Positions 1-64,000 of a stretch of 64,000 nt of DNA are shown piece by piece. The DNA lies in IMG/VR virus record IMGVR_UViG_3300045974_000102, positions 32,001 through 96,000 of that record; one strand, 5' to 3'. Made by a program: the position numbers and the translations under genes. Origin of the DNA: a virus. How positions within the stretch are numbered: position 1 is the first letter of the stretch; every line of letters starts with the position of its first letter. The notes below the pieces were generated by a model. It was given only the letters and a program-made list of their open reading frames with translations. It did not search any database and was not told the DNA's origin.

Positions 1-474
1 ATATGCATTTAATATGTCTGCTGATGTGCCGCTTCTTGTATTAATTGGTGAGGCTTTTATGTCGATGTTTTTTGGATATAGGAAGTTGTTATAAAATACA
101 AAAGAGAAAAATCTATTGTATTTCTTTGCATTTAATATATTTGTTAGGTCTTTATGTAAGTTAGAAATATATGAATATTTGTTTTTTGATATATCTCTCA
201 ACTGCAGAAAGGTTATATAGTTAGCATACATAATAGTATATGCGGCATAGAAGTCCATATATGCTAATAGTAATACTCCGCTTATTTGTGCAGATGAAAA
301 TTCAGATGAGCTTATGCTAAATAAATTAAGTAATGGATTAAATATACCGCCCTTATTAATATAGTCATTAAGCTTATTTTGTAAGGAATATGAGTTAATA
401 GATATACTTTGCAGTATTACAGATAGTGCTTTCCTCTTAAGTGTATCTAAAGATGTTCTTGTGTCAATAGACAT
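1..474 (-). CDS. Hypothetical baseplate/tail-region protein, runs off the window edge (partial)
   Basis: ATG at 474 overlaps the TAA of the upstream gene; frame MSIDTRTSLDTLKRK... stays open to position 1; not in the ORF track. Confidence 0.7.
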   Translation of the reverse strand, partial: MSIDTRTSLDTLKRKALSVILQSISINSYSLQNKLNDYINKGGIFNPLLNLFSISSSEFSSAQISGVLLLAYMDFYAAYTIMYANYITFLQLRDISKNKYSYISNLHKDLTNILNAKKYNRFFSFVFYNNFLYPKNIDIKASPINTRSGTSADILNAY

Positions 475-1244
475 TATTTACCCCAAGTCTTCCCGTCAAG
501 TAAATAAGGCATTATATCAATACCTTTATTCGTTATACCATATTTGAAAAGTAAGTTTACAGGCATTAAGTTAAGATCTGTAGACTCAACAACAAAAACA
601 TCCTCTAAGTATTCATATGTTAAATAGAATGCAGTAAACTCAGATTCATATACCTCTAAGTATCCTGTCTTACTGTCTAGATAAAATTGTTTAGGCACTT
701 TAAGATCTGCTAGTGAATATACTCTTTCAAGACAAAGTCTTTCTGAGCTCTTCACAACAAATGTATCTGTAATAATATTACTATTATTAAGCATGGTAGA
801 CTTCTTTGTAATCTTATTCAAGCCTACCTTTACATTTGTATTTCTTATCAGGTTTTTGCATGCAGTGTTTCTATGTAAGCCATCATATAGTGAATAAGAA
901 AATTCTATACTATGATCAAGTATATCTAAGATCTTCCCTATAGTGGCTTCATCGTTATTGACATATATTCTTATGATCTCAGAGCTGCCTTCAATTGTAA
1001 AATATTCCCAGTCGAGAGTGCATCTAAATATATTTCCTGTTGATGATGTAATATTAAAAAGGTTATAAGTATTAAGTCCTGCCTGTGCTGGTATTGTATG
1101 AACTTGAGTATAGTAGTCTGTCTTATATTTGTATCTTCCTATTCTTTTAAGTCTGTCGACTAGGCTCTCATCTTCTTCGCCTGGCAGTCTATTGGCTCCG
1201 AGATATAGTGCTACCTCGTCTAGGTTATTCCAAATGTTTATCAT
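474..1244 (-). CDS. Putative baseplate wedge protein (256 aa)
   Basis: N-terminal LGANRLPGEEDESLVDRL resembles the RLxGExD..RL motif of wedge subunits; lies downstream of baseplate J. Confidence 0.5.
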   Translation of the reverse strand: MINIWNNLDEVALYLGANRLPGEEDESLVDRLKRIGRYKYKTDYYTQVHTIPAQAGLNTYNLFNITSSTGNIFRCTLDWEYFTIEGSSEIIRIYVNNDEATIGKILDILDHSIEFSYSLYDGLHRNTACKNLIRNTNVKVGLNKITKKSTMLNNSNIITDTFVVKSSERLCLERVYSLADLKVPKQFYLDSKTGYLEVYESEFTAFYLTYEYLEDVFVVESTDLNLMPVNLLFKYGITNKGIDIMPYLLDGKTWGK

Positions 1245-2881
1245 AGTGTAGCCTTCTTAAGTGCAGTTATAGTATCTGATGTAACTATCATTCTATAGAC
1301 ATCATTATAAAAGAAAGTATCAAATATGTTGTGCAGCTTTATACCGTTAAATAAAACATTTCCTATTGATGATAGCTTGAACAGATAGTGCCTATCGCCA
1401 TGAAGCTTTAATCTACATTGAGTATATTGCCCAAATGAATTAGTGTCTGAAGGGTAAGTCCATCCTGAAGGCACATTAGGTGCGAATCCTACTAATGAAC
1501 TAATGTCTTTGATGTAGAATGGCTTCAGTTTAGTTCTGTCTAATTCTATCATGTAGTCAGAATCTTTCTCTCCAGAGACAATAAACCTAACAGTAGCAGT
1601 ATCTCTTCCATCTCCAAACAGATCTTTAAATGGTATATTAATCCTATTAGTTTCTATATTTTCTTTATAAAGGTTAAGTAGAATATCTGTCATGTAAGGT
1701 GCGCTATGACCATCAAGGCCCACTTCATTTACAATGATTGTCATTGTATCTATATCGTTATGTCTTGAAGTAGGATATACCCAAATACTAAATCGTTCAT
1801 TTAAGCAGTCTTCTTCATAATCAACTCTGATAGCTTGGAAAGAAGATTTATTAATGTCTAGCTCTGCTGCATAAGTCTTTGGAATTATTAGTGGGAAGCA
1901 ATAAAGTTTAAGTGTATCTGTTGTTATGTAGGCAAGTTTGTTAGCAGTATCTATAAAGTAGTTAGTTATAGTTTCATTTGCTTGGAGTGCAAGGTCTACA
2001 GTCTTGTAAAGATCTAGTGTCGGTGGATAAGTAACAGCATTATTTGCACTGATACTGATCTGTAGTTGTTTATATACGGTGTCAATTGATGCGAATGATC
2101 TGTAAAAGTCGCCCTCTACTTTATCTACAACTAAGTATTCCCATTGACCAACTTCTCCATTGATGTAAGGATAAAGAATTATTGAACAGTTTAGGTCTGT
2201 TCCAATTGATAGAATAGATGATATATAAGAAAACTCTGTATCTGTTTGCACATCTGCTACATTTAGTATATCAATTCTTTCTTCAACTTTCTTGTTTGAT
2301 ACGTCAAGGCCTTCTATTACAAGTGTGATATTATTAAACCCTTCTGATAGTGCTGAGGCATAAAATCCACCAGCTAGCCTAATAGTTACTGCTGTATTAG
2401 GGACAGCAAGACTCATGTTAAACTTAACGCGTGGGTGCATTTCTAGTAATACAGATCCAGGCAGTGATGTAAATTCAGTTAAGAATGCGTCACATGGAAA
2501 TGAGTGTCTGAAAAATTCATCTGCGGACTCAACTTGCTTCATAAGGTATTGTTTATTTGTATATTTTGAGAAGCCACTTACAGGAGTAGCAAAGATAATA
2601 TCATCAACTCTAGACTGGATAATCTCTGGCATAGCTGAAATAGAAAAGCCATTCACTCTATTAACTGTTATGAACTCAAGATTATTGAGTTTAAAGTTTG
2701 GAGCATATGGTATATCTTCAAGTATCTCATCATTGGAATCAATAAGACAGCTTAGAAGTCTAATCGTAGCTGATGAGTCATTGTTATATTTTATCTTATT
2801 AACTGTAGCAGCTAAGTATAAACTATAGGTAAACTTGTTTATATTCTTAGCAGTAGTTGCCTTTAATGGATACTTAAGCAT
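1241..2881 (-). CDS. Putative baseplate/structural protein (546 aa)
   Basis: Long ORF translationally coupled to baseplate J; beta-rich; no diagnostic motif. Confidence 0.45.
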   Translation of the reverse strand: MLKYPLKATTAKNINKFTYSLYLAATVNKIKYNNDSSATIRLLSCLIDSNDEILEDIPYAPNFKLNNLEFITVNRVNGFSISAMPEIIQSRVDDIIFATPVSGFSKYTNKQYLMKQVESADEFFRHSFPCDAFLTEFTSLPGSVLLEMHPRVKFNMSLAVPNTAVTIRLAGGFYASALSEGFNNITLVIEGLDVSNKKVEERIDILNVADVQTDTEFSYISSILSIGTDLNCSIILYPYINGEVGQWEYLVVDKVEGDFYRSFASIDTVYKQLQISISANNAVTYPPTLDLYKTVDLALQANETITNYFIDTANKLAYITTDTLKLYCFPLIIPKTYAAELDINKSSFQAIRVDYEEDCLNERFSIWVYPTSRHNDIDTMTIIVNEVGLDGHSAPYMTDILLNLYKENIETNRINIPFKDLFGDGRDTATVRFIVSGEKDSDYMIELDRTKLKPFYIKDISSLVGFAPNVPSGWTYPSDTNSFGQYTQCRLKLHGDRHYLFKLSSIGNVLFNGIKLHNIFDTFFYNDVYRMIVTSDTITALKKATL

Positions 2882-4086
2882 TATTGTGTCACCGTTATGA
2901 TAACAGAGCTTTCTTTAGGCTCTATGATAAGTTTCTCATTTTTAGATAAATAGATTTTTTCATCAATCGTTGTTACACTATAAGGAACCTTACCTCTAAA
3001 ATCCATTGGGCCAACATACCCATTCACTAATGTCAAGTCGCATGATACTATGTCATAACTAGCGCTAGTAATATATTTAGCTATATCCTGTATATAAAAT
3101 TCTGTGCCAAAATAGTTATTTATATATGTAGATAACCTATCTGTAAGAAGAGTAGTTATTGTTGTAGACTGTTGCACATCATATGTCTGTCTTGTCTTAA
3201 CAGCAGCAACAATTTCTAGTCCTATATAATTAGGCTTTGTTACTGTATAGTTGACCCACGGTGGTATAACTGAATCGAGAACTGTTTGAGCTGCTGATAT
3301 TGTTGCGTCTGATGTTATAGGTGATATCCCTTGCACATAGAAGGTGCATGTGCCTCCACCATTTGAAGCATGATCTATATAGACTTCAGATATACCTGGT
3401 ATACTTGTGAGCATATCATAAAGTCCAAAATAGTTAGTCTTTGGAAATGCTTTTAAAGAATTAGAAATTCTGTATCTATAGTTCTCGTCTGTCTCGTCTG
3501 AGCGACCAGTTCCAATTACTGAAACGTTCGTAACTAATAATGAGTTAGATGCTGCTCCAACATATTCAGTAAAATTATGTGAAGTTAATGTATTCGCCTG
3601 GATGATTTCATTTGGACCAGATAGTAACTCTGCACCTATAAAGCATTCTGCGGCAGTAGTTAATAGTGTTACTTGTGCCTTTAATCTAAACCTAAATGTA
3701 TTAGTGCCACTTCCACCAGAGATAATTGTTCCCTCAGGAATAACTATATTATTTGGTGTTGAGCCTATTGTATTTATATCACCAAACTTACCATACTTTA
3801 CATAAAATTTTAATGTCTTCATGTCTTCTGTAATGAATGGGGTTACAGACTTTCTTCTTTTTGTGCCAAAGAAGTTTTCTCCTATGTAATTCAAATCTTT
3901 GCCTTGAGAGCTAATAATACTATTGCGCTTAGAGTAAAGATCAAGCTGGTTCTCAAGTTGCATCTGTTCGTATGCACATGACTGTGCAATCTGATATGCT
4001 TTAGATCCTGGCACTAAATTATAAAGTCCAGTTCTATCCTGCATTCTTGATACTATTCGACTAAGCTTATCATCTATTGTAGCCAT
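2881..4086 (-). CDS. Baseplate J-like wedge protein (401 aa)
   Basis: GKDLNYIG, IVIPEGTII and GRSDETDENYRYRI motifs typical of Baseplate_J / Mu gp47. Confidence 0.85.
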   Translation of the reverse strand: MATIDDKLSRIVSRMQDRTGLYNLVPGSKAYQIAQSCAYEQMQLENQLDLYSKRNSIISSQGKDLNYIGENFFGTKRRKSVTPFITEDMKTLKFYVKYGKFGDINTIGSTPNNIVIPEGTIISGGSGTNTFRFRLKAQVTLLTTAAECFIGAELLSGPNEIIQANTLTSHNFTEYVGAASNSLLVTNVSVIGTGRSDETDENYRYRISNSLKAFPKTNYFGLYDMLTSIPGISEVYIDHASNGGGTCTFYVQGISPITSDATISAAQTVLDSVIPPWVNYTVTKPNYIGLEIVAAVKTRQTYDVQQSTTITTLLTDRLSTYINNYFGTEFYIQDIAKYITSASYDIVSCDLTLVNGYVGPMDFRGKVPYSVTTIDEKIYLSKNEKLIIEPKESSVIITVTQ

Positions 4087-4092
4087 GTATAA

Positions 4093-4488
4093 TTACCTAT
4101 AAGATTGTTGGTTTTCGAGGTTGACAATTATTTGGAAGGTATCGCTTGTATCAATCTGATTTGTTTTAAATCGTAGTCCAACAAATAGTTTACCATTTGT
4201 TATAGAGCTCATTTTTATATCATAGTCTTGATTTGCGAAGAGATTGTTCAGTGTTAAAACTTTACGGATTTCGTATTCTACAGATGTGCGTGAGAATGCG
4301 CCTTGGCCCTGGATAAATCTTTCAATACCAGCAGCACAGTCATCTAGTAAGAAGTCGTCATATCTGCCAGATATGCGTCTCTCTGCTGTTTTCATTGTAG
4401 ACAATGAGTAAGACCTTTCAACTTCTATATCGCTACCAATAATGATATCGTCTGCATCGTCTGTTTTAAAGTCAGTTATTTGTAGCAT
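4093..4488 (-). CDS. Putative gp25/gpW-like baseplate wedge initiator (131 aa)
   Basis: Size, position just before baseplate J, AAGIERFIQG segment; AAGGAG RBS. Confidence 0.55.
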   Translation of the reverse strand: MLQITDFKTDDADDIIIGSDIEVERSYSLSTMKTAERRISGRYDDFLLDDCAAGIERFIQGQGAFSRTSVEYEIRKVLTLNNLFANQDYDIKMSSITNGKLFVGLRFKTNQIDTSDTFQIIVNLENQQSYR

Positions 4489-4509
4489 ATTACAAGCTCC
4501 TTAAACAAT

Positions 4510-4519
4510 TGTTAATAAC
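4510..4519 (-). promoter_or_regulatory. Candidate promoter motif GTTATTAACA
   Basis: Intergenic copy of a recurring motif just upstream of the RBS of 4093..4488. Confidence 0.4.
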
Positions 4520-4521
4520 TA

Positions 4522-4926
4522 TCATCCAAGTATAGCCTTTATCATTTTAGCTAGCCCAGATAAATGCTTAGCGAATGGTGGGTCACTATAGACCAAAACT
4601 GGTAGTGGCGTATAGACAGTTGATGGCAACCCAGTTAGTAGCTCATCATTAAATGTCCAGAAGGACGCGAACCTTGTATCTGATGGATAGTTAGTTATAT
4701 GCGTTTTACCATTTATAACCGTGCCTCTGTCATTGATAGAAAGTCCATTTGAGCCATTAGTAATTCCAACTTTATTTGGCGTAGTAAATACCTGTGCTAT
4801 GCCATCTCTACTCTTTAGTATCTTTTCGTCAACACTAAATCTTAAATGTTCACAGTCATAAGAGAATGCTGTAGCATCTAAAATATTTCCACTATTATCT
4901 GTAAGTTCTACATTTTCTATTCCCAT
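4522..4926 (-). CDS. Putative baseplate spike-region protein (134 aa)
   Basis: Short beta-strand-rich sequence (GITNGSNGLSINDRGTVINGK) between hub and wedge genes. Confidence 0.4.
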   Translation of the reverse strand: MGIENVELTDNSGNILDATAFSYDCEHLRFSVDEKILKSRDGIAQVFTTPNKVGITNGSNGLSINDRGTVINGKTHITNYPSDTRFASFWTFNDELLTGLPSTVYTPLPVLVYSDPPFAKHLSGLAKMIKAILG

Positions 4927-5300
4927 TATTGATCAAAGACCCCGCCTATATAGAAGTGATTAAGCGCATACATTTTTGGTGTTACTCCCATGTCATTAAC
5001 CTTTCCCATAATCTTAGCATTAAATCTTCCACCTGTATGCTGGACATATACTAGTTCACCAGCTTCATATTTATTGCCTGCCATATAGTCATGTTGTGAG
5101 CACGATATGATAGCCTCAACTGCTGGATTAAAAGTGCCTTCTCTTTCTAGCACAACAGTAAAAACACCATGACCATCATCTATACTTTTTATTATACCTC
5201 TACACTGCTGAGGAGTATTGGTTGTATCTGTTGTGCGATTAAGCATGTCAATGCCTAACTCACTTACATCATTAAATAATCCTGCTATATTACCAGACAT
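4926..5300 (-). CDS. Putative OB-fold spike-associated protein (124 aa)
   Basis: RGIIKSID...YEAGELVYVQH pattern like gpV/gp5 N-terminal OB folds; follows the hub gene. Confidence 0.4.
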   Translation of the reverse strand: MSGNIAGLFNDVSELGIDMLNRTTDTTNTPQQCRGIIKSIDDGHGVFTVVLEREGTFNPAVEAIISCSQHDYMAGNKYEAGELVYVQHTGGRFNAKIMGKVNDMGVTPKMYALNHFYIGGVFDQ

Positions 5301-8300
5301 TATGCTTTCTCCTTACACCACTTAATTACAGCGTATCTCTTTTCTGCATAATTCTTCTCAACATCATAATTATGCTTTAGCTGCTTAGAGCTTTCGCCTT
5401 TAGGTATCGGATTGTTATCTGCATCAAAGCCTCTGCATTGCATACCATTATATCTCCAATAGCTTAGCTTATGGATAACCTCTCTCTTAGCCCAAGGATC
5501 TGTGCCTTTATATTCGCCCATATATCTTGTTTCTGCATCTATAGCTCTTTCTGCTATATGTTTTACACCAGCAAATATAACCCATTTTGCATACTTCACA
5601 TGATTATCACTTAAGTCTTCCCAGCTTCTTGGAAACGCAGGAGTCTTTGTTTTAATCCAATCTGCATCCTGAGCCATTTCACGAATAATCTTATCGACCC
5701 ACTCTTTACCATGAGAGCCATCTTGTCCAGCAGATAGTTGCATTAAGCCAATGTCGCTTGACTTAGCGTGTGCATTAAATGAACTTTCACACTCTATTGT
5801 TGTAGCTATCATTAATGGGTCTAGAAGTGGAGTTGTATTTTTATACTTATTAAAAGCTCCTAATACCCAACTGAACAATACTTCTGGTGTTGCTATATCT
5901 TGGTTCTTCTTGTTCATTTGCTCAAGCTTCCATTTAATATATTCAATCCCTTTACCTGGTGGCACAGCCTGTAGGTCAGCTAGTGATAGAGGTGTTCCAG
6001 GATATGCCTTTTTGAATTCTGATGGGCTCATGTCTGCCATAGCGCCTGGTAGTGGATTAACTACATTTCTATTTGGATTCTCAAGCTTAGATATTCCTGT
6101 CCAGTTGACTGAGGTGTAGTCACCTATCTGACGTAGTGTATTGTCAATTGTTTTCTTGTAGTCTGCTATAATTCCTTTACCAAACATGAATGCATCATTA
6201 TTTTTATAGCCTTCCATACCTTGCATTAGTAGTGAATTACGATACCATATAGGATGCACTATTATTGCATTATTCTTTGTGATAGACTTAATAGCCATGC
6301 TCTCAAACAACTGCGGTATCATCTCTATACAAGTAAGTAGTAAATATGCTATACCAGCTTTCATAGGAGCTGCATGGATGATTGTGCCAAATGGACTAAG
6401 GGCTAATCTTTCTCCAAAGCTTCTCTTCGCCATTGCAGTTATAGTTGCTCCAGCCTCAGCTTCTACAGCTGCGGCTACTGGTTTTGTGGTAAGCGCCTTA
6501 GCTAGGTCTGACATAAGATTTTTCTTCTTTAATAGATTACGCGCAACTGTTGATTCAGCCCCTGCTCCGAATGTTGCTTCTTCGAGAGCTTTCGCTATTT
6601 CTATTTCTGACATACCAAGTATTTCAGCACTTTCTTTCTTAAGTATCGTAGCTATCTGATCTATTAAACTCTTTCTGCTATGGGCTGCCCATTTCTCAGC
6701 GAGTGTAGTAGCAAAGCCTTTTACATTAGTTAGTATCTCTCTAGCCCTAAACTTAGCTCTTGCTGCGTTTCTGCTTAATACTCTTTGCTCAGCACTATAC
6801 ATCCTCTCTGACATTATAAATTCATCTGCACCTCTAAGCCAGTGCATTAGCCCGCCAAAGAAATAGCCAAACTCTCCAGCAGACACCATAGCATTAAAGC
6901 CCATTGCTTCTTTAGCTAACATAGGCACATATTCGTATTCACGTCTTTCCATAGCTGCAGTATCTGGATTTGCTTTTCTATTCTTTGCTTCATCACTACC
7001 TATGACCTGACTGATAAGAAATGCCCCACCTGCTATAAAGGCAAGTGCAGCTAATACCCAGACACCCATTGATCCTAGTGCGTATCCTCCTATTGCTTGT
7101 AGGACTCCTCCTACACCAATCGTGCCTATGTGTTCAAACATAATTCGTTTGAATACTTGTGCTGTGCTTAAATACGAGTCATGGTTGACTGAACATACTA
7201 GGTTAGGCACTATATGAGTTGTATAGCCCATCTCTGAGTCGAACTTATGTATAACAGTTTCTACTTCAACCCAGCCATACATCTTGTTTACTTTGTCAGC
7301 AATGTATATCTTATCATAAGGCTCTATTTTAGAATTGCCTCTAATAATAAGTGTGCCACCATATAATCTTTCAGCACCTTCTTTAAGTCTGCCAATAGCA
7401 TATTGATTAGCCACGTCTTCATTGTCTGTCCAGTTTATAGATTCGAACTTTTTAATTAGATATGTTGGATCTATATCTGCATCAATACAGAACTCAGTTA
7501 CCTTGTCTGAGTCTTCTACGTCCTTCTGGTTCTTAGCATACTGAACAGTTATATGATTCCACCCTCTGTCAGGTGTAGCCTTTATGCCATTGTGTATAAT
7601 ATCTTTAAATGACGATACCATATGGTGTTTCTGAAATGGAATAAATGGTGCTACTGCATTGAAGAATTTGGTGCCTTCAGCAAATTCACCATATCTATTA
7701 AGCTTTGGCCCTAAGTTCTTAATTGCTTCTCTAATGCCTTCAGCATACATATCTGTGCTTAGTAGTGACATTGAGGTTAAGGATGGAGCCATTGCTTGAA
7801 TAGGGTCATCTGTTCGGAAATAATTCCATTCTGCTGGACCTAAAAATAGAGTTGAGCGGTTTCCATAAGGTCTTACATCTAGTGCATAGTTAGGATAAAG
7901 GCGCTTAATGTTTTGTAACACATCCCATATAGTAGTCTTATTATTAATATTAAAGTTAACGCCATGCCATAACTTATTCCAAATGTCAGGAGCATAGATA
8001 TTGTCATCTATTGGATTGTTACCAGACTGGAATATCTTATAGAAGTGCTGTCCTATTTCAAGACTTGCCTTCTCATTATTATATAGGGCTCCAGCGAATG
8101 AGCATCCTATCTCACGGATACGTCCTGCAAGAACGCTTAGATAACCATGCTCACCTTGCTTGCCCCACCATTTATGCATAACTTCTTCTGTCCAGATGTC
8201 TGGCACATGTGTTAGTGGTTTATATAATGTTGCTATAGATGCACCTGCAGCAGTTAGAGCCATATATCTAAATAGTTGCTTAGGTCCGAGAAAGGCCGCT

Positions 8301-11300
8301 GTAGCTGAGATGCCTGCACCAGCACCAAATATAAGTCCTGACTTCCAGCTATCTTTAAACATTGCCATTACAGAGATATGACTGCGACCAAATCTTTCTA
8401 TGAAGCTTCCATATATCTGTCCGAAGTGTGCGACTTGTGGATTACTTCTTAATATCTTACTTATAATGTCTGCATAGTTATTGCCACTTATATTTTCTGC
8501 TCTTGATGATGGCGCAGAAATAAGTTCTCTTCCGTCACCATGAGCTTCTATCTCATAAATGTAAGTATCTTTGTTTCCACTTAACGATGTAATAGTGCCA
8601 ATAAATACTGTATCTAGCATTCTAGGATCTGTTGAATATCCAAGTCGAAGTGCTATTCTCATTCCAGTGCGCAAAGGAACTACAGATGCTCCATAAATAC
8701 CAGCTGAGCCGTCTGAGAAAATACGAGTGTCTTCTTCTGTGTCCTTGATATTCTGTGGTGAGTATGGGCTAGATCCTTCAAATACATTTCTAGATGTGAT
8801 CTGATTAGGTCTTATTTCTGTAGAAATATACTTAGGGTCTATAACAATCCTGCATCTTAATAAGTGAACAGGGTTGTTCTTATCTCTAATAACCATTAAG
8901 TCTTGGACGAGTCTAAAGTCATAATAGTCATCAAGTGAATAGTATTTATAATCAGAAGTATCTGATTTAATTACATAAAGCTTATATGTAGGGAATGCAT
9001 TCTCTAGGCCATCTGTAGGCATCATGCTTTTTAGGATGTTCTCAGCACTCTGATTAGCTGCTGACTTCATATCTGCATTAGTAACTTCACCACCAGTCCA
9101 TGGCTTATCATTACTCATACTATATGCGGCAGCTTGTTCAGTTAGGTTTGTTGTATCTTTTTTGTAGTAGTTATATATAGCCTTATCTACTGCATTAGTA
9201 GGCGTTGCAGAGGCATCAGATCCATAACCTGTAGAAGTAATCTGAGTTGCATCTATCATTGGTCTCCATGTGTTAGATTCAAACTCTGCTATGCTGCTCC
9301 CTTGGTAGCCTGGCATGCCATCTATCGTGTCTTTCCATAAGCCATTTAAATTACTTGGATCACTAGAGCCAGCTTTAGTAAATGTATTTATCCATACATC
9401 ACCTGATGGAGCCAGTGTGTCACTTGGAGAGAGCGTGAACTTAGTGCTATTGAAATCTCTAATCGGACCTTCGGCATTGAAAACATATTCTGAGACTGCA
9501 CCTATACTATCTGTGTAGCCCATAGAAGATAAATAGTATGCCGCTGGACATCTACTTAAAAGTCCAAGCTGTCCTTGGAGTTCCATTAGTGTTCCATATC
9601 TAGGCATTGGAGCGCCAAGCTTCGTGTTATCTTTTATAATTGGATGACAGTCAGATACTAGAGTTGAGCTTACAGGTCCTACTGTTCTGCCATCGGCTCT
9701 CTTAATAGCAATCCCTCTGCTATTTCCATCTGCTACATTTACAATATCGCCTTGCTCCTGCTTTTTATCATTATTATAAAGTCTGGCAGAGTAAGTAGAT
9801 GTAATAAATCCTTCTGCTTCTTTTCTAAGTGCATTCATCCTGCCATATGCACAGTCTGTAAGCATGCTTGTGCTAGTCAGACTTGTTGGTGGTCTATCTC
9901 TACCTTCTACTATAGATCTAGCCCATCCTGCCCATCCTATAGTTTTAGGATCCATCATAGCCTTGGTAAGTGATGATTCTTTTCTTTCATCGTCTCTAAC
10001 TACTTTGCCATCTTTGACATAATTAACATTCATATCTTTAAGTCTTGTTGGCATTGTGTTTGCTATAATAGGACTAAGTGGAGAGTCTTTATCTATAAGG
10101 TCTTTAAAGGTTGCACCTTCTTCGGCACTAAAGGATTCTCTTGCATAAACATTCTTCCATACTGTTGTGTTCATAGATGGAGAAACAAAGTCTACAACGT
10201 CTGTCTTAATTTTGTCAAGGAACTCATATAAGTTAGTTACTTTATAGTTAACATACCAATCGCCCATAGTGGCTGAGTCAAGCATAGATGCTGCTACAAA
10301 ATTATCAATCCATGGGAAATATCTATGGCCGCCCCATGGCTTAATTTTCATAAGTTCAGGTTCAAGGATTACTTCTCCTTCTGGAACTTCTTCTTCGGAT
10401 TGGTTTTCTACAGACTCGCCGTATGTTCCAGTGCCTTCAACTACGCCTCTTATTAGTAGAACATAAAGTGCTACCCAGCGCCTTACGCTGCTGTTAGTTG
10501 AGATGTCTCTTTCGCTCTTAATATCAACTTCTAGGATCCAGTTGCCGCTTACTCCATCTTCGCCTTCTGTTGCAAGATATTCTTTGCACTGGGTAGTCAT
10601 CTTACCATAATTACGCAAGATCGCGTGCTCTCTGTAGTCACCTTCGAAGTAAAAATATAGGGCTCTGCCATCATTTGCAAAAGCTTGTTTCTGGTTCCAT
10701 GTTTCTTCGAATGCATCTTTAAACAAAGCCATAAGTAATACTTTGGCATTCATTCTCTGTTCAGCAGTGGCGGTTTTATCAAGCATTGCTAACAGTTGGC
10801 CTTTAGTTATCGTGTTTAGGCCTGATGTTATATTCTTAGTAAAGTAACTTGATGAATATTCTGGTAGCTCAGCAAACTCCTCATCTGCAAAGCGAGACAT
10901 TTTATTTATTTGCCAATTCTCTAATGATTTAATTACGCCTACATTTGATTCTGGTAAAAGCAGTTTATCTTCATATATACCACCAGCTAAAGCTTCAGCA
11001 AAGGTTATGTTACCTCCACCCCACTCTGGATTTGTGCTTCTTATAAAGAACTTCCAATTATTAAATATCTTTGATTCGTTCCATCCGGCTTTACGACTTA
11101 CTACGTCAGTTACTAAAGCAAGGAGTTGGGCTATTTGCTTATATTTAGTTCTAGCTCTATTGTCTGTTACAGTGCTATAGAGCTGTGCTCTGCTATCTAT
11201 AAGGCCCATGATGCCAGTCTTTGGGTCGTCTGCTATAAGAAAGTAAGATGAAAGTATAGCCCTGGTAGCTTTCTTAAATACTGACAAGTCTGGTGGTATG

Positions 11301-13525
11301 CCATTGAATGAGTTCTTAGCCATCTTATCTAGAATATCATTCTCACCATCAGCTAATGAATTAGTCTTTTCTCTTTCAATAATTTTCCCAACTCTTGCCT
11401 TAACTGCTTCATCTGATTGGGCGATAGCTACTACTCTACTAAGCCCCCAATAGGAGTCTTGCTGAGCTGCTTTATTAATATAGCGAGCATTGTAAATATA
11501 AGACTCTTTTGTTAAAGAAAGATTTACATCACTTAAACCTGGGTGTCCATCAAGTGAGGTAATAATAGAACTCTGCAGTGTAAGAACTTCTGTCAAGCAT
11601 AGTTTGGTGACACCATTTGCTATTATGTATCTGCCATCATAAGTTCCATAGTTTGGACCTCTATCATATTCTGGTCTATAGGTCTTTAATACTTTACTAA
11701 TAGTTTCTGAGTTAGTTGTCTTGAAGTTAATATCTACGTTAGTTTCGCCTGGTCCAACATACTGAGCTGTTGGAATAGACATGCCAATGATAGGTATCCA
11801 TGCAAAGTTGTTTTGATATGTTACAGCAAGACTATGTGCTTCTTCTTCAATAGTCGAGTCTACAATTAAATTTAATCTTCTGGACATTTCTTCAGCTTGT
11901 CCATTGCTAGCTTCAACTGCCTGATGAAACTTCTCTCTATCTATTTTATGGATTAGTAGAGATGAGTCTTCTGCGAACCATACGCGGTCTGGGTCATTAA
12001 GAATTTCTTCAACGAATAAGTTGTATGGGTGTATCGCATCTTCTAGGACAAGTGTCTTAGGAATAGTTGCATCTTTTTCGTCTTTAATAGTTGTCTTTAG
12101 AGACAAGTCTTTTAACTGTGATATTGTTCTTGCATTCTTATCATACTTATAATATTCAAGTCTTTCAAATGTATCACCGTTGAAATATGAGTTATAATTA
12201 AATAGTGAGAACTGGAATGTTGCGCCTAGTGAGCCTGGGTGTCCATCTAATGTGTAGACAGTATAAGAGTCCATTGTAACAGGAATATAGTCTGTGCCAG
12301 CATATGGACTTAGTATTACATGTCCTTCTCCTATCAACTTTCCAACTAAGTCAACTGATCTAATAAGATTAAATGGACAGTATGTATACTGCACAATAAT
12401 TCTCTTTAGTTCATTGTTGATAGCCTCTTCTCCACTGAATATTACGTTCATCTTTATTGCAAGTCTATTCGTAGAGTTAGAAATTGGCTTAGACTCTCTG
12501 CCTAATATAGGGACGCTATATGTTGTGCGCATTTGAGCAATAGTCACGTGTGTAGGAGGAACCTTAAGCCACACGTCGCCTATCTTAATTATTTCAGTTT
12601 CACTATCACATTTAGATAAGATCTCTTGTCTTCTAAGATCATCCGTGCCATAGAGTTTATTAAAGTCTCTTCTGGCTGTATCTCTCATTGCAATAACAGA
12701 CTGATTCTGTGGAGTTGTAGGCAGAGCTGCTGCATTTGCTACATCTGGATTTAGCTTTAGGAATGCTGCAAATCTTTGATTTAGGTATTGTGGAGTAATA
12801 CTATTTACTGCATCTGCCCATGCTGGATCTTTTGATGGAAGCAATGGTATAGCTTTGCCTATATCAACAAGCATAACATTTAACTCTCCTCGTTGATCTG
12901 TAGCTATACCATAATCGTTTACGAATGGGAGACCTGTTATTGCTGTTTGATCTTCAAATGCTACCTGAGCAGGAGTTATGGCTCCAGTGCCAAGACTGTC
13001 AGTTCTTAGCTTCTGGATATCTAATACCATATTAGGATTTTTAAAACCTTCTTGTAAAGTTTCATGTAGAAGTATAGTGCCTTCTACAGCTTTACCAACT
13101 TCTGGAACAGCATTACCTTTTGCATCTACACCAGCAAGGTTGCTATTAGTGGTTATATGGGCAAGAGCAACTTGTTCGCTGCTGCCATCTGTATAAACAA
13201 GTTCAAGTTGAGTGGGTCCAGTTGCTTTAACAAAAGATACTATCTTGCCAGGCTCAACACCTTTTACTTGTTTGCTGTTAACCATTACAGTAGGATATGT
13301 ATTTATATCTCCAGAGCGATAAGCTTGATATGTTGGTGTGTCGACCTTATATGCAGCATGCTGAGCTATTGTTGCCATTGATGCTTTTAAATTTTGCGCA
13401 GTTGTCCCATTACCTGACCAAGCTGATGTTGAGAACTTCTTTTTATTTTCATCTAAAAGGTTGTAATTCCACACATTAGCTGCTACGGAACTTACACCAT
13501 CATACGAACTTTTTAAAATTGCCAT
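5300..13525 (-). CDS. Giant baseplate hub / tail-associated lytic transglycosylase fusion (2741 aa)
   Basis: Hub-like segments LRTGMRIALRLGYS...VFIGTI and GTLIIRGNSKIEPYDKIYI...VIHKFD; hydrophobic Gly/Ala helices; C-terminal SLT motifs IECESSFN, IGLMQL, RYNG. Confidence 0.75.
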   Translation of the reverse strand: MAILKSSYDGVSSVAANVWNYNLLDENKKKFSTSAWSGNGTTAQNLKASMATIAQHAAYKVDTPTYQAYRSGDINTYPTVMVNSKQVKGVEPGKIVSFVKATGPTQLELVYTDGSSEQVALAHITTNSNLAGVDAKGNAVPEVGKAVEGTILLHETLQEGFKNPNMVLDIQKLRTDSLGTGAITPAQVAFEDQTAITGLPFVNDYGIATDQRGELNVMLVDIGKAIPLLPSKDPAWADAVNSITPQYLNQRFAAFLKLNPDVANAAALPTTPQNQSVIAMRDTARRDFNKLYGTDDLRRQEILSKCDSETEIIKIGDVWLKVPPTHVTIAQMRTTYSVPILGRESKPISNSTNRLAIKMNVIFSGEEAINNELKRIIVQYTYCPFNLIRSVDLVGKLIGEGHVILSPYAGTDYIPVTMDSYTVYTLDGHPGSLGATFQFSLFNYNSYFNGDTFERLEYYKYDKNARTISQLKDLSLKTTIKDEKDATIPKTLVLEDAIHPYNLFVEEILNDPDRVWFAEDSSLLIHKIDREKFHQAVEASNGQAEEMSRRLNLIVDSTIEEEAHSLAVTYQNNFAWIPIIGMSIPTAQYVGPGETNVDINFKTTNSETISKVLKTYRPEYDRGPNYGTYDGRYIIANGVTKLCLTEVLTLQSSIITSLDGHPGLSDVNLSLTKESYIYNARYINKAAQQDSYWGLSRVVAIAQSDEAVKARVGKIIEREKTNSLADGENDILDKMAKNSFNGIPPDLSVFKKATRAILSSYFLIADDPKTGIMGLIDSRAQLYSTVTDNRARTKYKQIAQLLALVTDVVSRKAGWNESKIFNNWKFFIRSTNPEWGGGNITFAEALAGGIYEDKLLLPESNVGVIKSLENWQINKMSRFADEEFAELPEYSSSYFTKNITSGLNTITKGQLLAMLDKTATAEQRMNAKVLLMALFKDAFEETWNQKQAFANDGRALYFYFEGDYREHAILRNYGKMTTQCKEYLATEGEDGVSGNWILEVDIKSERDISTNSSVRRWVALYVLLIRGVVEGTGTYGESVENQSEEEVPEGEVILEPELMKIKPWGGHRYFPWIDNFVAASMLDSATMGDWYVNYKVTNLYEFLDKIKTDVVDFVSPSMNTTVWKNVYARESFSAEEGATFKDLIDKDSPLSPIIANTMPTRLKDMNVNYVKDGKVVRDDERKESSLTKAMMDPKTIGWAGWARSIVEGRDRPPTSLTSTSMLTDCAYGRMNALRKEAEGFITSTYSARLYNNDKKQEQGDIVNVADGNSRGIAIKRADGRTVGPVSSTLVSDCHPIIKDNTKLGAPMPRYGTLMELQGQLGLLSRCPAAYYLSSMGYTDSIGAVSEYVFNAEGPIRDFNSTKFTLSPSDTLAPSGDVWINTFTKAGSSDPSNLNGLWKDTIDGMPGYQGSSIAEFESNTWRPMIDATQITSTGYGSDASATPTNAVDKAIYNYYKKDTTNLTEQAAAYSMSNDKPWTGGEVTNADMKSAANQSAENILKSMMPTDGLENAFPTYKLYVIKSDTSDYKYYSLDDYYDFRLVQDLMVIRDKNNPVHLLRCRIVIDPKYISTEIRPNQITSRNVFEGSSPYSPQNIKDTEEDTRIFSDGSAGIYGASVVPLRTGMRIALRLGYSTDPRMLDTVFIGTITSLSGNKDTYIYEIEAHGDGRELISAPSSRAENISGNNYADIISKILRSNPQVAHFGQIYGSFIERFGRSHISVMAMFKDSWKSGLIFGAGAGISATAAFLGPKQLFRYMALTAAGASIATLYKPLTHVPDIWTEEVMHKWWGKQGEHGYLSVLAGRIREIGCSFAGALYNNEKASLEIGQHFYKIFQSGNNPIDDNIYAPDIWNKLWHGVNFNINNKTTIWDVLQNIKRLYPNYALDVRPYGNRSTLFLGPAEWNYFRTDDPIQAMAPSLTSMSLLSTDMYAEGIREAIKNLGPKLNRYGEFAEGTKFFNAVAPFIPFQKHHMVSSFKDIIHNGIKATPDRGWNHITVQYAKNQKDVEDSDKVTEFCIDADIDPTYLIKKFESINWTDNEDVANQYAIGRLKEGAERLYGGTLIIRGNSKIEPYDKIYIADKVNKMYGWVEVETVIHKFDSEMGYTTHIVPNLVCSVNHDSYLSTAQVFKRIMFEHIGTIGVGGVLQAIGGYALGSMGVWVLAALAFIAGGAFLISQVIGSDEAKNRKANPDTAAMERREYEYVPMLAKEAMGFNAMVSAGEFGYFFGGLMHWLRGADEFIMSERMYSAEQRVLSRNAARAKFRAREILTNVKGFATTLAEKWAAHSRKSLIDQIATILKKESAEILGMSEIEIAKALEEATFGAGAESTVARNLLKKKNLMSDLAKALTTKPVAAAVEAEAGATITAMAKRSFGERLALSPFGTIIHAAPMKAGIAYLLLTCIEMIPQLFESMAIKSITKNNAIIVHPIWYRNSLLMQGMEGYKNNDAFMFGKGIIADYKKTIDNTLRQIGDYTSVNWTGISKLENPNRNVVNPLPGAMADMSPSEFKKAYPGTPLSLADLQAVPPGKGIEYIKWKLEQMNKKNQDIATPEVLFSWVLGAFNKYKNTTPLLDPLMIATTIECESSFNAHAKSSDIGLMQLSAGQDGSHGKEWVDKIIREMAQDADWIKTKTPAFPRSWEDLSDNHVKYAKWVIFAGVKHIAERAIDAETRYMGEYKGTDPWAKREVIHKLSYWRYNGMQCRGFDADNNPIPKGESSKQLKHNYDVEKNYAEKRYAVIKWCKEKA

Positions 13526-13537
13526 TATAACCTCTTG

Positions 13538-16500
13538 TTAGGAGTATCTATACATATCTTCTTTATAAGGATTTGAACCATCTTGGCGGGTATGAACTGT
13601 ATTATATCCTCTGGAGGATACAATGTTTCCTATTGTTGACATCGCTTCTCTGCTGTCTGTTAATAAGTTCATGCTCGTATTATAATTTGCTTTGGTCTGT
13701 AAAGTTCTCTGTGAACCCATTTGAGAGCGTGGTGCTTGGAACGCTGGATTGTTTACTGATGGTAAATCATTTGGATCTTCAATAGCTCCATCGTCTGTTG
13801 CTAAATTCCACATAGCTAAGCCTGCTAGTGCTGCAGCACCTGCCCCTATCATTCTTGGTAGTGTGACATGATCCTCAATAAACTTCCAAGCCTTATCAAC
13901 TCCAGCGAATTTCCTTGACGGTGGCACATAAGATCTTCTGAGCGTCTCAGCTACAGTCATTTCAATATTAGCATCTATAAGTTTAGACCTGTGCATGTGA
14001 TCCATTATAATTTTAGGTATATCTTCTTTATTAGTTTTACCAGTTTCAACTCTCTTAGCTAGCGAGTTAAGCATGCCGCCTATACTGTCAGATGTTCCAG
14101 CCCCAGCTCCTTCGTCAATACCCTTAGAGAGCATGTTAAGGAAGCCACCATTGAAACCAAGTGCTTCTGCTTCGTCTTTGCTAAACTGTGATGCTATAGT
14201 TGGTGTATTTTTGATTGCTCTCTGATACTCTGCGAATGCATCTTCTACCTTAGTTGTGGCACCTGAATATCTGTGAGCTACACCATACTCGTCGAAATTA
14301 AGCTCTCTGATATTATATGTTAGGTCAGCTAAGTGATTAGAGGCATTCCACATTTCTGTGCCTCTAACTGCATTTTCTGCCATCCATGATGTTCCACTCT
14401 TTCTTGCTGCTATAGCTGCATGAGCTAAGATGGGGCTCATCTCACCGCCAGAGTTTCTAAGTAGATTTACATAGCCTTCATCTGTAATATTGCCCATAGC
14501 TTTAAGCACATTATCCATAGTAGCCTCGACTCCATTGGGGCCAAGGATAGACTGTATATGCTTTGAACTAATAATGCTCTGCTCCCAGAACTTAGGGACA
14601 AATGTATGAATGAATGTTCTATATTTTGAGAATGTGTCTTCAGCTATTCTGCCATCTACAAGTCCTTCAAGGCCACCTTTCATCTGGAATGTCTGCGCAG
14701 AGAATGCACCTGTTAGGCCTTTAGTAAGCCATGCTGCTATACCAGTATTAACCTCAAGATGGGAGGCAGATTCGAACATTGCCTCAACTTCTTTATCTCC
14801 CATTTTTGCAAATGATTGGAATCTCATATCTGGGAATAGAGTGCCAATTGCACTTCTGTTTCCTGCTGCGTTCATAAAGTTAAAGACAGTCTTCTGGTTA
14901 CCATTAATTTCAGCAAGTCTTTCTGCTTTAGCTTTGCTGCCAAACAGTGTGAGTAATTGTATTTTATCACCGTCATGGTCAGCGTTCATAAGTAGTCTTT
15001 GTGCATGACCTAGTGCTAAGCTCTTGCCTTGTATCGGATTCTTTTGATCCCAGTCTGGGAAGATATTAGCTAGTGCCATACTCTTGGCGTAGATAGCAGG
15101 GTAACGTGTGACCATGCCAGTTAAGCCTTCTTTATCAATTATATTCATTGCCTCTTTGGAATAAAATCCACCACCACCATCTAAAAATTTATTTATATAC
15201 CATTCTAATTCTTTACCTTTAGCAATTTTAGCTTCTGCCATCATACTGCCTACTGTATGTAGTGTATCATTTTGCCAAGCAAATAGACTCTCTCTTGATT
15301 CTATTCCCGCCACATCTAAGTTCTGCTCAAAGAAGTTTCCTTCACCAAACCAGTCTCTAAGAACATCTTTTACTTCTACATTATTGCTTTCAGCTGCAGA
15401 CATTGCTTCAGATAACATTTCATCTATTGAAGCCGCATATGTTTCTTTTGAAACTTTAGTTACATTACCTATTGCGTAATGTAGGTCTTGAGCTTCTTGC
15501 CAATAGGATGCCTTATCTTCTACCATCTTTTCAAGCTTAGTTAATGGTGATGACTTCTCTGATAAGAAGTTTACATCTGGAGTATTCATACTATAATAAG
15601 CCCCAGGGACGTGTAGTGATGCTTCACGTAGGATGCCGCCCTTAGTTGAATGTCCATGAATATCTACAGCATATGCTAAAGCCTCTAGTCCACTTTTGCT
15701 TAATTCTCCTTGTGGTGAGTTAACTACATCATTAAGTAGCTCATGCACTTTCCATGAGAAGTCGCTCAATGCTACCTTATCTTCTTCAGGCATATAGTAG
15801 CCGCCTTTGAAGTAGTCATTGCCTGGTATAAAGACTTGTCTGTCATGTGCCTGTAGTAAGAAGCCGTTTGGATTATTGTTTGAAGATAAGAATGAATCCA
15901 AGAAATGTAGTGGATCCTGAATGTTTCTTCTGGCTTTATCGCCATATCCATAAGGTCCCATTATTTTCTTTAGCTCTTCAACATCAACTAACTTGGCATC
16001 TGTAAACGCAGATACATCTTCACCTGCAATAGACATCTCCATTAGGCGCTGTTGCTCCATAAGCCTTGGTGTGTCTATTATACTTCTTAGAGACAGTTCT
16101 TCCATGACACCAGGAGTGTCTCTTAGATACTGCATATCTCTAAATCCTATACGCATTGTGTTACTGCCTATGCCTTGCGCAAGAGATTCAGTCTCTTGTG
16201 GCGAGAAGCCAGTCGCAAGCCAGAAGTTTGTATCTAGACCCTCTAGCGCATGGTAATCATGCCCAAATTTACGTTCATAATTTAAAAAGCCTCTCTGGCG
16301 CATCTTATTATAGTTACGAGGACCTAGTCTATTTGTGGCATATTCTAGTCCTTCGAAAACTAACCTTTCAGTATTCCTGTGCGCTAGTATCTTAGCCTTT
16401 CCAGTTGTATTAAGCGCATTTAAGTCTTCAACAACTTTTTCTCCCATATAACCTAGGTCATCAAGTGACCCTATTGATGTATCCATTCCAGCATGCCTTT

Positions 16501-18883
16501 GCAAGCCAACTAGGTTTTGCACATCAAGAAATTGCTGCACAGGGTTATCGCTTATCTGAAACTGTAGTCCCTCAGTCTTTGCAATCTCACTGAGGTTAAG
16601 ATCGCCTGTGCGGTTGCCAGTAAGGTATTGTGAGAAGCGTGACGCTGCATCGCCTGTAAGAGTTAAATTATTGTCTAGAGCAAGTAAGTGTCCTCTTAGA
16701 GCATCTTGCATAAATGGTAGAGCTGCTCCTACATTCTTTCCAATAACTTCTGATGTCGGACCAGTACCGCCTTTCGGGCCATGAATAGCAAGTAATGCTT
16801 TCTCGTAATAGTTAAGAGACATTCTAAATTCATCTTTCCCAGGTGAGTACATCCTAGTGACAGCAGCACGCGTTGACTGGCCATGAGCTAAAAGCTTAGT
16901 TGTGTCTTCTATATATTTGCCGTGCAAGATCCAGCCATCATAGCCAAGCTCTTGGCGTAAAGCTCTAGACTCAAGAGTCCGTAAGATATCTTCTTCGTCT
17001 TGCTCAAACATTGCTTCTGCTCTCACTAAAGATTCTCTGCCTACAATTTCTTCGTCTTTAGCTATATCACCTGTGAGCTGTCTACCTACTCTATTGACTC
17101 CAATATGTGTGCCTTTTTTCATTGTTAACTTCTGAACATCTATGTCTCCAGCAGCTATCTTCTTATATACACTACCTATCGAGCCAACACGTCTTTCGCC
17201 AGATTTAGTTATATAGTTGACTTCAGCTTCCTCAGCATAGAAGTTTTCAAACTTTACTTTTTTATATGTACCATCTTCCTGCATTTCTTCTCTATATTCT
17301 AATTTTGGCACAGTAAGTCTCTTAATGAAATCATCTACATATATATTCTTTCCTCTCTTAACTGACAAATCTACCCATCTAGATACTTCAATAGCCTGGT
17401 CTGTTGTAGGGTCTAGTGTGCCTAATAGATTAAGATTTCCACCTAGTCTCATATGCTGTAGGTGTGGACTTTCCATGTAGTTATTTGTAAACATGCCTGG
17501 GTTATATCTTGCTTGTGTCGTGCCGAAGTAAGACGGCTTGTTACGGTTAGCGAATGATATTCCTTTAAATGCCTTATCGCCTTCTGCTTGGTAGATGCCA
17601 TATAGGTTTTCTCTAGCATTTGCCGATAAGTCTGCTACCTGCTTCTGCGGACCTACAAATCCGAAGTGTTTCTGTAGAAATGATTTAGTCTTTTGGAAGT
17701 TAGGGTTTACTGCCTTTGCTCCCATGGTCTTTGTTTTGAAGGTCATTAGGTCTGGGTTGCCACGGATACCTTCACCCATCCCATACAATAGTCTTTGGAT
17801 ATCAGGATTGAAAGCATCTTCCCCAGGACGGAATGAATGCAATTGCGATGTGCCCATAGCTACTGAGTCAATGCCTTTTAGATGTGCCTTATCGCTTAGC
17901 TTTAGTCTACCAAAGAATGTTGCTTCGAGCTCTGAGCCTGCTAGTGCTTCTGCTGCGGGATTAACACCTTGGATGTTCTGAGCTGTTTCAGTTGCGCCCT
18001 TTAATACTTTAGCAAGCATCCTTGCTAGATTGGTTTGAGAGCCAACAAGACCAGCCTGCTCTCCTATAGTAACGGCCATCATTTTCTCAATATCGCTCTT
18101 AGTAACGCCTTTGCCTTCTAGGCTCTTGTAATAGTCACGTGCCATGTCAAAGTCTAAGCTTCCAACAATACCACGCTTCTTTATATCCCTAAGTGACTCA
18201 AGGATATGAGTGTTAGGATCCATTACCTCAGCACCAAGACCTTTGGGTGTGTCTACTATATCGTATTTCCTTGAGTGCACCCATCTTGAATGTGTGCCTT
18301 CTTGTATCCTTGTCTCTACCCACGCTTTAGAGCTCTCATCGTATTTCGAGAAGGGCACATTAAGTTTATATCCGCCTACGTCTACGATAGCATTGGTGCC
18401 TTGGAAGCCTTCAAATCTTCCCTTGATACCTATACTCTCAAGTATACCCATAAGCTCCTGACCGATAGGGCTGCCCTCTTCATCAACTACCTCTTCTAGC
18501 TTATTGAAATACTGCTTACCAGCTCTTCCTTTAGATGCGCTTAGCTGTGCAGCATCAAGGTCATGTCTAATAAGTTCATACTTCTCAGCATTTTTACCAG
18601 CTAAGTCTTCTCTGAACTTATTTAGGATCTTGTTCCTTGGGTTAGCTTTCGCAGAGCCAGTAGACATTGCCTCATACATTCTATCAGCTACCTTAGCTGA
18701 TGTGCTTTTCTCAGCAGCAACTTTAGGATATATAAAGTTGACAGCCTTTGTGCCTACTTCCATAAACTTCTTTTTATCGTAAGCATAGAACCCAAGTGCT
18801 GCTGCACCTGTGCCTAGAATGCCAGCAGTCATTAGTGAGCCAAGAGTGCCTGAGTCTTCTTCATATGGGCTGTTCGGGGTCAT
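13538..18883 (-). CDS. Putative single-chain two-barrel (virion) RNA polymerase (1781 aa)
   Basis: TRYPAIY (RYP at 15098-15106) followed about 40 aa later by NADHDGD (14966-14986), matching the beta-prime R-x-P / NADFDGD architecture; upstream TTKLLAHGQSTR resembles beta GDKxxGRHGxK; hydrophobic helices at both termini. Confidence 0.75.
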   Translation of the reverse strand: MTPNSPYEEDSGTLGSLMTAGILGTGAAALGFYAYDKKKFMEVGTKAVNFIYPKVAAEKSTSAKVADRMYEAMSTGSAKANPRNKILNKFREDLAGKNAEKYELIRHDLDAAQLSASKGRAGKQYFNKLEEVVDEEGSPIGQELMGILESIGIKGRFEGFQGTNAIVDVGGYKLNVPFSKYDESSKAWVETRIQEGTHSRWVHSRKYDIVDTPKGLGAEVMDPNTHILESLRDIKKRGIVGSLDFDMARDYYKSLEGKGVTKSDIEKMMAVTIGEQAGLVGSQTNLARMLAKVLKGATETAQNIQGVNPAAEALAGSELEATFFGRLKLSDKAHLKGIDSVAMGTSQLHSFRPGEDAFNPDIQRLLYGMGEGIRGNPDLMTFKTKTMGAKAVNPNFQKTKSFLQKHFGFVGPQKQVADLSANARENLYGIYQAEGDKAFKGISFANRNKPSYFGTTQARYNPGMFTNNYMESPHLQHMRLGGNLNLLGTLDPTTDQAIEVSRWVDLSVKRGKNIYVDDFIKRLTVPKLEYREEMQEDGTYKKVKFENFYAEEAEVNYITKSGERRVGSIGSVYKKIAAGDIDVQKLTMKKGTHIGVNRVGRQLTGDIAKDEEIVGRESLVRAEAMFEQDEEDILRTLESRALRQELGYDGWILHGKYIEDTTKLLAHGQSTRAAVTRMYSPGKDEFRMSLNYYEKALLAIHGPKGGTGPTSEVIGKNVGAALPFMQDALRGHLLALDNNLTLTGDAASRFSQYLTGNRTGDLNLSEIAKTEGLQFQISDNPVQQFLDVQNLVGLQRHAGMDTSIGSLDDLGYMGEKVVEDLNALNTTGKAKILAHRNTERLVFEGLEYATNRLGPRNYNKMRQRGFLNYERKFGHDYHALEGLDTNFWLATGFSPQETESLAQGIGSNTMRIGFRDMQYLRDTPGVMEELSLRSIIDTPRLMEQQRLMEMSIAGEDVSAFTDAKLVDVEELKKIMGPYGYGDKARRNIQDPLHFLDSFLSSNNNPNGFLLQAHDRQVFIPGNDYFKGGYYMPEEDKVALSDFSWKVHELLNDVVNSPQGELSKSGLEALAYAVDIHGHSTKGGILREASLHVPGAYYSMNTPDVNFLSEKSSPLTKLEKMVEDKASYWQEAQDLHYAIGNVTKVSKETYAASIDEMLSEAMSAAESNNVEVKDVLRDWFGEGNFFEQNLDVAGIESRESLFAWQNDTLHTVGSMMAEAKIAKGKELEWYINKFLDGGGGFYSKEAMNIIDKEGLTGMVTRYPAIYAKSMALANIFPDWDQKNPIQGKSLALGHAQRLLMNADHDGDKIQLLTLFGSKAKAERLAEINGNQKTVFNFMNAAGNRSAIGTLFPDMRFQSFAKMGDKEVEAMFESASHLEVNTGIAAWLTKGLTGAFSAQTFQMKGGLEGLVDGRIAEDTFSKYRTFIHTFVPKFWEQSIISSKHIQSILGPNGVEATMDNVLKAMGNITDEGYVNLLRNSGGEMSPILAHAAIAARKSGTSWMAENAVRGTEMWNASNHLADLTYNIRELNFDEYGVAHRYSGATTKVEDAFAEYQRAIKNTPTIASQFSKDEAEALGFNGGFLNMLSKGIDEGAGAGTSDSIGGMLNSLAKRVETGKTNKEDIPKIIMDHMHRSKLIDANIEMTVAETLRRSYVPPSRKFAGVDKAWKFIEDHVTLPRMIGAGAAALAGLAMWNLATDDGAIEDPNDLPSVNNPAFQAPRSQMGSQRTLQTKANYNTSMNLLTDSREAMSTIGNIVSSRGYNTVHTRQDGSNPYKEDMYRYS

Positions 18884-18892
18884 AATATATCC

Positions 18893-27929: not shown

Positions 27930-29261
27930 TTATCTCCTAACGTCCTGCTTAACACTGTTCATAACTTCTGTAGCAGTTAACTCTTTGTTGAAGCTAGGCG
28001 TGCCACTGAATGTTCCATTAACAAAGCTTTCTGTAATGCTATTAAGTGATGAGATAGATACAAATTTTTCATTGCCATTATATCTAACCATTGGAAGTAT
28101 ATCTGATGCGACATAAGATACTTTGTTTGTAATGTTAGGCATTGCCATACCTTGATACTGGTTCTCATCTATTATCTGCACATTCTTAAGCATAAACTTG
28201 CTGAAGATACCACGCTCATTGCAACCCATAACTAATATATGGAATGGTGCTAAGGAGTCTAATAGTTGCACTTCATACATGCCTTGTATTTTCCTAAAAA
28301 TATCTGAGCGCTGGTAAGCATCAGATTCATATGCAAATCGTTCACGCTTTCTTGTCCAGTCTTGTGAAGAGGATTGTGTTTGCGGTTGGAAGTTATCAAA
28401 CTTAGAGCTTATAGTCTCTAGCTCTCTTGTTATTCTTGAGCGAAGTCTTCCAAGAATATCCTCAGTAAAAATAGCAAACGCAATTGATCCGGCAATTGTT
28501 CTAAGGCCTGATGTATATTTAACTGGGTTAGACTGCCCAAGCTGCCTTACTGGATATCTTTCTCTTATGGTCGAGTAGGAGATTGACATAACATTATCCA
28601 TCTCAAACATAATAAGCTCTTTTTGCTGAGCTGCTTCTGGAACATCATTCATAAGGTCTGCTATAGATGGGACCTCTGATATGTAGAAACATACTAGGTC
28701 AGCACCGCCTATTGTATTCTGTAGTATACTATTGTTATCTGCGTTGCCTGATTTCCAGACTTCTTTATAAGGATTTACTACATCACCTGTAAAGGTCTGT
28801 TTGGTGTATTTAGAACTGCCATCCGAAGCATTAGATACTTTTAGAGATGCTGTTTGTGGTGGGTATGATGCTGTGGTTTTAGCTAAATCCAAAAGATAGT
28901 TAGCTGAAGCATTTTGTTCTAATTGTGTTTTTGTTGTGCCTATAGGTGTCTGAGAAGTCATTATACCATCTGGCCCAACAACAAGAGTTCCTATATTCTT
29001 TATCTCTCTTTCATCTCTGGCGCACAACAAAGCACTTACTATTGTATTATTAAACTCATAAGTGTTAAGGGCAGATTTAGGATTTTCTTGTCTATAATCA
29101 TTCGTAGCCTTGGCTACAATTTCTTTGGCACCGTCTGGATACTGTTGGTCAACAAGCACAGAAGGCACAGTAACCTTCATGTCAGGATTTACAGCGCTAG
29201 TAACAACTAGAGCATCCTGTCCAAGGATGTCAAATGTGATATTGCTAGAATTTATTCCCAT
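27930..29261 (-). CDS. Tail-tube-fold protein / tube initiator (443 aa)
   Basis: ISYSTIRERYPVRQLG...GLRTIAGSIAF, LDSLAPFHILVMGCNERG and YVASDILPM parallel the tube protein. Confidence 0.65.
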   Translation of the reverse strand: MGINSSNITFDILGQDALVVTSAVNPDMKVTVPSVLVDQQYPDGAKEIVAKATNDYRQENPKSALNTYEFNNTIVSALLCARDEREIKNIGTLVVGPDGIMTSQTPIGTTKTQLEQNASANYLLDLAKTTASYPPQTASLKVSNASDGSSKYTKQTFTGDVVNPYKEVWKSGNADNNSILQNTIGGADLVCFYISEVPSIADLMNDVPEAAQQKELIMFEMDNVMSISYSTIRERYPVRQLGQSNPVKYTSGLRTIAGSIAFAIFTEDILGRLRSRITRELETISSKFDNFQPQTQSSSQDWTRKRERFAYESDAYQRSDIFRKIQGMYEVQLLDSLAPFHILVMGCNERGIFSKFMLKNVQIIDENQYQGMAMPNITNKVSYVASDILPMVRYNGNEKFVSISSLNSITESFVNGTFSGTPSFNKELTATEVMNSVKQDVRR

Positions 29262-29283
29262 GCTGCACCTCGTAAATTTTTAT

Positions 29284-29323
29284 AAAAAAGGCCCGAAAGC
29301 CATATGGATGACAAGTCGGGCCT
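29284..29323 (-). terminator. Rho-independent terminator after the tail tube gene
   Basis: Minus strand AGGCCCGA...TCGGGCCT followed by a T run; inner GTCAT/ATGGC pairing. Confidence 0.8.
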
Positions 29324-29348
29324 CAGTTTTCTGCCTTCAATAAAGAGT

Positions 29349-29993
29349 TTATTGATCTAGGCGTCTCATTGGAGACATCGAGTTGGCAATGAAAGTATAT
29401 TTCTTTTCAATATTAAGTTCATCAATAGAGATAGCAACACCTTCATTAATAACTGTGCATCCAAAGATACGGAACGCCATCTTGTCGCCCTGTTCGTTTA
29501 CACCAACAACAGTGATATTGAACGGTGGGATTTGGTCAGCATAGAATGGGTCTACTTCTGTCCAAAGATCTGACTTAGCAAGAGCTCCTCCTGCTGGCAC
29601 GTTAACTGTTGCACCGGCAGAAGTAGTAGCAGGATTCAGTGCAAGATTTTTGTCTGAATAGCCCTTTGCTTGTAGATCAGACTCATCTTGTCTAATCCAC
29701 ACTTTAGGTGCAGATGAGCTCTGGCTAAAGATTTTGCTTACATAAGAAATAAGCGCATCATAGCCAAGTTGCGCAAGGATGAAAGAACCACCGATGCCAC
29801 GCTTTCCTTTAGGGATTGCGATTGGGCTTTTACGTCCCATGACGTAAAGTGGACCTGATTCTCTATTTACTCCAACTGTAAACGACATGCATTCGCCAAC
29901 GTATTCGTCGCCAAAAATTACAACCGTATCAGCTCCAGAGAAAACAGAGGCAAGGCCTGTCTTGTTTGAGTTGAACATATCACCAGTACTCAT
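29349..29993 (-). CDS. Tail tube protein (214 aa)
   Basis: Immediately follows the sheath; FSGAD, RESGPLYVMG...KGKRGIGGS, YADQIPPFNIT, YTFIA; GGAGG RBS; followed by a terminator. Confidence 0.85.
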   Translation of the reverse strand: MSTGDMFNSNKTGLASVFSGADTVVIFGDEYVGECMSFTVGVNRESGPLYVMGRKSPIAIPKGKRGIGGSFILAQLGYDALISYVSKIFSQSSSAPKVWIRQDESDLQAKGYSDKNLALNPATTSAGATVNVPAGGALAKSDLWTEVDPFYADQIPPFNITVVGVNEQGDKMAFRIFGCTVINEGVAISIDELNIEKKYTFIANSMSPMRRLDQ

Positions 29994-30017
29994 AATTGTC
30001 TAAACCTCCGTAATGAT

Positions 30018-30040
30018 GGGGCAGGCTATTAACCTGCCCC
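30018..30040 (-). other. GC-rich hairpin between sheath and tube genes
   Basis: GGGGCAGGTT-AAT-AGCCTGCCCC on the minus strand; no downstream U tract on the coding strand. Confidence 0.6.
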
Positions 30041-30049
30041 TTTATTCTA

Positions 30050-32386
30050 TTAGGCCCCAGCGGTCACATTTCTGTCGATTACAGCCTCAATGTCTACTTG
30101 TGTCAATTCTTCCGGTGGGTTAAGCGATGTTTTTAGGAAGAACTTACCAATAGCTTTTTGAGATTCGATAATCTGCAGATCGAATGTGTAGCCGTTTAGA
30201 AGGCCTTTATTTACATCAAGGCCGAAGCTTTCAGCTAGTTTTGTTTTAGCAGCTTCGTAGTAGTATCTGTTAACAGCCTTACCAATGAAGCCAGCGAGAA
30301 GAGCGCGTTTGCCCTCGATTACAGTCTTGATAATTCTTGTAGTAGAGATTAGGTAGTAAGCTGACTGATCTCTTGCTACAGAGTTACCATTGTTAATTAC
30401 CCAGCCAAGACCGTGCTCACGAGTAACTACAATGTAGCCCTTAGCTGCTAGGTCCGAATACCACTTGCGATTGACAATAACGCTAACAGTAACATTAGAA
30501 TTAACACCAATCTTGCTGAATGAGATACCTTCATTCTTAGGCTTGCCAGCTAGCATACCAAGAGCATAAATACCACATGCATCAATGTATGATTTACCAG
30601 AAGCTCTATTAGTGAAGGTAAGTAGACCAGCACCAACAAGAAGGAATTTGCCAAGGTCTACAGTATTATTGTAGGTATCATAGATGACATCGCCATCAAT
30701 GAAGCCTTGGTCAGTCATTAGAAGTCCCCATGCAGGATCAGAGTAAGAGCCATTTATTGGATCACTCATACCACAGCGGTTGAATGCTGTAGAGCCAGAC
30801 AGTGAAGGTTCACCAAGTAATCCTGTTCCATCGCTTGCAAGAGATAGAATTGTATTGTCAAGTCCTGCCACATACACAGGTGTAGGAGCTTTACCAATCC
30901 AGTTTACAATGCCTGATCTTGTGAACCCAGCTGCTGTAACTGTGTCGATATCTGCATTCATGCCACAAAGTGGAGTGTTATAACCAATTGTTGCTTGATT
31001 GCAGAAGTTAGCGAACATATAGCCAAAGTGTGCAAGATAGTATCCTGGCAGTTTGACATCAGACCATGCACTGAATTCAATATGGTCACCCATATCATAT
31101 TCTTTGATGTATCCAAGGCCAAGTTGGAATGGCTGTGTGCCGGTAAATGTAGTCGAGACAGTTGTCCCGATGAAAGCACCACCAATAACTTTAGTAGCCA
31201 CTACAGCGGCACCAGAAGTAAATGGTGCACCAGATGCCATGTAGTATGAGAATGGCACGCCTACTGAACTATTTAGCGGACTAACAATATTAACTACATT
31301 GCCAGTTGCATCAACTGCTTTATACTTGATGGTATAGCCAGAGACTGATAGATAGCCTTCTGCCTTGATATCCGCCTGTGTAAAGCCGCCAGATGCAGTA
31401 AGTGTAAGCTGAGTAATACCAGAGGCACTGATAGGAGTTGTGAATACTGGCTTCTTAACGGTAAGTTGATAATCAGCAACTTGGTATACAGTCTTAGAAG
31501 TATAAGAGTGCACGTCGTTACCAGCAGTTGTCATTATAGAGACTGTGCCTGCAGCGGGCCAATCATCAGCAGCGTCTACGTTAAGTATAGAGGCTGATGT
31601 GGTATCACTTACAAGTGTAGTTGCTCTTGTGGTATTGCCAGTATAGCTATATGTTTCGTTATAAGCGACACCAGCCGGAATGATATAGTCAGGTGTATAT
31701 TGTTCAAGATCTGCTAGAGCATTACGGAAATACTTGTAATAGGCTCTATAGTCTGCCGATGATGGTGTTGAGCCGACTGCACATTCACTATCAGAAGCAG
31801 TTACAGATAGACCGAATGCGCTCTGTGAGTATGCTGTTAGTGTTGTTAGTGTTGTTGCAAGTGGATCACTATCAAGATCTATACCGGTGATTGTGCCAGT
31901 GCCAGCTAGTGTTGCAGTTACAGTGAAGTAACCACCATCTATACCTCTTAGTGAGTCGTAAACTTTCTGCTTGTTCTTATCCCAGATTTTAACGCCTCTG
32001 GTTTGAGTAACAAGGCTATCGTTTACACAAATAGTATAGTCATTACCAAGACCAGTGTATGCATCTTTTGAAGTAATATCAATACCATTAGTTGTTTTTA
32101 CGTGGAATGGAATGCCACCAATTCTCTTGGCAACAAATTTCAATGGAATAGTACGACCAGCGTCAGTGTAGCCATCCCAGAATTCAAATAGAGCTTTTGT
32201 GATTGGGCTGTTAGTGCCGTAAAGGCCAATAGCAACATCTGGATTCGCAAGAGTTACAACATCAAGCGGTCCTTTGATAGCTGGGCCAATAAAAATCGCA
32301 AGCTCACCATCTGTATCTCTACGAGTGATGTCATCACCCAAAAATACAGATACGCCTGATAAGTAACGAGGTGCAACTTTAAACAT
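30050..32386 (-). CDS. Tail sheath protein (778 aa)
   Basis: IFIGPAIKGP N-terminus; C-terminal ISTTRII...FIGK...LNPPEELTQVDI typical of sheath domains; large Ser/Thr-rich central insertion. Confidence 0.85.
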   Translation of the reverse strand: MFKVAPRYLSGVSVFLGDDITRRDTDGELAIFIGPAIKGPLDVVTLANPDVAIGLYGTNSPITKALFEFWDGYTDAGRTIPLKFVAKRIGGIPFHVKTTNGIDITSKDAYTGLGNDYTICVNDSLVTQTRGVKIWDKNKQKVYDSLRGIDGGYFTVTATLAGTGTITGIDLDSDPLATTLTTLTAYSQSAFGLSVTASDSECAVGSTPSSADYRAYYKYFRNALADLEQYTPDYIIPAGVAYNETYSYTGNTTRATTLVSDTTSASILNVDAADDWPAAGTVSIMTTAGNDVHSYTSKTVYQVADYQLTVKKPVFTTPISASGITQLTLTASGGFTQADIKAEGYLSVSGYTIKYKAVDATGNVVNIVSPLNSSVGVPFSYYMASGAPFTSGAAVVATKVIGGAFIGTTVSTTFTGTQPFQLGLGYIKEYDMGDHIEFSAWSDVKLPGYYLAHFGYMFANFCNQATIGYNTPLCGMNADIDTVTAAGFTRSGIVNWIGKAPTPVYVAGLDNTILSLASDGTGLLGEPSLSGSTAFNRCGMSDPINGSYSDPAWGLLMTDQGFIDGDVIYDTYNNTVDLGKFLLVGAGLLTFTNRASGKSYIDACGIYALGMLAGKPKNEGISFSKIGVNSNVTVSVIVNRKWYSDLAAKGYIVVTREHGLGWVINNGNSVARDQSAYYLISTTRIIKTVIEGKRALLAGFIGKAVNRYYYEAAKTKLAESFGLDVNKGLLNGYTFDLQIIESQKAIGKFFLKTSLNPPEELTQVDIEAVIDRNVTAGA

Positions 32387-32412
32387 GTATCTGTCCTCCG
32401 TTAAGTAAAATC

Positions 32413-33123
32413 CTAACTTATTCCAGCTTGAATAACAATTTGCTCAAGCTTCTTTTCTTTCGTCTCTCTAATCTCCGAGAATCTTATGAGGTACTTCTCA
32501 GACTTCATTTTCATAAAAGTCTTATTGTCCCACATATCGCTTTCGTGGCTGCCCATCCAAACTATTTCACGGAGCCCTTTGTGCTTAAAATACCAAATAC
32601 TGTCATTTATAATTTCCCTAAGCAACCTGGATCTCTTTCTTATATCGAAAAAATCTATTCCCCACACTTTGAAATCAATTATAGCCTCTATGTCTTTTGC
32701 GAATCTAATAATCGAGTATCCGGTGTAGTTAGGGTCATCATAAATGCCTACGGGTCTGAACTTCAAACTTCTTATTCCATCTTCGCCCATCCGATGTGCT
32801 GACACTACGGCTGGGGTTTCTGATGCAGAGTAGGTGACTATCCTTAAGTCTCTAAGTGTTGTGTCATCTATCTCTACTTCACTTGACTGATTATTTAATT
32901 TTACTACAAGCTCTCTTGGAATGTCTTCAACAATGATAAGTTTATCTGTATCTGGTATGCTGAAAGTTTTATTCCAATTATCATGAGCCTCTTGCAGAAC
33001 TCTGAGAAACTCATTTACAGAAGTTACAATTCCTTCATTCTCTGGCTGTGGACTAAGATTTGCAATGCCAGGGGTTGATTCGTATATTTCTGCAAAAATT
33101 TTCTTAGCAAGAACTCTGCTCAT
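32413..33123 (-). CDS. Putative tail terminator / neck protein (236 aa)
   Basis: Directly upstream of the sheath; IIDFKVWG...YLIRFSE pattern like tail-completion proteins. Confidence 0.55.
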   Translation of the reverse strand: MSRVLAKKIFAEIYESTPGIANLSPQPENEGIVTSVNEFLRVLQEAHDNWNKTFSIPDTDKLIIVEDIPRELVVKLNNQSSEVEIDDTTLRDLRIVTYSASETPAVVSAHRMGEDGIRSLKFRPVGIYDDPNYTGYSIIRFAKDIEAIIDFKVWGIDFFDIRKRSRLLREIINDSIWYFKHKGLREIVWMGSHESDMWDNKTFMKMKSEKYLIRFSEIRETKEKKLEQIVIQAGIS

Positions 33124-33143
33124 ATAAACCTCAATGTTATGTG

Positions 33144-33153
33144 TGTTAATAAC
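33144..33153 (-). promoter_or_regulatory. Candidate promoter motif GTTATTAACA
   Basis: Intergenic; TAGTTATTAACA is identical to the copy at 4510-4521. Confidence 0.45.
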
Positions 33154-33157
33154 TAAG

Positions 33158-33622
33158 TTATTCTGCTACCAGTGGTTTTAGGTAAATCTTCATGAACTGA
33201 CGATTACTTCCGTCTGCACGCATATCATACGAGTCAGTAACTAGCCATTTTTTATATCTTCTAATAGGATTATATAAGGTTCCATCTTCCTTTACTTTTA
33301 ATGTAAAGAAGTAGTCATTTAGGGTCACTTGTTCGTTTATCGGACTAATAGGTAAATATACAGAAACTATATTGCTATATGATGCGCCATAGAAGAAATC
33401 TTGATCATGAGCAACCATTCTGGGTGTATAAAATGACATGCTCTTCACTAAGTATTCATTAAAGATCCATTTAGCCCCTTGGCAGTTTGGACATTCTGGA
33501 TCTGCCGTACCAGACTCTTTGCGCACACAGTTGCATTGCTGGTCTGTTAAGTGTCTGAAAATAAGCCACATCCAGTGTTCTTTGCCAACAAGCTTTTTCA
33601 TTTCTTCTTGTAAGTTTATCAT
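33158..33622 (-). CDS. Putative head-closure/neck protein with Zn-binding motif (154 aa)
   Basis: CNC...CPNCQG motif; position in the head-tail joining region. Confidence 0.6.
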   Translation of the reverse strand: MINLQEEMKKLVGKEHWMWLIFRHLTDQQCNCVRKESGTADPECPNCQGAKWIFNEYLVKSMSFYTPRMVAHDQDFFYGASYSNIVSVYLPISPINEQVTLNDYFFTLKVKEDGTLYNPIRRYKKWLVTDSYDMRADGSNRQFMKIYLKPLVAE

Positions 33623-34989
33623 TTAATCTTACCCCAAATATTATCTGAAGCATCAAGATTATCAAGTGCAATACGACTTGGATATCTATAAACAATTGTT
33701 CTTTGTCCACGTGCTTCTACAGTATTGCCATTTGCATCCTGGTAAACAAAAGACTTAGATGAAGCATTAACAAATGGCCACGGGTCATTAGTGTCTAGAT
33801 TAGCTCTTGCGAGATTAGGTCTATTAGGATCGTGGATGCCTTTAATAAATGTATGTGCAGCATAAGGAGTGTCTTTGCCGCCTGCATATATCATCTTTGA
33901 AATTTTATCAATTACATCACTAAGGAAAGACATCAGAGCTTTAGCGTCTGTTGTCTTTGATATCCTAAATGTGTCTAACGACTTATCCTCATTGGTAACT
34001 GAGGTTAAAGAGCCTAGCATTTCATATGCCGTATAATATTTAGTAAAGTCTGCTACTGCACAATCAAACCTGTCTCTATAATAGACATACTTAGAGTCTG
34101 GCTTCATATGCACATCTACATACTTAGAAGTGCCAAAGATAGTTCTTGCTATAGAGAATACATCACAGTTGCTAAAATTCTCTGCTGAAAGGTCGGTGAT
34201 ATCTTTTACTGTGCAATAGAATGGATATAGCTTAGTTGTGAATGCTATGGTAGTCGGATCAATAGTAGTGCCATCTTCTGCTGATATACCATCTAGGACA
34301 CTTACATAAATTTCTGAGTTATCCTTTACTGGACTAGTGATTGTTCTCTTTACTCTAAATCCAAATTCTACAAAGCTTGTATCAGGGAATATCCATTTAT
34401 CAAATAATTGGAATATAGATGTATCAGCTTCTGCTTCTCTCATTATATTGTATTTCTTACTTAGCGAAACTGGCACTCTATAGAGCACAGAATAAAGTGG
34501 CGTAGTCCCTAGTCTGTTCGCTGTAAGAGTCGCCATGACATTAAAGTAAGGATCTAATACCTTAACTGGCATTGTGCTGCCAATAAAGCTTAATGCTGCT
34601 GGATCAACTTCTAAAGTAAGCTCTACATATGAGCCAAGTTCATATTCATAGCCTTCTGCAGACTCTGTAATCCTATAAGCGTCTATACTAGGTTCTACAT
34701 ATATATCTGGATCTATAGGTGGTCTAGGAGGAATAACGTAGCCAGCAGAACTCTCAGTCCCATCTATAGCTCTTGACTTAAGTTTATGATACTTAAGCGG
34801 ATCTGCTAGTGTAGAGGTCCAGGTATACATACTTGTTGGAATATCATATGCAAGTGTAGATAGAATGTGTGAGTCTACAGGCGTATTAGGCCAAATTAAG
34901 CCGTCTAAGCTTTGATACCAGTCAATAAAATATGGCACCGACTCTTGAGCTGTTGGAGGAGTAATTTGGAAAATTAATGTTTCTGACAT
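33619..34989 (-). CDS. Putative head-tail adaptor (456 aa)
   Basis: N-terminal beta/Ig-like part, then FTTKLYPFYCTV and a helical gp15/gp6-like part with KSLDTFRIS. Confidence 0.5.
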   Translation of the reverse strand: MSETLIFQITPPTAQESVPYFIDWYQSLDGLIWPNTPVDSHILSTLAYDIPTSMYTWTSTLADPLKYHKLKSRAIDGTESSAGYVIPPRPPIDPDIYVEPSIDAYRITESAEGYEYELGSYVELTLEVDPAALSFIGSTMPVKVLDPYFNVMATLTANRLGTTPLYSVLYRVPVSLSKKYNIMREAEADTSIFQLFDKWIFPDTSFVEFGFRVKRTITSPVKDNSEIYVSVLDGISAEDGTTIDPTTIAFTTKLYPFYCTVKDITDLSAENFSNCDVFSIARTIFGTSKYVDVHMKPDSKYVYYRDRFDCAVADFTKYYTAYEMLGSLTSVTNEDKSLDTFRISKTTDAKALMSFLSDVIDKISKMIYAGGKDTPYAAHTFIKGIHDPNRPNLARANLDTNDPWPFVNASSKSFVYQDANGNTVEARGQRTIVYRYPSRIALDNLDASDNIWGKIK

Positions 34990-35001
34990 AAGTATTATCC
35001 T

Positions 35002-35361
35002 CTACTGCTTATAATGCGCAGCTATACTACCTTGATATGAACTACTCTGTGACGATTTATTATAATGTGTGCTTATATTGCCTTTATATGAACTTTTTGG
35101 TCCGCCATTATAATGTGCTGCTATGCTACCTTGATACGAATTGCTTCCTGCTATGCTACCCAAATGTGTATGTATCGACCCACTAGATAAGTGAATATAT
35201 ATATCAGCATAAAAAGCTGAACCAAAGTCTGGCAGTTTATACTGCGTATGCGAAGCTAATATATTACTAGGTTTTAGGCTAGCAGTAAATGCTGGTAGTC
35301 CAAGCGTTATTAAGTTTGATACGCTTGTTCCTAAACCTTGTGTAAAAAATGCAGTAAGCAT
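35002..35361 (-). CDS. Hypothetical protein with SY(Q/K)G(S/N)IxxHY repeats (119 aa)
   Basis: Three copies of the repeat in the C-terminal half; coupled to the upstream gene. Confidence 0.6.
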   Translation of the reverse strand: MLTAFFTQGLGTSVSNLITLGLPAFTASLKPSNILASHTQYKLPDFGSAFYADIYIHLSSGSIHTHLGSIAGSNSYQGSIAAHYNGGPKSSYKGNISTHYNKSSQSSSYQGSIAAHYKQ

Positions 35362-35999
35362 TATGTTGCTCTTGTAATCGAAGTTGGAGCTACACCATTA
35401 TCTAGTGAGAATGTCATTGATACATTGCCGTTATCAAGACGTTTGGTTGAAATAATAGTTTCTCCAGTCTTAGCCTTTTCAGATAACATGCCCCATATCA
35501 TAAAAAGCAATTGAGATAGTGTAGGACTATCTCCCTTGATAGCATAAGCTTCTGATAATACAGATGTCGCTGTTACTCTTGTGCTGATAGGCGCGTCTAG
35601 ATTGTTAAGTCTTATGTCATTAGTTAAGAGCGGGTTGCTTGGTATAGCTGCAACAATAGTATTCTTAGCTGCTGTTACATCTGCTAATGTAGCCATTCCT
35701 GAAACTGCTAGTGCTTTAGCTAATACTGGTGAATCTGATACTCCTAATAATTCTGTAGAAGCATAGTATTCAATGATATAGTCTCCAACTGGTAAGTCGA
35801 CTGATTCGCAGTATAGGGACTCGTATGTATCTGTAGTAGCATATTCTTTAAGATATTTGATAGTCGTGCCATCATCCGTTGCTTGGAATAAGCCTGACGA
35901 AAATATTAAGAGATAGCCATCGCTAGGTCTTCTAACTCTTATTTTTACATAAGAGTTGCCTTTAGTTTTAAGATATGGCACTGATACAGTAGTTAACAC
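35361..35999 (-). CDS. Hypothetical structural protein (212 aa)
   Basis: GTG start with AAGGAG RBS; RLNNLDAPISTR motif seen in phage fibre-associated proteins. Confidence 0.55.
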   Translation of the reverse strand: MLTTVSVPYLKTKGNSYVKIRVRRPSDGYLLIFSSGLFQATDDGTTIKYLKEYATTDTYESLYCESVDLPVGDYIIEYYASTELLGVSDSPVLAKALAVSGMATLADVTAAKNTIVAAIPSNPLLTNDIRLNNLDAPISTRVTATSVLSEAYAIKGDSPTLSQLLFMIWGMLSEKAKTGETIISTKRLDNGNVSMTFSLDNGVAPTSITRAT

Positions 36000-36010
36000 T
36001 GGCTATCTCC

Positions 36011-37234
36011 TTAAATGTTTATGATGCCTGGAGGTCTATTATCTTTAAGGGCAACTAAGTTAGCTTTAACCCAGCATACTTGCTCTTGGTTCTTCTCTGT
36101 TGTATAAATACGGTCTGCCATAAATCTTACTGGTATATCTATATAACGTGCCCAATTATAGTGAGTATAATATAAGAAGCTATTCTCGTTCCAATATGAG
36201 ACATGTGTTGGGTCCTGAAATGCTCCACGTCCGTCTGTAGATGGCACTTGAATGAAAGCATAGCCTCCTGGTGCTAATACTCTGTAGAGTTCTTTCATTG
36301 TATGTAGTGGATCGGCAAGATGTTCAAATACATCAAAGGCCCTAACGGCTCCAACTGAGTTATCTGCAAAAGGCCAAATGCCATTAAGATCGGCAATAAT
36401 ATCGGCGTCTTTAAGATCTACAGACAAATAGCCTGGTGCTGTATCAAATCTACCACCTAAATCAACTGTTAATAAGCCCTCTCTGTTTGCCCAGGCCTTA
36501 ACCATATCTTCTATGTAAAGATCATACAATCTCCAGCAGTTAGCTTGTATCTCGTCTGAATACTTAATCCAGGTGTTTTCTCCAGTAATTCTATAAGCAT
36601 ATAAGAACTCATGAATAGCATGGAACTTAGTTATCATATAAGTACGAGCCATTAAGTCCTGGTCATCAAGCACTCTCATGTCTATGCTGTGTCCACCTGC
36701 TTGCCAGTATATATCTTTACGCCATGCTCTTAAATGGTCAGGTGCAGTCCATATCTTTGAGATAGCTGTAGGTGAAGGATCTGGTGTTCTGTGAACTCTA
36801 AAGTTTCCAGTAATATAGTTAGACCAGCCCCAGGCAGGATTAAAGGCTTCAGCGGGCGTATAGACGCCATTAGTATCAACAAATCTACCATCGTCTGAGT
36901 AAACAAAACCTACCTCTGGGTCCTCAAAGGCTTCTCTTATCTTGTCAATAGCTCCAGGCATTAGCATGTCGTCGTGGTCAAGTTCAACAAGGATATCACC
37001 TGTGCACTTAGAACAAGCAGCTCTCTTAAGAGCTCCAACATATAATGCTTCATCATAGCCCCAAAATACTTTTATTCTAGTGTCTGTCTGTATACCTAGT
37101 AGACCTGAGTTGCTATATGGTATATCTGTGCCACTTACAACTATAACCCATTCATCAAAGGATTGGTCTTTAATGCTGTCGTAGAGTTCAGGAAGCCACT
37201 TAGTATTATGTGTAGGAGTAAAGATACTTATCAT
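36011..37234 (-). CDS. Glycosyltransferase family 2 fused to a class I SAM-dependent methyltransferase-like domain
   Basis: ISIFTPTHN, ELDHDD (DxD), DDQDLMAR; then VDLGG, PFADNSV, FEHLADP, RVLAPGG, DPTHVSYW. Start moved to the ATGA overlap at 37234. Confidence 0.9.
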   Translation of the reverse strand: MISIFTPTHNTKWLPELYDSIKDQSFDEWVIVVSGTDIPYSNSGLLGIQTDTRIKVFWGYDEALYVGALKRAACSKCTGDILVELDHDDMLMPGAIDKIREAFEDPEVGFVYSDDGRFVDTNGVYTPAEAFNPAWGWSNYITGNFRVHRTPDPSPTAISKIWTAPDHLRAWRKDIYWQAGGHSIDMRVLDDQDLMARTYMITKFHAIHEFLYAYRITGENTWIKYSDEIQANCWRLYDLYIEDMVKAWANREGLLTVDLGGRFDTAPGYLSVDLKDADIIADLNGIWPFADNSVGAVRAFDVFEHLADPLHTMKELYRVLAPGGYAFIQVPSTDGRGAFQDPTHVSYWNENSFLYYTHYNWARYIDIPVRFMADRIYTTEKNQEQVCWVKANLVALKDNRPPGIINI

Positions 37235-39243
37235 AAAGTTGTTCCTATTGGTATCCATGTTCCACTTGTAAATTTCATTAAAGGAAGTCTTGAGAAGATA
37301 CCTGAATGGTAGTCATCTATAAGCGTCTCTTTCCACTGTCCACCACTGTATCTAAAGAGAGTTCCACTTGTCATCGCAGACATAATCAACTCTGGTGTCA
37401 CTATCATTAGCTTCTTAACTAAAGTTCTTGTATCTAATGGATAGAAATTTACATTGCTGTTACTTCCGCCGTTGATGGACTTCTCAGCGTAGAGTGACTG
37501 ACCAGTTACCTTGATATCCTTTATGTAGCATTTACTGGCGGTTAGTGGTCTACCGGTAATATTTTTAATGGTTGCTTTAGTTCCTGCGCTCGTTGAAATG
37601 ATGCTATTAGTTGCTATCGGTTTGGTCGGCACCAAGAATGCTGACGGATTCAAACGTATTTCTGAATTTATAACTTGGTAATTTTGTGGATTGAAGTTGC
37701 CTGCTGCTACTGTCAGTTTATTATTGGTCCCACTGGTAAGAGTGAGGCCATTGGTTAGAGTGTAAGTGCCACCGATAGAGTTGATGGTGATACCGGTGTT
37801 AGACGAAGAACCATAAGGACTTGTAACATTTATAGCGTGAGTAACCGTATTGCCAGCAGCATCTTTATTCCTTCCTGCTAAAACTAGATTACCTCCGCCT
37901 CTAGCATTAAGGACTACTCCGCCTATCAATGTTAAACTTCCATATATGTAGTGCGAACCTCCACCACCATCATACACATAAAAAGCCGTATTTGCATCCT
38001 GACTCATAGCTAAATTAGCACACAAATGGGGACTTGTTGAAGCATTTGTAGAAAGTCTTTTTACATAATCACAACTGATTGTCACATTGTCTTGAGGTAA
38101 GGCAATCCTTGAGGATGTGGTTCCATCAAGTAGAGTCCACGCAACATTTGTCCCATCGTTAACATGCCATAATGCGGCAGTTGTAGCATGTGATTTAACT
38201 AGTAGTTCTAAGTCGGGAGCAAAAGTAATCCCACTATTTCCCAAACAATTCCCTACGGTTTCAGTGGCATCGACACCTGTAGTCAAATCCCACGGAGTAG
38301 CTCCTACGGCGGCGATGTCTTGAAAGTTTGTCCATGAAATATTCTTAGTGCCAGAACAAGAAAGAGTTCTTTGAATGCCTAGACTATCAGAATTTATCAT
38401 GAGCCTATTGGTGACAGAGCCACTAGTTGCTAAACTAATAAAAGTTTGATTTGTAATTAAAGCAAATCGTGCGTTTGGACTAGTTGATGTTATACTGACC
38501 TTTCCACTTATATAACCAGCCCAGCGTCCTTGAATTGATGGGAAATTAATACTTCCTAAAAAGTTTGTAATGTAGATAGGTTGAGCATAACCCAAATCAG
38601 TGGAGCCTAAAGAATTAAGCGTTATGGTACTGTCTGCATCACTTATTAGTGTAGTATATGTTATAGCAAGAATAGAGGCTGTTCCACCTTGACCTAATAT
38701 TATTGTGCTTCCATTTATACTAAGTGTTTTTAAAGAGCCAGAAATAAACTGAAGACAGCCACCGCTAAATGTTATATTATCTAATATAACATAACCAAAA
38801 TTTCCTGTTAAGATTGTACTACTACTTCTACTTATTAGATTATCTTGAAAAACCCATTTTCCAACAGCATTAAAAATAACATTACCAGGTGCTTTTCCGC
38901 CCCATGTAATAGGCCAGCCAGCTCCATTATTAGTCGAAGTAGAATAAAAGACTATAGCAGAACTATCACTAATAGTATTATAAGTCCATGCACCTGAGAA
39001 ATCTAAAGTCCCACCAGAAGCGTCTCCAACAGCTAAAATAAAAGCATTGTGAGTTAAAACATGTCCTGAAGGATATGAGCTCATATTAATAGAGCGACAC
39101 GAGGTAGCAGCGTTAATAGTGCAGTTTGGTGATGTAGCATCAAATACAACATCATCACTGGCTAGTGGAGCTATGCCTCCTGTCCAATTAGTGCCTACTG
39201 ACCAATTAGCATCTGTTGTTCCTCTAAAATAGAGAGTAGCCAT
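37231..39243 (-). CDS. Beta-helix-like fibre/adhesin protein (670 aa)
   Basis: YFRGTTDANWSVGTNW...PLASDDVVFD N-terminus and T/S/G/N-rich beta repeats. Confidence 0.6.
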   Translation of the reverse strand: MATLYFRGTTDANWSVGTNWTGGIAPLASDDVVFDATSPNCTINAATSCRSINMSSYPSGHVLTHNAFILAVGDASGGTLDFSGAWTYNTISDSSAIVFYSTSTNNGAGWPITWGGKAPGNVIFNAVGKWVFQDNLISRSSSTILTGNFGYVILDNITFSGGCLQFISGSLKTLSINGSTIILGQGGTASILAITYTTLISDADSTITLNSLGSTDLGYAQPIYITNFLGSINFPSIQGRWAGYISGKVSITSTSPNARFALITNQTFISLATSGSVTNRLMINSDSLGIQRTLSCSGTKNISWTNFQDIAAVGATPWDLTTGVDATETVGNCLGNSGITFAPDLELLVKSHATTAALWHVNDGTNVAWTLLDGTTSSRIALPQDNVTISCDYVKRLSTNASTSPHLCANLAMSQDANTAFYVYDGGGGSHYIYGSLTLIGGVVLNARGGGNLVLAGRNKDAAGNTVTHAINVTSPYGSSSNTGITINSIGGTYTLTNGLTLTSGTNNKLTVAAGNFNPQNYQVINSEIRLNPSAFLVPTKPIATNSIISTSAGTKATIKNITGRPLTASKCYIKDIKVTGQSLYAEKSINGGSNSNVNFYPLDTRTLVKKLMIVTPELIMSAMTSGTLFRYSGGQWKETLIDDYHSGIFSRLPLMKFTSGTWIPIGTTL

Positions 39244-39252
39244 TTAAGCTTC

Positions 39253-39684
39253 CTAAGCCGTTGTCTTTAGTAAAGCTGCAGCATAAGTATGAGAGCTAGA
39301 TGCACCAGCACCACAGCTAATTCTTACTTTAAGATAATGAATACCTTCAGGATATGCTATTGGAATAGTAACAGCCTCTTGGTTTGTCACGCTTGCTGTG
39401 AATGTTAGAGTATATGAAGCATAAGGATTCGCAACATAACCTGTCTGTGTTGGTGTATCATAAGTGGTGCCATCTTGACTTGTGAGGACTTCTATAAGAT
39501 CTGTTGTATTGGTAGCTGTATTTGCTACTGCAGTTGTATATACTTGCAGATTAAGCCCTATGGCTACACCTGCTGTGGATAATGTAGTTACGTCTACAGG
39601 TGTAGTTTCTATATAAATCTGAGCTGGCGTTAGGATGCCACTAGCATTGAAAGCTAGAGCTGTTCTTACTTGAGTTAATGCCAT
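39253..39684 (-). CDS. Hypothetical structural protein (143 aa)
   Basis: Thr/Ala-rich beta protein with SQDGTTYD and YLKVR; AGGAG RBS. Confidence 0.55.
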   Translation of the reverse strand: MALTQVRTALAFNASGILTPAQIYIETTPVDVTTLSTAGVAIGLNLQVYTTAVANTATNTTDLIEVLTSQDGTTYDTPTQTGYVANPYASYTLTFTASVTNQEAVTIPIAYPEGIHYLKVRISCGAGASSSHTYAAALLKTTA

Positions 39685-39686
39685 AA

Positions 39687-39986
39687 CTATATCTCCTGAT
39701 TAGCTACGTCTCTCATATATAGTGAATATATGACAGCCTGCACAAAGCCATCATTAGCAGGCATAATAACAGAGTCATCAACTGGGTTTATAATAGTAAG
39801 TGAGTTTGATATATCACTCATTGCAACAGTCTTGCTGCCGCCTGGTAGAGAAGACTGCACTCCATCCTTATCTATTATCCATTCAAGTTCAAAAGTAACA
39901 GATGGAATTCCGTCTTTAGGGTTGTTAATAATTACTTGATGCGCCCTTCTATAGCCGCTTACTTTGTCTAGTTTATCTAAAACCAT
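39687..39986 (-). CDS. Fibre-associated small protein (99 aa)
   Basis: YRRAHQVIINNP...VIYSLYM pattern resembling fibre-associated phage proteins; AAGGAG RBS. Confidence 0.5.
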   Translation of the reverse strand: MVLDKLDKVSGYRRAHQVIINNPKDGIPSVTFELEWIIDKDGVQSSLPGGSKTVAMSDISNSLTIINPVDDSVIMPANDGFVQAVIYSLYMRDVANQEI

Positions 39987-40018
39987 TTGAAGCTCCTTAT
40001 TAATCTTACTATTGATAA

Positions 40019-40462
40019 CTATGGCCTCTCTACTGGTGATATTGTAGCGTTTATAATAATGTCCGCCCTTCCTGCAGCTAAAATTCCATATTGCTCTAGT
40101 GTCTGTAGTCCAGTTAATAGTTCAGGCAAATCTAAATCAACATAATTTGCCATTGTTATTTTATTGAAAAAATATCTTAATGTAGCTGCCGGAACTGTTG
40201 CTCCAATGCTTCCTAAGTCTATAGCAATCGCCTCTTCAGGCAACAGTCTATTATAGAATGCAAGCTTAGTTATATACCGTGTATTACTAACATCTGCCAA
40301 AGCAATAACTGCCTCTCCTGAACTTTCAAACCAATACCACCCATCTTGGGGATAAGTATAAGTGTCTTTATCTTCTCGATTAAGGGATACTGTAGGTGTG
40401 TCTACAAAATTTGGTGCGTATTCTAACTGATCTACTACTTTATAAAACCCTGATGTATCCAT
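40019..40462 (-). CDS. Putative fibre assembly/chaperone protein
   Basis: Likely start MDTSGFYK at 40462 (AAGGGAG RBS); YTYPQDGWYWF and ITKLAFYNRL...YVDLD segments; follows the LRR gene. Confidence 0.5.
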   Translation of the reverse strand: MDTSGFYKVVDQLEYAPNFVDTPTVSLNREDKDTYTYPQDGWYWFESSGEAVIALADVSNTRYITKLAFYNRLLPEEAIAIDLGSIGATVPAATLRYFFNKITMANYVDLDLPELLTGLQTLEQYGILAAGRADIIINATISPVERP

Positions 40463-40473
40463 TTTATTCTCCC

Positions 40474-42006
40474 TTATCCACTTACTGTCCAACCCTTGGC
40501 TGTTGCTATGGTTCTAGTGCAACCAGCTGACCCAGGATTATTTGTTATTGTTACTATCTGACCTGTTGTGTTACCAAGCGCAGTAAATAAATTATTTAAT
40601 GCTGCTGCTCCGAGAATAGAATTTGAAATGGAAATATTTCTAGTAACTTGTATAGGAGCACTTGTTAAAGACCAGCAGCTGGAGAACATGCTAGTAAAGG
40701 CAGTTCCTGTTGCTGATAACATATTAAAAGATGGTATTGCATACAAAGAATAACAGCTGGTGAACATACTGGTAAATAGTGTTCCTGAAGATAGATTAAA
40801 TAATGGAACTGTTTGTAAGGTATAGCAACTATTAAACATATTACTGAAATTTGTTCCTTTACTAGTATTGAACAATGGAACTCTTTTTAAAGAATAACAT
40901 TGCTGGAACATAGCTGCGAAGTTTGTAGAATTTCCTGTATCATAGAGCGGAACAGTTTCCAAAGAAAAACAACTCGTTAGAAAATTTTGAAAGGTATTTC
41001 CTAAGGATGTATTTAGTAATGGAGCTTTTTGTAAACTATAACAGTTGGTGAACATACTGGTAAAGATTACACCGTGCGATGTATCGAATGACGGGACTGT
41101 TTGTAAACTATAACAGTTGTTGAACATACTACCGAAAGCTGAGACGTTAGCTGTATTAAGTAGCGGAACTATTATCAAATTCCAGCAGCCCTGGAACATA
41201 GTAGTAAAGATTTGTGCTGCTGATGTATTGTATAATGGAACTGTTTGCAAGCAATAGCAGGTAGCGAACATGGATGTAAAATTTATACCTGAAGATGTAT
41301 CCAAAAATGGAGCTACTACTAAAGAATAACAGTACCAGAACATCTGGGTAAAGTTTATTCCATGTTCCGTATTAATTGAAACTGACTGCAAAGAATAAAA
41401 GTTGGCAAACAGATTAGTGAAGTCTGTCTGAGCATTTGTGCCAATCCATATAAATTCTTCTAGGATACTGTGGCTCCATACAGCGGAGAACGTTGCTAAG
41501 GTACCAGCATTATTCAAAGCCATCTTGCATGATAACCATTTACTGAATCTGGTATTAGTTAGAGAGGTAGGTGTGCCAAGATTAATGCTAGATAATGTTT
41601 GTCCTGCTTGCGGAGTAACGACTATTAGAGCCTGTCGATATCCACGACTGCACCACGAGCCAGAAGGAACTCCAGCATAGACAAGGTTATGTTGAACTGT
41701 AATGCCAGACGCTACATTTTCTGAAGTTCCATCCCCCCAGTCTACATGATAAGCCCCAGCTGCAGCTAAAGTCACATAGTTGGTATCATAACTGAATACT
41801 GCATAAGAGCCAGCGAATATTTGGTCAGTATCAACAATCGTAGGAAAAGTAATCCAATCATCTGGACGAGCCCAGGACTCTTTAGTTCCAGTAATAATAT
41901 TGCCCCATATGCCTTGTGCCTGTAATTCTTGCTGATTCTCTATAGGGAAAATTCCACCTAAGCCTGGTCTGCGATAACCAATGCTACTAGAATCTGTTCG
42001 TCTCAT
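40474..42006 (-). CDS. BspA/DUF285-type leucine-rich-repeat surface protein with a PKD-like N-terminal domain (510 aa)
   Basis: VDWGDG; about 11 repeats of roughly 24 aa FxxMFxxCYSLxxVPxxNTS; C-terminal IATAKGWTV cap. Confidence 0.85.
   Translation of the reverse strand: MRRTDSSSIGYRRPGLGGIFPIENQQELQAQGIWGNIITGTKESWARPDDWITFPTIVDTDQIFAGSYAVFSYDTNYVTLAAAGAYHVDWGDGTSENVASGITVQHNLVYAGVPSGSWCSRGYRQALIVVTPQAGQTLSSINLGTPTSLTNTRFSKWLSCKMALNNAGTLATFSAVWSHSILEEFIWIGTNAQTDFTNLFANFYSLQSVSINTEHGINFTQMFWYCYSLVVAPFLDTSSGINFTSMFATCYCLQTVPLYNTSAAQIFTTMFQGCWNLIIVPLLNTANVSAFGSMFNNCYSLQTVPSFDTSHGVIFTSMFTNCYSLQKAPLLNTSLGNTFQNFLTSCFSLETVPLYDTGNSTNFAAMFQQCYSLKRVPLFNTSKGTNFSNMFNSCYTLQTVPLFNLSSGTLFTSMFTSCYSLYAIPSFNMLSATGTAFTSMFSSCWSLTSAPIQVTRNISISNSILGAAALNNLFTALGNTTGQIVTITNNPGSAGCTRTIATAKGWTVSG
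40660..41430 (-). repeat. Degenerate 72-bp coding tandem repeats (LRR)
   Basis: For example near-identical tttgtaaactataacagttg(g/t)tgaacatact at 41028 and 41100, 72 bp apart. Confidence 0.8.
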
Positions 42007-42365
42007 TAAGAAATCTCCTCATATGAAGCAATTGCCTCAAGATAAGAGTTTAGGTCCGCTGTAACACGGAGATCATCACCTTCTTCAAGATAAATAGGTA
42101 TATCCTTACCTATTACAATAAGTGTTGATTTAGGAGGAACAGATATCATATATGCTAATCTATAAGCAACTGATGAGCGATATATGTCAACTGTTATATT
42201 ACCATTCAGAGTTCCATTCACATTAGCTATAGAAAGTCCATTTATCTTTAATACTTTACCACTAGCTTCTGGATTAGTAATTATTGTCTGTGCTGAATTA
42301 GTGACAGCTAGAACTGCTGTTTTGCCAATAATTGTAGTGACATTTACTATATTAGGTGCTGCCAT
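42006..42365 (-). CDS. Conserved phage fibre-associated protein (119 aa)
   Basis: MAAPNIVNVTTI...IYLEEGD...SYEEIS; from recollection this family follows genes ending in TGKAIAMxIVFG, as here. Confidence 0.65.
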   Translation of the reverse strand: MAAPNIVNVTTIIGKTAVLAVTNSAQTIITNPEASGKVLKINGLSIANVNGTLNGNITVDIYRSSVAYRLAYMISVPPKSTLIVIGKDIPIYLEEGDDLRVTADLNSYLEAIASYEEIS

Positions 42366-42366
42366 T

Positions 42367-44145
42367 TTAGCCTCCGAAGACTATGGACATTGCTATTGCT
42401 TTTCCTGTAGATAAGCCACCACTAAATGAGCCACCACTAGATGGCTGCGCTAAAGTATTTATCCATAGCATACCTTCTATTGGCGATGGTGGTGCTGATG
42501 CTGAGATGATTATTTGATTGCCTTGAGGACCAGCACTTCCTGATGCGCCCTGCGGACCGATAGCTCCTGAGGCACCCTGAAAGCCCTGTGCGCCAGTTCC
42601 AGCAGGCCCTTGAAAACCTTGTGGTCCAATAGTGCCAGACGCTCCTTGTGCACCAGCAATAGACAATCCTGAGGCACCTTGAGTGCCCTGAAAGCCCTGC
42701 GTACCTTGGTTACCGCTGGCACCTTGCGTTCCAGTTCCTGTAAGTCCTTGGAAGCCTTGTGGTCCAATAATTCCAGATGCACCCTGATTGCCCTGAAATC
42801 CCTGAGGGCCCGCTGCTCCGCTAGCTCCTTGTGTGCCAGTTCCGGCAAGTCCCTGAAAGCCTTGAGGCCCCATTGCTCCTGATGCGCCTTGTGTGCCAGG
42901 TCCTCCAGAGGCACCCTGTGGCCCGGTAATAGAGAGACCAGAAGCACCCTGTGTGCCTACCCCAGTAAGTCCTTGGTATCCTTGTGGACCAATAGCTCCG
43001 CTTGCTCCCTGAAATCCCTGTGGACCAGTGGAACCAGAAGCGCCTTGGTTGCCAGTAAGACCAGTTAGTCCCTGTAAACCTTGAGTGCCCTGATTTCCAC
43101 TAGCCCCTTGAGGACCAACTACGGTAATGCCTGATGCACCCTGAACGCCTATACCACTTGCACCTTGAAAACCTTGAAAGCCCTGAGGTCCTGGTCCTCC
43201 CGATGCACCTTGTGTCCCATTATTGCCATTAGCACCTTGGGCTCCTTGAGAGCCAGAGGCACCAGTCAGGCCTGTTAAGCCTTGAAAACCTTGATATCCT
43301 TGAGGGCCCTGTATAGTCCCAACATTATTCCAATAAGTGCCTGTCCATACATATAAATTACCAACTACTAGATAGCTATCTCCTGGAGCACCAGATGGGT
43401 GTGCTGCAACAAGAGCACCAGATGTAGCATAAGAGCCAAGTATAGATACACCTGTGCCAGCTGAACCTTGATTACCTTGTGTTCCTGTGCCACCTGAGGC
43501 ACCCTGGTATCCTTGAAAGCCTTGATATCCCTGGCTTCCTTGGTTGCCTGATGCTCCTTGATATCCCTGGAAGCCACGTAAACCAGAAGCTCCTTGTGTG
43601 CCATCAATACCAGAAGCGCCTTGGAAACCTTGAAATCCTCTTAATCCAGATGCGCCTTGAGTTCCTACTAGGCCACTTGCTCCCTGAAAACCTTGAGGAC
43701 CTGTAATAGATAGACCAGATGCACCTTGAGTTCCTGCAAGGCCTTGTAATCCACTTGCGCCCTGAAACCCTTGGTAACCCATAGCACCAGATGCTCCCTG
43801 AGCTCCTGGGGCACCTTGTGGGCCTGTAATGGTTAATCCTGAAGCTCCCTGAGTGCCCTGGAAACCTTGTGGGCCTGTAGCGCCTGAAGCGCCTGATGTA
43901 GATAGTATTTTCCAGTTAGCATTTGCGATACCACCAACTAGTTGATAATTCCCACTTGCAGATACTACATATACAAGCATACCTTCACGGCGTCTTTCAG
44001 TGGTTATATTGTCACGCTCAGTTAGATCTGCGACTTCTCTATGTCCACCTTTACCATATAAAGAGTCGTGAACAGGATAGACGTCTGTCGTATCTGATGG
44101 TGCTATAAATCCGCCTACACGGACTGATCCTGGTATAGTAGCCAT
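42367..44145 (-). CDS. Collagen-like fibre protein (592 aa)
   Basis: Two long Gly-X-Y tracts (GAS, GFQ, GPQ, GTQ) separated by a small GDSYLV..LYVW domain; N-terminal ERRREGMLVYV domain. Confidence 0.9.
   Translation of the reverse strand: MATIPGSVRVGGFIAPSDTTDVYPVHDSLYGKGGHREVADLTERDNITTERRREGMLVYVVSASGNYQLVGGIANANWKILSTSGASGATGPQGFQGTQGASGLTITGPQGAPGAQGASGAMGYQGFQGASGLQGLAGTQGASGLSITGPQGFQGASGLVGTQGASGLRGFQGFQGASGIDGTQGASGLRGFQGYQGASGNQGSQGYQGFQGYQGASGGTGTQGNQGSAGTGVSILGSYATSGALVAAHPSGAPGDSYLVVGNLYVWTGTYWNNVGTIQGPQGYQGFQGLTGLTGASGSQGAQGANGNNGTQGASGGPGPQGFQGFQGASGIGVQGASGITVVGPQGASGNQGTQGLQGLTGLTGNQGASGSTGPQGFQGASGAIGPQGYQGLTGVGTQGASGLSITGPQGASGGPGTQGASGAMGPQGFQGLAGTGTQGASGAAGPQGFQGNQGASGIIGPQGFQGLTGTGTQGASGNQGTQGFQGTQGASGLSIAGAQGASGTIGPQGFQGPAGTGAQGFQGASGAIGPQGASGSAGPQGNQIIISASAPPSPIEGMLWINTLAQPSSGGSFSGGLSTGKAIAMSIVFGG
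42515..43895 (-). repeat. Collagen triplet-encoding low-complexity repeats
   Basis: 9-bp periodic, GC-richer sequence (e.g. ccttg/ccctg units on the plus strand). Confidence 0.85.
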
Positions 44146-44154
44146 GTAGTCCTC

Positions 44155-45228
44155 TTAGCTTATAATAATGCCTACAGCTCCGCCCATTACATTGGTTGAC
44201 CTGTGAACATTATAGTTAGTTACAATTCCATTTGCATTAGTTACAGAGACTGTATAGACTGCTTCAAATGGTATGTCTAGATTTGTGCCAGAGTCCTTGA
44301 AGGAAGTAGCTGTGCCTAATACAGATGGGTAGCTTAAATACTTATAACCGCCTGCAGCAAATGAATATGTTGCTGCAAGGCCTGCCGACAAGCCTGGTAT
44401 TCTTAATGCTTTAATATTTGCTTCAGCAAGAGACGTAAGTGCGCTTTCACCATAATACCTCATCCATTGCCAAGAAACTGCATAATCTCTTATGAAATTA
44501 GCTGACTGAGTATTAGTTCCTGTTATTCTCCAAGTATTAGAGGTAGCAGTTACTTTCTGCACTGAACCCATCGCCAACACTTCAGTTCCGTCATTTAGCA
44601 GACTGGAACCCAGTGTGGAGCTTCCAGTAATGTCTTGTATCATTATGCTATTAGTATTTATATTGCCTGGATTTGTAGTGCCCCAAGTGAATGTTTTGGA
44701 GCCTGAAATAGTCGTGCCTACTTCAACTGGTGTAGATACGCCTGTAATGCCGAATGAGTTGAAGGCTGGGACTTGATATGGGTAGAGTAGTGAGTCCCAC
44801 ATTTGTGTCATTGTCTTATTAGAAAAAGTTGTATTTTGTGCTATACCGCCTATAGCTGTTGGAACTAATGTGGCATTAGTATATGTTGGTGCCGATACTA
44901 CTGTTTTATAAGTTCCATCGTCAGATAAAAATGTAGAGCCACTACCTGCTGCTGTAATGACATCTAAGGTTGTTTTATTTAAGTGTGAATGTCTTGCTGA
45001 GGTATTTAGAGCTATATCTGAGTGAACAAAGGCTCCTAAGTGTGTTGCTACAGCACCACTAGCGGCACCTGATGCATCTGCACCTATAGTAGCCGCTGTT
45101 ATTGTTATAGCCTCTATGCCTGTTTCATCTGTCTTAACTCTAAGCCACTTACCACCTGAGCCAGTATAAGTTGTCAAAGTATCAAGTAGGTCAGTAAACT
45201 TTCTATACGCTCTGTTGATAATACTCAT
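44155..45228 (-). CDS. Putative fibre base / structural protein (357 aa)
   Basis: KWLRVKTDETGIE and FLSDDGTYK fibre-shaft-like motifs; LLYPY...VEVGT...YKYLSYP beta domain; adjacent to the collagen gene. Confidence 0.55.
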   Translation of the reverse strand: MSIINRAYRKFTDLLDTLTTYTGSGGKWLRVKTDETGIEAITITAATIGADASGAASGAVATHLGAFVHSDIALNTSARHSHLNKTTLDVITAAGSGSTFLSDDGTYKTVVSAPTYTNATLVPTAIGGIAQNTTFSNKTMTQMWDSLLYPYQVPAFNSFGITGVSTPVEVGTTISGSKTFTWGTTNPGNINTNSIMIQDITGSSTLGSSLLNDGTEVLAMGSVQKVTATSNTWRITGTNTQSANFIRDYAVSWQWMRYYGESALTSLAEANIKALRIPGLSAGLAATYSFAAGGYKYLSYPSVLGTATSFKDSGTNLDIPFEAVYTVSVTNANGIVTNYNVHRSTNVMGGAVGIIIS

Positions 45229-45242
45229 TACCTAACCCTAGC

Positions 45243-45269
45243 GTGCCGCTACTTATTTGGTAGCGGCAC
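45243..45269. other. 10-bp perfect hairpin in an intergenic gap
   Basis: GTGCCGCTAC-N7-GTAGCGGCAC; no U tract on the coding strand. Confidence 0.65.
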
Positions 45270-45282
45270 TTGTTGTGGGATA

Positions 45283-45465
45283 TTACTTCTTGTCACCTTT
45301 GCCAGAAATGCCAACTACCATAGTATTCTGCATGCCGCTTTTCTTTCCGCCAGTAGTCTTAGCTCCAGCCATTGCGTGCTGTGAACCGGAAGTCTTCATT
45401 TTGCCACCAGTAACTAGTGGTTTGTTTCCGCCTGATGCTGTAGTTTTCTTACCCATTTTTGCCAT
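45283..45465 (-). CDS. Small Lys/Gly-rich basic protein (60 aa)
   Basis: AAGGAGG RBS; K/G/T/M-rich and nearly free of acidic residues. Confidence 0.7.
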   Translation of the reverse strand: MAKMGKKTTASGGNKPLVTGGKMKTSGSQHAMAGAKTTGGKKSGMQNTMVVGISGKGDKK

Positions 45466-45480
45466 GTTATTTATGCCTCC

Positions 45481-45597
45481 TTAGCACTTTTTCTTGTCTT
45501 TCATTGGCTTGCTGCTTTTGCAAGCGTCTGTTGTCTTCTCTTTACTGCCACTTGTCTTCTCTTTCTTTGCGAAAGGATTTGGTTTCTTAGTTGCCAT
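45481..45597 (-). CDS. Small Lys-rich protein (38 aa, MATKKPNPFAKKEK...KDKKKC)
   Basis: Not in the ORF track; AAAGGAG RBS, fills the gap between neighbours. Confidence 0.7.
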   Translation of the reverse strand: MATKKPNPFAKKEKTSGSKEKTTDACKSSKPMKDKKKC

Positions 45598-45608
45598 GTG
45601 TTTCTCCT

Positions 45609-46148
45609 TTATTCAGGTAGTTGGAAGTTAACAATGTCTACGCTAGTGCCTTGGCGGTTAGCGTCGGAGTTAAGATAAATAGTAATAGTGCAGTCACCTG
45701 CTGGGACAACAAATGAGATATCACTCCAGTTAGTAAAAGGCTGTGCCTTAGTGCCTGGGAATGGTGCATTCCAAGCCTTGCCAGCTACACTACATTCATC
45801 AACCCCATTAACTTTCTTTGTAATATAAATGCTAATAAACTGATAGCTAAGTGCAGCACATCTAGCTTTCAGTGTAGCAGTTCCACCTTTACTGCCGACA
45901 ATAGACTTTTCAAGTTGGTATTGATTGCCTGTAGTCTGTCCGACTGGCATATAAGGTAGCTGAGGCGGATTCCAATACTTGCCTGGATGCGCACTTAGGC
46001 CTACTTCGCCAGAAGGGCCGATATTGGGGAAGCTGAATGTTGGTGGATCAGCTTTTGGTCTTGCTGGCCCAGTTGACTGGTCCCATGTTCCATTATTAAG
46101 TGTTAGTTTCCATCCACTTAGATCGCCTTGATTAAATTGTGCTTTCAT
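45609..46148 (-). CDS. Hypothetical beta-rich protein (179 aa)
   Basis: AAGGAG RBS; Trp/Pro/Gly-rich, possibly a carbohydrate-binding-like fold. Confidence 0.55.
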   Translation of the reverse strand: MKAQFNQGDLSGWKLTLNNGTWDQSTGPARPKADPPTFSFPNIGPSGEVGLSAHPGKYWNPPQLPYMPVGQTTGNQYQLEKSIVGSKGGTATLKARCAALSYQFISIYITKKVNGVDECSVAGKAWNAPFPGTKAQPFTNWSDISFVVPAGDCTITIYLNSDANRQGTSVDIVNFQLPE

Positions 46149-46163
46149 AAACTCTCCTTAGTT

Positions 46164-46406
46164 TTACTTCCCCATTTTTACACGGAAAAGTGCGTGACAT
46201 CCACTCATTAGTTGCTGTGAGCCTCTTTTAAGTTCACCTGCTGGAGCAAATGGTATGTGTAAATCTTTTTCTTCTATGGCATTAGCTTCAGACGTTGCAA
46301 AGCATCTTGGGACGTTATCATGTATATTATCATGATGCTCTTGCCAAGCTAACATTGATGTTACGAAGACTAATAATAATAGTGTTACAATGAGCATTTT
46401 ATTCAT
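46164..46406 (-). CDS. Small protein with an N-terminal signal/TM segment
   Basis: Likely start MNKMLIVTLLLLVFVTSMLAW at 46406. Confidence 0.5.
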   Translation of the reverse strand: MNKMLIVTLLLLVFVTSMLAWQEHHDNIHDNVPRCFATSEANAIEEKDLHIPFAPAGELKRGSQQLMSGCHALFRVKMGK

Positions 46407-46413
46407 ATTAGTC

Positions 46414-46602
46414 CTAGTGCTTCCAGCGCTTTGCATTTAAAGCGAATGTAGCACGCTTGCGCTGTAGTGTAGTAGACTTTGGATTAGCCATTACAGATTT
46501 AGCATGTTGCTGCACTGTCTGCCCTGCGCGTTTAGCTGATGCTGTAAATTTACCTTTGTTCTCAGGCTTTATGCTGATTTTGTCTTCGATCTTCTCTGCC
46601 AT
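46414..46602 (-). CDS. Small basic protein (62 aa)
   Basis: IKPENKGKFT...RKRATFALNAKRWKH; GGGAGG RBS. Confidence 0.7.
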   Translation of the reverse strand: MAEKIEDKISIKPENKGKFTASAKRAGQTVQQHAKSVMANPKSTTLQRKRATFALNAKRWKH

Positions 46603-46841
46603 TTTGCCCTCCCTACCATTAGATCTTTAAGCTCAGGATGTTTCTCCACGTGACACTTAAGACATAATGTTATACCATTTTCTATAGTATACCTCAATTT
46701 TGGATATTCTTTATAACTTTTTATATGGTGTGCGTGCATATAACGCTTTTTACCAGTATTACCGCATTCTCTACACATATAACTATCTCTTAACTTAACA
46801 GCCTTAGCCCACATTATGTGCTTAAGTGAGCGCTTCTTCAC
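46569..46841 (-). CDS. HNH endonuclease (90 aa)
   Basis: RDSYMCRECG...HAHHIK...NGITLCLKCH. Confidence 0.9.
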   Translation of the reverse strand: MKKRSLKHIMWAKAVKLRDSYMCRECGNTGKKRYMHAHHIKSYKEYPKLRYTIENGITLCLKCHVEKHPELKDLMVGRAKWQRRSKTKSA

Positions 46842-47771
46842 TTAAGCGCCAGAAGTAGTTAAATATACTTTTAGTGTATCACCTGCAATATTGCAATAAT
46901 AGTTAAGTGGAACAGATAGTCCTGTCTCTATGTCGTATCGTCTAATGTTTATGTATCTAGATACATCTTGGTCTGGATTTAAGTTCTTATTAAATCTAAT
47001 AACAATTGGGTTGCACTTAGTGTTGTTTACTGATTCATGATCTGGAATGGTTGAAATAACTCTAAGTGGAATAGCGTGGTCCGATAGTGTGTGTATAATT
47101 GTAGACGTTGGTGTTGTTATTGTATATTTTGATGTAGTGAAGTCTATTTTAAGTATAGACTTAGTGCCTTCGGCTTTATAGCAATCAAAAGAGATAGTAT
47201 CATTGTGTAGCCAAGTTCCATTGAGCGAAATTGTAATATCGCCAAGGTTTATAGGTTGATTAATGATATATGAAAATGCACCAAGATAAATACCATTTTT
47301 TAATACGTCTAGCGAGCCAGAGCTTGCTATTGTAATAGAATATGTAGCACTAGAGCTTCCAGTGTATGGACTTAGAACATTAACTGTGCCTGAACTACTT
47401 TTTGTGAAAGCACTTATTGTAGACTTAGAAAGATACCGTAAGGGATCATTTCCTGGCAAAACTGTAAGATAATACTTCTTATCTGCTACTAAACTTACAG
47501 TTGGAGATATTTTTACCTTGCTGCCTTCTATAGTAAAATTAAATGGAAAATAAGTATATTCACCAGATGTATCAAGGACATCGCTCCATTGATTGTCTAA
47601 GATAGACAATTCAGGCCCAGTCCATAGTCCATTTGTTAACGTATATAGTGCTATACCATTTTGAACAGTAAAAGGGTCAATTGGCTGATTAAACTCTATT
47701 TCTATTTTTGTATCAAGCGGCACACTAATGCTGCCTGCTAATGGTGTTGAGTTTAGTGCTAATAAATCCAT
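46842..47771 (-). CDS. Ig-like (Big_5/SbsA-type) domain virion protein (309 aa)
   Basis: STP...VPLDTKIEIEFNQPID and a second VISTIPD...IVIRFNKNL unit. Confidence 0.7.
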   Translation of the reverse strand: MDLLALNSTPLAGSISVPLDTKIEIEFNQPIDPFTVQNGIALYTLTNGLWTGPELSILDNQWSDVLDTSGEYTYFPFNFTIEGSKVKISPTVSLVADKKYYLTVLPGNDPLRYLSKSTISAFTKSSSGTVNVLSPYTGSSSATYSITIASSGSLDVLKNGIYLGAFSYIINQPINLGDITISLNGTWLHNDTISFDCYKAEGTKSILKIDFTTSKYTITTPTSTIIHTLSDHAIPLRVISTIPDHESVNNTKCNPIVIRFNKNLNPDQDVSRYINIRRYDIETGLSVPLNYYCNIAGDTLKVYLTTSGA

Positions 47772-47783
47772 TATCTGCTCCGA

Positions 47784-48167
47784 TTAAATGTAAATCGCGT
47801 CTTCTTCATCATCGTGAAGGCCAAAGAGGACTATGCCGTCTTCTGCGTCAGCAACTGGGGATAAAATCATTCCTTGACCATCATAGCCCTGCTTAATCTC
47901 TATAGTCTCAATAAATTCTTCTTCGAACTCTTTAAGCCCTGCATTACTTACATTAGCATACAGACTTACAAGCTTATGAAGTTTTCTATAGTAAATTTCG
48001 TCTAAAGACGTAGAGAGTTGGTCCATTACCTGTCTATAGACCCTATCGGGAATATCAAAGGCATATCTGAGAATAGCATATGTAGATACTTGATCTTCAA
48101 GCATTCTATCCATCTTTGATAGATCTTGTTTAAATGAAAGCCATTTTAGATTAATTACGAAAACCAT
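47784..48167 (-). CDS. Hypothetical acidic protein
   Basis: Start moved to the ATG at 48167, which follows AGGAG; first gene after the MCP terminator. Confidence 0.55.
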   Translation of the reverse strand: MVFVINLKWLSFKQDLSKMDRMLEDQVSTYAILRYAFDIPDRVYRQVMDQLSTSLDEIYYRKLHKLVSLYANVSNAGLKEFEEEFIETIEIKQGYDGQGMILSPVADAEDGIVLFGLHDDEEDAIYI

Positions 48168-48198
48168 ATTTATACTCCTGTCCATTAGTATTTATAGG

Positions 48199-48208
48199 TG
48201 TTATTAAC
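48199..48208 (-). promoter_or_regulatory. Candidate promoter motif GTTAATAACA
   Basis: Lies immediately after the MCP terminator; 13-bp identity (TGCGTTAATAACA) with 52849-52861. Confidence 0.45.
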
Positions 48209-48213
48209 GCACT

Positions 48214-48255
48214 AAAAGAAAAAAGGCGACTCTGTGAAGAGCCGCCCTTTCTTTT
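48214..48255 (-). terminator. Rho-independent terminator after the major capsid gene
   Basis: GGCGGCTCT-TCAC-AGAGTCGCC followed by TTTTTTCTTTT. Confidence 0.85.
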
Positions 48256-48277
48256 ACTACTAGTCGCAATCTTTCGA

Positions 48278-49456
48278 TTACGTCATTGCTGTCCAAGTAT
48301 TCATTTCCGGATACTGGATGCCAGAAGCAGCAAGAGTAGCAGTAGTGTAGCCGAAGTCAGCCATACGGTTAGGTACGACTTTAACGTTTTTAACTACGCC
48401 AACACCACGACCTTCGTTCAGCATCGAGATACCATACTTCTCACGAAGTCTGATAGCTTGGATGTCTCTCTCTGGGTCAGTCCACTGGAAGTGGTTGATG
48501 TTTTCTGCTTGCACAATTGCACCAGCGTTTTCTGGGTCAATGAAATAAATGCTAGTTGTCTTAGCAACCGGATCAAAAGGCACCTGAGGAGAAACCATTA
48601 CACTGAACGGAACGTTTAGGTAAGGTGGAAGAATAGGTGTGCCTTTGAAGTCGACAGGCATATTTTCACCAGGTCTCGGGCCGCCTTTCGACATACCAAG
48701 TCCTGAGAAGAAGTCGTCACGCTTTACGCCCTGGACATCATAAGCATTGAATAGAGGACCAGAACCGTTTCTCCATGCGAACACACGTAGAATCGGGTCT
48801 TTAACCCACATTGCCCAAGACATTGGGTGCATAACGATAACAGTAGGAGCGAAGCCTTCTTGAAGCATTGCAGCATAGACATCAAAGAAGTCTTCTGCTG
48901 TGAAGCTATAGTTCCAGTTGCCAGCACCATCGCGGCCTGTAAGAGGACGCTGTAGCACTGATGCAGTTGGGTTTTTGTTGTCAACAAGGGTAAGAGCTTG
49001 TTTCTCGAAGAGATTGAAGCAGATACGGTTTTTCTTTCTTGCGAAAGCTTTACCAGCTGCTTTTAGCCAGAATGAGATGATATCCCACTGAGACTGCTCA
49101 ATCATTTCTTCAGTAAGAGCAAGTTTGATACCGTATTTACGGATATCAACTCTGATTACTGCCCCTCCGCCCATTGTGATCTCTTCAGTGCCATACTCGG
49201 CACCGGGAGCTACTTCTTCGATAGTGTCCATTGCGCCAAGAGCAGGAAGCTGGATATAGATACCATCTCTCTGATTGATCACATTAAACAGTTGGTTAGC
49301 AATAAGATGTGGCTCAGCGGCCTCTCTTACTACTTCACTAATGGCAATCGGGACAAGCTTGGAAAGATCTGTGTTGTTCAACACGTCTTTTAGTCCAATA
49401 TCGCCTTTTGACTGTCCATCAGTCAGTTTTAGAAGCTTGTGTTCTAAATCAAACAT
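48278..49456 (-). CDS. Major capsid protein, HK97 fold (392 aa)
   Basis: LVP..ISEVVREAAEP, EVAPGAEY, KYGIKLALTEEMI, IVMHP, RLREKYGI; GGAGG RBS; followed by a terminator. Confidence 0.9.
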   Translation of the reverse strand: MFDLEHKLLKLTDGQSKGDIGLKDVLNNTDLSKLVPIAISEVVREAAEPHLIANQLFNVINQRDGIYIQLPALGAMDTIEEVAPGAEYGTEEITMGGGAVIRVDIRKYGIKLALTEEMIEQSQWDIISFWLKAAGKAFARKKNRICFNLFEKQALTLVDNKNPTASVLQRPLTGRDGAGNWNYSFTAEDFFDVYAAMLQEGFAPTVIVMHPMSWAMWVKDPILRVFAWRNGSGPLFNAYDVQGVKRDDFFSGLGMSKGGPRPGENMPVDFKGTPILPPYLNVPFSVMVSPQVPFDPVAKTTSIYFIDPENAGAIVQAENINHFQWTDPERDIQAIRLREKYGISMLNEGRGVGVVKNVKVVPNRMADFGYTTATLAASGIQYPEMNTWTAMT

Positions 49457-49483
49457 TACTTAATTCCTCCATTACCATTAGTA

Positions 49484-50659
49484 TTAGTAGTCAAGCGTAT
49501 TAAAGTTTACAGCGATTCTTGCCACAAGTTTAGGAGCATTGGCAATAGAAAGCTGAGTATTACGGCCATCAGTTGAATTACCTGGTTGTTCCTGCCATAG
49601 GCCTTGATCACGGAAGTAAGTTCTTACAAGAGCAAGATCTTTATCGCTACCAGGCTTAATGTCAAGAACACGTCCAACTTTTTCAGTTGCCTGACTAACA
49701 GAAAGCACAAAGTTAGAGCTAGAATCATATGTAACTCTCTTGCCGTAGAAAGTTCCTTCTCCAACTTGTGCTAGCGTATTCGTGCCAACAGATGTAGAGG
49801 AGTTACCATAGTCATAGCTTAGGCAAGTAAACGGAGTGTTGATTATTGGAGTATACTTAACAACCCAGTTAGCAGGGATTGGTCTATTGAAGAATATAGT
49901 TCTTCCTAGAACTGCATACTCAGTTGGGTTACCAGAAGCCATACCAGAAGGTGTGAAGTTAGTAGGAGTAGCAAGTGGCTTCATACCAGTAACTGCAGTG
50001 CCAAGTGTATTGCTTGTGAAGAATGAAAGCTGTGGTACTCCAGAGGCTACTGTAGGCCAAAGAAGGATACGTGAATCAAGTGTCGTAGAGTTAAGTGCTT
50101 CAACTCTTGGGTTAACTTCAACGATAGGCACTTGGATATAAGCCCAGCGAGAGAATGCTCTTGCTCCACCTGTATCATAGCCATGCTTGAAGAATGTTGC
50201 GGGATTGCTCGGATCTGTACCAGGAGCGGTAAGAGCAGAGTATCTCATAATACCAACTGGGACTGTTCCACTTAGACCAGCATCATTCATTGCTGTAGCA
50301 ACTTTGTAGCCAGCATAAGCTCTGACATTCGGGTTTGCCATTCTGATACCAGCATCTTCATCAAGAGTCGTGTAAGCAGTAACGAAACTTGATGCTGGTA
50401 GTGCACGCTGCTCATAACCCAAGTAAGCTGGGATTAGGCGACCTGCTGTATCAAGTGCGGCCACTTTACCCGGCATGAACACAAAATGACTACCAGCGAT
50501 TCTGTTTTCAGAAATCAGAGCAGGTAGGTAATGCGCAGGGTAAAATTCACCAGGAGGGTTTTGACCTTCACTAATTTCAACGTTATAGTTAGGTGTACCC
50601 TGAAGGACTTGTGGGGCATTTACGAAATTTGCAAAATAGTTAGTTCCTTGTCCTGCCAT
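49484..50659 (-). CDS. Putative capsid decoration/stabilising protein (391 aa)
   Basis: Between scaffold and MCP; PGKVAALD..GRLIPA, KVGRVL; GGAGG RBS. Confidence 0.6.
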   Translation of the reverse strand: MAGQGTNYFANFVNAPQVLQGTPNYNVEISEGQNPPGEFYPAHYLPALISENRIAGSHFVFMPGKVAALDTAGRLIPAYLGYEQRALPASSFVTAYTTLDEDAGIRMANPNVRAYAGYKVATAMNDAGLSGTVPVGIMRYSALTAPGTDPSNPATFFKHGYDTGGARAFSRWAYIQVPIVEVNPRVEALNSTTLDSRILLWPTVASGVPQLSFFTSNTLGTAVTGMKPLATPTNFTPSGMASGNPTEYAVLGRTIFFNRPIPANWVVKYTPIINTPFTCLSYDYGNSSTSVGTNTLAQVGEGTFYGKRVTYDSSSNFVLSVSQATEKVGRVLDIKPGSDKDLALVRTYFRDQGLWQEQPGNSTDGRNTQLSIANAPKLVARIAVNFNTLDY

Positions 50660-50685
50660 CTGTATATTCCTCCAATTAATTCAAT

Positions 50686-52677
50686 TTACCTTCTAATGAA
50701 AGTAAATAGGGTTTGTAGACTTGCTACTTTTTCGTGTAGCGAAAGCTCTTTATTTTCGTCTTCGATCTTATCGGCTACTTTTTGATCCTGGCTTGTCAGA
50801 GAAGGATCTTCTGAGTCTGCCAGCGTGGGGTCTGTTATTGTCTTGATTGATATATTGTTATTAACTAAGCTGTCTTTTAATTTTCCTCTTAGTTTACGAT
50901 ACTCTCCAGCGGACTCAGTTAGGAACTCATAGTTTTTCTTCATAAGTCTTGTTTTTTCGTCTTCACAAGAGTCTTCAATTAGACCAAGAGCATTCTTAGA
51001 GGTAACAATCTCGTCAACAAGGTTAATTCTTAGTTGATAGTTAAGGTCAACATTCTGCTTATCAAGCATGTCGATCTCTTCATCCTTAAGCTCAATGTCT
51101 GTCTTAAGTGCAGCAACTACCTTCTCTCCTTCTGCAAGCTTGTCTGTTAGCTCAGTAACTAGTGCGTCTTTTTGGGCAATAGAGTCCTTAGCTACAAGTG
51201 ACATCTCAGAATCTTCTAGATAGTCAGTAAGGCCAGAAGTGATAGCTTCACCAGCCCACTTAAGATCTGTGCCAAATCCTTTCATCAACTGGAAGATTTG
51301 CTCAATAGGATTCTTTCTTGTTTGAGCTTTAGCGTTAGCTACTGCTTCATCTGAACGTGCATCTTCAAGCTGCTCTGGTGCTTCCCATGCTTCAATAGCG
51401 TCTTTAAGAGCTTCGATAGCTTCGTCGATGTCAGTAATCTTGGGAACTTCAGTTACTACTTCAGTTGCCTCTGGCTCTTCTACCTTGTCAGCAATAAGTT
51501 CAATACCAGCCTTTTTAGCTGCTCTACCAAGAGCTGCTTTAGCCTTCTCTCTTTCCTGCTCTGTTAAATTCTCTGCACTATCAATAAGCTGTAGACCAGC
51601 CTTGATATCAACTCCATTACGCATAGGGAAGCGTCTTATGATCTCACTATCTGTCTTTTGAATAACTGCGAATGTTTTGTCAGTAAGTTCGTCGTCTGAC
51701 AGAGCAAGTGCAGAGACTGCTTCTTCATCTGATAGTTTAATAGCTTGAAGTTGTTCGGCAGAAAACTCGTCACTAAGAGCAACAGACTTAACTGTTTTCC
51801 CAGCAACCTTTTCTTTTGTTGTACCTGCCATTTGTCCTTCCTCCTGATTAATAATTGTGCAGATATTATCCATACATACGATCTTTTTACCTTCAGCTTG
51901 TTTAAAAAAATCTTTTATATCAATAACATCTACTGTAGCGTCTAACCAATTAGACTCACGCTCAAAGGTTGTTTCTTCTTCTATTCCGTCGTGGATCTTA
52001 GTTATTCTGCCAAAAGGATCTGCTGGTTTATTTACGAACGACAATTCCTCATACTCTAAAGATTCAGCAAGCATAAAGATATGTGGCGCTTTCTTTAAAG
52101 GAAAATGCTCACAAATCTTGTCTACTTGGTCTTGTCCACATACTGAACAAACTAATCTTCTTGGACCAGCTCCAATAGAGACAGTTAAGAACTCTCCATC
52201 AAGAACTCTCTTAATACCTTCTTTATTGTCAAGCTTACCTATTACTTCAACATAAGCAAGTCCATCATAACCAGGGTTGCGCCTTTGTGTAGGTATAAGC
52301 GCATCTCTACATAAGGCCATATAGCCATCTGTATCTAAGTCTTCAAGCTGGTAACTTCTGCTAAGTTGATCATAAAACTTAGTAAGTTTATAATCTGCAG
52401 CTATTACATGGCCAAATATTTCAGAGTCTTTAGGCTTATGCTTTTCTATGATAGGTCTGGGCCTGGGTGCAACAAATGATGGAATATCTAAAGCCACTGT
52501 ATCGTGGCGATAGATAACTCCATTCCCATTTTTAAGCCCGTAATGACTAGCAGCTATAGTTAAGAGTAATTCTTTCTTGTGGCTAACTGCATCTTCTATC
52601 TTAGATAAGACAGCATCAGTTAGTTTTATTTGATAATCTTCAAATAGTCTGAAAGAATAATCCTTATTAATTACCAT
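50686..52677 (-). CDS. Prohead protease-scaffold fusion (663 aa)
   Basis: TVSIG serine motif, CSVCG...CEH Zn ribbon, EELSFVNKPAD; acidic coiled-coil C-terminal half; between portal and MCP. Confidence 0.8.
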   Translation of the reverse strand: MVINKDYSFRLFEDYQIKLTDAVLSKIEDAVSHKKELLLTIAASHYGLKNGNGVIYRHDTVALDIPSFVAPRPRPIIEKHKPKDSEIFGHVIAADYKLTKFYDQLSRSYQLEDLDTDGYMALCRDALIPTQRRNPGYDGLAYVEVIGKLDNKEGIKRVLDGEFLTVSIGAGPRRLVCSVCGQDQVDKICEHFPLKKAPHIFMLAESLEYEELSFVNKPADPFGRITKIHDGIEEETTFERESNWLDATVDVIDIKDFFKQAEGKKIVCMDNICTIINQEEGQMAGTTKEKVAGKTVKSVALSDEFSAEQLQAIKLSDEEAVSALALSDDELTDKTFAVIQKTDSEIIRRFPMRNGVDIKAGLQLIDSAENLTEQEREKAKAALGRAAKKAGIELIADKVEEPEATEVVTEVPKITDIDEAIEALKDAIEAWEAPEQLEDARSDEAVANAKAQTRKNPIEQIFQLMKGFGTDLKWAGEAITSGLTDYLEDSEMSLVAKDSIAQKDALVTELTDKLAEGEKVVAALKTDIELKDEEIDMLDKQNVDLNYQLRINLVDEIVTSKNALGLIEDSCEDEKTRLMKKNYEFLTESAGEYRKLRGKLKDSLVNNNISIKTITDPTLADSEDPSLTSQDQKVADKIEDENKELSLHEKVASLQTLFTFIRR

Positions 52678-52678
52678 G

Positions 52679-54805
52679 TTATGCCTCTGTTTCAGTAATA
52701 ACTCTAATCTTTAGTCTTGAGTTTGGTCTAAATGGTGGTATTTCCTGCACTATATTTCTAAGATTAAGTGTTAATTCTTTACCAAGATATTCACTGCTAT
52801 CTGCAGCGACATCATTAAAGTCAGAATAAATTATGAACTTATTATGGTTGTTATTAACGCATGTTAGCGCATAACCATAATTATAGGCTCTATTCTGCTC
52901 AGTTCTATTGGCAGTAGCTACTCTTGCTGTAGCACGGTTAAGATTAGTTGAATCTTTATATATTGAGTCCACAACTTCGTCTCTAATCTTATCTAGTGGC
53001 GCGAAGATATTATGCATCACTTTATCTTCATAGTCTGTTAATTCTAGATCTTTTGCAGCAGCTTCCATGCCATCATGTATTTTATCTAGCATATTAGCTT
53101 TTATCTTGTCATATGTGCACTTAGAAGCCATTATGATGTCCATACGCTTACGAGCATCATTTGCGTGATCTACTTTGTCCATAATCGCTCTAAACTCATC
53201 TTGGAGACTAATTGACTCTTCAATGTCCAAACTATCGCGTTGAGACTTAACAATATTGGAATTTGACTTAGCAGCCTTAATAGAATCTCTATCTGCGGCA
53301 CTACGCTTCATTGGGTCCTTCTTACGTGCTGTAGAGGCTTTATGCTTGATCTGAGTGATGGTTTTTGCAGCTCCTACCTCAACTTGCTTATGTGCGAGAT
53401 CAATCTCGGCATCTTGAGCAGGTTTTTCGTAAAGACCATGATGCGTTTGGTTAAAGTTCTCTTCTGTGAAGTCTTCACGACCCATAGCCTTACGAGCTTC
53501 ATTGACATCAATAACATTCTTCTGGAATAGATCTGCATGGTGATTCTCTTTGCGTATCTGCCACTCTAAGTCTATCTCAGTAAATACAAGTTTAGGCAAG
53601 TTCTCTGGGTATAAGGAGTTCTCAATTGGTGACTGCAATGCGAATTCTAAGAGGATCTTCTCTGAGAACTGCTCTGCAATCTCTTGTTGTATAAATCTAA
53701 CTATATCAGTAAGCGACTTCGACATAGAGTTAGCTGTATTACCGGATATTTCATTACCCATGCCCATATCTGTTGCTGAAACGCCTAATCCAGAGAAAAC
53801 ACGCTCTTGGAAGTATTTAAGGTAGTCTTTAGCGTCTAGACCCTTGCTACTATTCCCAACATACTCAATTGTGTGTCTAGCGTCAGTTGCAATACCACCA
53901 TCTTGTAAAATGCTCTGCAAATCCTGTTTTGCCTTATCTAGCTCACTTGTTTGCATAACATGGTCTACCATTGAAGGATTTTCCACTTTATAATGCAAAA
54001 TAGGGAATAAGTCTCTGTAAATTAGAAGCTGGACATCTTCTTCTATCTTTCTAAGGGTTCTAATGTCGTCTACAACAGGTAATACATCTGGAGTGCCGAA
54101 TACCATCCCGTCTTCTTTGTAAAGCGTAAAGTGAACTACGTCTTCTGGTTCAAACTCTTTAACTATACCTCTTCTAACAGACAGGTAGATCCACTTGTCT
54201 AATACCATCTCATAATACTTGCCTTTCTGCTTATACTTAAATCTAGGTTTAATAGTAGTAGGATGAGGAATAAACAGACCTACAACTGGGGCTTGTTCTT
54301 TGCCATCAAGGTCATATGAGTGAGCTACCTCGCAATCTTTGTCTCTAACCTTAACTACCCAGGCATTTGAGCATACTAATAGATACATTGAGATTTGCTT
54401 CACTAAATGTGTTAGTGAAATACCAGTTTGGAGCTGCATCATCATAAAACGAGCTTCCATATACTTAGTCATCTCGTCATTTTCACTTTTTATCCCTACT
54501 CCTGATTTCATAAGCAAAGAAAGCTTCTTTTGCACAGCTTTCATGAAATATGCTTCGTGTTTCATTAGTTTAAAGAGTGAGGTTAAGTCATATTCGCCTT
54601 CAGCGAAATATGACGATATCTGATTGGGAGATTCGAAGAATCTGGGTATTGCTGGTTGAATTGTCTTAATATTCTTTGCTAGTTTCGATACCATAGCAGG
54701 AGAAGACTTCATTATGCCTTTAGCTTGGTCAAATAGCCCGATTACTTCTTGAGCTTTAGCAAATGTTGCCTGGTTAGGCTTTATAAGCAATTTATTCATG
54801 TTCAT
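52679..54805 (-). CDS. Portal protein with a C-terminal MuF-like extension (708 aa)
   Basis: IPHPTTI, EDVVHF, FGTPDV, VFSGLGVS, IDVNEARKAMG portal motifs; C-terminal RTEQNRAYN...IPPFRPNSR. Confidence 0.85.
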   Translation of the reverse strand: MNMNKLLIKPNQATFAKAQEVIGLFDQAKGIMKSSPAMVSKLAKNIKTIQPAIPRFFESPNQISSYFAEGEYDLTSLFKLMKHEAYFMKAVQKKLSLLMKSGVGIKSENDEMTKYMEARFMMMQLQTGISLTHLVKQISMYLLVCSNAWVVKVRDKDCEVAHSYDLDGKEQAPVVGLFIPHPTTIKPRFKYKQKGKYYEMVLDKWIYLSVRRGIVKEFEPEDVVHFTLYKEDGMVFGTPDVLPVVDDIRTLRKIEEDVQLLIYRDLFPILHYKVENPSMVDHVMQTSELDKAKQDLQSILQDGGIATDARHTIEYVGNSSKGLDAKDYLKYFQERVFSGLGVSATDMGMGNEISGNTANSMSKSLTDIVRFIQQEIAEQFSEKILLEFALQSPIENSLYPENLPKLVFTEIDLEWQIRKENHHADLFQKNVIDVNEARKAMGREDFTEENFNQTHHGLYEKPAQDAEIDLAHKQVEVGAAKTITQIKHKASTARKKDPMKRSAADRDSIKAAKSNSNIVKSQRDSLDIEESISLQDEFRAIMDKVDHANDARKRMDIIMASKCTYDKIKANMLDKIHDGMEAAAKDLELTDYEDKVMHNIFAPLDKIRDEVVDSIYKDSTNLNRATARVATANRTEQNRAYNYGYALTCVNNNHNKFIIYSDFNDVAADSSEYLGKELTLNLRNIVQEIPPFRPNSRLKIRVITETEA

Positions 54806-64000: not shown

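Follow-up and report, generated by a model that had tools for sequence, protein, structure and literature searches.

We describe a giant phage protein, P0001 (1781 aa), whose conserved motifs and modelled folds predict a reduced RNA polymerase in which the catalytic subunits β and β′ are fused into one chain and the active site is intact. The gene occupies 13538..18883 on the minus strand of the window, the 64,000-nucleotide stretch analysed here (positions 32,001 to 96,000 of IMG/VR record IMGVR_UViG_3300045974_000102), and the candidate assignment is based on its open frame, its family and the fold of both halves. Homology to two-barrel RNA polymerases is very strongly indicated. Catalytic competence, as judged from the sequence and the models, is likely, and we think it reasonably probable that the explanation as a whole is correct, namely that a miniaturised fused polymerase is carried in the virion, ejected and used to transcribe the first phage genes.

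A family of giant phage proteins

The reading frame runs uninterrupted from an ATG start over 1781 codons. An AGGA ribosome-binding site lies 7 nt 5′ of the start, which is 10 nt past the stop codon of the upstream 2151-aa gene. The frame and the motifs TRYPAIY and NADHDGD, together with a lysine segment, were located where a first-pass annotation of this DNA had put them; the lysine segment, EDTTKLLAHGQSTRAAV, comprises aa 659-675 (window 16859-16909), and the interval first given for it, 16868-16897, falls within these limits.

The single polymerase sequence had no match in Pfam or PHROGs, in PDB sequences (phmmer), in 50,697 phage records (tblastn) or, by features, in the ESM Atlas. Word-indexed protein searches with the single sequence and with a profile returned no more than one homologue, and an exhaustive representative search was needed to recover the family, which has about 30 representatives of 1650-1900 aa at ~20-45% identity. 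The full-length alignment contains 23 relatives (18-42% identity), and the Asp-loop count given below covers 28 sequences. Pfam RNA polymerase families scored below their curated thresholds, the best being RNA_pol_Rpb1_2, seen in 2 of the 23 members with E-values no better than 0.076, and the PF00562, PF00623 and PF05183 profiles found nothing in the 116-kb genome record. The family goes unrecognised by every annotation library, and a literature search found no description of it. Four related loci (L002-L005) were retrieved with a peptide pattern from the polymerase C-terminal tail. The cultured phages Acinetobacter phage vB_AbaM_ME3 and Microcystis phage MaMV-DC (Ma-LMM01 group), which came up as BFVD fold matches, showed no relationship at the sequence level: the family profile finds nothing in either, neither contains ADxDGD, MaMV-DC ORF65L gave no significant hhalign match to the family, and the two DxDGD sites of ME3 both lie outside its large tail genes.

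All 23 family members are devoid of cysteine. The average in the phage proteome is 0.99%, at which the probability of finding none in 1781 aa is ~2e-8. Zinc sites are therefore absent from the polymerase, and the β′ zinc-binding cysteine clusters are missing in all 23 members.

Predicted active-site motifs

The catalytic metal loop, NADHDGD (aa 1300-1306; 14966..14986, minus strand), carries an invariant Asp triad, with D1302, D1304, G1305 and D1306 unchanged in 28 of 28 sequences. TRYPAIY (aa 1259-1265; 15089..15109, minus strand) is an R-x-P-x-[IL] motif, the counterpart of β′ NRAPTLH, in which R1260 and P1262 are invariant. Pairwise hhalign against gammaproteobacterial RpoC set aa 1254-1321 on E. 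coli β′ 419-479 (E 5.9e-4), which places the Asp loop on D460/D462/D464, and R1260 and P1262 on R425 and P427. Compared with PDB sequences, the family profile gave 17 matches at E up to 10; 15 of these, the top three among them, were β′ chains. The E-values of the β′ chains are 0.065-1.7 (8x6f_D, phiKZ 7ogp_A, AR9 7s01_d), and the three alignments shown sit on the Asp-loop motif. The profile also aligns the R-x-P region with 'RNPTLQ' of phiKZ gp55 and 'RNPTIS' of AR9.

Conservation of the motif among homologues had been set beforehand as a check on the polymerase reading, and the motif proved invariant: R1260, P1262, D1302, D1304, G1305 and D1306, along with K663 and R672, are unchanged in 23 of 23 full-length relatives. 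Because these residues are invariant at such low identities, the match to the polymerase motifs exceeds chance. The His of NADHDGD, which the first-pass annotation had singled out as a variant, did not retain that significance. Family members have H, L, N, Q, T, F, W or Y here, and some show the canonical ADFDGD. As the position varies freely, the His is no fixed variant.

A strand-loop-strand hairpin in the N-terminal half (16850..16933, minus strand) contains the invariant K663 and R672 and, from this conservation and its predicted strands (aa 651-666 and 672-678), is a candidate counterpart of the β GDK...RHGxKG motif. In E. coli β, K1065 and K1073 are the two basic residues of the β-type double-psi β-barrel (DPBB-B) that touch the NTP, and K663 and R672 may be their counterparts. 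The alignments of QDE-1, P74 gp62, P23-45 gp96 and phi14:2 gp66 start at aa 659-662, that is, at the lysine segment. With hhalign, another segment, aa 895-916, matched GDK...RHGNKG weakly and below significance.

A candidate bridge helix of 33 residues (aa 1376-1408; 14660..14758, minus strand; helix H806-838 of the model) falls within the stretch aligned to β′ in the fold alignment. It bears TKxxTG at aa 1387-1392, with T1387 and G1392 invariant and K1388 and T1391 at least 90% conserved, a motif that we take to recall β′ 'ALKTANSGYLT' and Rpb1 'KTAETGY'. The helix follows the Asp loop by ~80 aa, compared with ~320 in cellular enzymes, and this short spacing indicates that many accessory elements are missing. 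Finally, EQxxISSKH (aa 1434-1442; 14558..14584, minus strand) has invariant Q1435, S1439 and K1441, from which we infer a candidate trigger-loop or NTP-contact element.

Predicted folds of the two halves

The alignments behind the models of the two halves were shallow, with 24-28 sequences. The β-like (second-largest-subunit-like) half covers approximately aa 130-910 (16154..18496, minus strand). Its model has a pLDDT of 75.1, and the 50 best Foldseek matches were all β/Rpb2. The β′-like (largest-subunit-like) half covers approximately aa 953-1642 (13958..16027, minus strand), with a pLDDT of 76.4 and a pTM of 0.74, and here the 50 best matches were all β′. In the fold alignments, aa 133-906 lie on β ~19-1304 with 290-490 residues aligned, and aa 953-1642 lie on β′ 23-1355 with 253-435 residues aligned; phi14:2 gp66 aligns just 110 residues of the N-terminal model.

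The first-pass annotation had staked its reading on a double-psi β-barrel around NADHDGD and had raised the possibility of both barrels in one chain. The predicted models contain the β′-like barrel at approximately aa 1094-1313 (14945..15604, minus strand), closing with the metal loop, and, in the same chain, a β-type barrel (DPBB-B) with large insertions at approximately aa 482-897 (16193..17440, minus strand), so that an N-terminal β/Rpb2-like half is joined to a C-terminal β′/Rpb1-like half. The predicted folds extend beyond this two-barrel core to β-type domains ahead of the barrel and to β′-type clamp and C-terminal regions. At the sequence level, comparing the family with 20 gammaproteobacterial RpoB sequences by hhalign gave no significant alignment (E 0.45), and a maximum-sensitivity hmmsearch returned noise alone. 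Since sequence similarity to β is undetectable, the assignment of the β-like half comes solely from predicted structure.

Termini and genomic neighbourhood

Gly/Ala-rich hydrophobic helices lie at aa 14-35 (18779..18844, minus strand; Kyte-Doolittle 1.44-1.47) and, on the same scale, at aa 1673-1696 (13796..13867, minus strand). The early description of such helices at both ends holds fully for the C-terminal one, which is kept in 23 of 23 sequences (Kyte-Doolittle maximum 1.46-2.05), and less well for the N-terminal one, which is weaker and more variable (0.85-1.75). That these helices tether the polymerase to the membrane of the cell where the DNA enters seems doubtful to us. The C-terminal tail that follows (aa 1697-1781, DPNDLPSVNNP...NPYKEDMxxY; 13541..13795, minus strand) is the best-conserved part of the family, with a column conservation of 0.46-0.64 against ~0.3 elsewhere, and is a candidate docking or incorporation signal.

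The phage is an uncultured jumbo phage from a pond, and the gene stands among contractile-tail genes. The sequencing runs listed comprise one DNA run, a pond metagenome that is the probable source, and no RNA run. Three giant genes (2151, 1781 and 2741 aa) stand in a row with the polymerase gene at the centre; it is translationally coupled between its two neighbours, which adjoin it in L002-L005 as well. The upstream giant (18893..25348, minus strand), itself translationally coupled and free of cysteine, has an MTES_1575 restriction-endonuclease-like domain (aa 1277-1369) along with three hydrophobic segments. The downstream giant (5300..13525, minus strand) has an endolysin-like region, strong membrane segments at aa 2133-2178 and a weak C-terminal SLT match. 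Searches of PDB with both flanking giants by phmmer found nothing. The sheath gene is found upstream of the polymerase gene and baseplate J downstream of it, and the giant trio stands in the same order between tail and baseplate genes in four of four related viral contigs, one of which is a 206,638-bp record rated complete. With sheath/tube-side genes on one side and baseplate genes on the other, this is the usual tape-measure locus. The first-pass annotation had placed the gene between tape measure and hub; no tape-measure family in Pfam or PHROGs matches the polymerase or either flanking giant.

A second polymerase candidate

A second polymerase candidate of 1021 aa, with the motifs RNP...DEDGD, is encoded in an opposite-strand block among small genes without assigned function, where early, non-virion enzymes are usually encoded. 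Its R-N-P and DxDGD are invariant and its cysteine content is an ordinary 1.08%. It has no match in Pfam, PHROGs or PDB by sequence or profile, and by ESM features its closest neighbours are PF05183 clusters (cosine 0.96). Of 4 related records, 3 carry both this candidate and the giant polymerase, as does the contig that encodes the closest homologue. A search of the opposite-strand block for a repeated, early-promoter-like motif found only one two-copy repeat of 29-33 nt. By analogy, the pairing of the giant with a PF05183-like second candidate suggests a cascade of two polymerases as in P23-45.

Comparison with known polymerases

The closest system is the core shared by bacterial β/β′, archaeal and eukaryotic Rpb2/Rpb1, the NCLDV enzymes and the phiKZ/AR9 non-virion RNA polymerase. 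The phage enzyme is one chain with ~1500 core residues, whereas the cellular core has two chains and ~2750 residues, and the phiKZ/AR9 enzymes have four to five chains. It differs further in lacking cysteines and zinc sites, in a β half that bears no detectable sequence similarity, and in the addition of terminal hydrophobic helices, a conserved C-terminal tail and a location in the tail operon.

The first-pass annotation had proposed a polymerase of the type of YonO, gp66 and the P23-45 enzymes. A two-barrel single chain is indeed what we find, but it is nearer to a fused multisubunit β-β′ than to any of these. In comparison with SPbeta YonO and QDE-1 (PF05183), neither the phage gene nor the genome has a PF05183 match, the resemblance is confined to the shared core, and the N-terminal β-like domains lack a counterpart there. 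Membership of the YonO / QDE-1 / crAss gp66 lineage was rejected on the missing PF05183 match and on the closest folds, which are multisubunit β/β′; it is the second candidate, not the giant polymerase, that resembles PF05183 clusters.

Virion-packaged RNA polymerases are known as a class from phages N4, phiKZ and AR9, from crAss gp66 and from P23-45 gp96. To our knowledge, phage-carried two-barrel enzymes have been shown experimentally in few unrelated systems (phiKZ, AR9, crAss-like gp66 and P23-45 gp96). In Thermus phage P23-45, gp96 is a virion two-barrel RNA polymerase fused to the tape measure protein and gp64 is a non-virion RNA polymerase (PMC10770324). Like gp96, the predicted enzyme described here is a single-chain two-barrel protein at the tape-measure locus, found via the conserved DxDGD, with membrane-type segments in its gene block and a second smaller polymerase, in our case a candidate. 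[quoted passage not shown] Our giant polymerase gene likewise lies between two large genes, in a trio that is conserved.

Discussion

Because a fused polymerase predicted to have an intact active site is encoded among tail genes, the phage particle probably contains a transcription enzyme of its own. A gene's place in a structural operon is nevertheless no proof that its product is packaged. In the mechanism that we propose, D1302, D1304 and D1306 of NADxDGD would hold the catalytic Mg2+ in the β′-like barrel, the K663/R672 hairpin of the β-like barrel would provide the basic residues contacting the incoming NTP, and the long TKxxTG helix would work as the bridge helix. The polymerase would be produced late, alongside the tail proteins, and built into the particle with the two flanking giants, held via its conserved C-terminal tail. 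At infection it would be expelled through the contracted tail and would then transcribe the first phage genes, which would probably include the second, smaller polymerase, as in P23-45, N4, phiKZ and the crAss-like phages. Taken jointly, late synthesis, incorporation with the flanking giants, ejection and early transcription are slightly favoured, by analogy with these systems. A folded polymerase of ~200 kDa is too large for a tail tube; packaging in tail or head with refolding afterwards is assumed.

We also consider, as a tentative and rather unlikely extension, that a clade of ~200-kb jumbo myoviruses ejects a three-protein kit via the contractile tail. Its cysteine-free β-β′ polymerase would be helix-anchored at a channel formed with the neighbouring giants, transcribe the entering genome end, assist in drawing in the DNA and turn on a YonO-like second polymerase.

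An active RNA polymerase that is made late and stays out of the virion, transcribing middle or late genes in the infected cell, would explain the fold and the active site equally well, and the second candidate could just as well be the packaged enzyme. We consider this improbable, given that the gene is coupled within the sheath-to-baseplate block in every relative, that the family is cysteine-free against 1.08% cysteine in the second candidate, that terminal hydrophobic helices are present and the C-terminal tail is the best-conserved part, and that the second candidate occupies the opposite-strand position expected of an early non-virion enzyme. Less probable again is a structural or ejection protein, tape-measure-like or channel-forming, that arose from a polymerase and retains its fold but has lost RNA synthesis, or an enzyme for another reaction (QDE-1-like RNA-templated synthesis, priming or PolD-like DNA synthesis). 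At ~20% overall identity, little or no variation is seen in the full Asp triad, R-x-P, the K/R hairpin, TKxxTG and ISSKH, a pattern difficult to account for unless the protein is catalytic; the best folds for both halves are DNA-dependent multisubunit enzymes, with no PolD chain among the matches listed. The idea that an ordinary giant tail protein resembles RNA polymerase by chance, to which the unmatched single sequence (Pfam, PHROGs, PDB sequences, phage database) and the weak sequence-level E-values to β′ would lend themselves, is effectively refuted by motifs invariant family-wide and by unbiased structure searches with two independent models, whose top matches are RNA polymerase subunits alone and in which each half fits the subunit expected of it, in the expected order, and we give it very little credence.

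The fused virion polymerase that we favour carries the idea of phage-borne two-barrel RNA polymerases over to contractile-tailed jumbo phages. Its architecture also differs, with β and β′ fused, reduced to ~1500 core residues and free of zinc and cysteine. If active, it would be among the smallest β/β′-type polymerases, useful for defining a minimal transcription core and for studying the evolution of fused versus split subunits. It would also explain how transcription starts independently of the host in these phages, and would give a function to one of the giant 'hypothetical' genes that occupy the tape-measure locus of many metagenomic phages. Should the three-protein kit prove real, the enzyme would be a minimal natural fusion of the cellular transcription core that marks the limit of β/β′ reduction, and such a polymerase would survive passage through a tail tube.

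Gene context of the polymerase candidate

The virus record containing the window is linear, 115,882 bp long and 56% complete by CheckV, and its source is probably a pond metagenome. Nearly all of the window genes are on the minus strand, and together they constitute a structural module, which includes the terminase large subunit (57942-59747), portal (52679-54805), major capsid protein (48278-49456), collagen-like fibre (42367-44145), tail sheath (30050-32386) and baseplate J-like wedge (2881-4086). For a 415-aa protein within this module (36011-37258 (-)), the PHROG matches are of two types, glycosyltransferase-like at aa 18-116 and methyltransferase-like at aa 263-359. The sheath side and the baseplate side are separated by three closely coupled giant genes (-), encoding 2151 aa (18893-25348), 1781 aa (13538-18883) and 2741 aa (5300-13525), with the RNA polymerase candidate in the middle. 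Its ATG start is situated 7 nt downstream of AGGA and 10 nt past the stop of the 2151-aa gene, while the 2741-aa gene, preceded by AGAGG, starts 13 nt past the stop of the candidate.

Four related viral contigs (L002-L005) were found, one of which, at 206,638 bp, is rated 100% complete, in agreement with the completeness estimate for the present record. The gene order is identical in all four: homologues of the 443-, 521-, 135- and 191-aa genes, the upstream giant, the polymerase, the downstream giant, the 134- and 131-aa genes, and baseplate J. Within this block the polymerase evolves fastest, at around 25% identity versus 41-45% for its neighbours. Its conservation peaks outside the active site, in the final 100 residues past the C-terminal hydrophobic helix, and this suggests a conserved protein-protein contact.

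The upstream giant has three hydrophobic segments as well as an MTES_1575/DUF559 restriction-endonuclease-like domain (aa 1277-1369, E 3e-22), and is conserved among relatives in its C-terminal 700-790 aa (43-45% identity). In the downstream giant, an "endolysin" PHROG match (aa 1823-2112, E 3e-35) is followed by a strongly hydrophobic segment of 46 residues (aa 2133-2178) and, further on, by a weak match to SLT (aa 2565-2607). Hub, membrane and muralytic functions may be combined in this one protein.

Sequence conservation in the polymerase family

The first-pass annotation had proposed a single-chain polymerase with membrane-like helices. The peptides that it quoted are all present in the 1781-aa protein, namely TRYPAIY (aa 1259-1265), NADHDGD (aa 1300-1306) and the lysine-motif-like EDTTKLLAHGQSTRAAV (aa 659-675), as are hydrophobic, Gly/Ala-rich helices near both ends (aa 14-35 and aa 1673-1696). 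Searched as a single sequence, the protein gave no match in Pfam or PHROGs, nor among PDB sequences and 50,697 phage records. When aa 801-1682 were compared exhaustively by phmmer with 1.84 billion representatives, 31 proteins were recovered, mostly of 1650-1900 aa, the nearest being 39% identical over the full length and 45% over aa 1000-1600. Conservation was assessed from an alignment of the 23 full-length members of this polymerase family, which are 18-42% identical to the query. Residues R1260, P1262, D1302, D1304, G1305 and D1306 are invariant, together with K663, R672, K716, T1387, G1392, Q1435, S1439 and K1441, and the Asp triad is still invariant once family fragments join the alignment. 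Thus, the motifs hold in the homologues and are under selection, rather than chance occurrences. The reported replacement of F by H in NADHDGD is not a family feature, since the position between the first two Asp residues is H, L, N, Q, T, F, W or Y, depending on the member.

Comparison of the family profile to all PDB sequences gave 17 matches at E values up to 10, of which 15, including the top three, were β' chains. The best were Staphylococcus aureus β' (E 0.065), the phiKZ non-virion RNA polymerase gp55 (0.14) and AR9 β' (0.4), followed by further bacterial β' chains (E 1.5-1.7), and the three displayed alignments are all located on R-x-P...NADxDGD. Matches shared between members were obtained for a single Pfam family, RNA_pol_Rpb1_2 (2 of 23 members, best E 0.076). 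When hhalign was run against 20 aligned gammaproteobacterial RpoC sequences, aa 1254-1321 paired with Escherichia coli β' 419-479 (pairwise E 5.9e-4), so that R1260 falls on R425, P1262 on P427, and D1302, D1304 and D1306 on D460, D462 and D464. These sequence signals are weak individually but consistent with each other in pointing to RNA polymerase. The β-like N-terminal half was not detected by sequence methods, and the argument for this half therefore rests on predicted structure.

Predicted structure and comparison with known polymerases

The C-terminal half (aa 571-1680) was predicted with AlphaFold2 from 28 sequences (pLDDT 76.4, pTM 0.74). The best 50 Foldseek matches in the PDB were all β'/largest-subunit chains, headed by the N-terminal part of AR9 β' (E 9.7e-5). 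The N-terminal half (aa 40-960, 24 sequences; pLDDT 75.1, pTM 0.70) gave only β/Rpb2-type chains among its best 50 matches, headed by 6vvv_C (E 2.1e-5). This bears out the suggestion that both barrels are in one chain. K663 lies at the end of a predicted strand (aa 651-666) and R672 at the start of the next (aa 672-678), a modeled geometry as expected for the β GDK...RHGxKG element, to which we infer EDTTKLLAHGQSTRAAV to be equivalent. A candidate bridge helix of 33 residues (aa 1376-1408) carries a near-invariant TKxxTG.

From these models, the 1781-aa protein is predicted to be a multisubunit-type two-barrel RNA polymerase, with a β-like half followed by a β'-like half in one chain and a core pared down to around 1500 residues. 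It is highly probable that the protein is homologous to two-barrel RNA polymerases and contains both barrels in a single chain, and it is likely to be catalytically active. In comparison to the cellular enzymes and the split phiKZ and AR9 enzymes, it is fused, has only around 80 residues from the Asp loop to the candidate bridge helix, bears extra terminal elements, and contains no cysteine, hence no β' zinc sites. Membership of the PF05183/YonO/QDE-1/gp66 lineage was rejected both by sequence and by the best fold match.

The polymerase family was not recognized by any annotation library searched, and no description of it was found among the papers searched. BFVD fold matches in cultured phages were obtained for Acinetobacter phage ME3 (E 2.3e-4) and Microcystis phage MaMV-DC (E 4.2e-4), with no support from sequence comparison; these proteins are possible experimental entry points. 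Two giant hypothetical proteins of the cyanophage MaMV-DC (L102) contain DxDGD: ORF65L (L102:9225-14258 (-), 1677 aa) has QRTPMG, followed after about 40 aa by NEGDADGD at aa 1352, and ORF82L (L102:26653-37335 (-), 3560 aa) has NLGDFDGD at aa 2537. No sequence-level relation of either to the polymerase family was detected.

Absence of cysteine and a possible virion role

All 23 family members are devoid of cysteine, as is the upstream giant, such that the polymerase and this giant comprise 3932 residues without one (window 13538-25348). The mean cysteine content of the phage proteome is 0.99%, giving a probability of around 2e-8 for none in 1781 aa. The collagen-like fibre also has no cysteine. 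Taken together, the tail-block position, the conserved C-terminal end and the lack of cysteine would mark the polymerase as a protein that is translocated out of the cytoplasm. We slightly favor a polymerase that is packaged in the particle and serves early transcription; membrane anchoring via the terminal helices appears unlikely. Precedents make the virion scenario reasonable by analogy. In P23-45, the virion two-barrel polymerase gp96 forms a fusion with the tape measure and transcribes pre-early genes, among them that of the non-virion polymerase gp64 (PMC10770324). In crAss-like phages, the virion polymerase gp66 is accompanied by the products of its two neighboring genes, which are fused to gp66 in some genomes (10.1101/2020.03.07.982082).

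A second polymerase candidate

A 1021-aa ORF outside the window (L093:8979-12044 (+), record 104979-108044; L093 being a part of the virus record outside the window) contains GRNPMVG, followed after 40 aa by GDEDGD, and sits in a plus-strand block of small unknown genes. It had no match in Pfam, PHROGs or PDB sequences. By ESM features, its nearest neighbors are viral clusters with PF05183 (RdRP/YonO-type) in 57-91% of their members, at a cosine of 0.95-0.96. Three of the four related records have homologs, all except a 19% fragment, as does the 401-kb contig that encodes the closest homolog of the giant polymerase. Across seven sequences, R478, P480, D522, D524, G525 and D526 are invariant, the distant ones having GDFDGD. 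The cysteine content is ordinary (1.08%). As a lead, this ORF probably encodes a second, non-virion RNA polymerase.

The plus-strand block also contains a 33-nt repeat with GGCCCTTGTAAAAAGGTCGCC (L093:12937-12969 and 13272-13304), in two copies 335 nt apart with 88% identity, and no further copy anywhere in the virus record. Also outside the window, a 257-aa protein (L093:1860-2633 (-), record 97860-98633) clearly belongs to the caspase family of peptidases (Peptidase_C14, E 1e-31). Such peptidases are unusual for a phage; this one could be a maturation protease or act in host interference.

A phage two-barrel RNA polymerase encoded among virion genes is of an already known kind. The architecture predicted here, a multisubunit-type β-β' fusion in a myovirus tail operon, differs from the characterized examples. 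If the 1021-aa ORF is indeed a polymerase, this phage would possess a pair of polymerases, as P23-45 does.

Follow-up and report, generated by a model that had tools for sequence, protein, structure and literature searches.

A glycosyltransferase-methyltransferase fusion linked to collagen-like fibre genes in phages, and an Ala-Ser-Gly motif that does not follow the enzyme

The DNA analysed here, referred to as the window, is a stretch of 64,000 nt from IMG/VR record IMGVR_UViG_3300045974_000102 (record positions 32,001-96,000). Its source is a large uncultured phage. The main features are collected in Table 1. The major capsid protein (MCP) shares about 31% identity with its counterparts in the 0305phi8-36 / MTATph1 phages. 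The 391-aa protein encoded upstream of it matched no Pfam or PHROG family in profile searches, and language-model and structure look-ups were uninformative. The 2741-aa giant protein has a lysin-type match, and the three giant proteins are probably internal or injected. The distal tail/fibre block occupies genome positions 7735-32474, beyond the window, and served as an out-of-sample set.

Table 1. Landmarks of the window (positions are those of the window; ASG, Ala-Ser-Gly)
Feature	Position	Strand	Remarks
655-aa fibre-block protein, C-terminal end only	1..474	-	First gene of distal tail/fibre block
Three giant proteins, 2741, 1781, 2151 aa	5300..25348	-	0 ASG vs 3.1 expected
Tail sheath, 778 aa	30050..32386	-	phrog_16991 tail sheath match, residues 557-766
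Accessory cassette, ~11.6 kb	35002..46568	-	Variable slot between head and tail genes
GT2-methyltransferase fusion (GT2-MT), 407 aa	36011..37234	-	Pfam PF00535 + PF08241
Collagen-like fibre protein, 592 aa	42367..44145	-	Pfam Collagen PF01391, E=2.6e-49; PHROG tail-fibre families
MCP, 392 aa	48278..49456	-	PHROG major head protein families
391-aa protein, upstream of MCP	49484..50659	-	2 ASG

GT2-MT is a member of the accessory fibre cassette, whose ORFs encode products of 119 and 212 aa, GT2-MT, products of 670, 143, 99, 157, 510 (DUF285) and 119 aa, the collagen-like fibre, and products of 357, 60, 179 and 90 aa; it is doubtful that the 60-aa ORF is a real gene. In the syntenic relatives G002 and G003 a 309-aa homolog directly adjoins a 456-aa homolog and the slot contains neither enzyme nor collagen, and in G001, G005 and G006 it is filled by other inserts. 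The collagen gene lies 5 kb upstream of GT2-MT on the same strand, with seven genes in between. The repeat region of its product consists of 126 G-X-Y triplets in long uninterrupted stretches; G-A-S, which alternates with G-x-Q, accounts for 28 of them. Together with nine GxT triplets, this places Ser or Thr at the Y position in 29% of the repeat.

The product of the GT2-MT gene is predicted from its sequence and modelled fold to be a soluble two-domain enzyme, a metal-dependent GT-A/GT2 glycosyltransferase (residues ~1-225) followed by a class I SAM methyltransferase (~255-400). The GT2 domain scored 36.7 bits against PF00535 (cut-off 23.3; residues 11-145) and the methyltransferase domain 39 bits against PF08241, Methyltransf_11 (cut-off 21.2). 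Across 44 homologs the DxD metal/nucleotide-sugar motif, D86-H87-D88-D89, and the methyltransferase core LDLGG...DVFEHL are invariant, and D301, E304 and H305 are conserved. The AF2 model has a pLDDT of 92.3, and its top matches are GT-A/GT2 enzymes, with a Foldseek probability of 1.0 to K4CP, SpsA, TarS, TarP and RmlT for the GT-A Rossmann-like fold. The methyltransferase domain matches the sterol C-methyltransferase PDB 6f5z (E=2.7e-6). The start ATG at 37234 overlaps the TGA stop of the upstream gene as ATGA. The fusion and its translational coupling inside a structural cassette, both proposed in the preliminary description, are thus borne out. TarS/TarP, RmlT, K4CP, SpsA and WrtF (PDB 5tzi, 6h4f, 8bz6, 2z87, 1h7q, 9omm; E 1e-10 to 1e-13) have the GT-A fold and DxD site in common with GT2-MT, whereas their identity to it is only 13-18% and none has a methyltransferase domain; they act on glycans or polyols rather than on proteins.

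GT2-MT belongs to a family of thousands of homologs, and one viral collection contains at least 582 of its loci. We surveyed the synteny of 80 further loci, in which upstream and downstream flanks were nearly equal in length (474 vs 517 kb) and lineages were cut at 70% identity. A collagen-like ORF was upstream in 26 loci and downstream in 5. In six loci the collagen-like gene immediately precedes GT2-MT, with gaps of -3 to 83 bp, and 16 of the 33 lineages have such a gene just upstream on the same strand. In these collagens about 20% of the triplets have Thr or Ser at Y. The three closest homologs with flanks all lie in virion modules, namely the cassette studied here, L045 (beside a collagen) and G004 (beside a sheath). 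In about half of the lineages no collagen lies nearby, and the homolog in S-CRM01, like the L052 group, is found among non-structural genes. These results support a genomic linkage between the GT2-MT family and collagen-like fibre genes.

The preliminary description had also counted ASG tripeptides, and our recount returned all of its figures exactly. There are 29 copies in the collagen-like protein, four in the sheath (residues 321, 331, 384 and 595, three of them in the variable central region), two each in the 391- and 357-aa proteins, and one each in the MCP (residue 377 of 392, in the variable C-terminal tail) and the 670-, 510-, 143-, 119- and 60-aa ORFs. The absence of ASG from the three giants, portal and terminase was likewise confirmed by a full count. 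With collagen left out, 14 ASG were observed against 3.34 expected in the region from the sheath to the 391-aa gene, and 0 against 5.74 in the rest of the window, a split (p=8e-7) that ranks first among 1,560 tripeptides. Permuting A, S and G in the five other ways gives no such split, and the tripeptide ATG is not enriched. The enrichment persists after correction for composition, and neither global shuffles nor local ones of 30, 15 or 8 residues ever attain the observed counts. The sites are not copies of one another in their contexts. Their codons are mixed, with serine encoded by both TCN and AGY, which places the motif at the protein level. In the out-of-sample distal block there are 26 ASG against 5.58 expected (p=3e-10). 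Overall, the exposed proteins of this phage have 39 ASG against 8.8 expected and the internal ones 0 against 5.8 (split p=4e-9; P=0.003 for the internal zero).

Does the motif, then, belong to the enzyme? For comparison we used five syntenic relatives lacking GT2-MT, and T4 besides. All five relatives show the contrast between exposed and internal proteins, with pooled observed and expected counts of 59/25.6 and 24/25.7, respectively. G005, whose complete genome lacks both GT2-MT and any PF00535 match, has 10 ASG against 1.8 expected in conserved orthologs, a 5.6-fold excess compared with 5.9-fold for the same proteins in the studied phage. In T4 the excess is 1.7-fold in exposed proteins (8 vs 4.7) and 1.0-fold in internal ones. 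Sheath orthologs from genomes without GT2-MT have 3, 2, 2 and 0 ASG, with two alignment columns shared. ASG therefore does not track the enzyme across related phages, and we find no support for it as a GT2-MT sequon on many surface proteins. A second point against that role is that ASG is almost missing from the collagens beside the closest GT2-MT homologs, which have 0-2 copies (0 in L045) and are built of GxQ/GxT triplets; 48 collagen-like ORFs near GT2-MT homologs, also with GxQ/GxT triplets, have 0-5 each. The neighbours of the S-CRM01 homolog have no ASG excess either.

Most of the non-collagen ASG is most likely a turn motif of exposed, beta-rich tail proteins, where it occupies loops or turns; it is over-used throughout the phage group, and mildly in T4, whether the enzyme is present or not. 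In ortholog alignments the sites fall opposite turn motifs and indels, with TKG, TDG, NDG, VDG or GNG at these positions, and GNG/ANA/SSA in the MCP; the predicted sheath model, at a pLDDT of 31, is too low in confidence for placing ASG sites on the surface. In the relatives' fibres [A/P/V]SG is enriched about 2-fold, and ASG is enriched 1.84-fold in the large neighbours of the 80 diverse GT2-MT loci. In its full form, in which A-S-G is a favoured turn independent of any enzyme, the higher level here is lineage drift and no modification is involved, we regard this explanation as evenly balanced. The contrast in the relatives and T4 and the other x-x-G turns at ortholog positions speak for it. 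A generic turn preference, however, does not predict that these residues are enriched in the order A-S-G alone, that sites were gained independently and mostly within single lineages (27 of 33 ASG-bearing columns are unique), or that the studied phage lies above the group baseline of 2.3-fold (p=1e-4) with no internal copy. A roughly two-fold further excess and the internal absence are thus left over by the turn-motif reading.

What, then, might GT2-MT act upon? With somewhat less than even confidence, we propose that it sugar-coats and methyl-caps the collagen-like fibre, the non-collagen ASG being mostly a generic feature. The enzyme would be expressed with the late virion genes from the accessory cassette, with the fibre encoded upstream of it, on the same strand, as its likeliest substrate. 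On the 28 G-A-S triplets the GT domain may glycosylate the Ser at Y or add to a sugar already present there, and the methyltransferase domain would then methylate that sugar. By analogy with bacterial spore collagens, the outcome would be a capped glycan on an exposed fibre. The BclA exosporium collagen of Bacillus anthracis carries O-linked oligosaccharides, ending in a methylated sugar, on its G-X-Thr repeats. Like the phage fibre it is a collagen-like filament on a particle surface, whereas its glycan is made by a bacterial multi-gene pathway; the comparison concerns the substrate, not the enzymes. SgtA of Clostridioides difficile, encoded next to BclA3, O-GlcNAcylates this exosporium protein on the Thr of its GPT triplets and accepts Ser as well (PMC7157674). 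SgtA is a soluble metal-dependent GT encoded beside a collagen-like surface protein, and GT2-MT is likewise linked to collagen genes; the SgtA acceptor, a hydroxy amino acid at Y followed by Gly, is matched by the Ser of the phage GAS triplets. The two pairs are likened by gene linkage and acceptor position. They differ in that the former belongs to a spore and uses G-P-T, and in that the phage enzyme carries a fused methyltransferase and lies 5 kb from its collagen. Several points weigh against coating of the collagen: none of the fold matches is a known protein O-glycosyltransferase, about half of the lineages are without a nearby collagen, the S-CRM01 homolog sits among non-structural genes, and seven genes intervene here. 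Moreover, the adjacency may be positional, because accessory genes tend to concentrate around the tail-fibre genes of aquatic phages (PMC7029224).

Alternatively, GT2-MT could act in the infected cell on a glycan of the host envelope (LPS O-chain, teichoic acid or capsule) and so block superinfection or re-adsorption of progeny, its place in the fibre region reflecting accessory-gene accumulation only. The best fold matches include GT2s of wall teichoic acid and polysaccharides, among them the prophage enzyme TarP, NCBIfam gives weak similarity to TuaG, and the S-CRM01 and L052 contexts would fit. In pelagimyophages and cyanomyophages, GTs lie in a hypervariable host-recognition cluster and are interpreted as modifiers of host LPS; as here, these aquatic myophages have GT genes interspersed with tail-fibre and collagen-repeat genes, but that work describes neither a GT2-MT/collagen pairing nor a motif analysis (PMC7029224). 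A hot-spot effect alone, however, predicts no specific partner gene, whereas the bias (collagen upstream, same strand, often overlapping) recurs in 16 independent lineages, and no membrane segment or lipid-carrier enzyme was seen in the cassette. We therefore consider action on host glycans rather unlikely.

The original proposal, that ASG is an O-glycosylation sequon and that GT2-MT adds a methylated glycan to a broad set of exposed virion proteins (sheath, capsid, baseplate and fibres), is improbable. The extreme, order-specific enrichment that recurs in the distal block, the lineage-specific gains at turn and indel positions and the level above the group baseline argue for it. Virion glycosylation in mycobacteriophages Che8 and Rita was reportedly described by Freeman et al. 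in 2023. These siphophages of actinobacteria use phage-encoded GTs to glycosylate their capsid (and tail tube) proteins, and no ASG-type motif is mentioned in two papers that cite the work (PMC11256854, PMC12582341). In the studied phage, the single ASG in the C-terminal tail of the MCP would be only circumstantial evidence for such a capsid glycan. Against the proposal stand G005, the pooled relatives and T4, the scarcity of ASG in collagens beside the closest homologs, and the unenriched ATG. What survives of virion glycosylation by this enzyme is a genuine GT2-MT in a fibre cassette, its collagen linkage and the Ser at Y; the ASG-guided coating of many surface proteins does not. In a variant that we consider distinctly improbable, x-Ser-Gly, chiefly ASG, is a real group-wide O-glycosylation site of another conserved enzyme. 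GT2-MT would here extend and methyl-cap that glycan, and selection would have multiplied ASG in loops of exposed proteins and purged it from injected ones, giving a glycan-shielded myovirus. G005 has a GT-B glycosyltransferase, a candidate for such an enzyme, and a homolog of it lies directly upstream of GT2-MT genes in other phages. Modification of phage DNA (glycosylated hydroxymethyl bases) instead of proteins is highly improbable: DNA hypermodification is a frequent role of GT-A and GT-B enzymes in phages (bioRxiv 10.1101/2023.12.21.572611) and this phage has a second, GT-B-like gene beside dUTPase and ribonucleotide reductase genes, but GT2-MT lies in the fibre cassette rather than in a nucleotide-metabolism cluster, its methyltransferase is of the small-molecule type and not a DNA C5-MTase, and no thymidylate-synthase-like or TET/JBP gene was found in 116 kb (a genome 56% complete; the TET control was uninformative).

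These results carry a caution: even overwhelming significance of a short motif within a single genome need not tie it to the enzyme encoded nearby, which only relatives without the enzyme revealed. The ASG pattern itself also stands out, since several lineages acquired the motif independently, at loop positions that differ, and injected proteins lack it. Should phages sugar-coat their collagen-like fibres with enzymes of their own, a common and unstudied class of appendage would bear a glycan layer, with possible effects on host recognition, stability and immune visibility. Because about half of the GT2-MT lineages adjoin an upstream collagen gene, a single biochemical test would annotate many genes.

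The window comprises bases 32001-96000 of a single viral contig of 115,882 bp with a completeness rating of 56%, and the minus strand carries all long genes of the window. The major capsid protein is approximately 31% identical to the capsid proteins of Bacillus phage 0305phi8-36 and Moorella phage MTATph1. Genes were called simply as the longest open reading frames (ORFs). The 214-aa and 443-aa proteins encoded directly after the sheath match phrog_9206 ('major head protein'), a label that is probably wrong for them given that their position is the expected place of the tail tube. A 60-aa ORF counted in the preliminary description overlaps a slightly longer 75-aa ORF, and the gene status of both is doubtful. 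Past the window end, a 257-aa protein with a full Pfam Peptidase_C14 caspase domain (E=1e-31) is kept at 44% identity in a relative, G005.

Features of the phage and of related loci (genome, G000, L042 and L044 refer to the contig of this phage; other L numbers are separate loci)
Feature	Location	Strand	Remarks
Terminase, portal, major capsid protein	window	minus	profile searches
Tail sheath, 778 aa	window	minus	profile searches
Two tube-position proteins	window	minus	profile searches
Three giant proteins, lysin-type segment in one	window	minus	profile searches
Baseplate wedge protein	window	minus	profile searches
214-aa and 443-aa proteins	window 27930-29993		
Accessory cassette	window 35002-46568		collagen-like fibre at 42367-44145, DUF285 protein, several unknowns, GT2-MT; slot comparison with five relatives
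GT2-MT gene	window 36011-37234		
60-aa ORF	window 45283-45465	minus	
75-aa ORF	window 45257-45484	plus	
Caspase-domain protein	G000:C1:97860-98633 (L044:1860-2633)	minus	~1.9 kb past window end
336-aa protein	genome 4212-5222 (L042)	plus	adjoins dUTPase and ribonucleotide reductase genes
1611-aa fibre protein	L042:13699-18534	minus	
GT-B family, Pfam Glyco_trans_1_4	L154:15043-16083 (G005), L052:5399-6430		directly upstream of GT2-MT in some phages, without GT2-MT in G005
913-aa protein of G001	L029:5022-7763		insert in variable slot
ORF with two GT2 domains and methyltransferase (G004)	L040:1636-7795		upstream of sheath

The preliminary description proposed that the Ala-Ser-Gly tripeptide (ASG) is an O-glycosylation sequon on surface proteins, recognized by a fusion of a GT2 glycosyltransferase and a methyltransferase (GT2-MT). 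Each of its ASG counts was recovered exactly, and the enrichment held when the expectation was computed from the own composition of each protein. In region 30050-50659 without the collagen-like protein, 14 ASG were observed versus 3.34 expected, as compared with 0 versus 5.74 in the remainder of the window. Among the 1,560 tripeptides with at least 5 occurrences, ASG ranked first for the split between the region and the rest (p=8e-7; runner-up 1.5e-3), a split shown by none of the other five orderings of A, S and G. Composition-keeping shuffles in windows of 30, 15 and 8 residues never attained the observed ASG values, and gave a P of ~0.003 for the zero ASG in the internal protein set. These 8-30-residue window shuffles and the five other orderings rule out a local A/S/G-rich composition. 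The ASG codons are mixed, with both serine codon families in use, which therefore rules out a DNA-level motif. Inflation by repeats or paralogy was ruled out as well, as the site contexts share at most 39% identity with each other.

The excess extends to genome 7.7-32.5 kb, a block unseen in the preliminary description that encodes distal tail, baseplate and fibre proteins, with 26 ASG versus 5.58 expected (p=3e-10); in control blocks the most extreme single tripeptide reached only 1e-4 to 1e-7. PSG and SGW are likewise high in this block, and most of that excess comes from a GYPSGW/C repeat of the 1611-aa fibre protein, which has ~10 copies of the short Cys/Trp repeat GYPSGW / YPSGC at residues 40-125. 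The same repeat is also the source of most of the YPS excess. CYS (5 vs 0.21), KWL (5 vs 0.33) and DGT (11 vs 2.3) occur far more often than expected as well in the non-collagen proteins of 30050-50659, probably owing to repeats in the DUF285 protein.

Large contigs were obtained for five relatives (G001, 71 kb; G002, 87 kb; G003, 84 kb; G006, 108 kb; and G005, 207 kb and rated complete), with capsid proteins 69-74% identical and all syntenic with this phage. GT2-MT, and any PF00535 match, is absent from all five, and their 556 kb contain zero collagen-like ORFs. The slot between a head-proximal 309-aa gene and a tail 456-aa gene is nearly empty in G002 and G003 and holds differing inserts in G001, G005 and G006; the stretch that carries GT2-MT and the collagen-like fibre is therefore an accessory cassette that occupies a variable slot. 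The G001 insert encodes a protein whose N-terminal major-tropism-determinant domain (Mtd_N) hints at a diversity-generating fibre.

ASG was compared using block definitions identical for all six phages, the exposed and internal classes resting on synteny and profile annotation. The observed/expected values for exposed and internal blocks, respectively, are 39/8.8 and 0/5.8 in this phage, 22/7.7 and 7/5.8 in G005, 13/5.1 and 1/1.9 in G001, 10/4.7 and 7/6.6 in G002, 7/4.2 and 1/4.7 in G003, and 7/3.9 and 8/6.7 in G006. Pooled, the five relatives lacking GT2-MT have 59 versus 25.6 in exposed blocks (p=1e-8) and 24 versus 25.7 in internal blocks. For twelve conserved exposed orthologs, the complete G005, which lacks the enzyme, shows 10 versus 1.8 (5.6x) and this phage 16 versus 2.7 (5.9x). 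The anticipated co-occurrence of GT2-MT with ASG enrichment was not found in the five relatives. This phage lies above the 2.3x baseline (p=1e-4) and is the sole one of the six with zero internal ASG, a difference of degree and not of kind. Only six of the 33 ASG alignment columns are shared between phages, so the sites were gained independently. At the ASG sites of this phage, the relatives in most cases carry a different turn motif (TKG, TDG, NDG, VDG, GNG, FSG), often beside indels. The tail sheath model, built from three sequences, has a pLDDT of 31.

Loci that do carry GT2-MT were surveyed as well. Among metagenomic homologs, the closest one (L045, 58% identity) is directly preceded by a 513-aa collagen-like protein with 0 ASG, and the collagen at another homolog locus, L053, has 2 versus 1.7 expected. 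Each of the 48 collagen-like ORFs in the vicinity of GT2-MT contains 0-5 ASG, the triplets being GxQ with GAT, GPT or GST. The homolog in S-CRM01 (43% identity) is sited among non-structural genes with 4 versus 3.5 ASG in its neighbours, and neither these nor the neighbours of other distant loci show an ASG excess. The 155 large non-collagen proteins flanking GT2-MT in 80 diverse loci have 81 versus 44 (1.84x), within the generic range. ASG as the sequon of GT2-MT is thus not borne out, the excess being present in relatives without the enzyme and missing from collagens beside its homologs.

G005 encodes a GT-B glycosyltransferase homologous (E=2e-31, 29% identity) to those directly upstream of the GT2-MT genes at L052 and L053. 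The group of relatives is therefore not glycosyltransferase-free and gives no clean control, for which reason T4 was taken. We know of no virion glycosylation in T4, where ASG is 8 versus 4.7 in exposed proteins and 2 versus 1.9 in others. A scan of sheath alignments as a general tail-module control covered four loci only. The most economical account is that most non-collagen ASG is a turn favoured by exposed, beta-rich proteins, independent of GT2-MT. In principle, the motif could serve another glycosyltransferase of this phage group. The 336-aa protein of this phage is similar to GT-B (GT4-type) enzymes both in its predicted structure (TM 0.76-0.95) and by language-model features, which makes it a candidate GT-B glycosyltransferase, as a lead only. 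It has no sequence match in Pfam, PHROG, NCBIfam or PDB and no detectable relation to the GT-B of L052 or G005.

What, then, does GT2-MT modify? Its identity as a GT2 enzyme fused to a methyltransferase was confirmed by above-threshold Pfam matches to Glycos_transf_2 and Methyltransf_11. The translational coupling reported earlier also stands: the N-terminus conserved in the family starts at ATG 37234, and this start codon and the TGA stop of the 670-aa gene upstream overlap in the sequence ATGA. The next gene has a GGAG ribosome site before it. The 407-aa product belongs to a very large and well conserved family (4,781 matches, the best 120 of which are ~400 aa and 53-61% identical), and an alignment of 44 sequences shows no variation in D86-H-D-D89 or in the methyltransferase core. 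In the confident AlphaFold model (pLDDT 92.3), the glycosyltransferase domain superposes on the GT-A/GT2 enzymes K4CP, WrtF, SpsA, TarS, TarP and RmlT, which use glycans or polyols as acceptors; the fold matches include no known protein O-glycosyltransferase. These matches are consistent with the main rival explanation, modification of a host envelope glycan, which is the published reading for glycosyltransferases in host-recognition regions of aquatic myophages (PMC7029224). DNA glycosylation is unlikely, as a search for DNA hypermodification genes found none, neither a hydroxymethylase nor a TET-like gene, on the 56% complete contig.

The genomic context points to the collagen-like fibre. 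In the 80 further GT2-MT loci, a collagen-like ORF (at least 8 triplets) lies upstream in 26 and downstream in 5, with comparable flanks searched (474 vs 517 kb), and of the 48 such ORFs, 42 share the strand of GT2-MT and lie upstream of it. The collagen gene immediately precedes GT2-MT in 6 of the 80 loci (gaps of -3 to 83 bp), and after clustering at 70% identity the collagen-upstream arrangement is present in 16 of 33 eligible lineages. The ORFs in between are unrelated, with no conserved adaptor gene. All three close homologs with flanks are in virion modules, namely this cassette, L045 beside its collagen, and the contig G004 just upstream of a sheath. In G004, a 132-aa gene alone separates the ORF with two GT2 domains and a methyltransferase from an unusually long sheath of 1251 aa.

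Our literature search found no description of an ASG motif or of a GT2-MT/collagen pairing in phages. Virion glycosylation in mycobacteriophages is cited as established in passages of PMC11256854 and PMC12582341. In C. difficile, SgtA, encoded beside BclA3, adds O-GlcNAc to Thr at the Y position and accepts Ser too (PMC7157674). The fibre of this phage has 126 triplets, 28 of them G-A-S in alternation with G-x-Q. Ser thus occupies the Y position with Gly after it, the position of the Thr modified by SgtA. Judged from synteny and this precedent, the most likely role of GT2-MT is glycosylation of the collagen-like fibre, whose glycan its methyltransferase part would methyl-cap.
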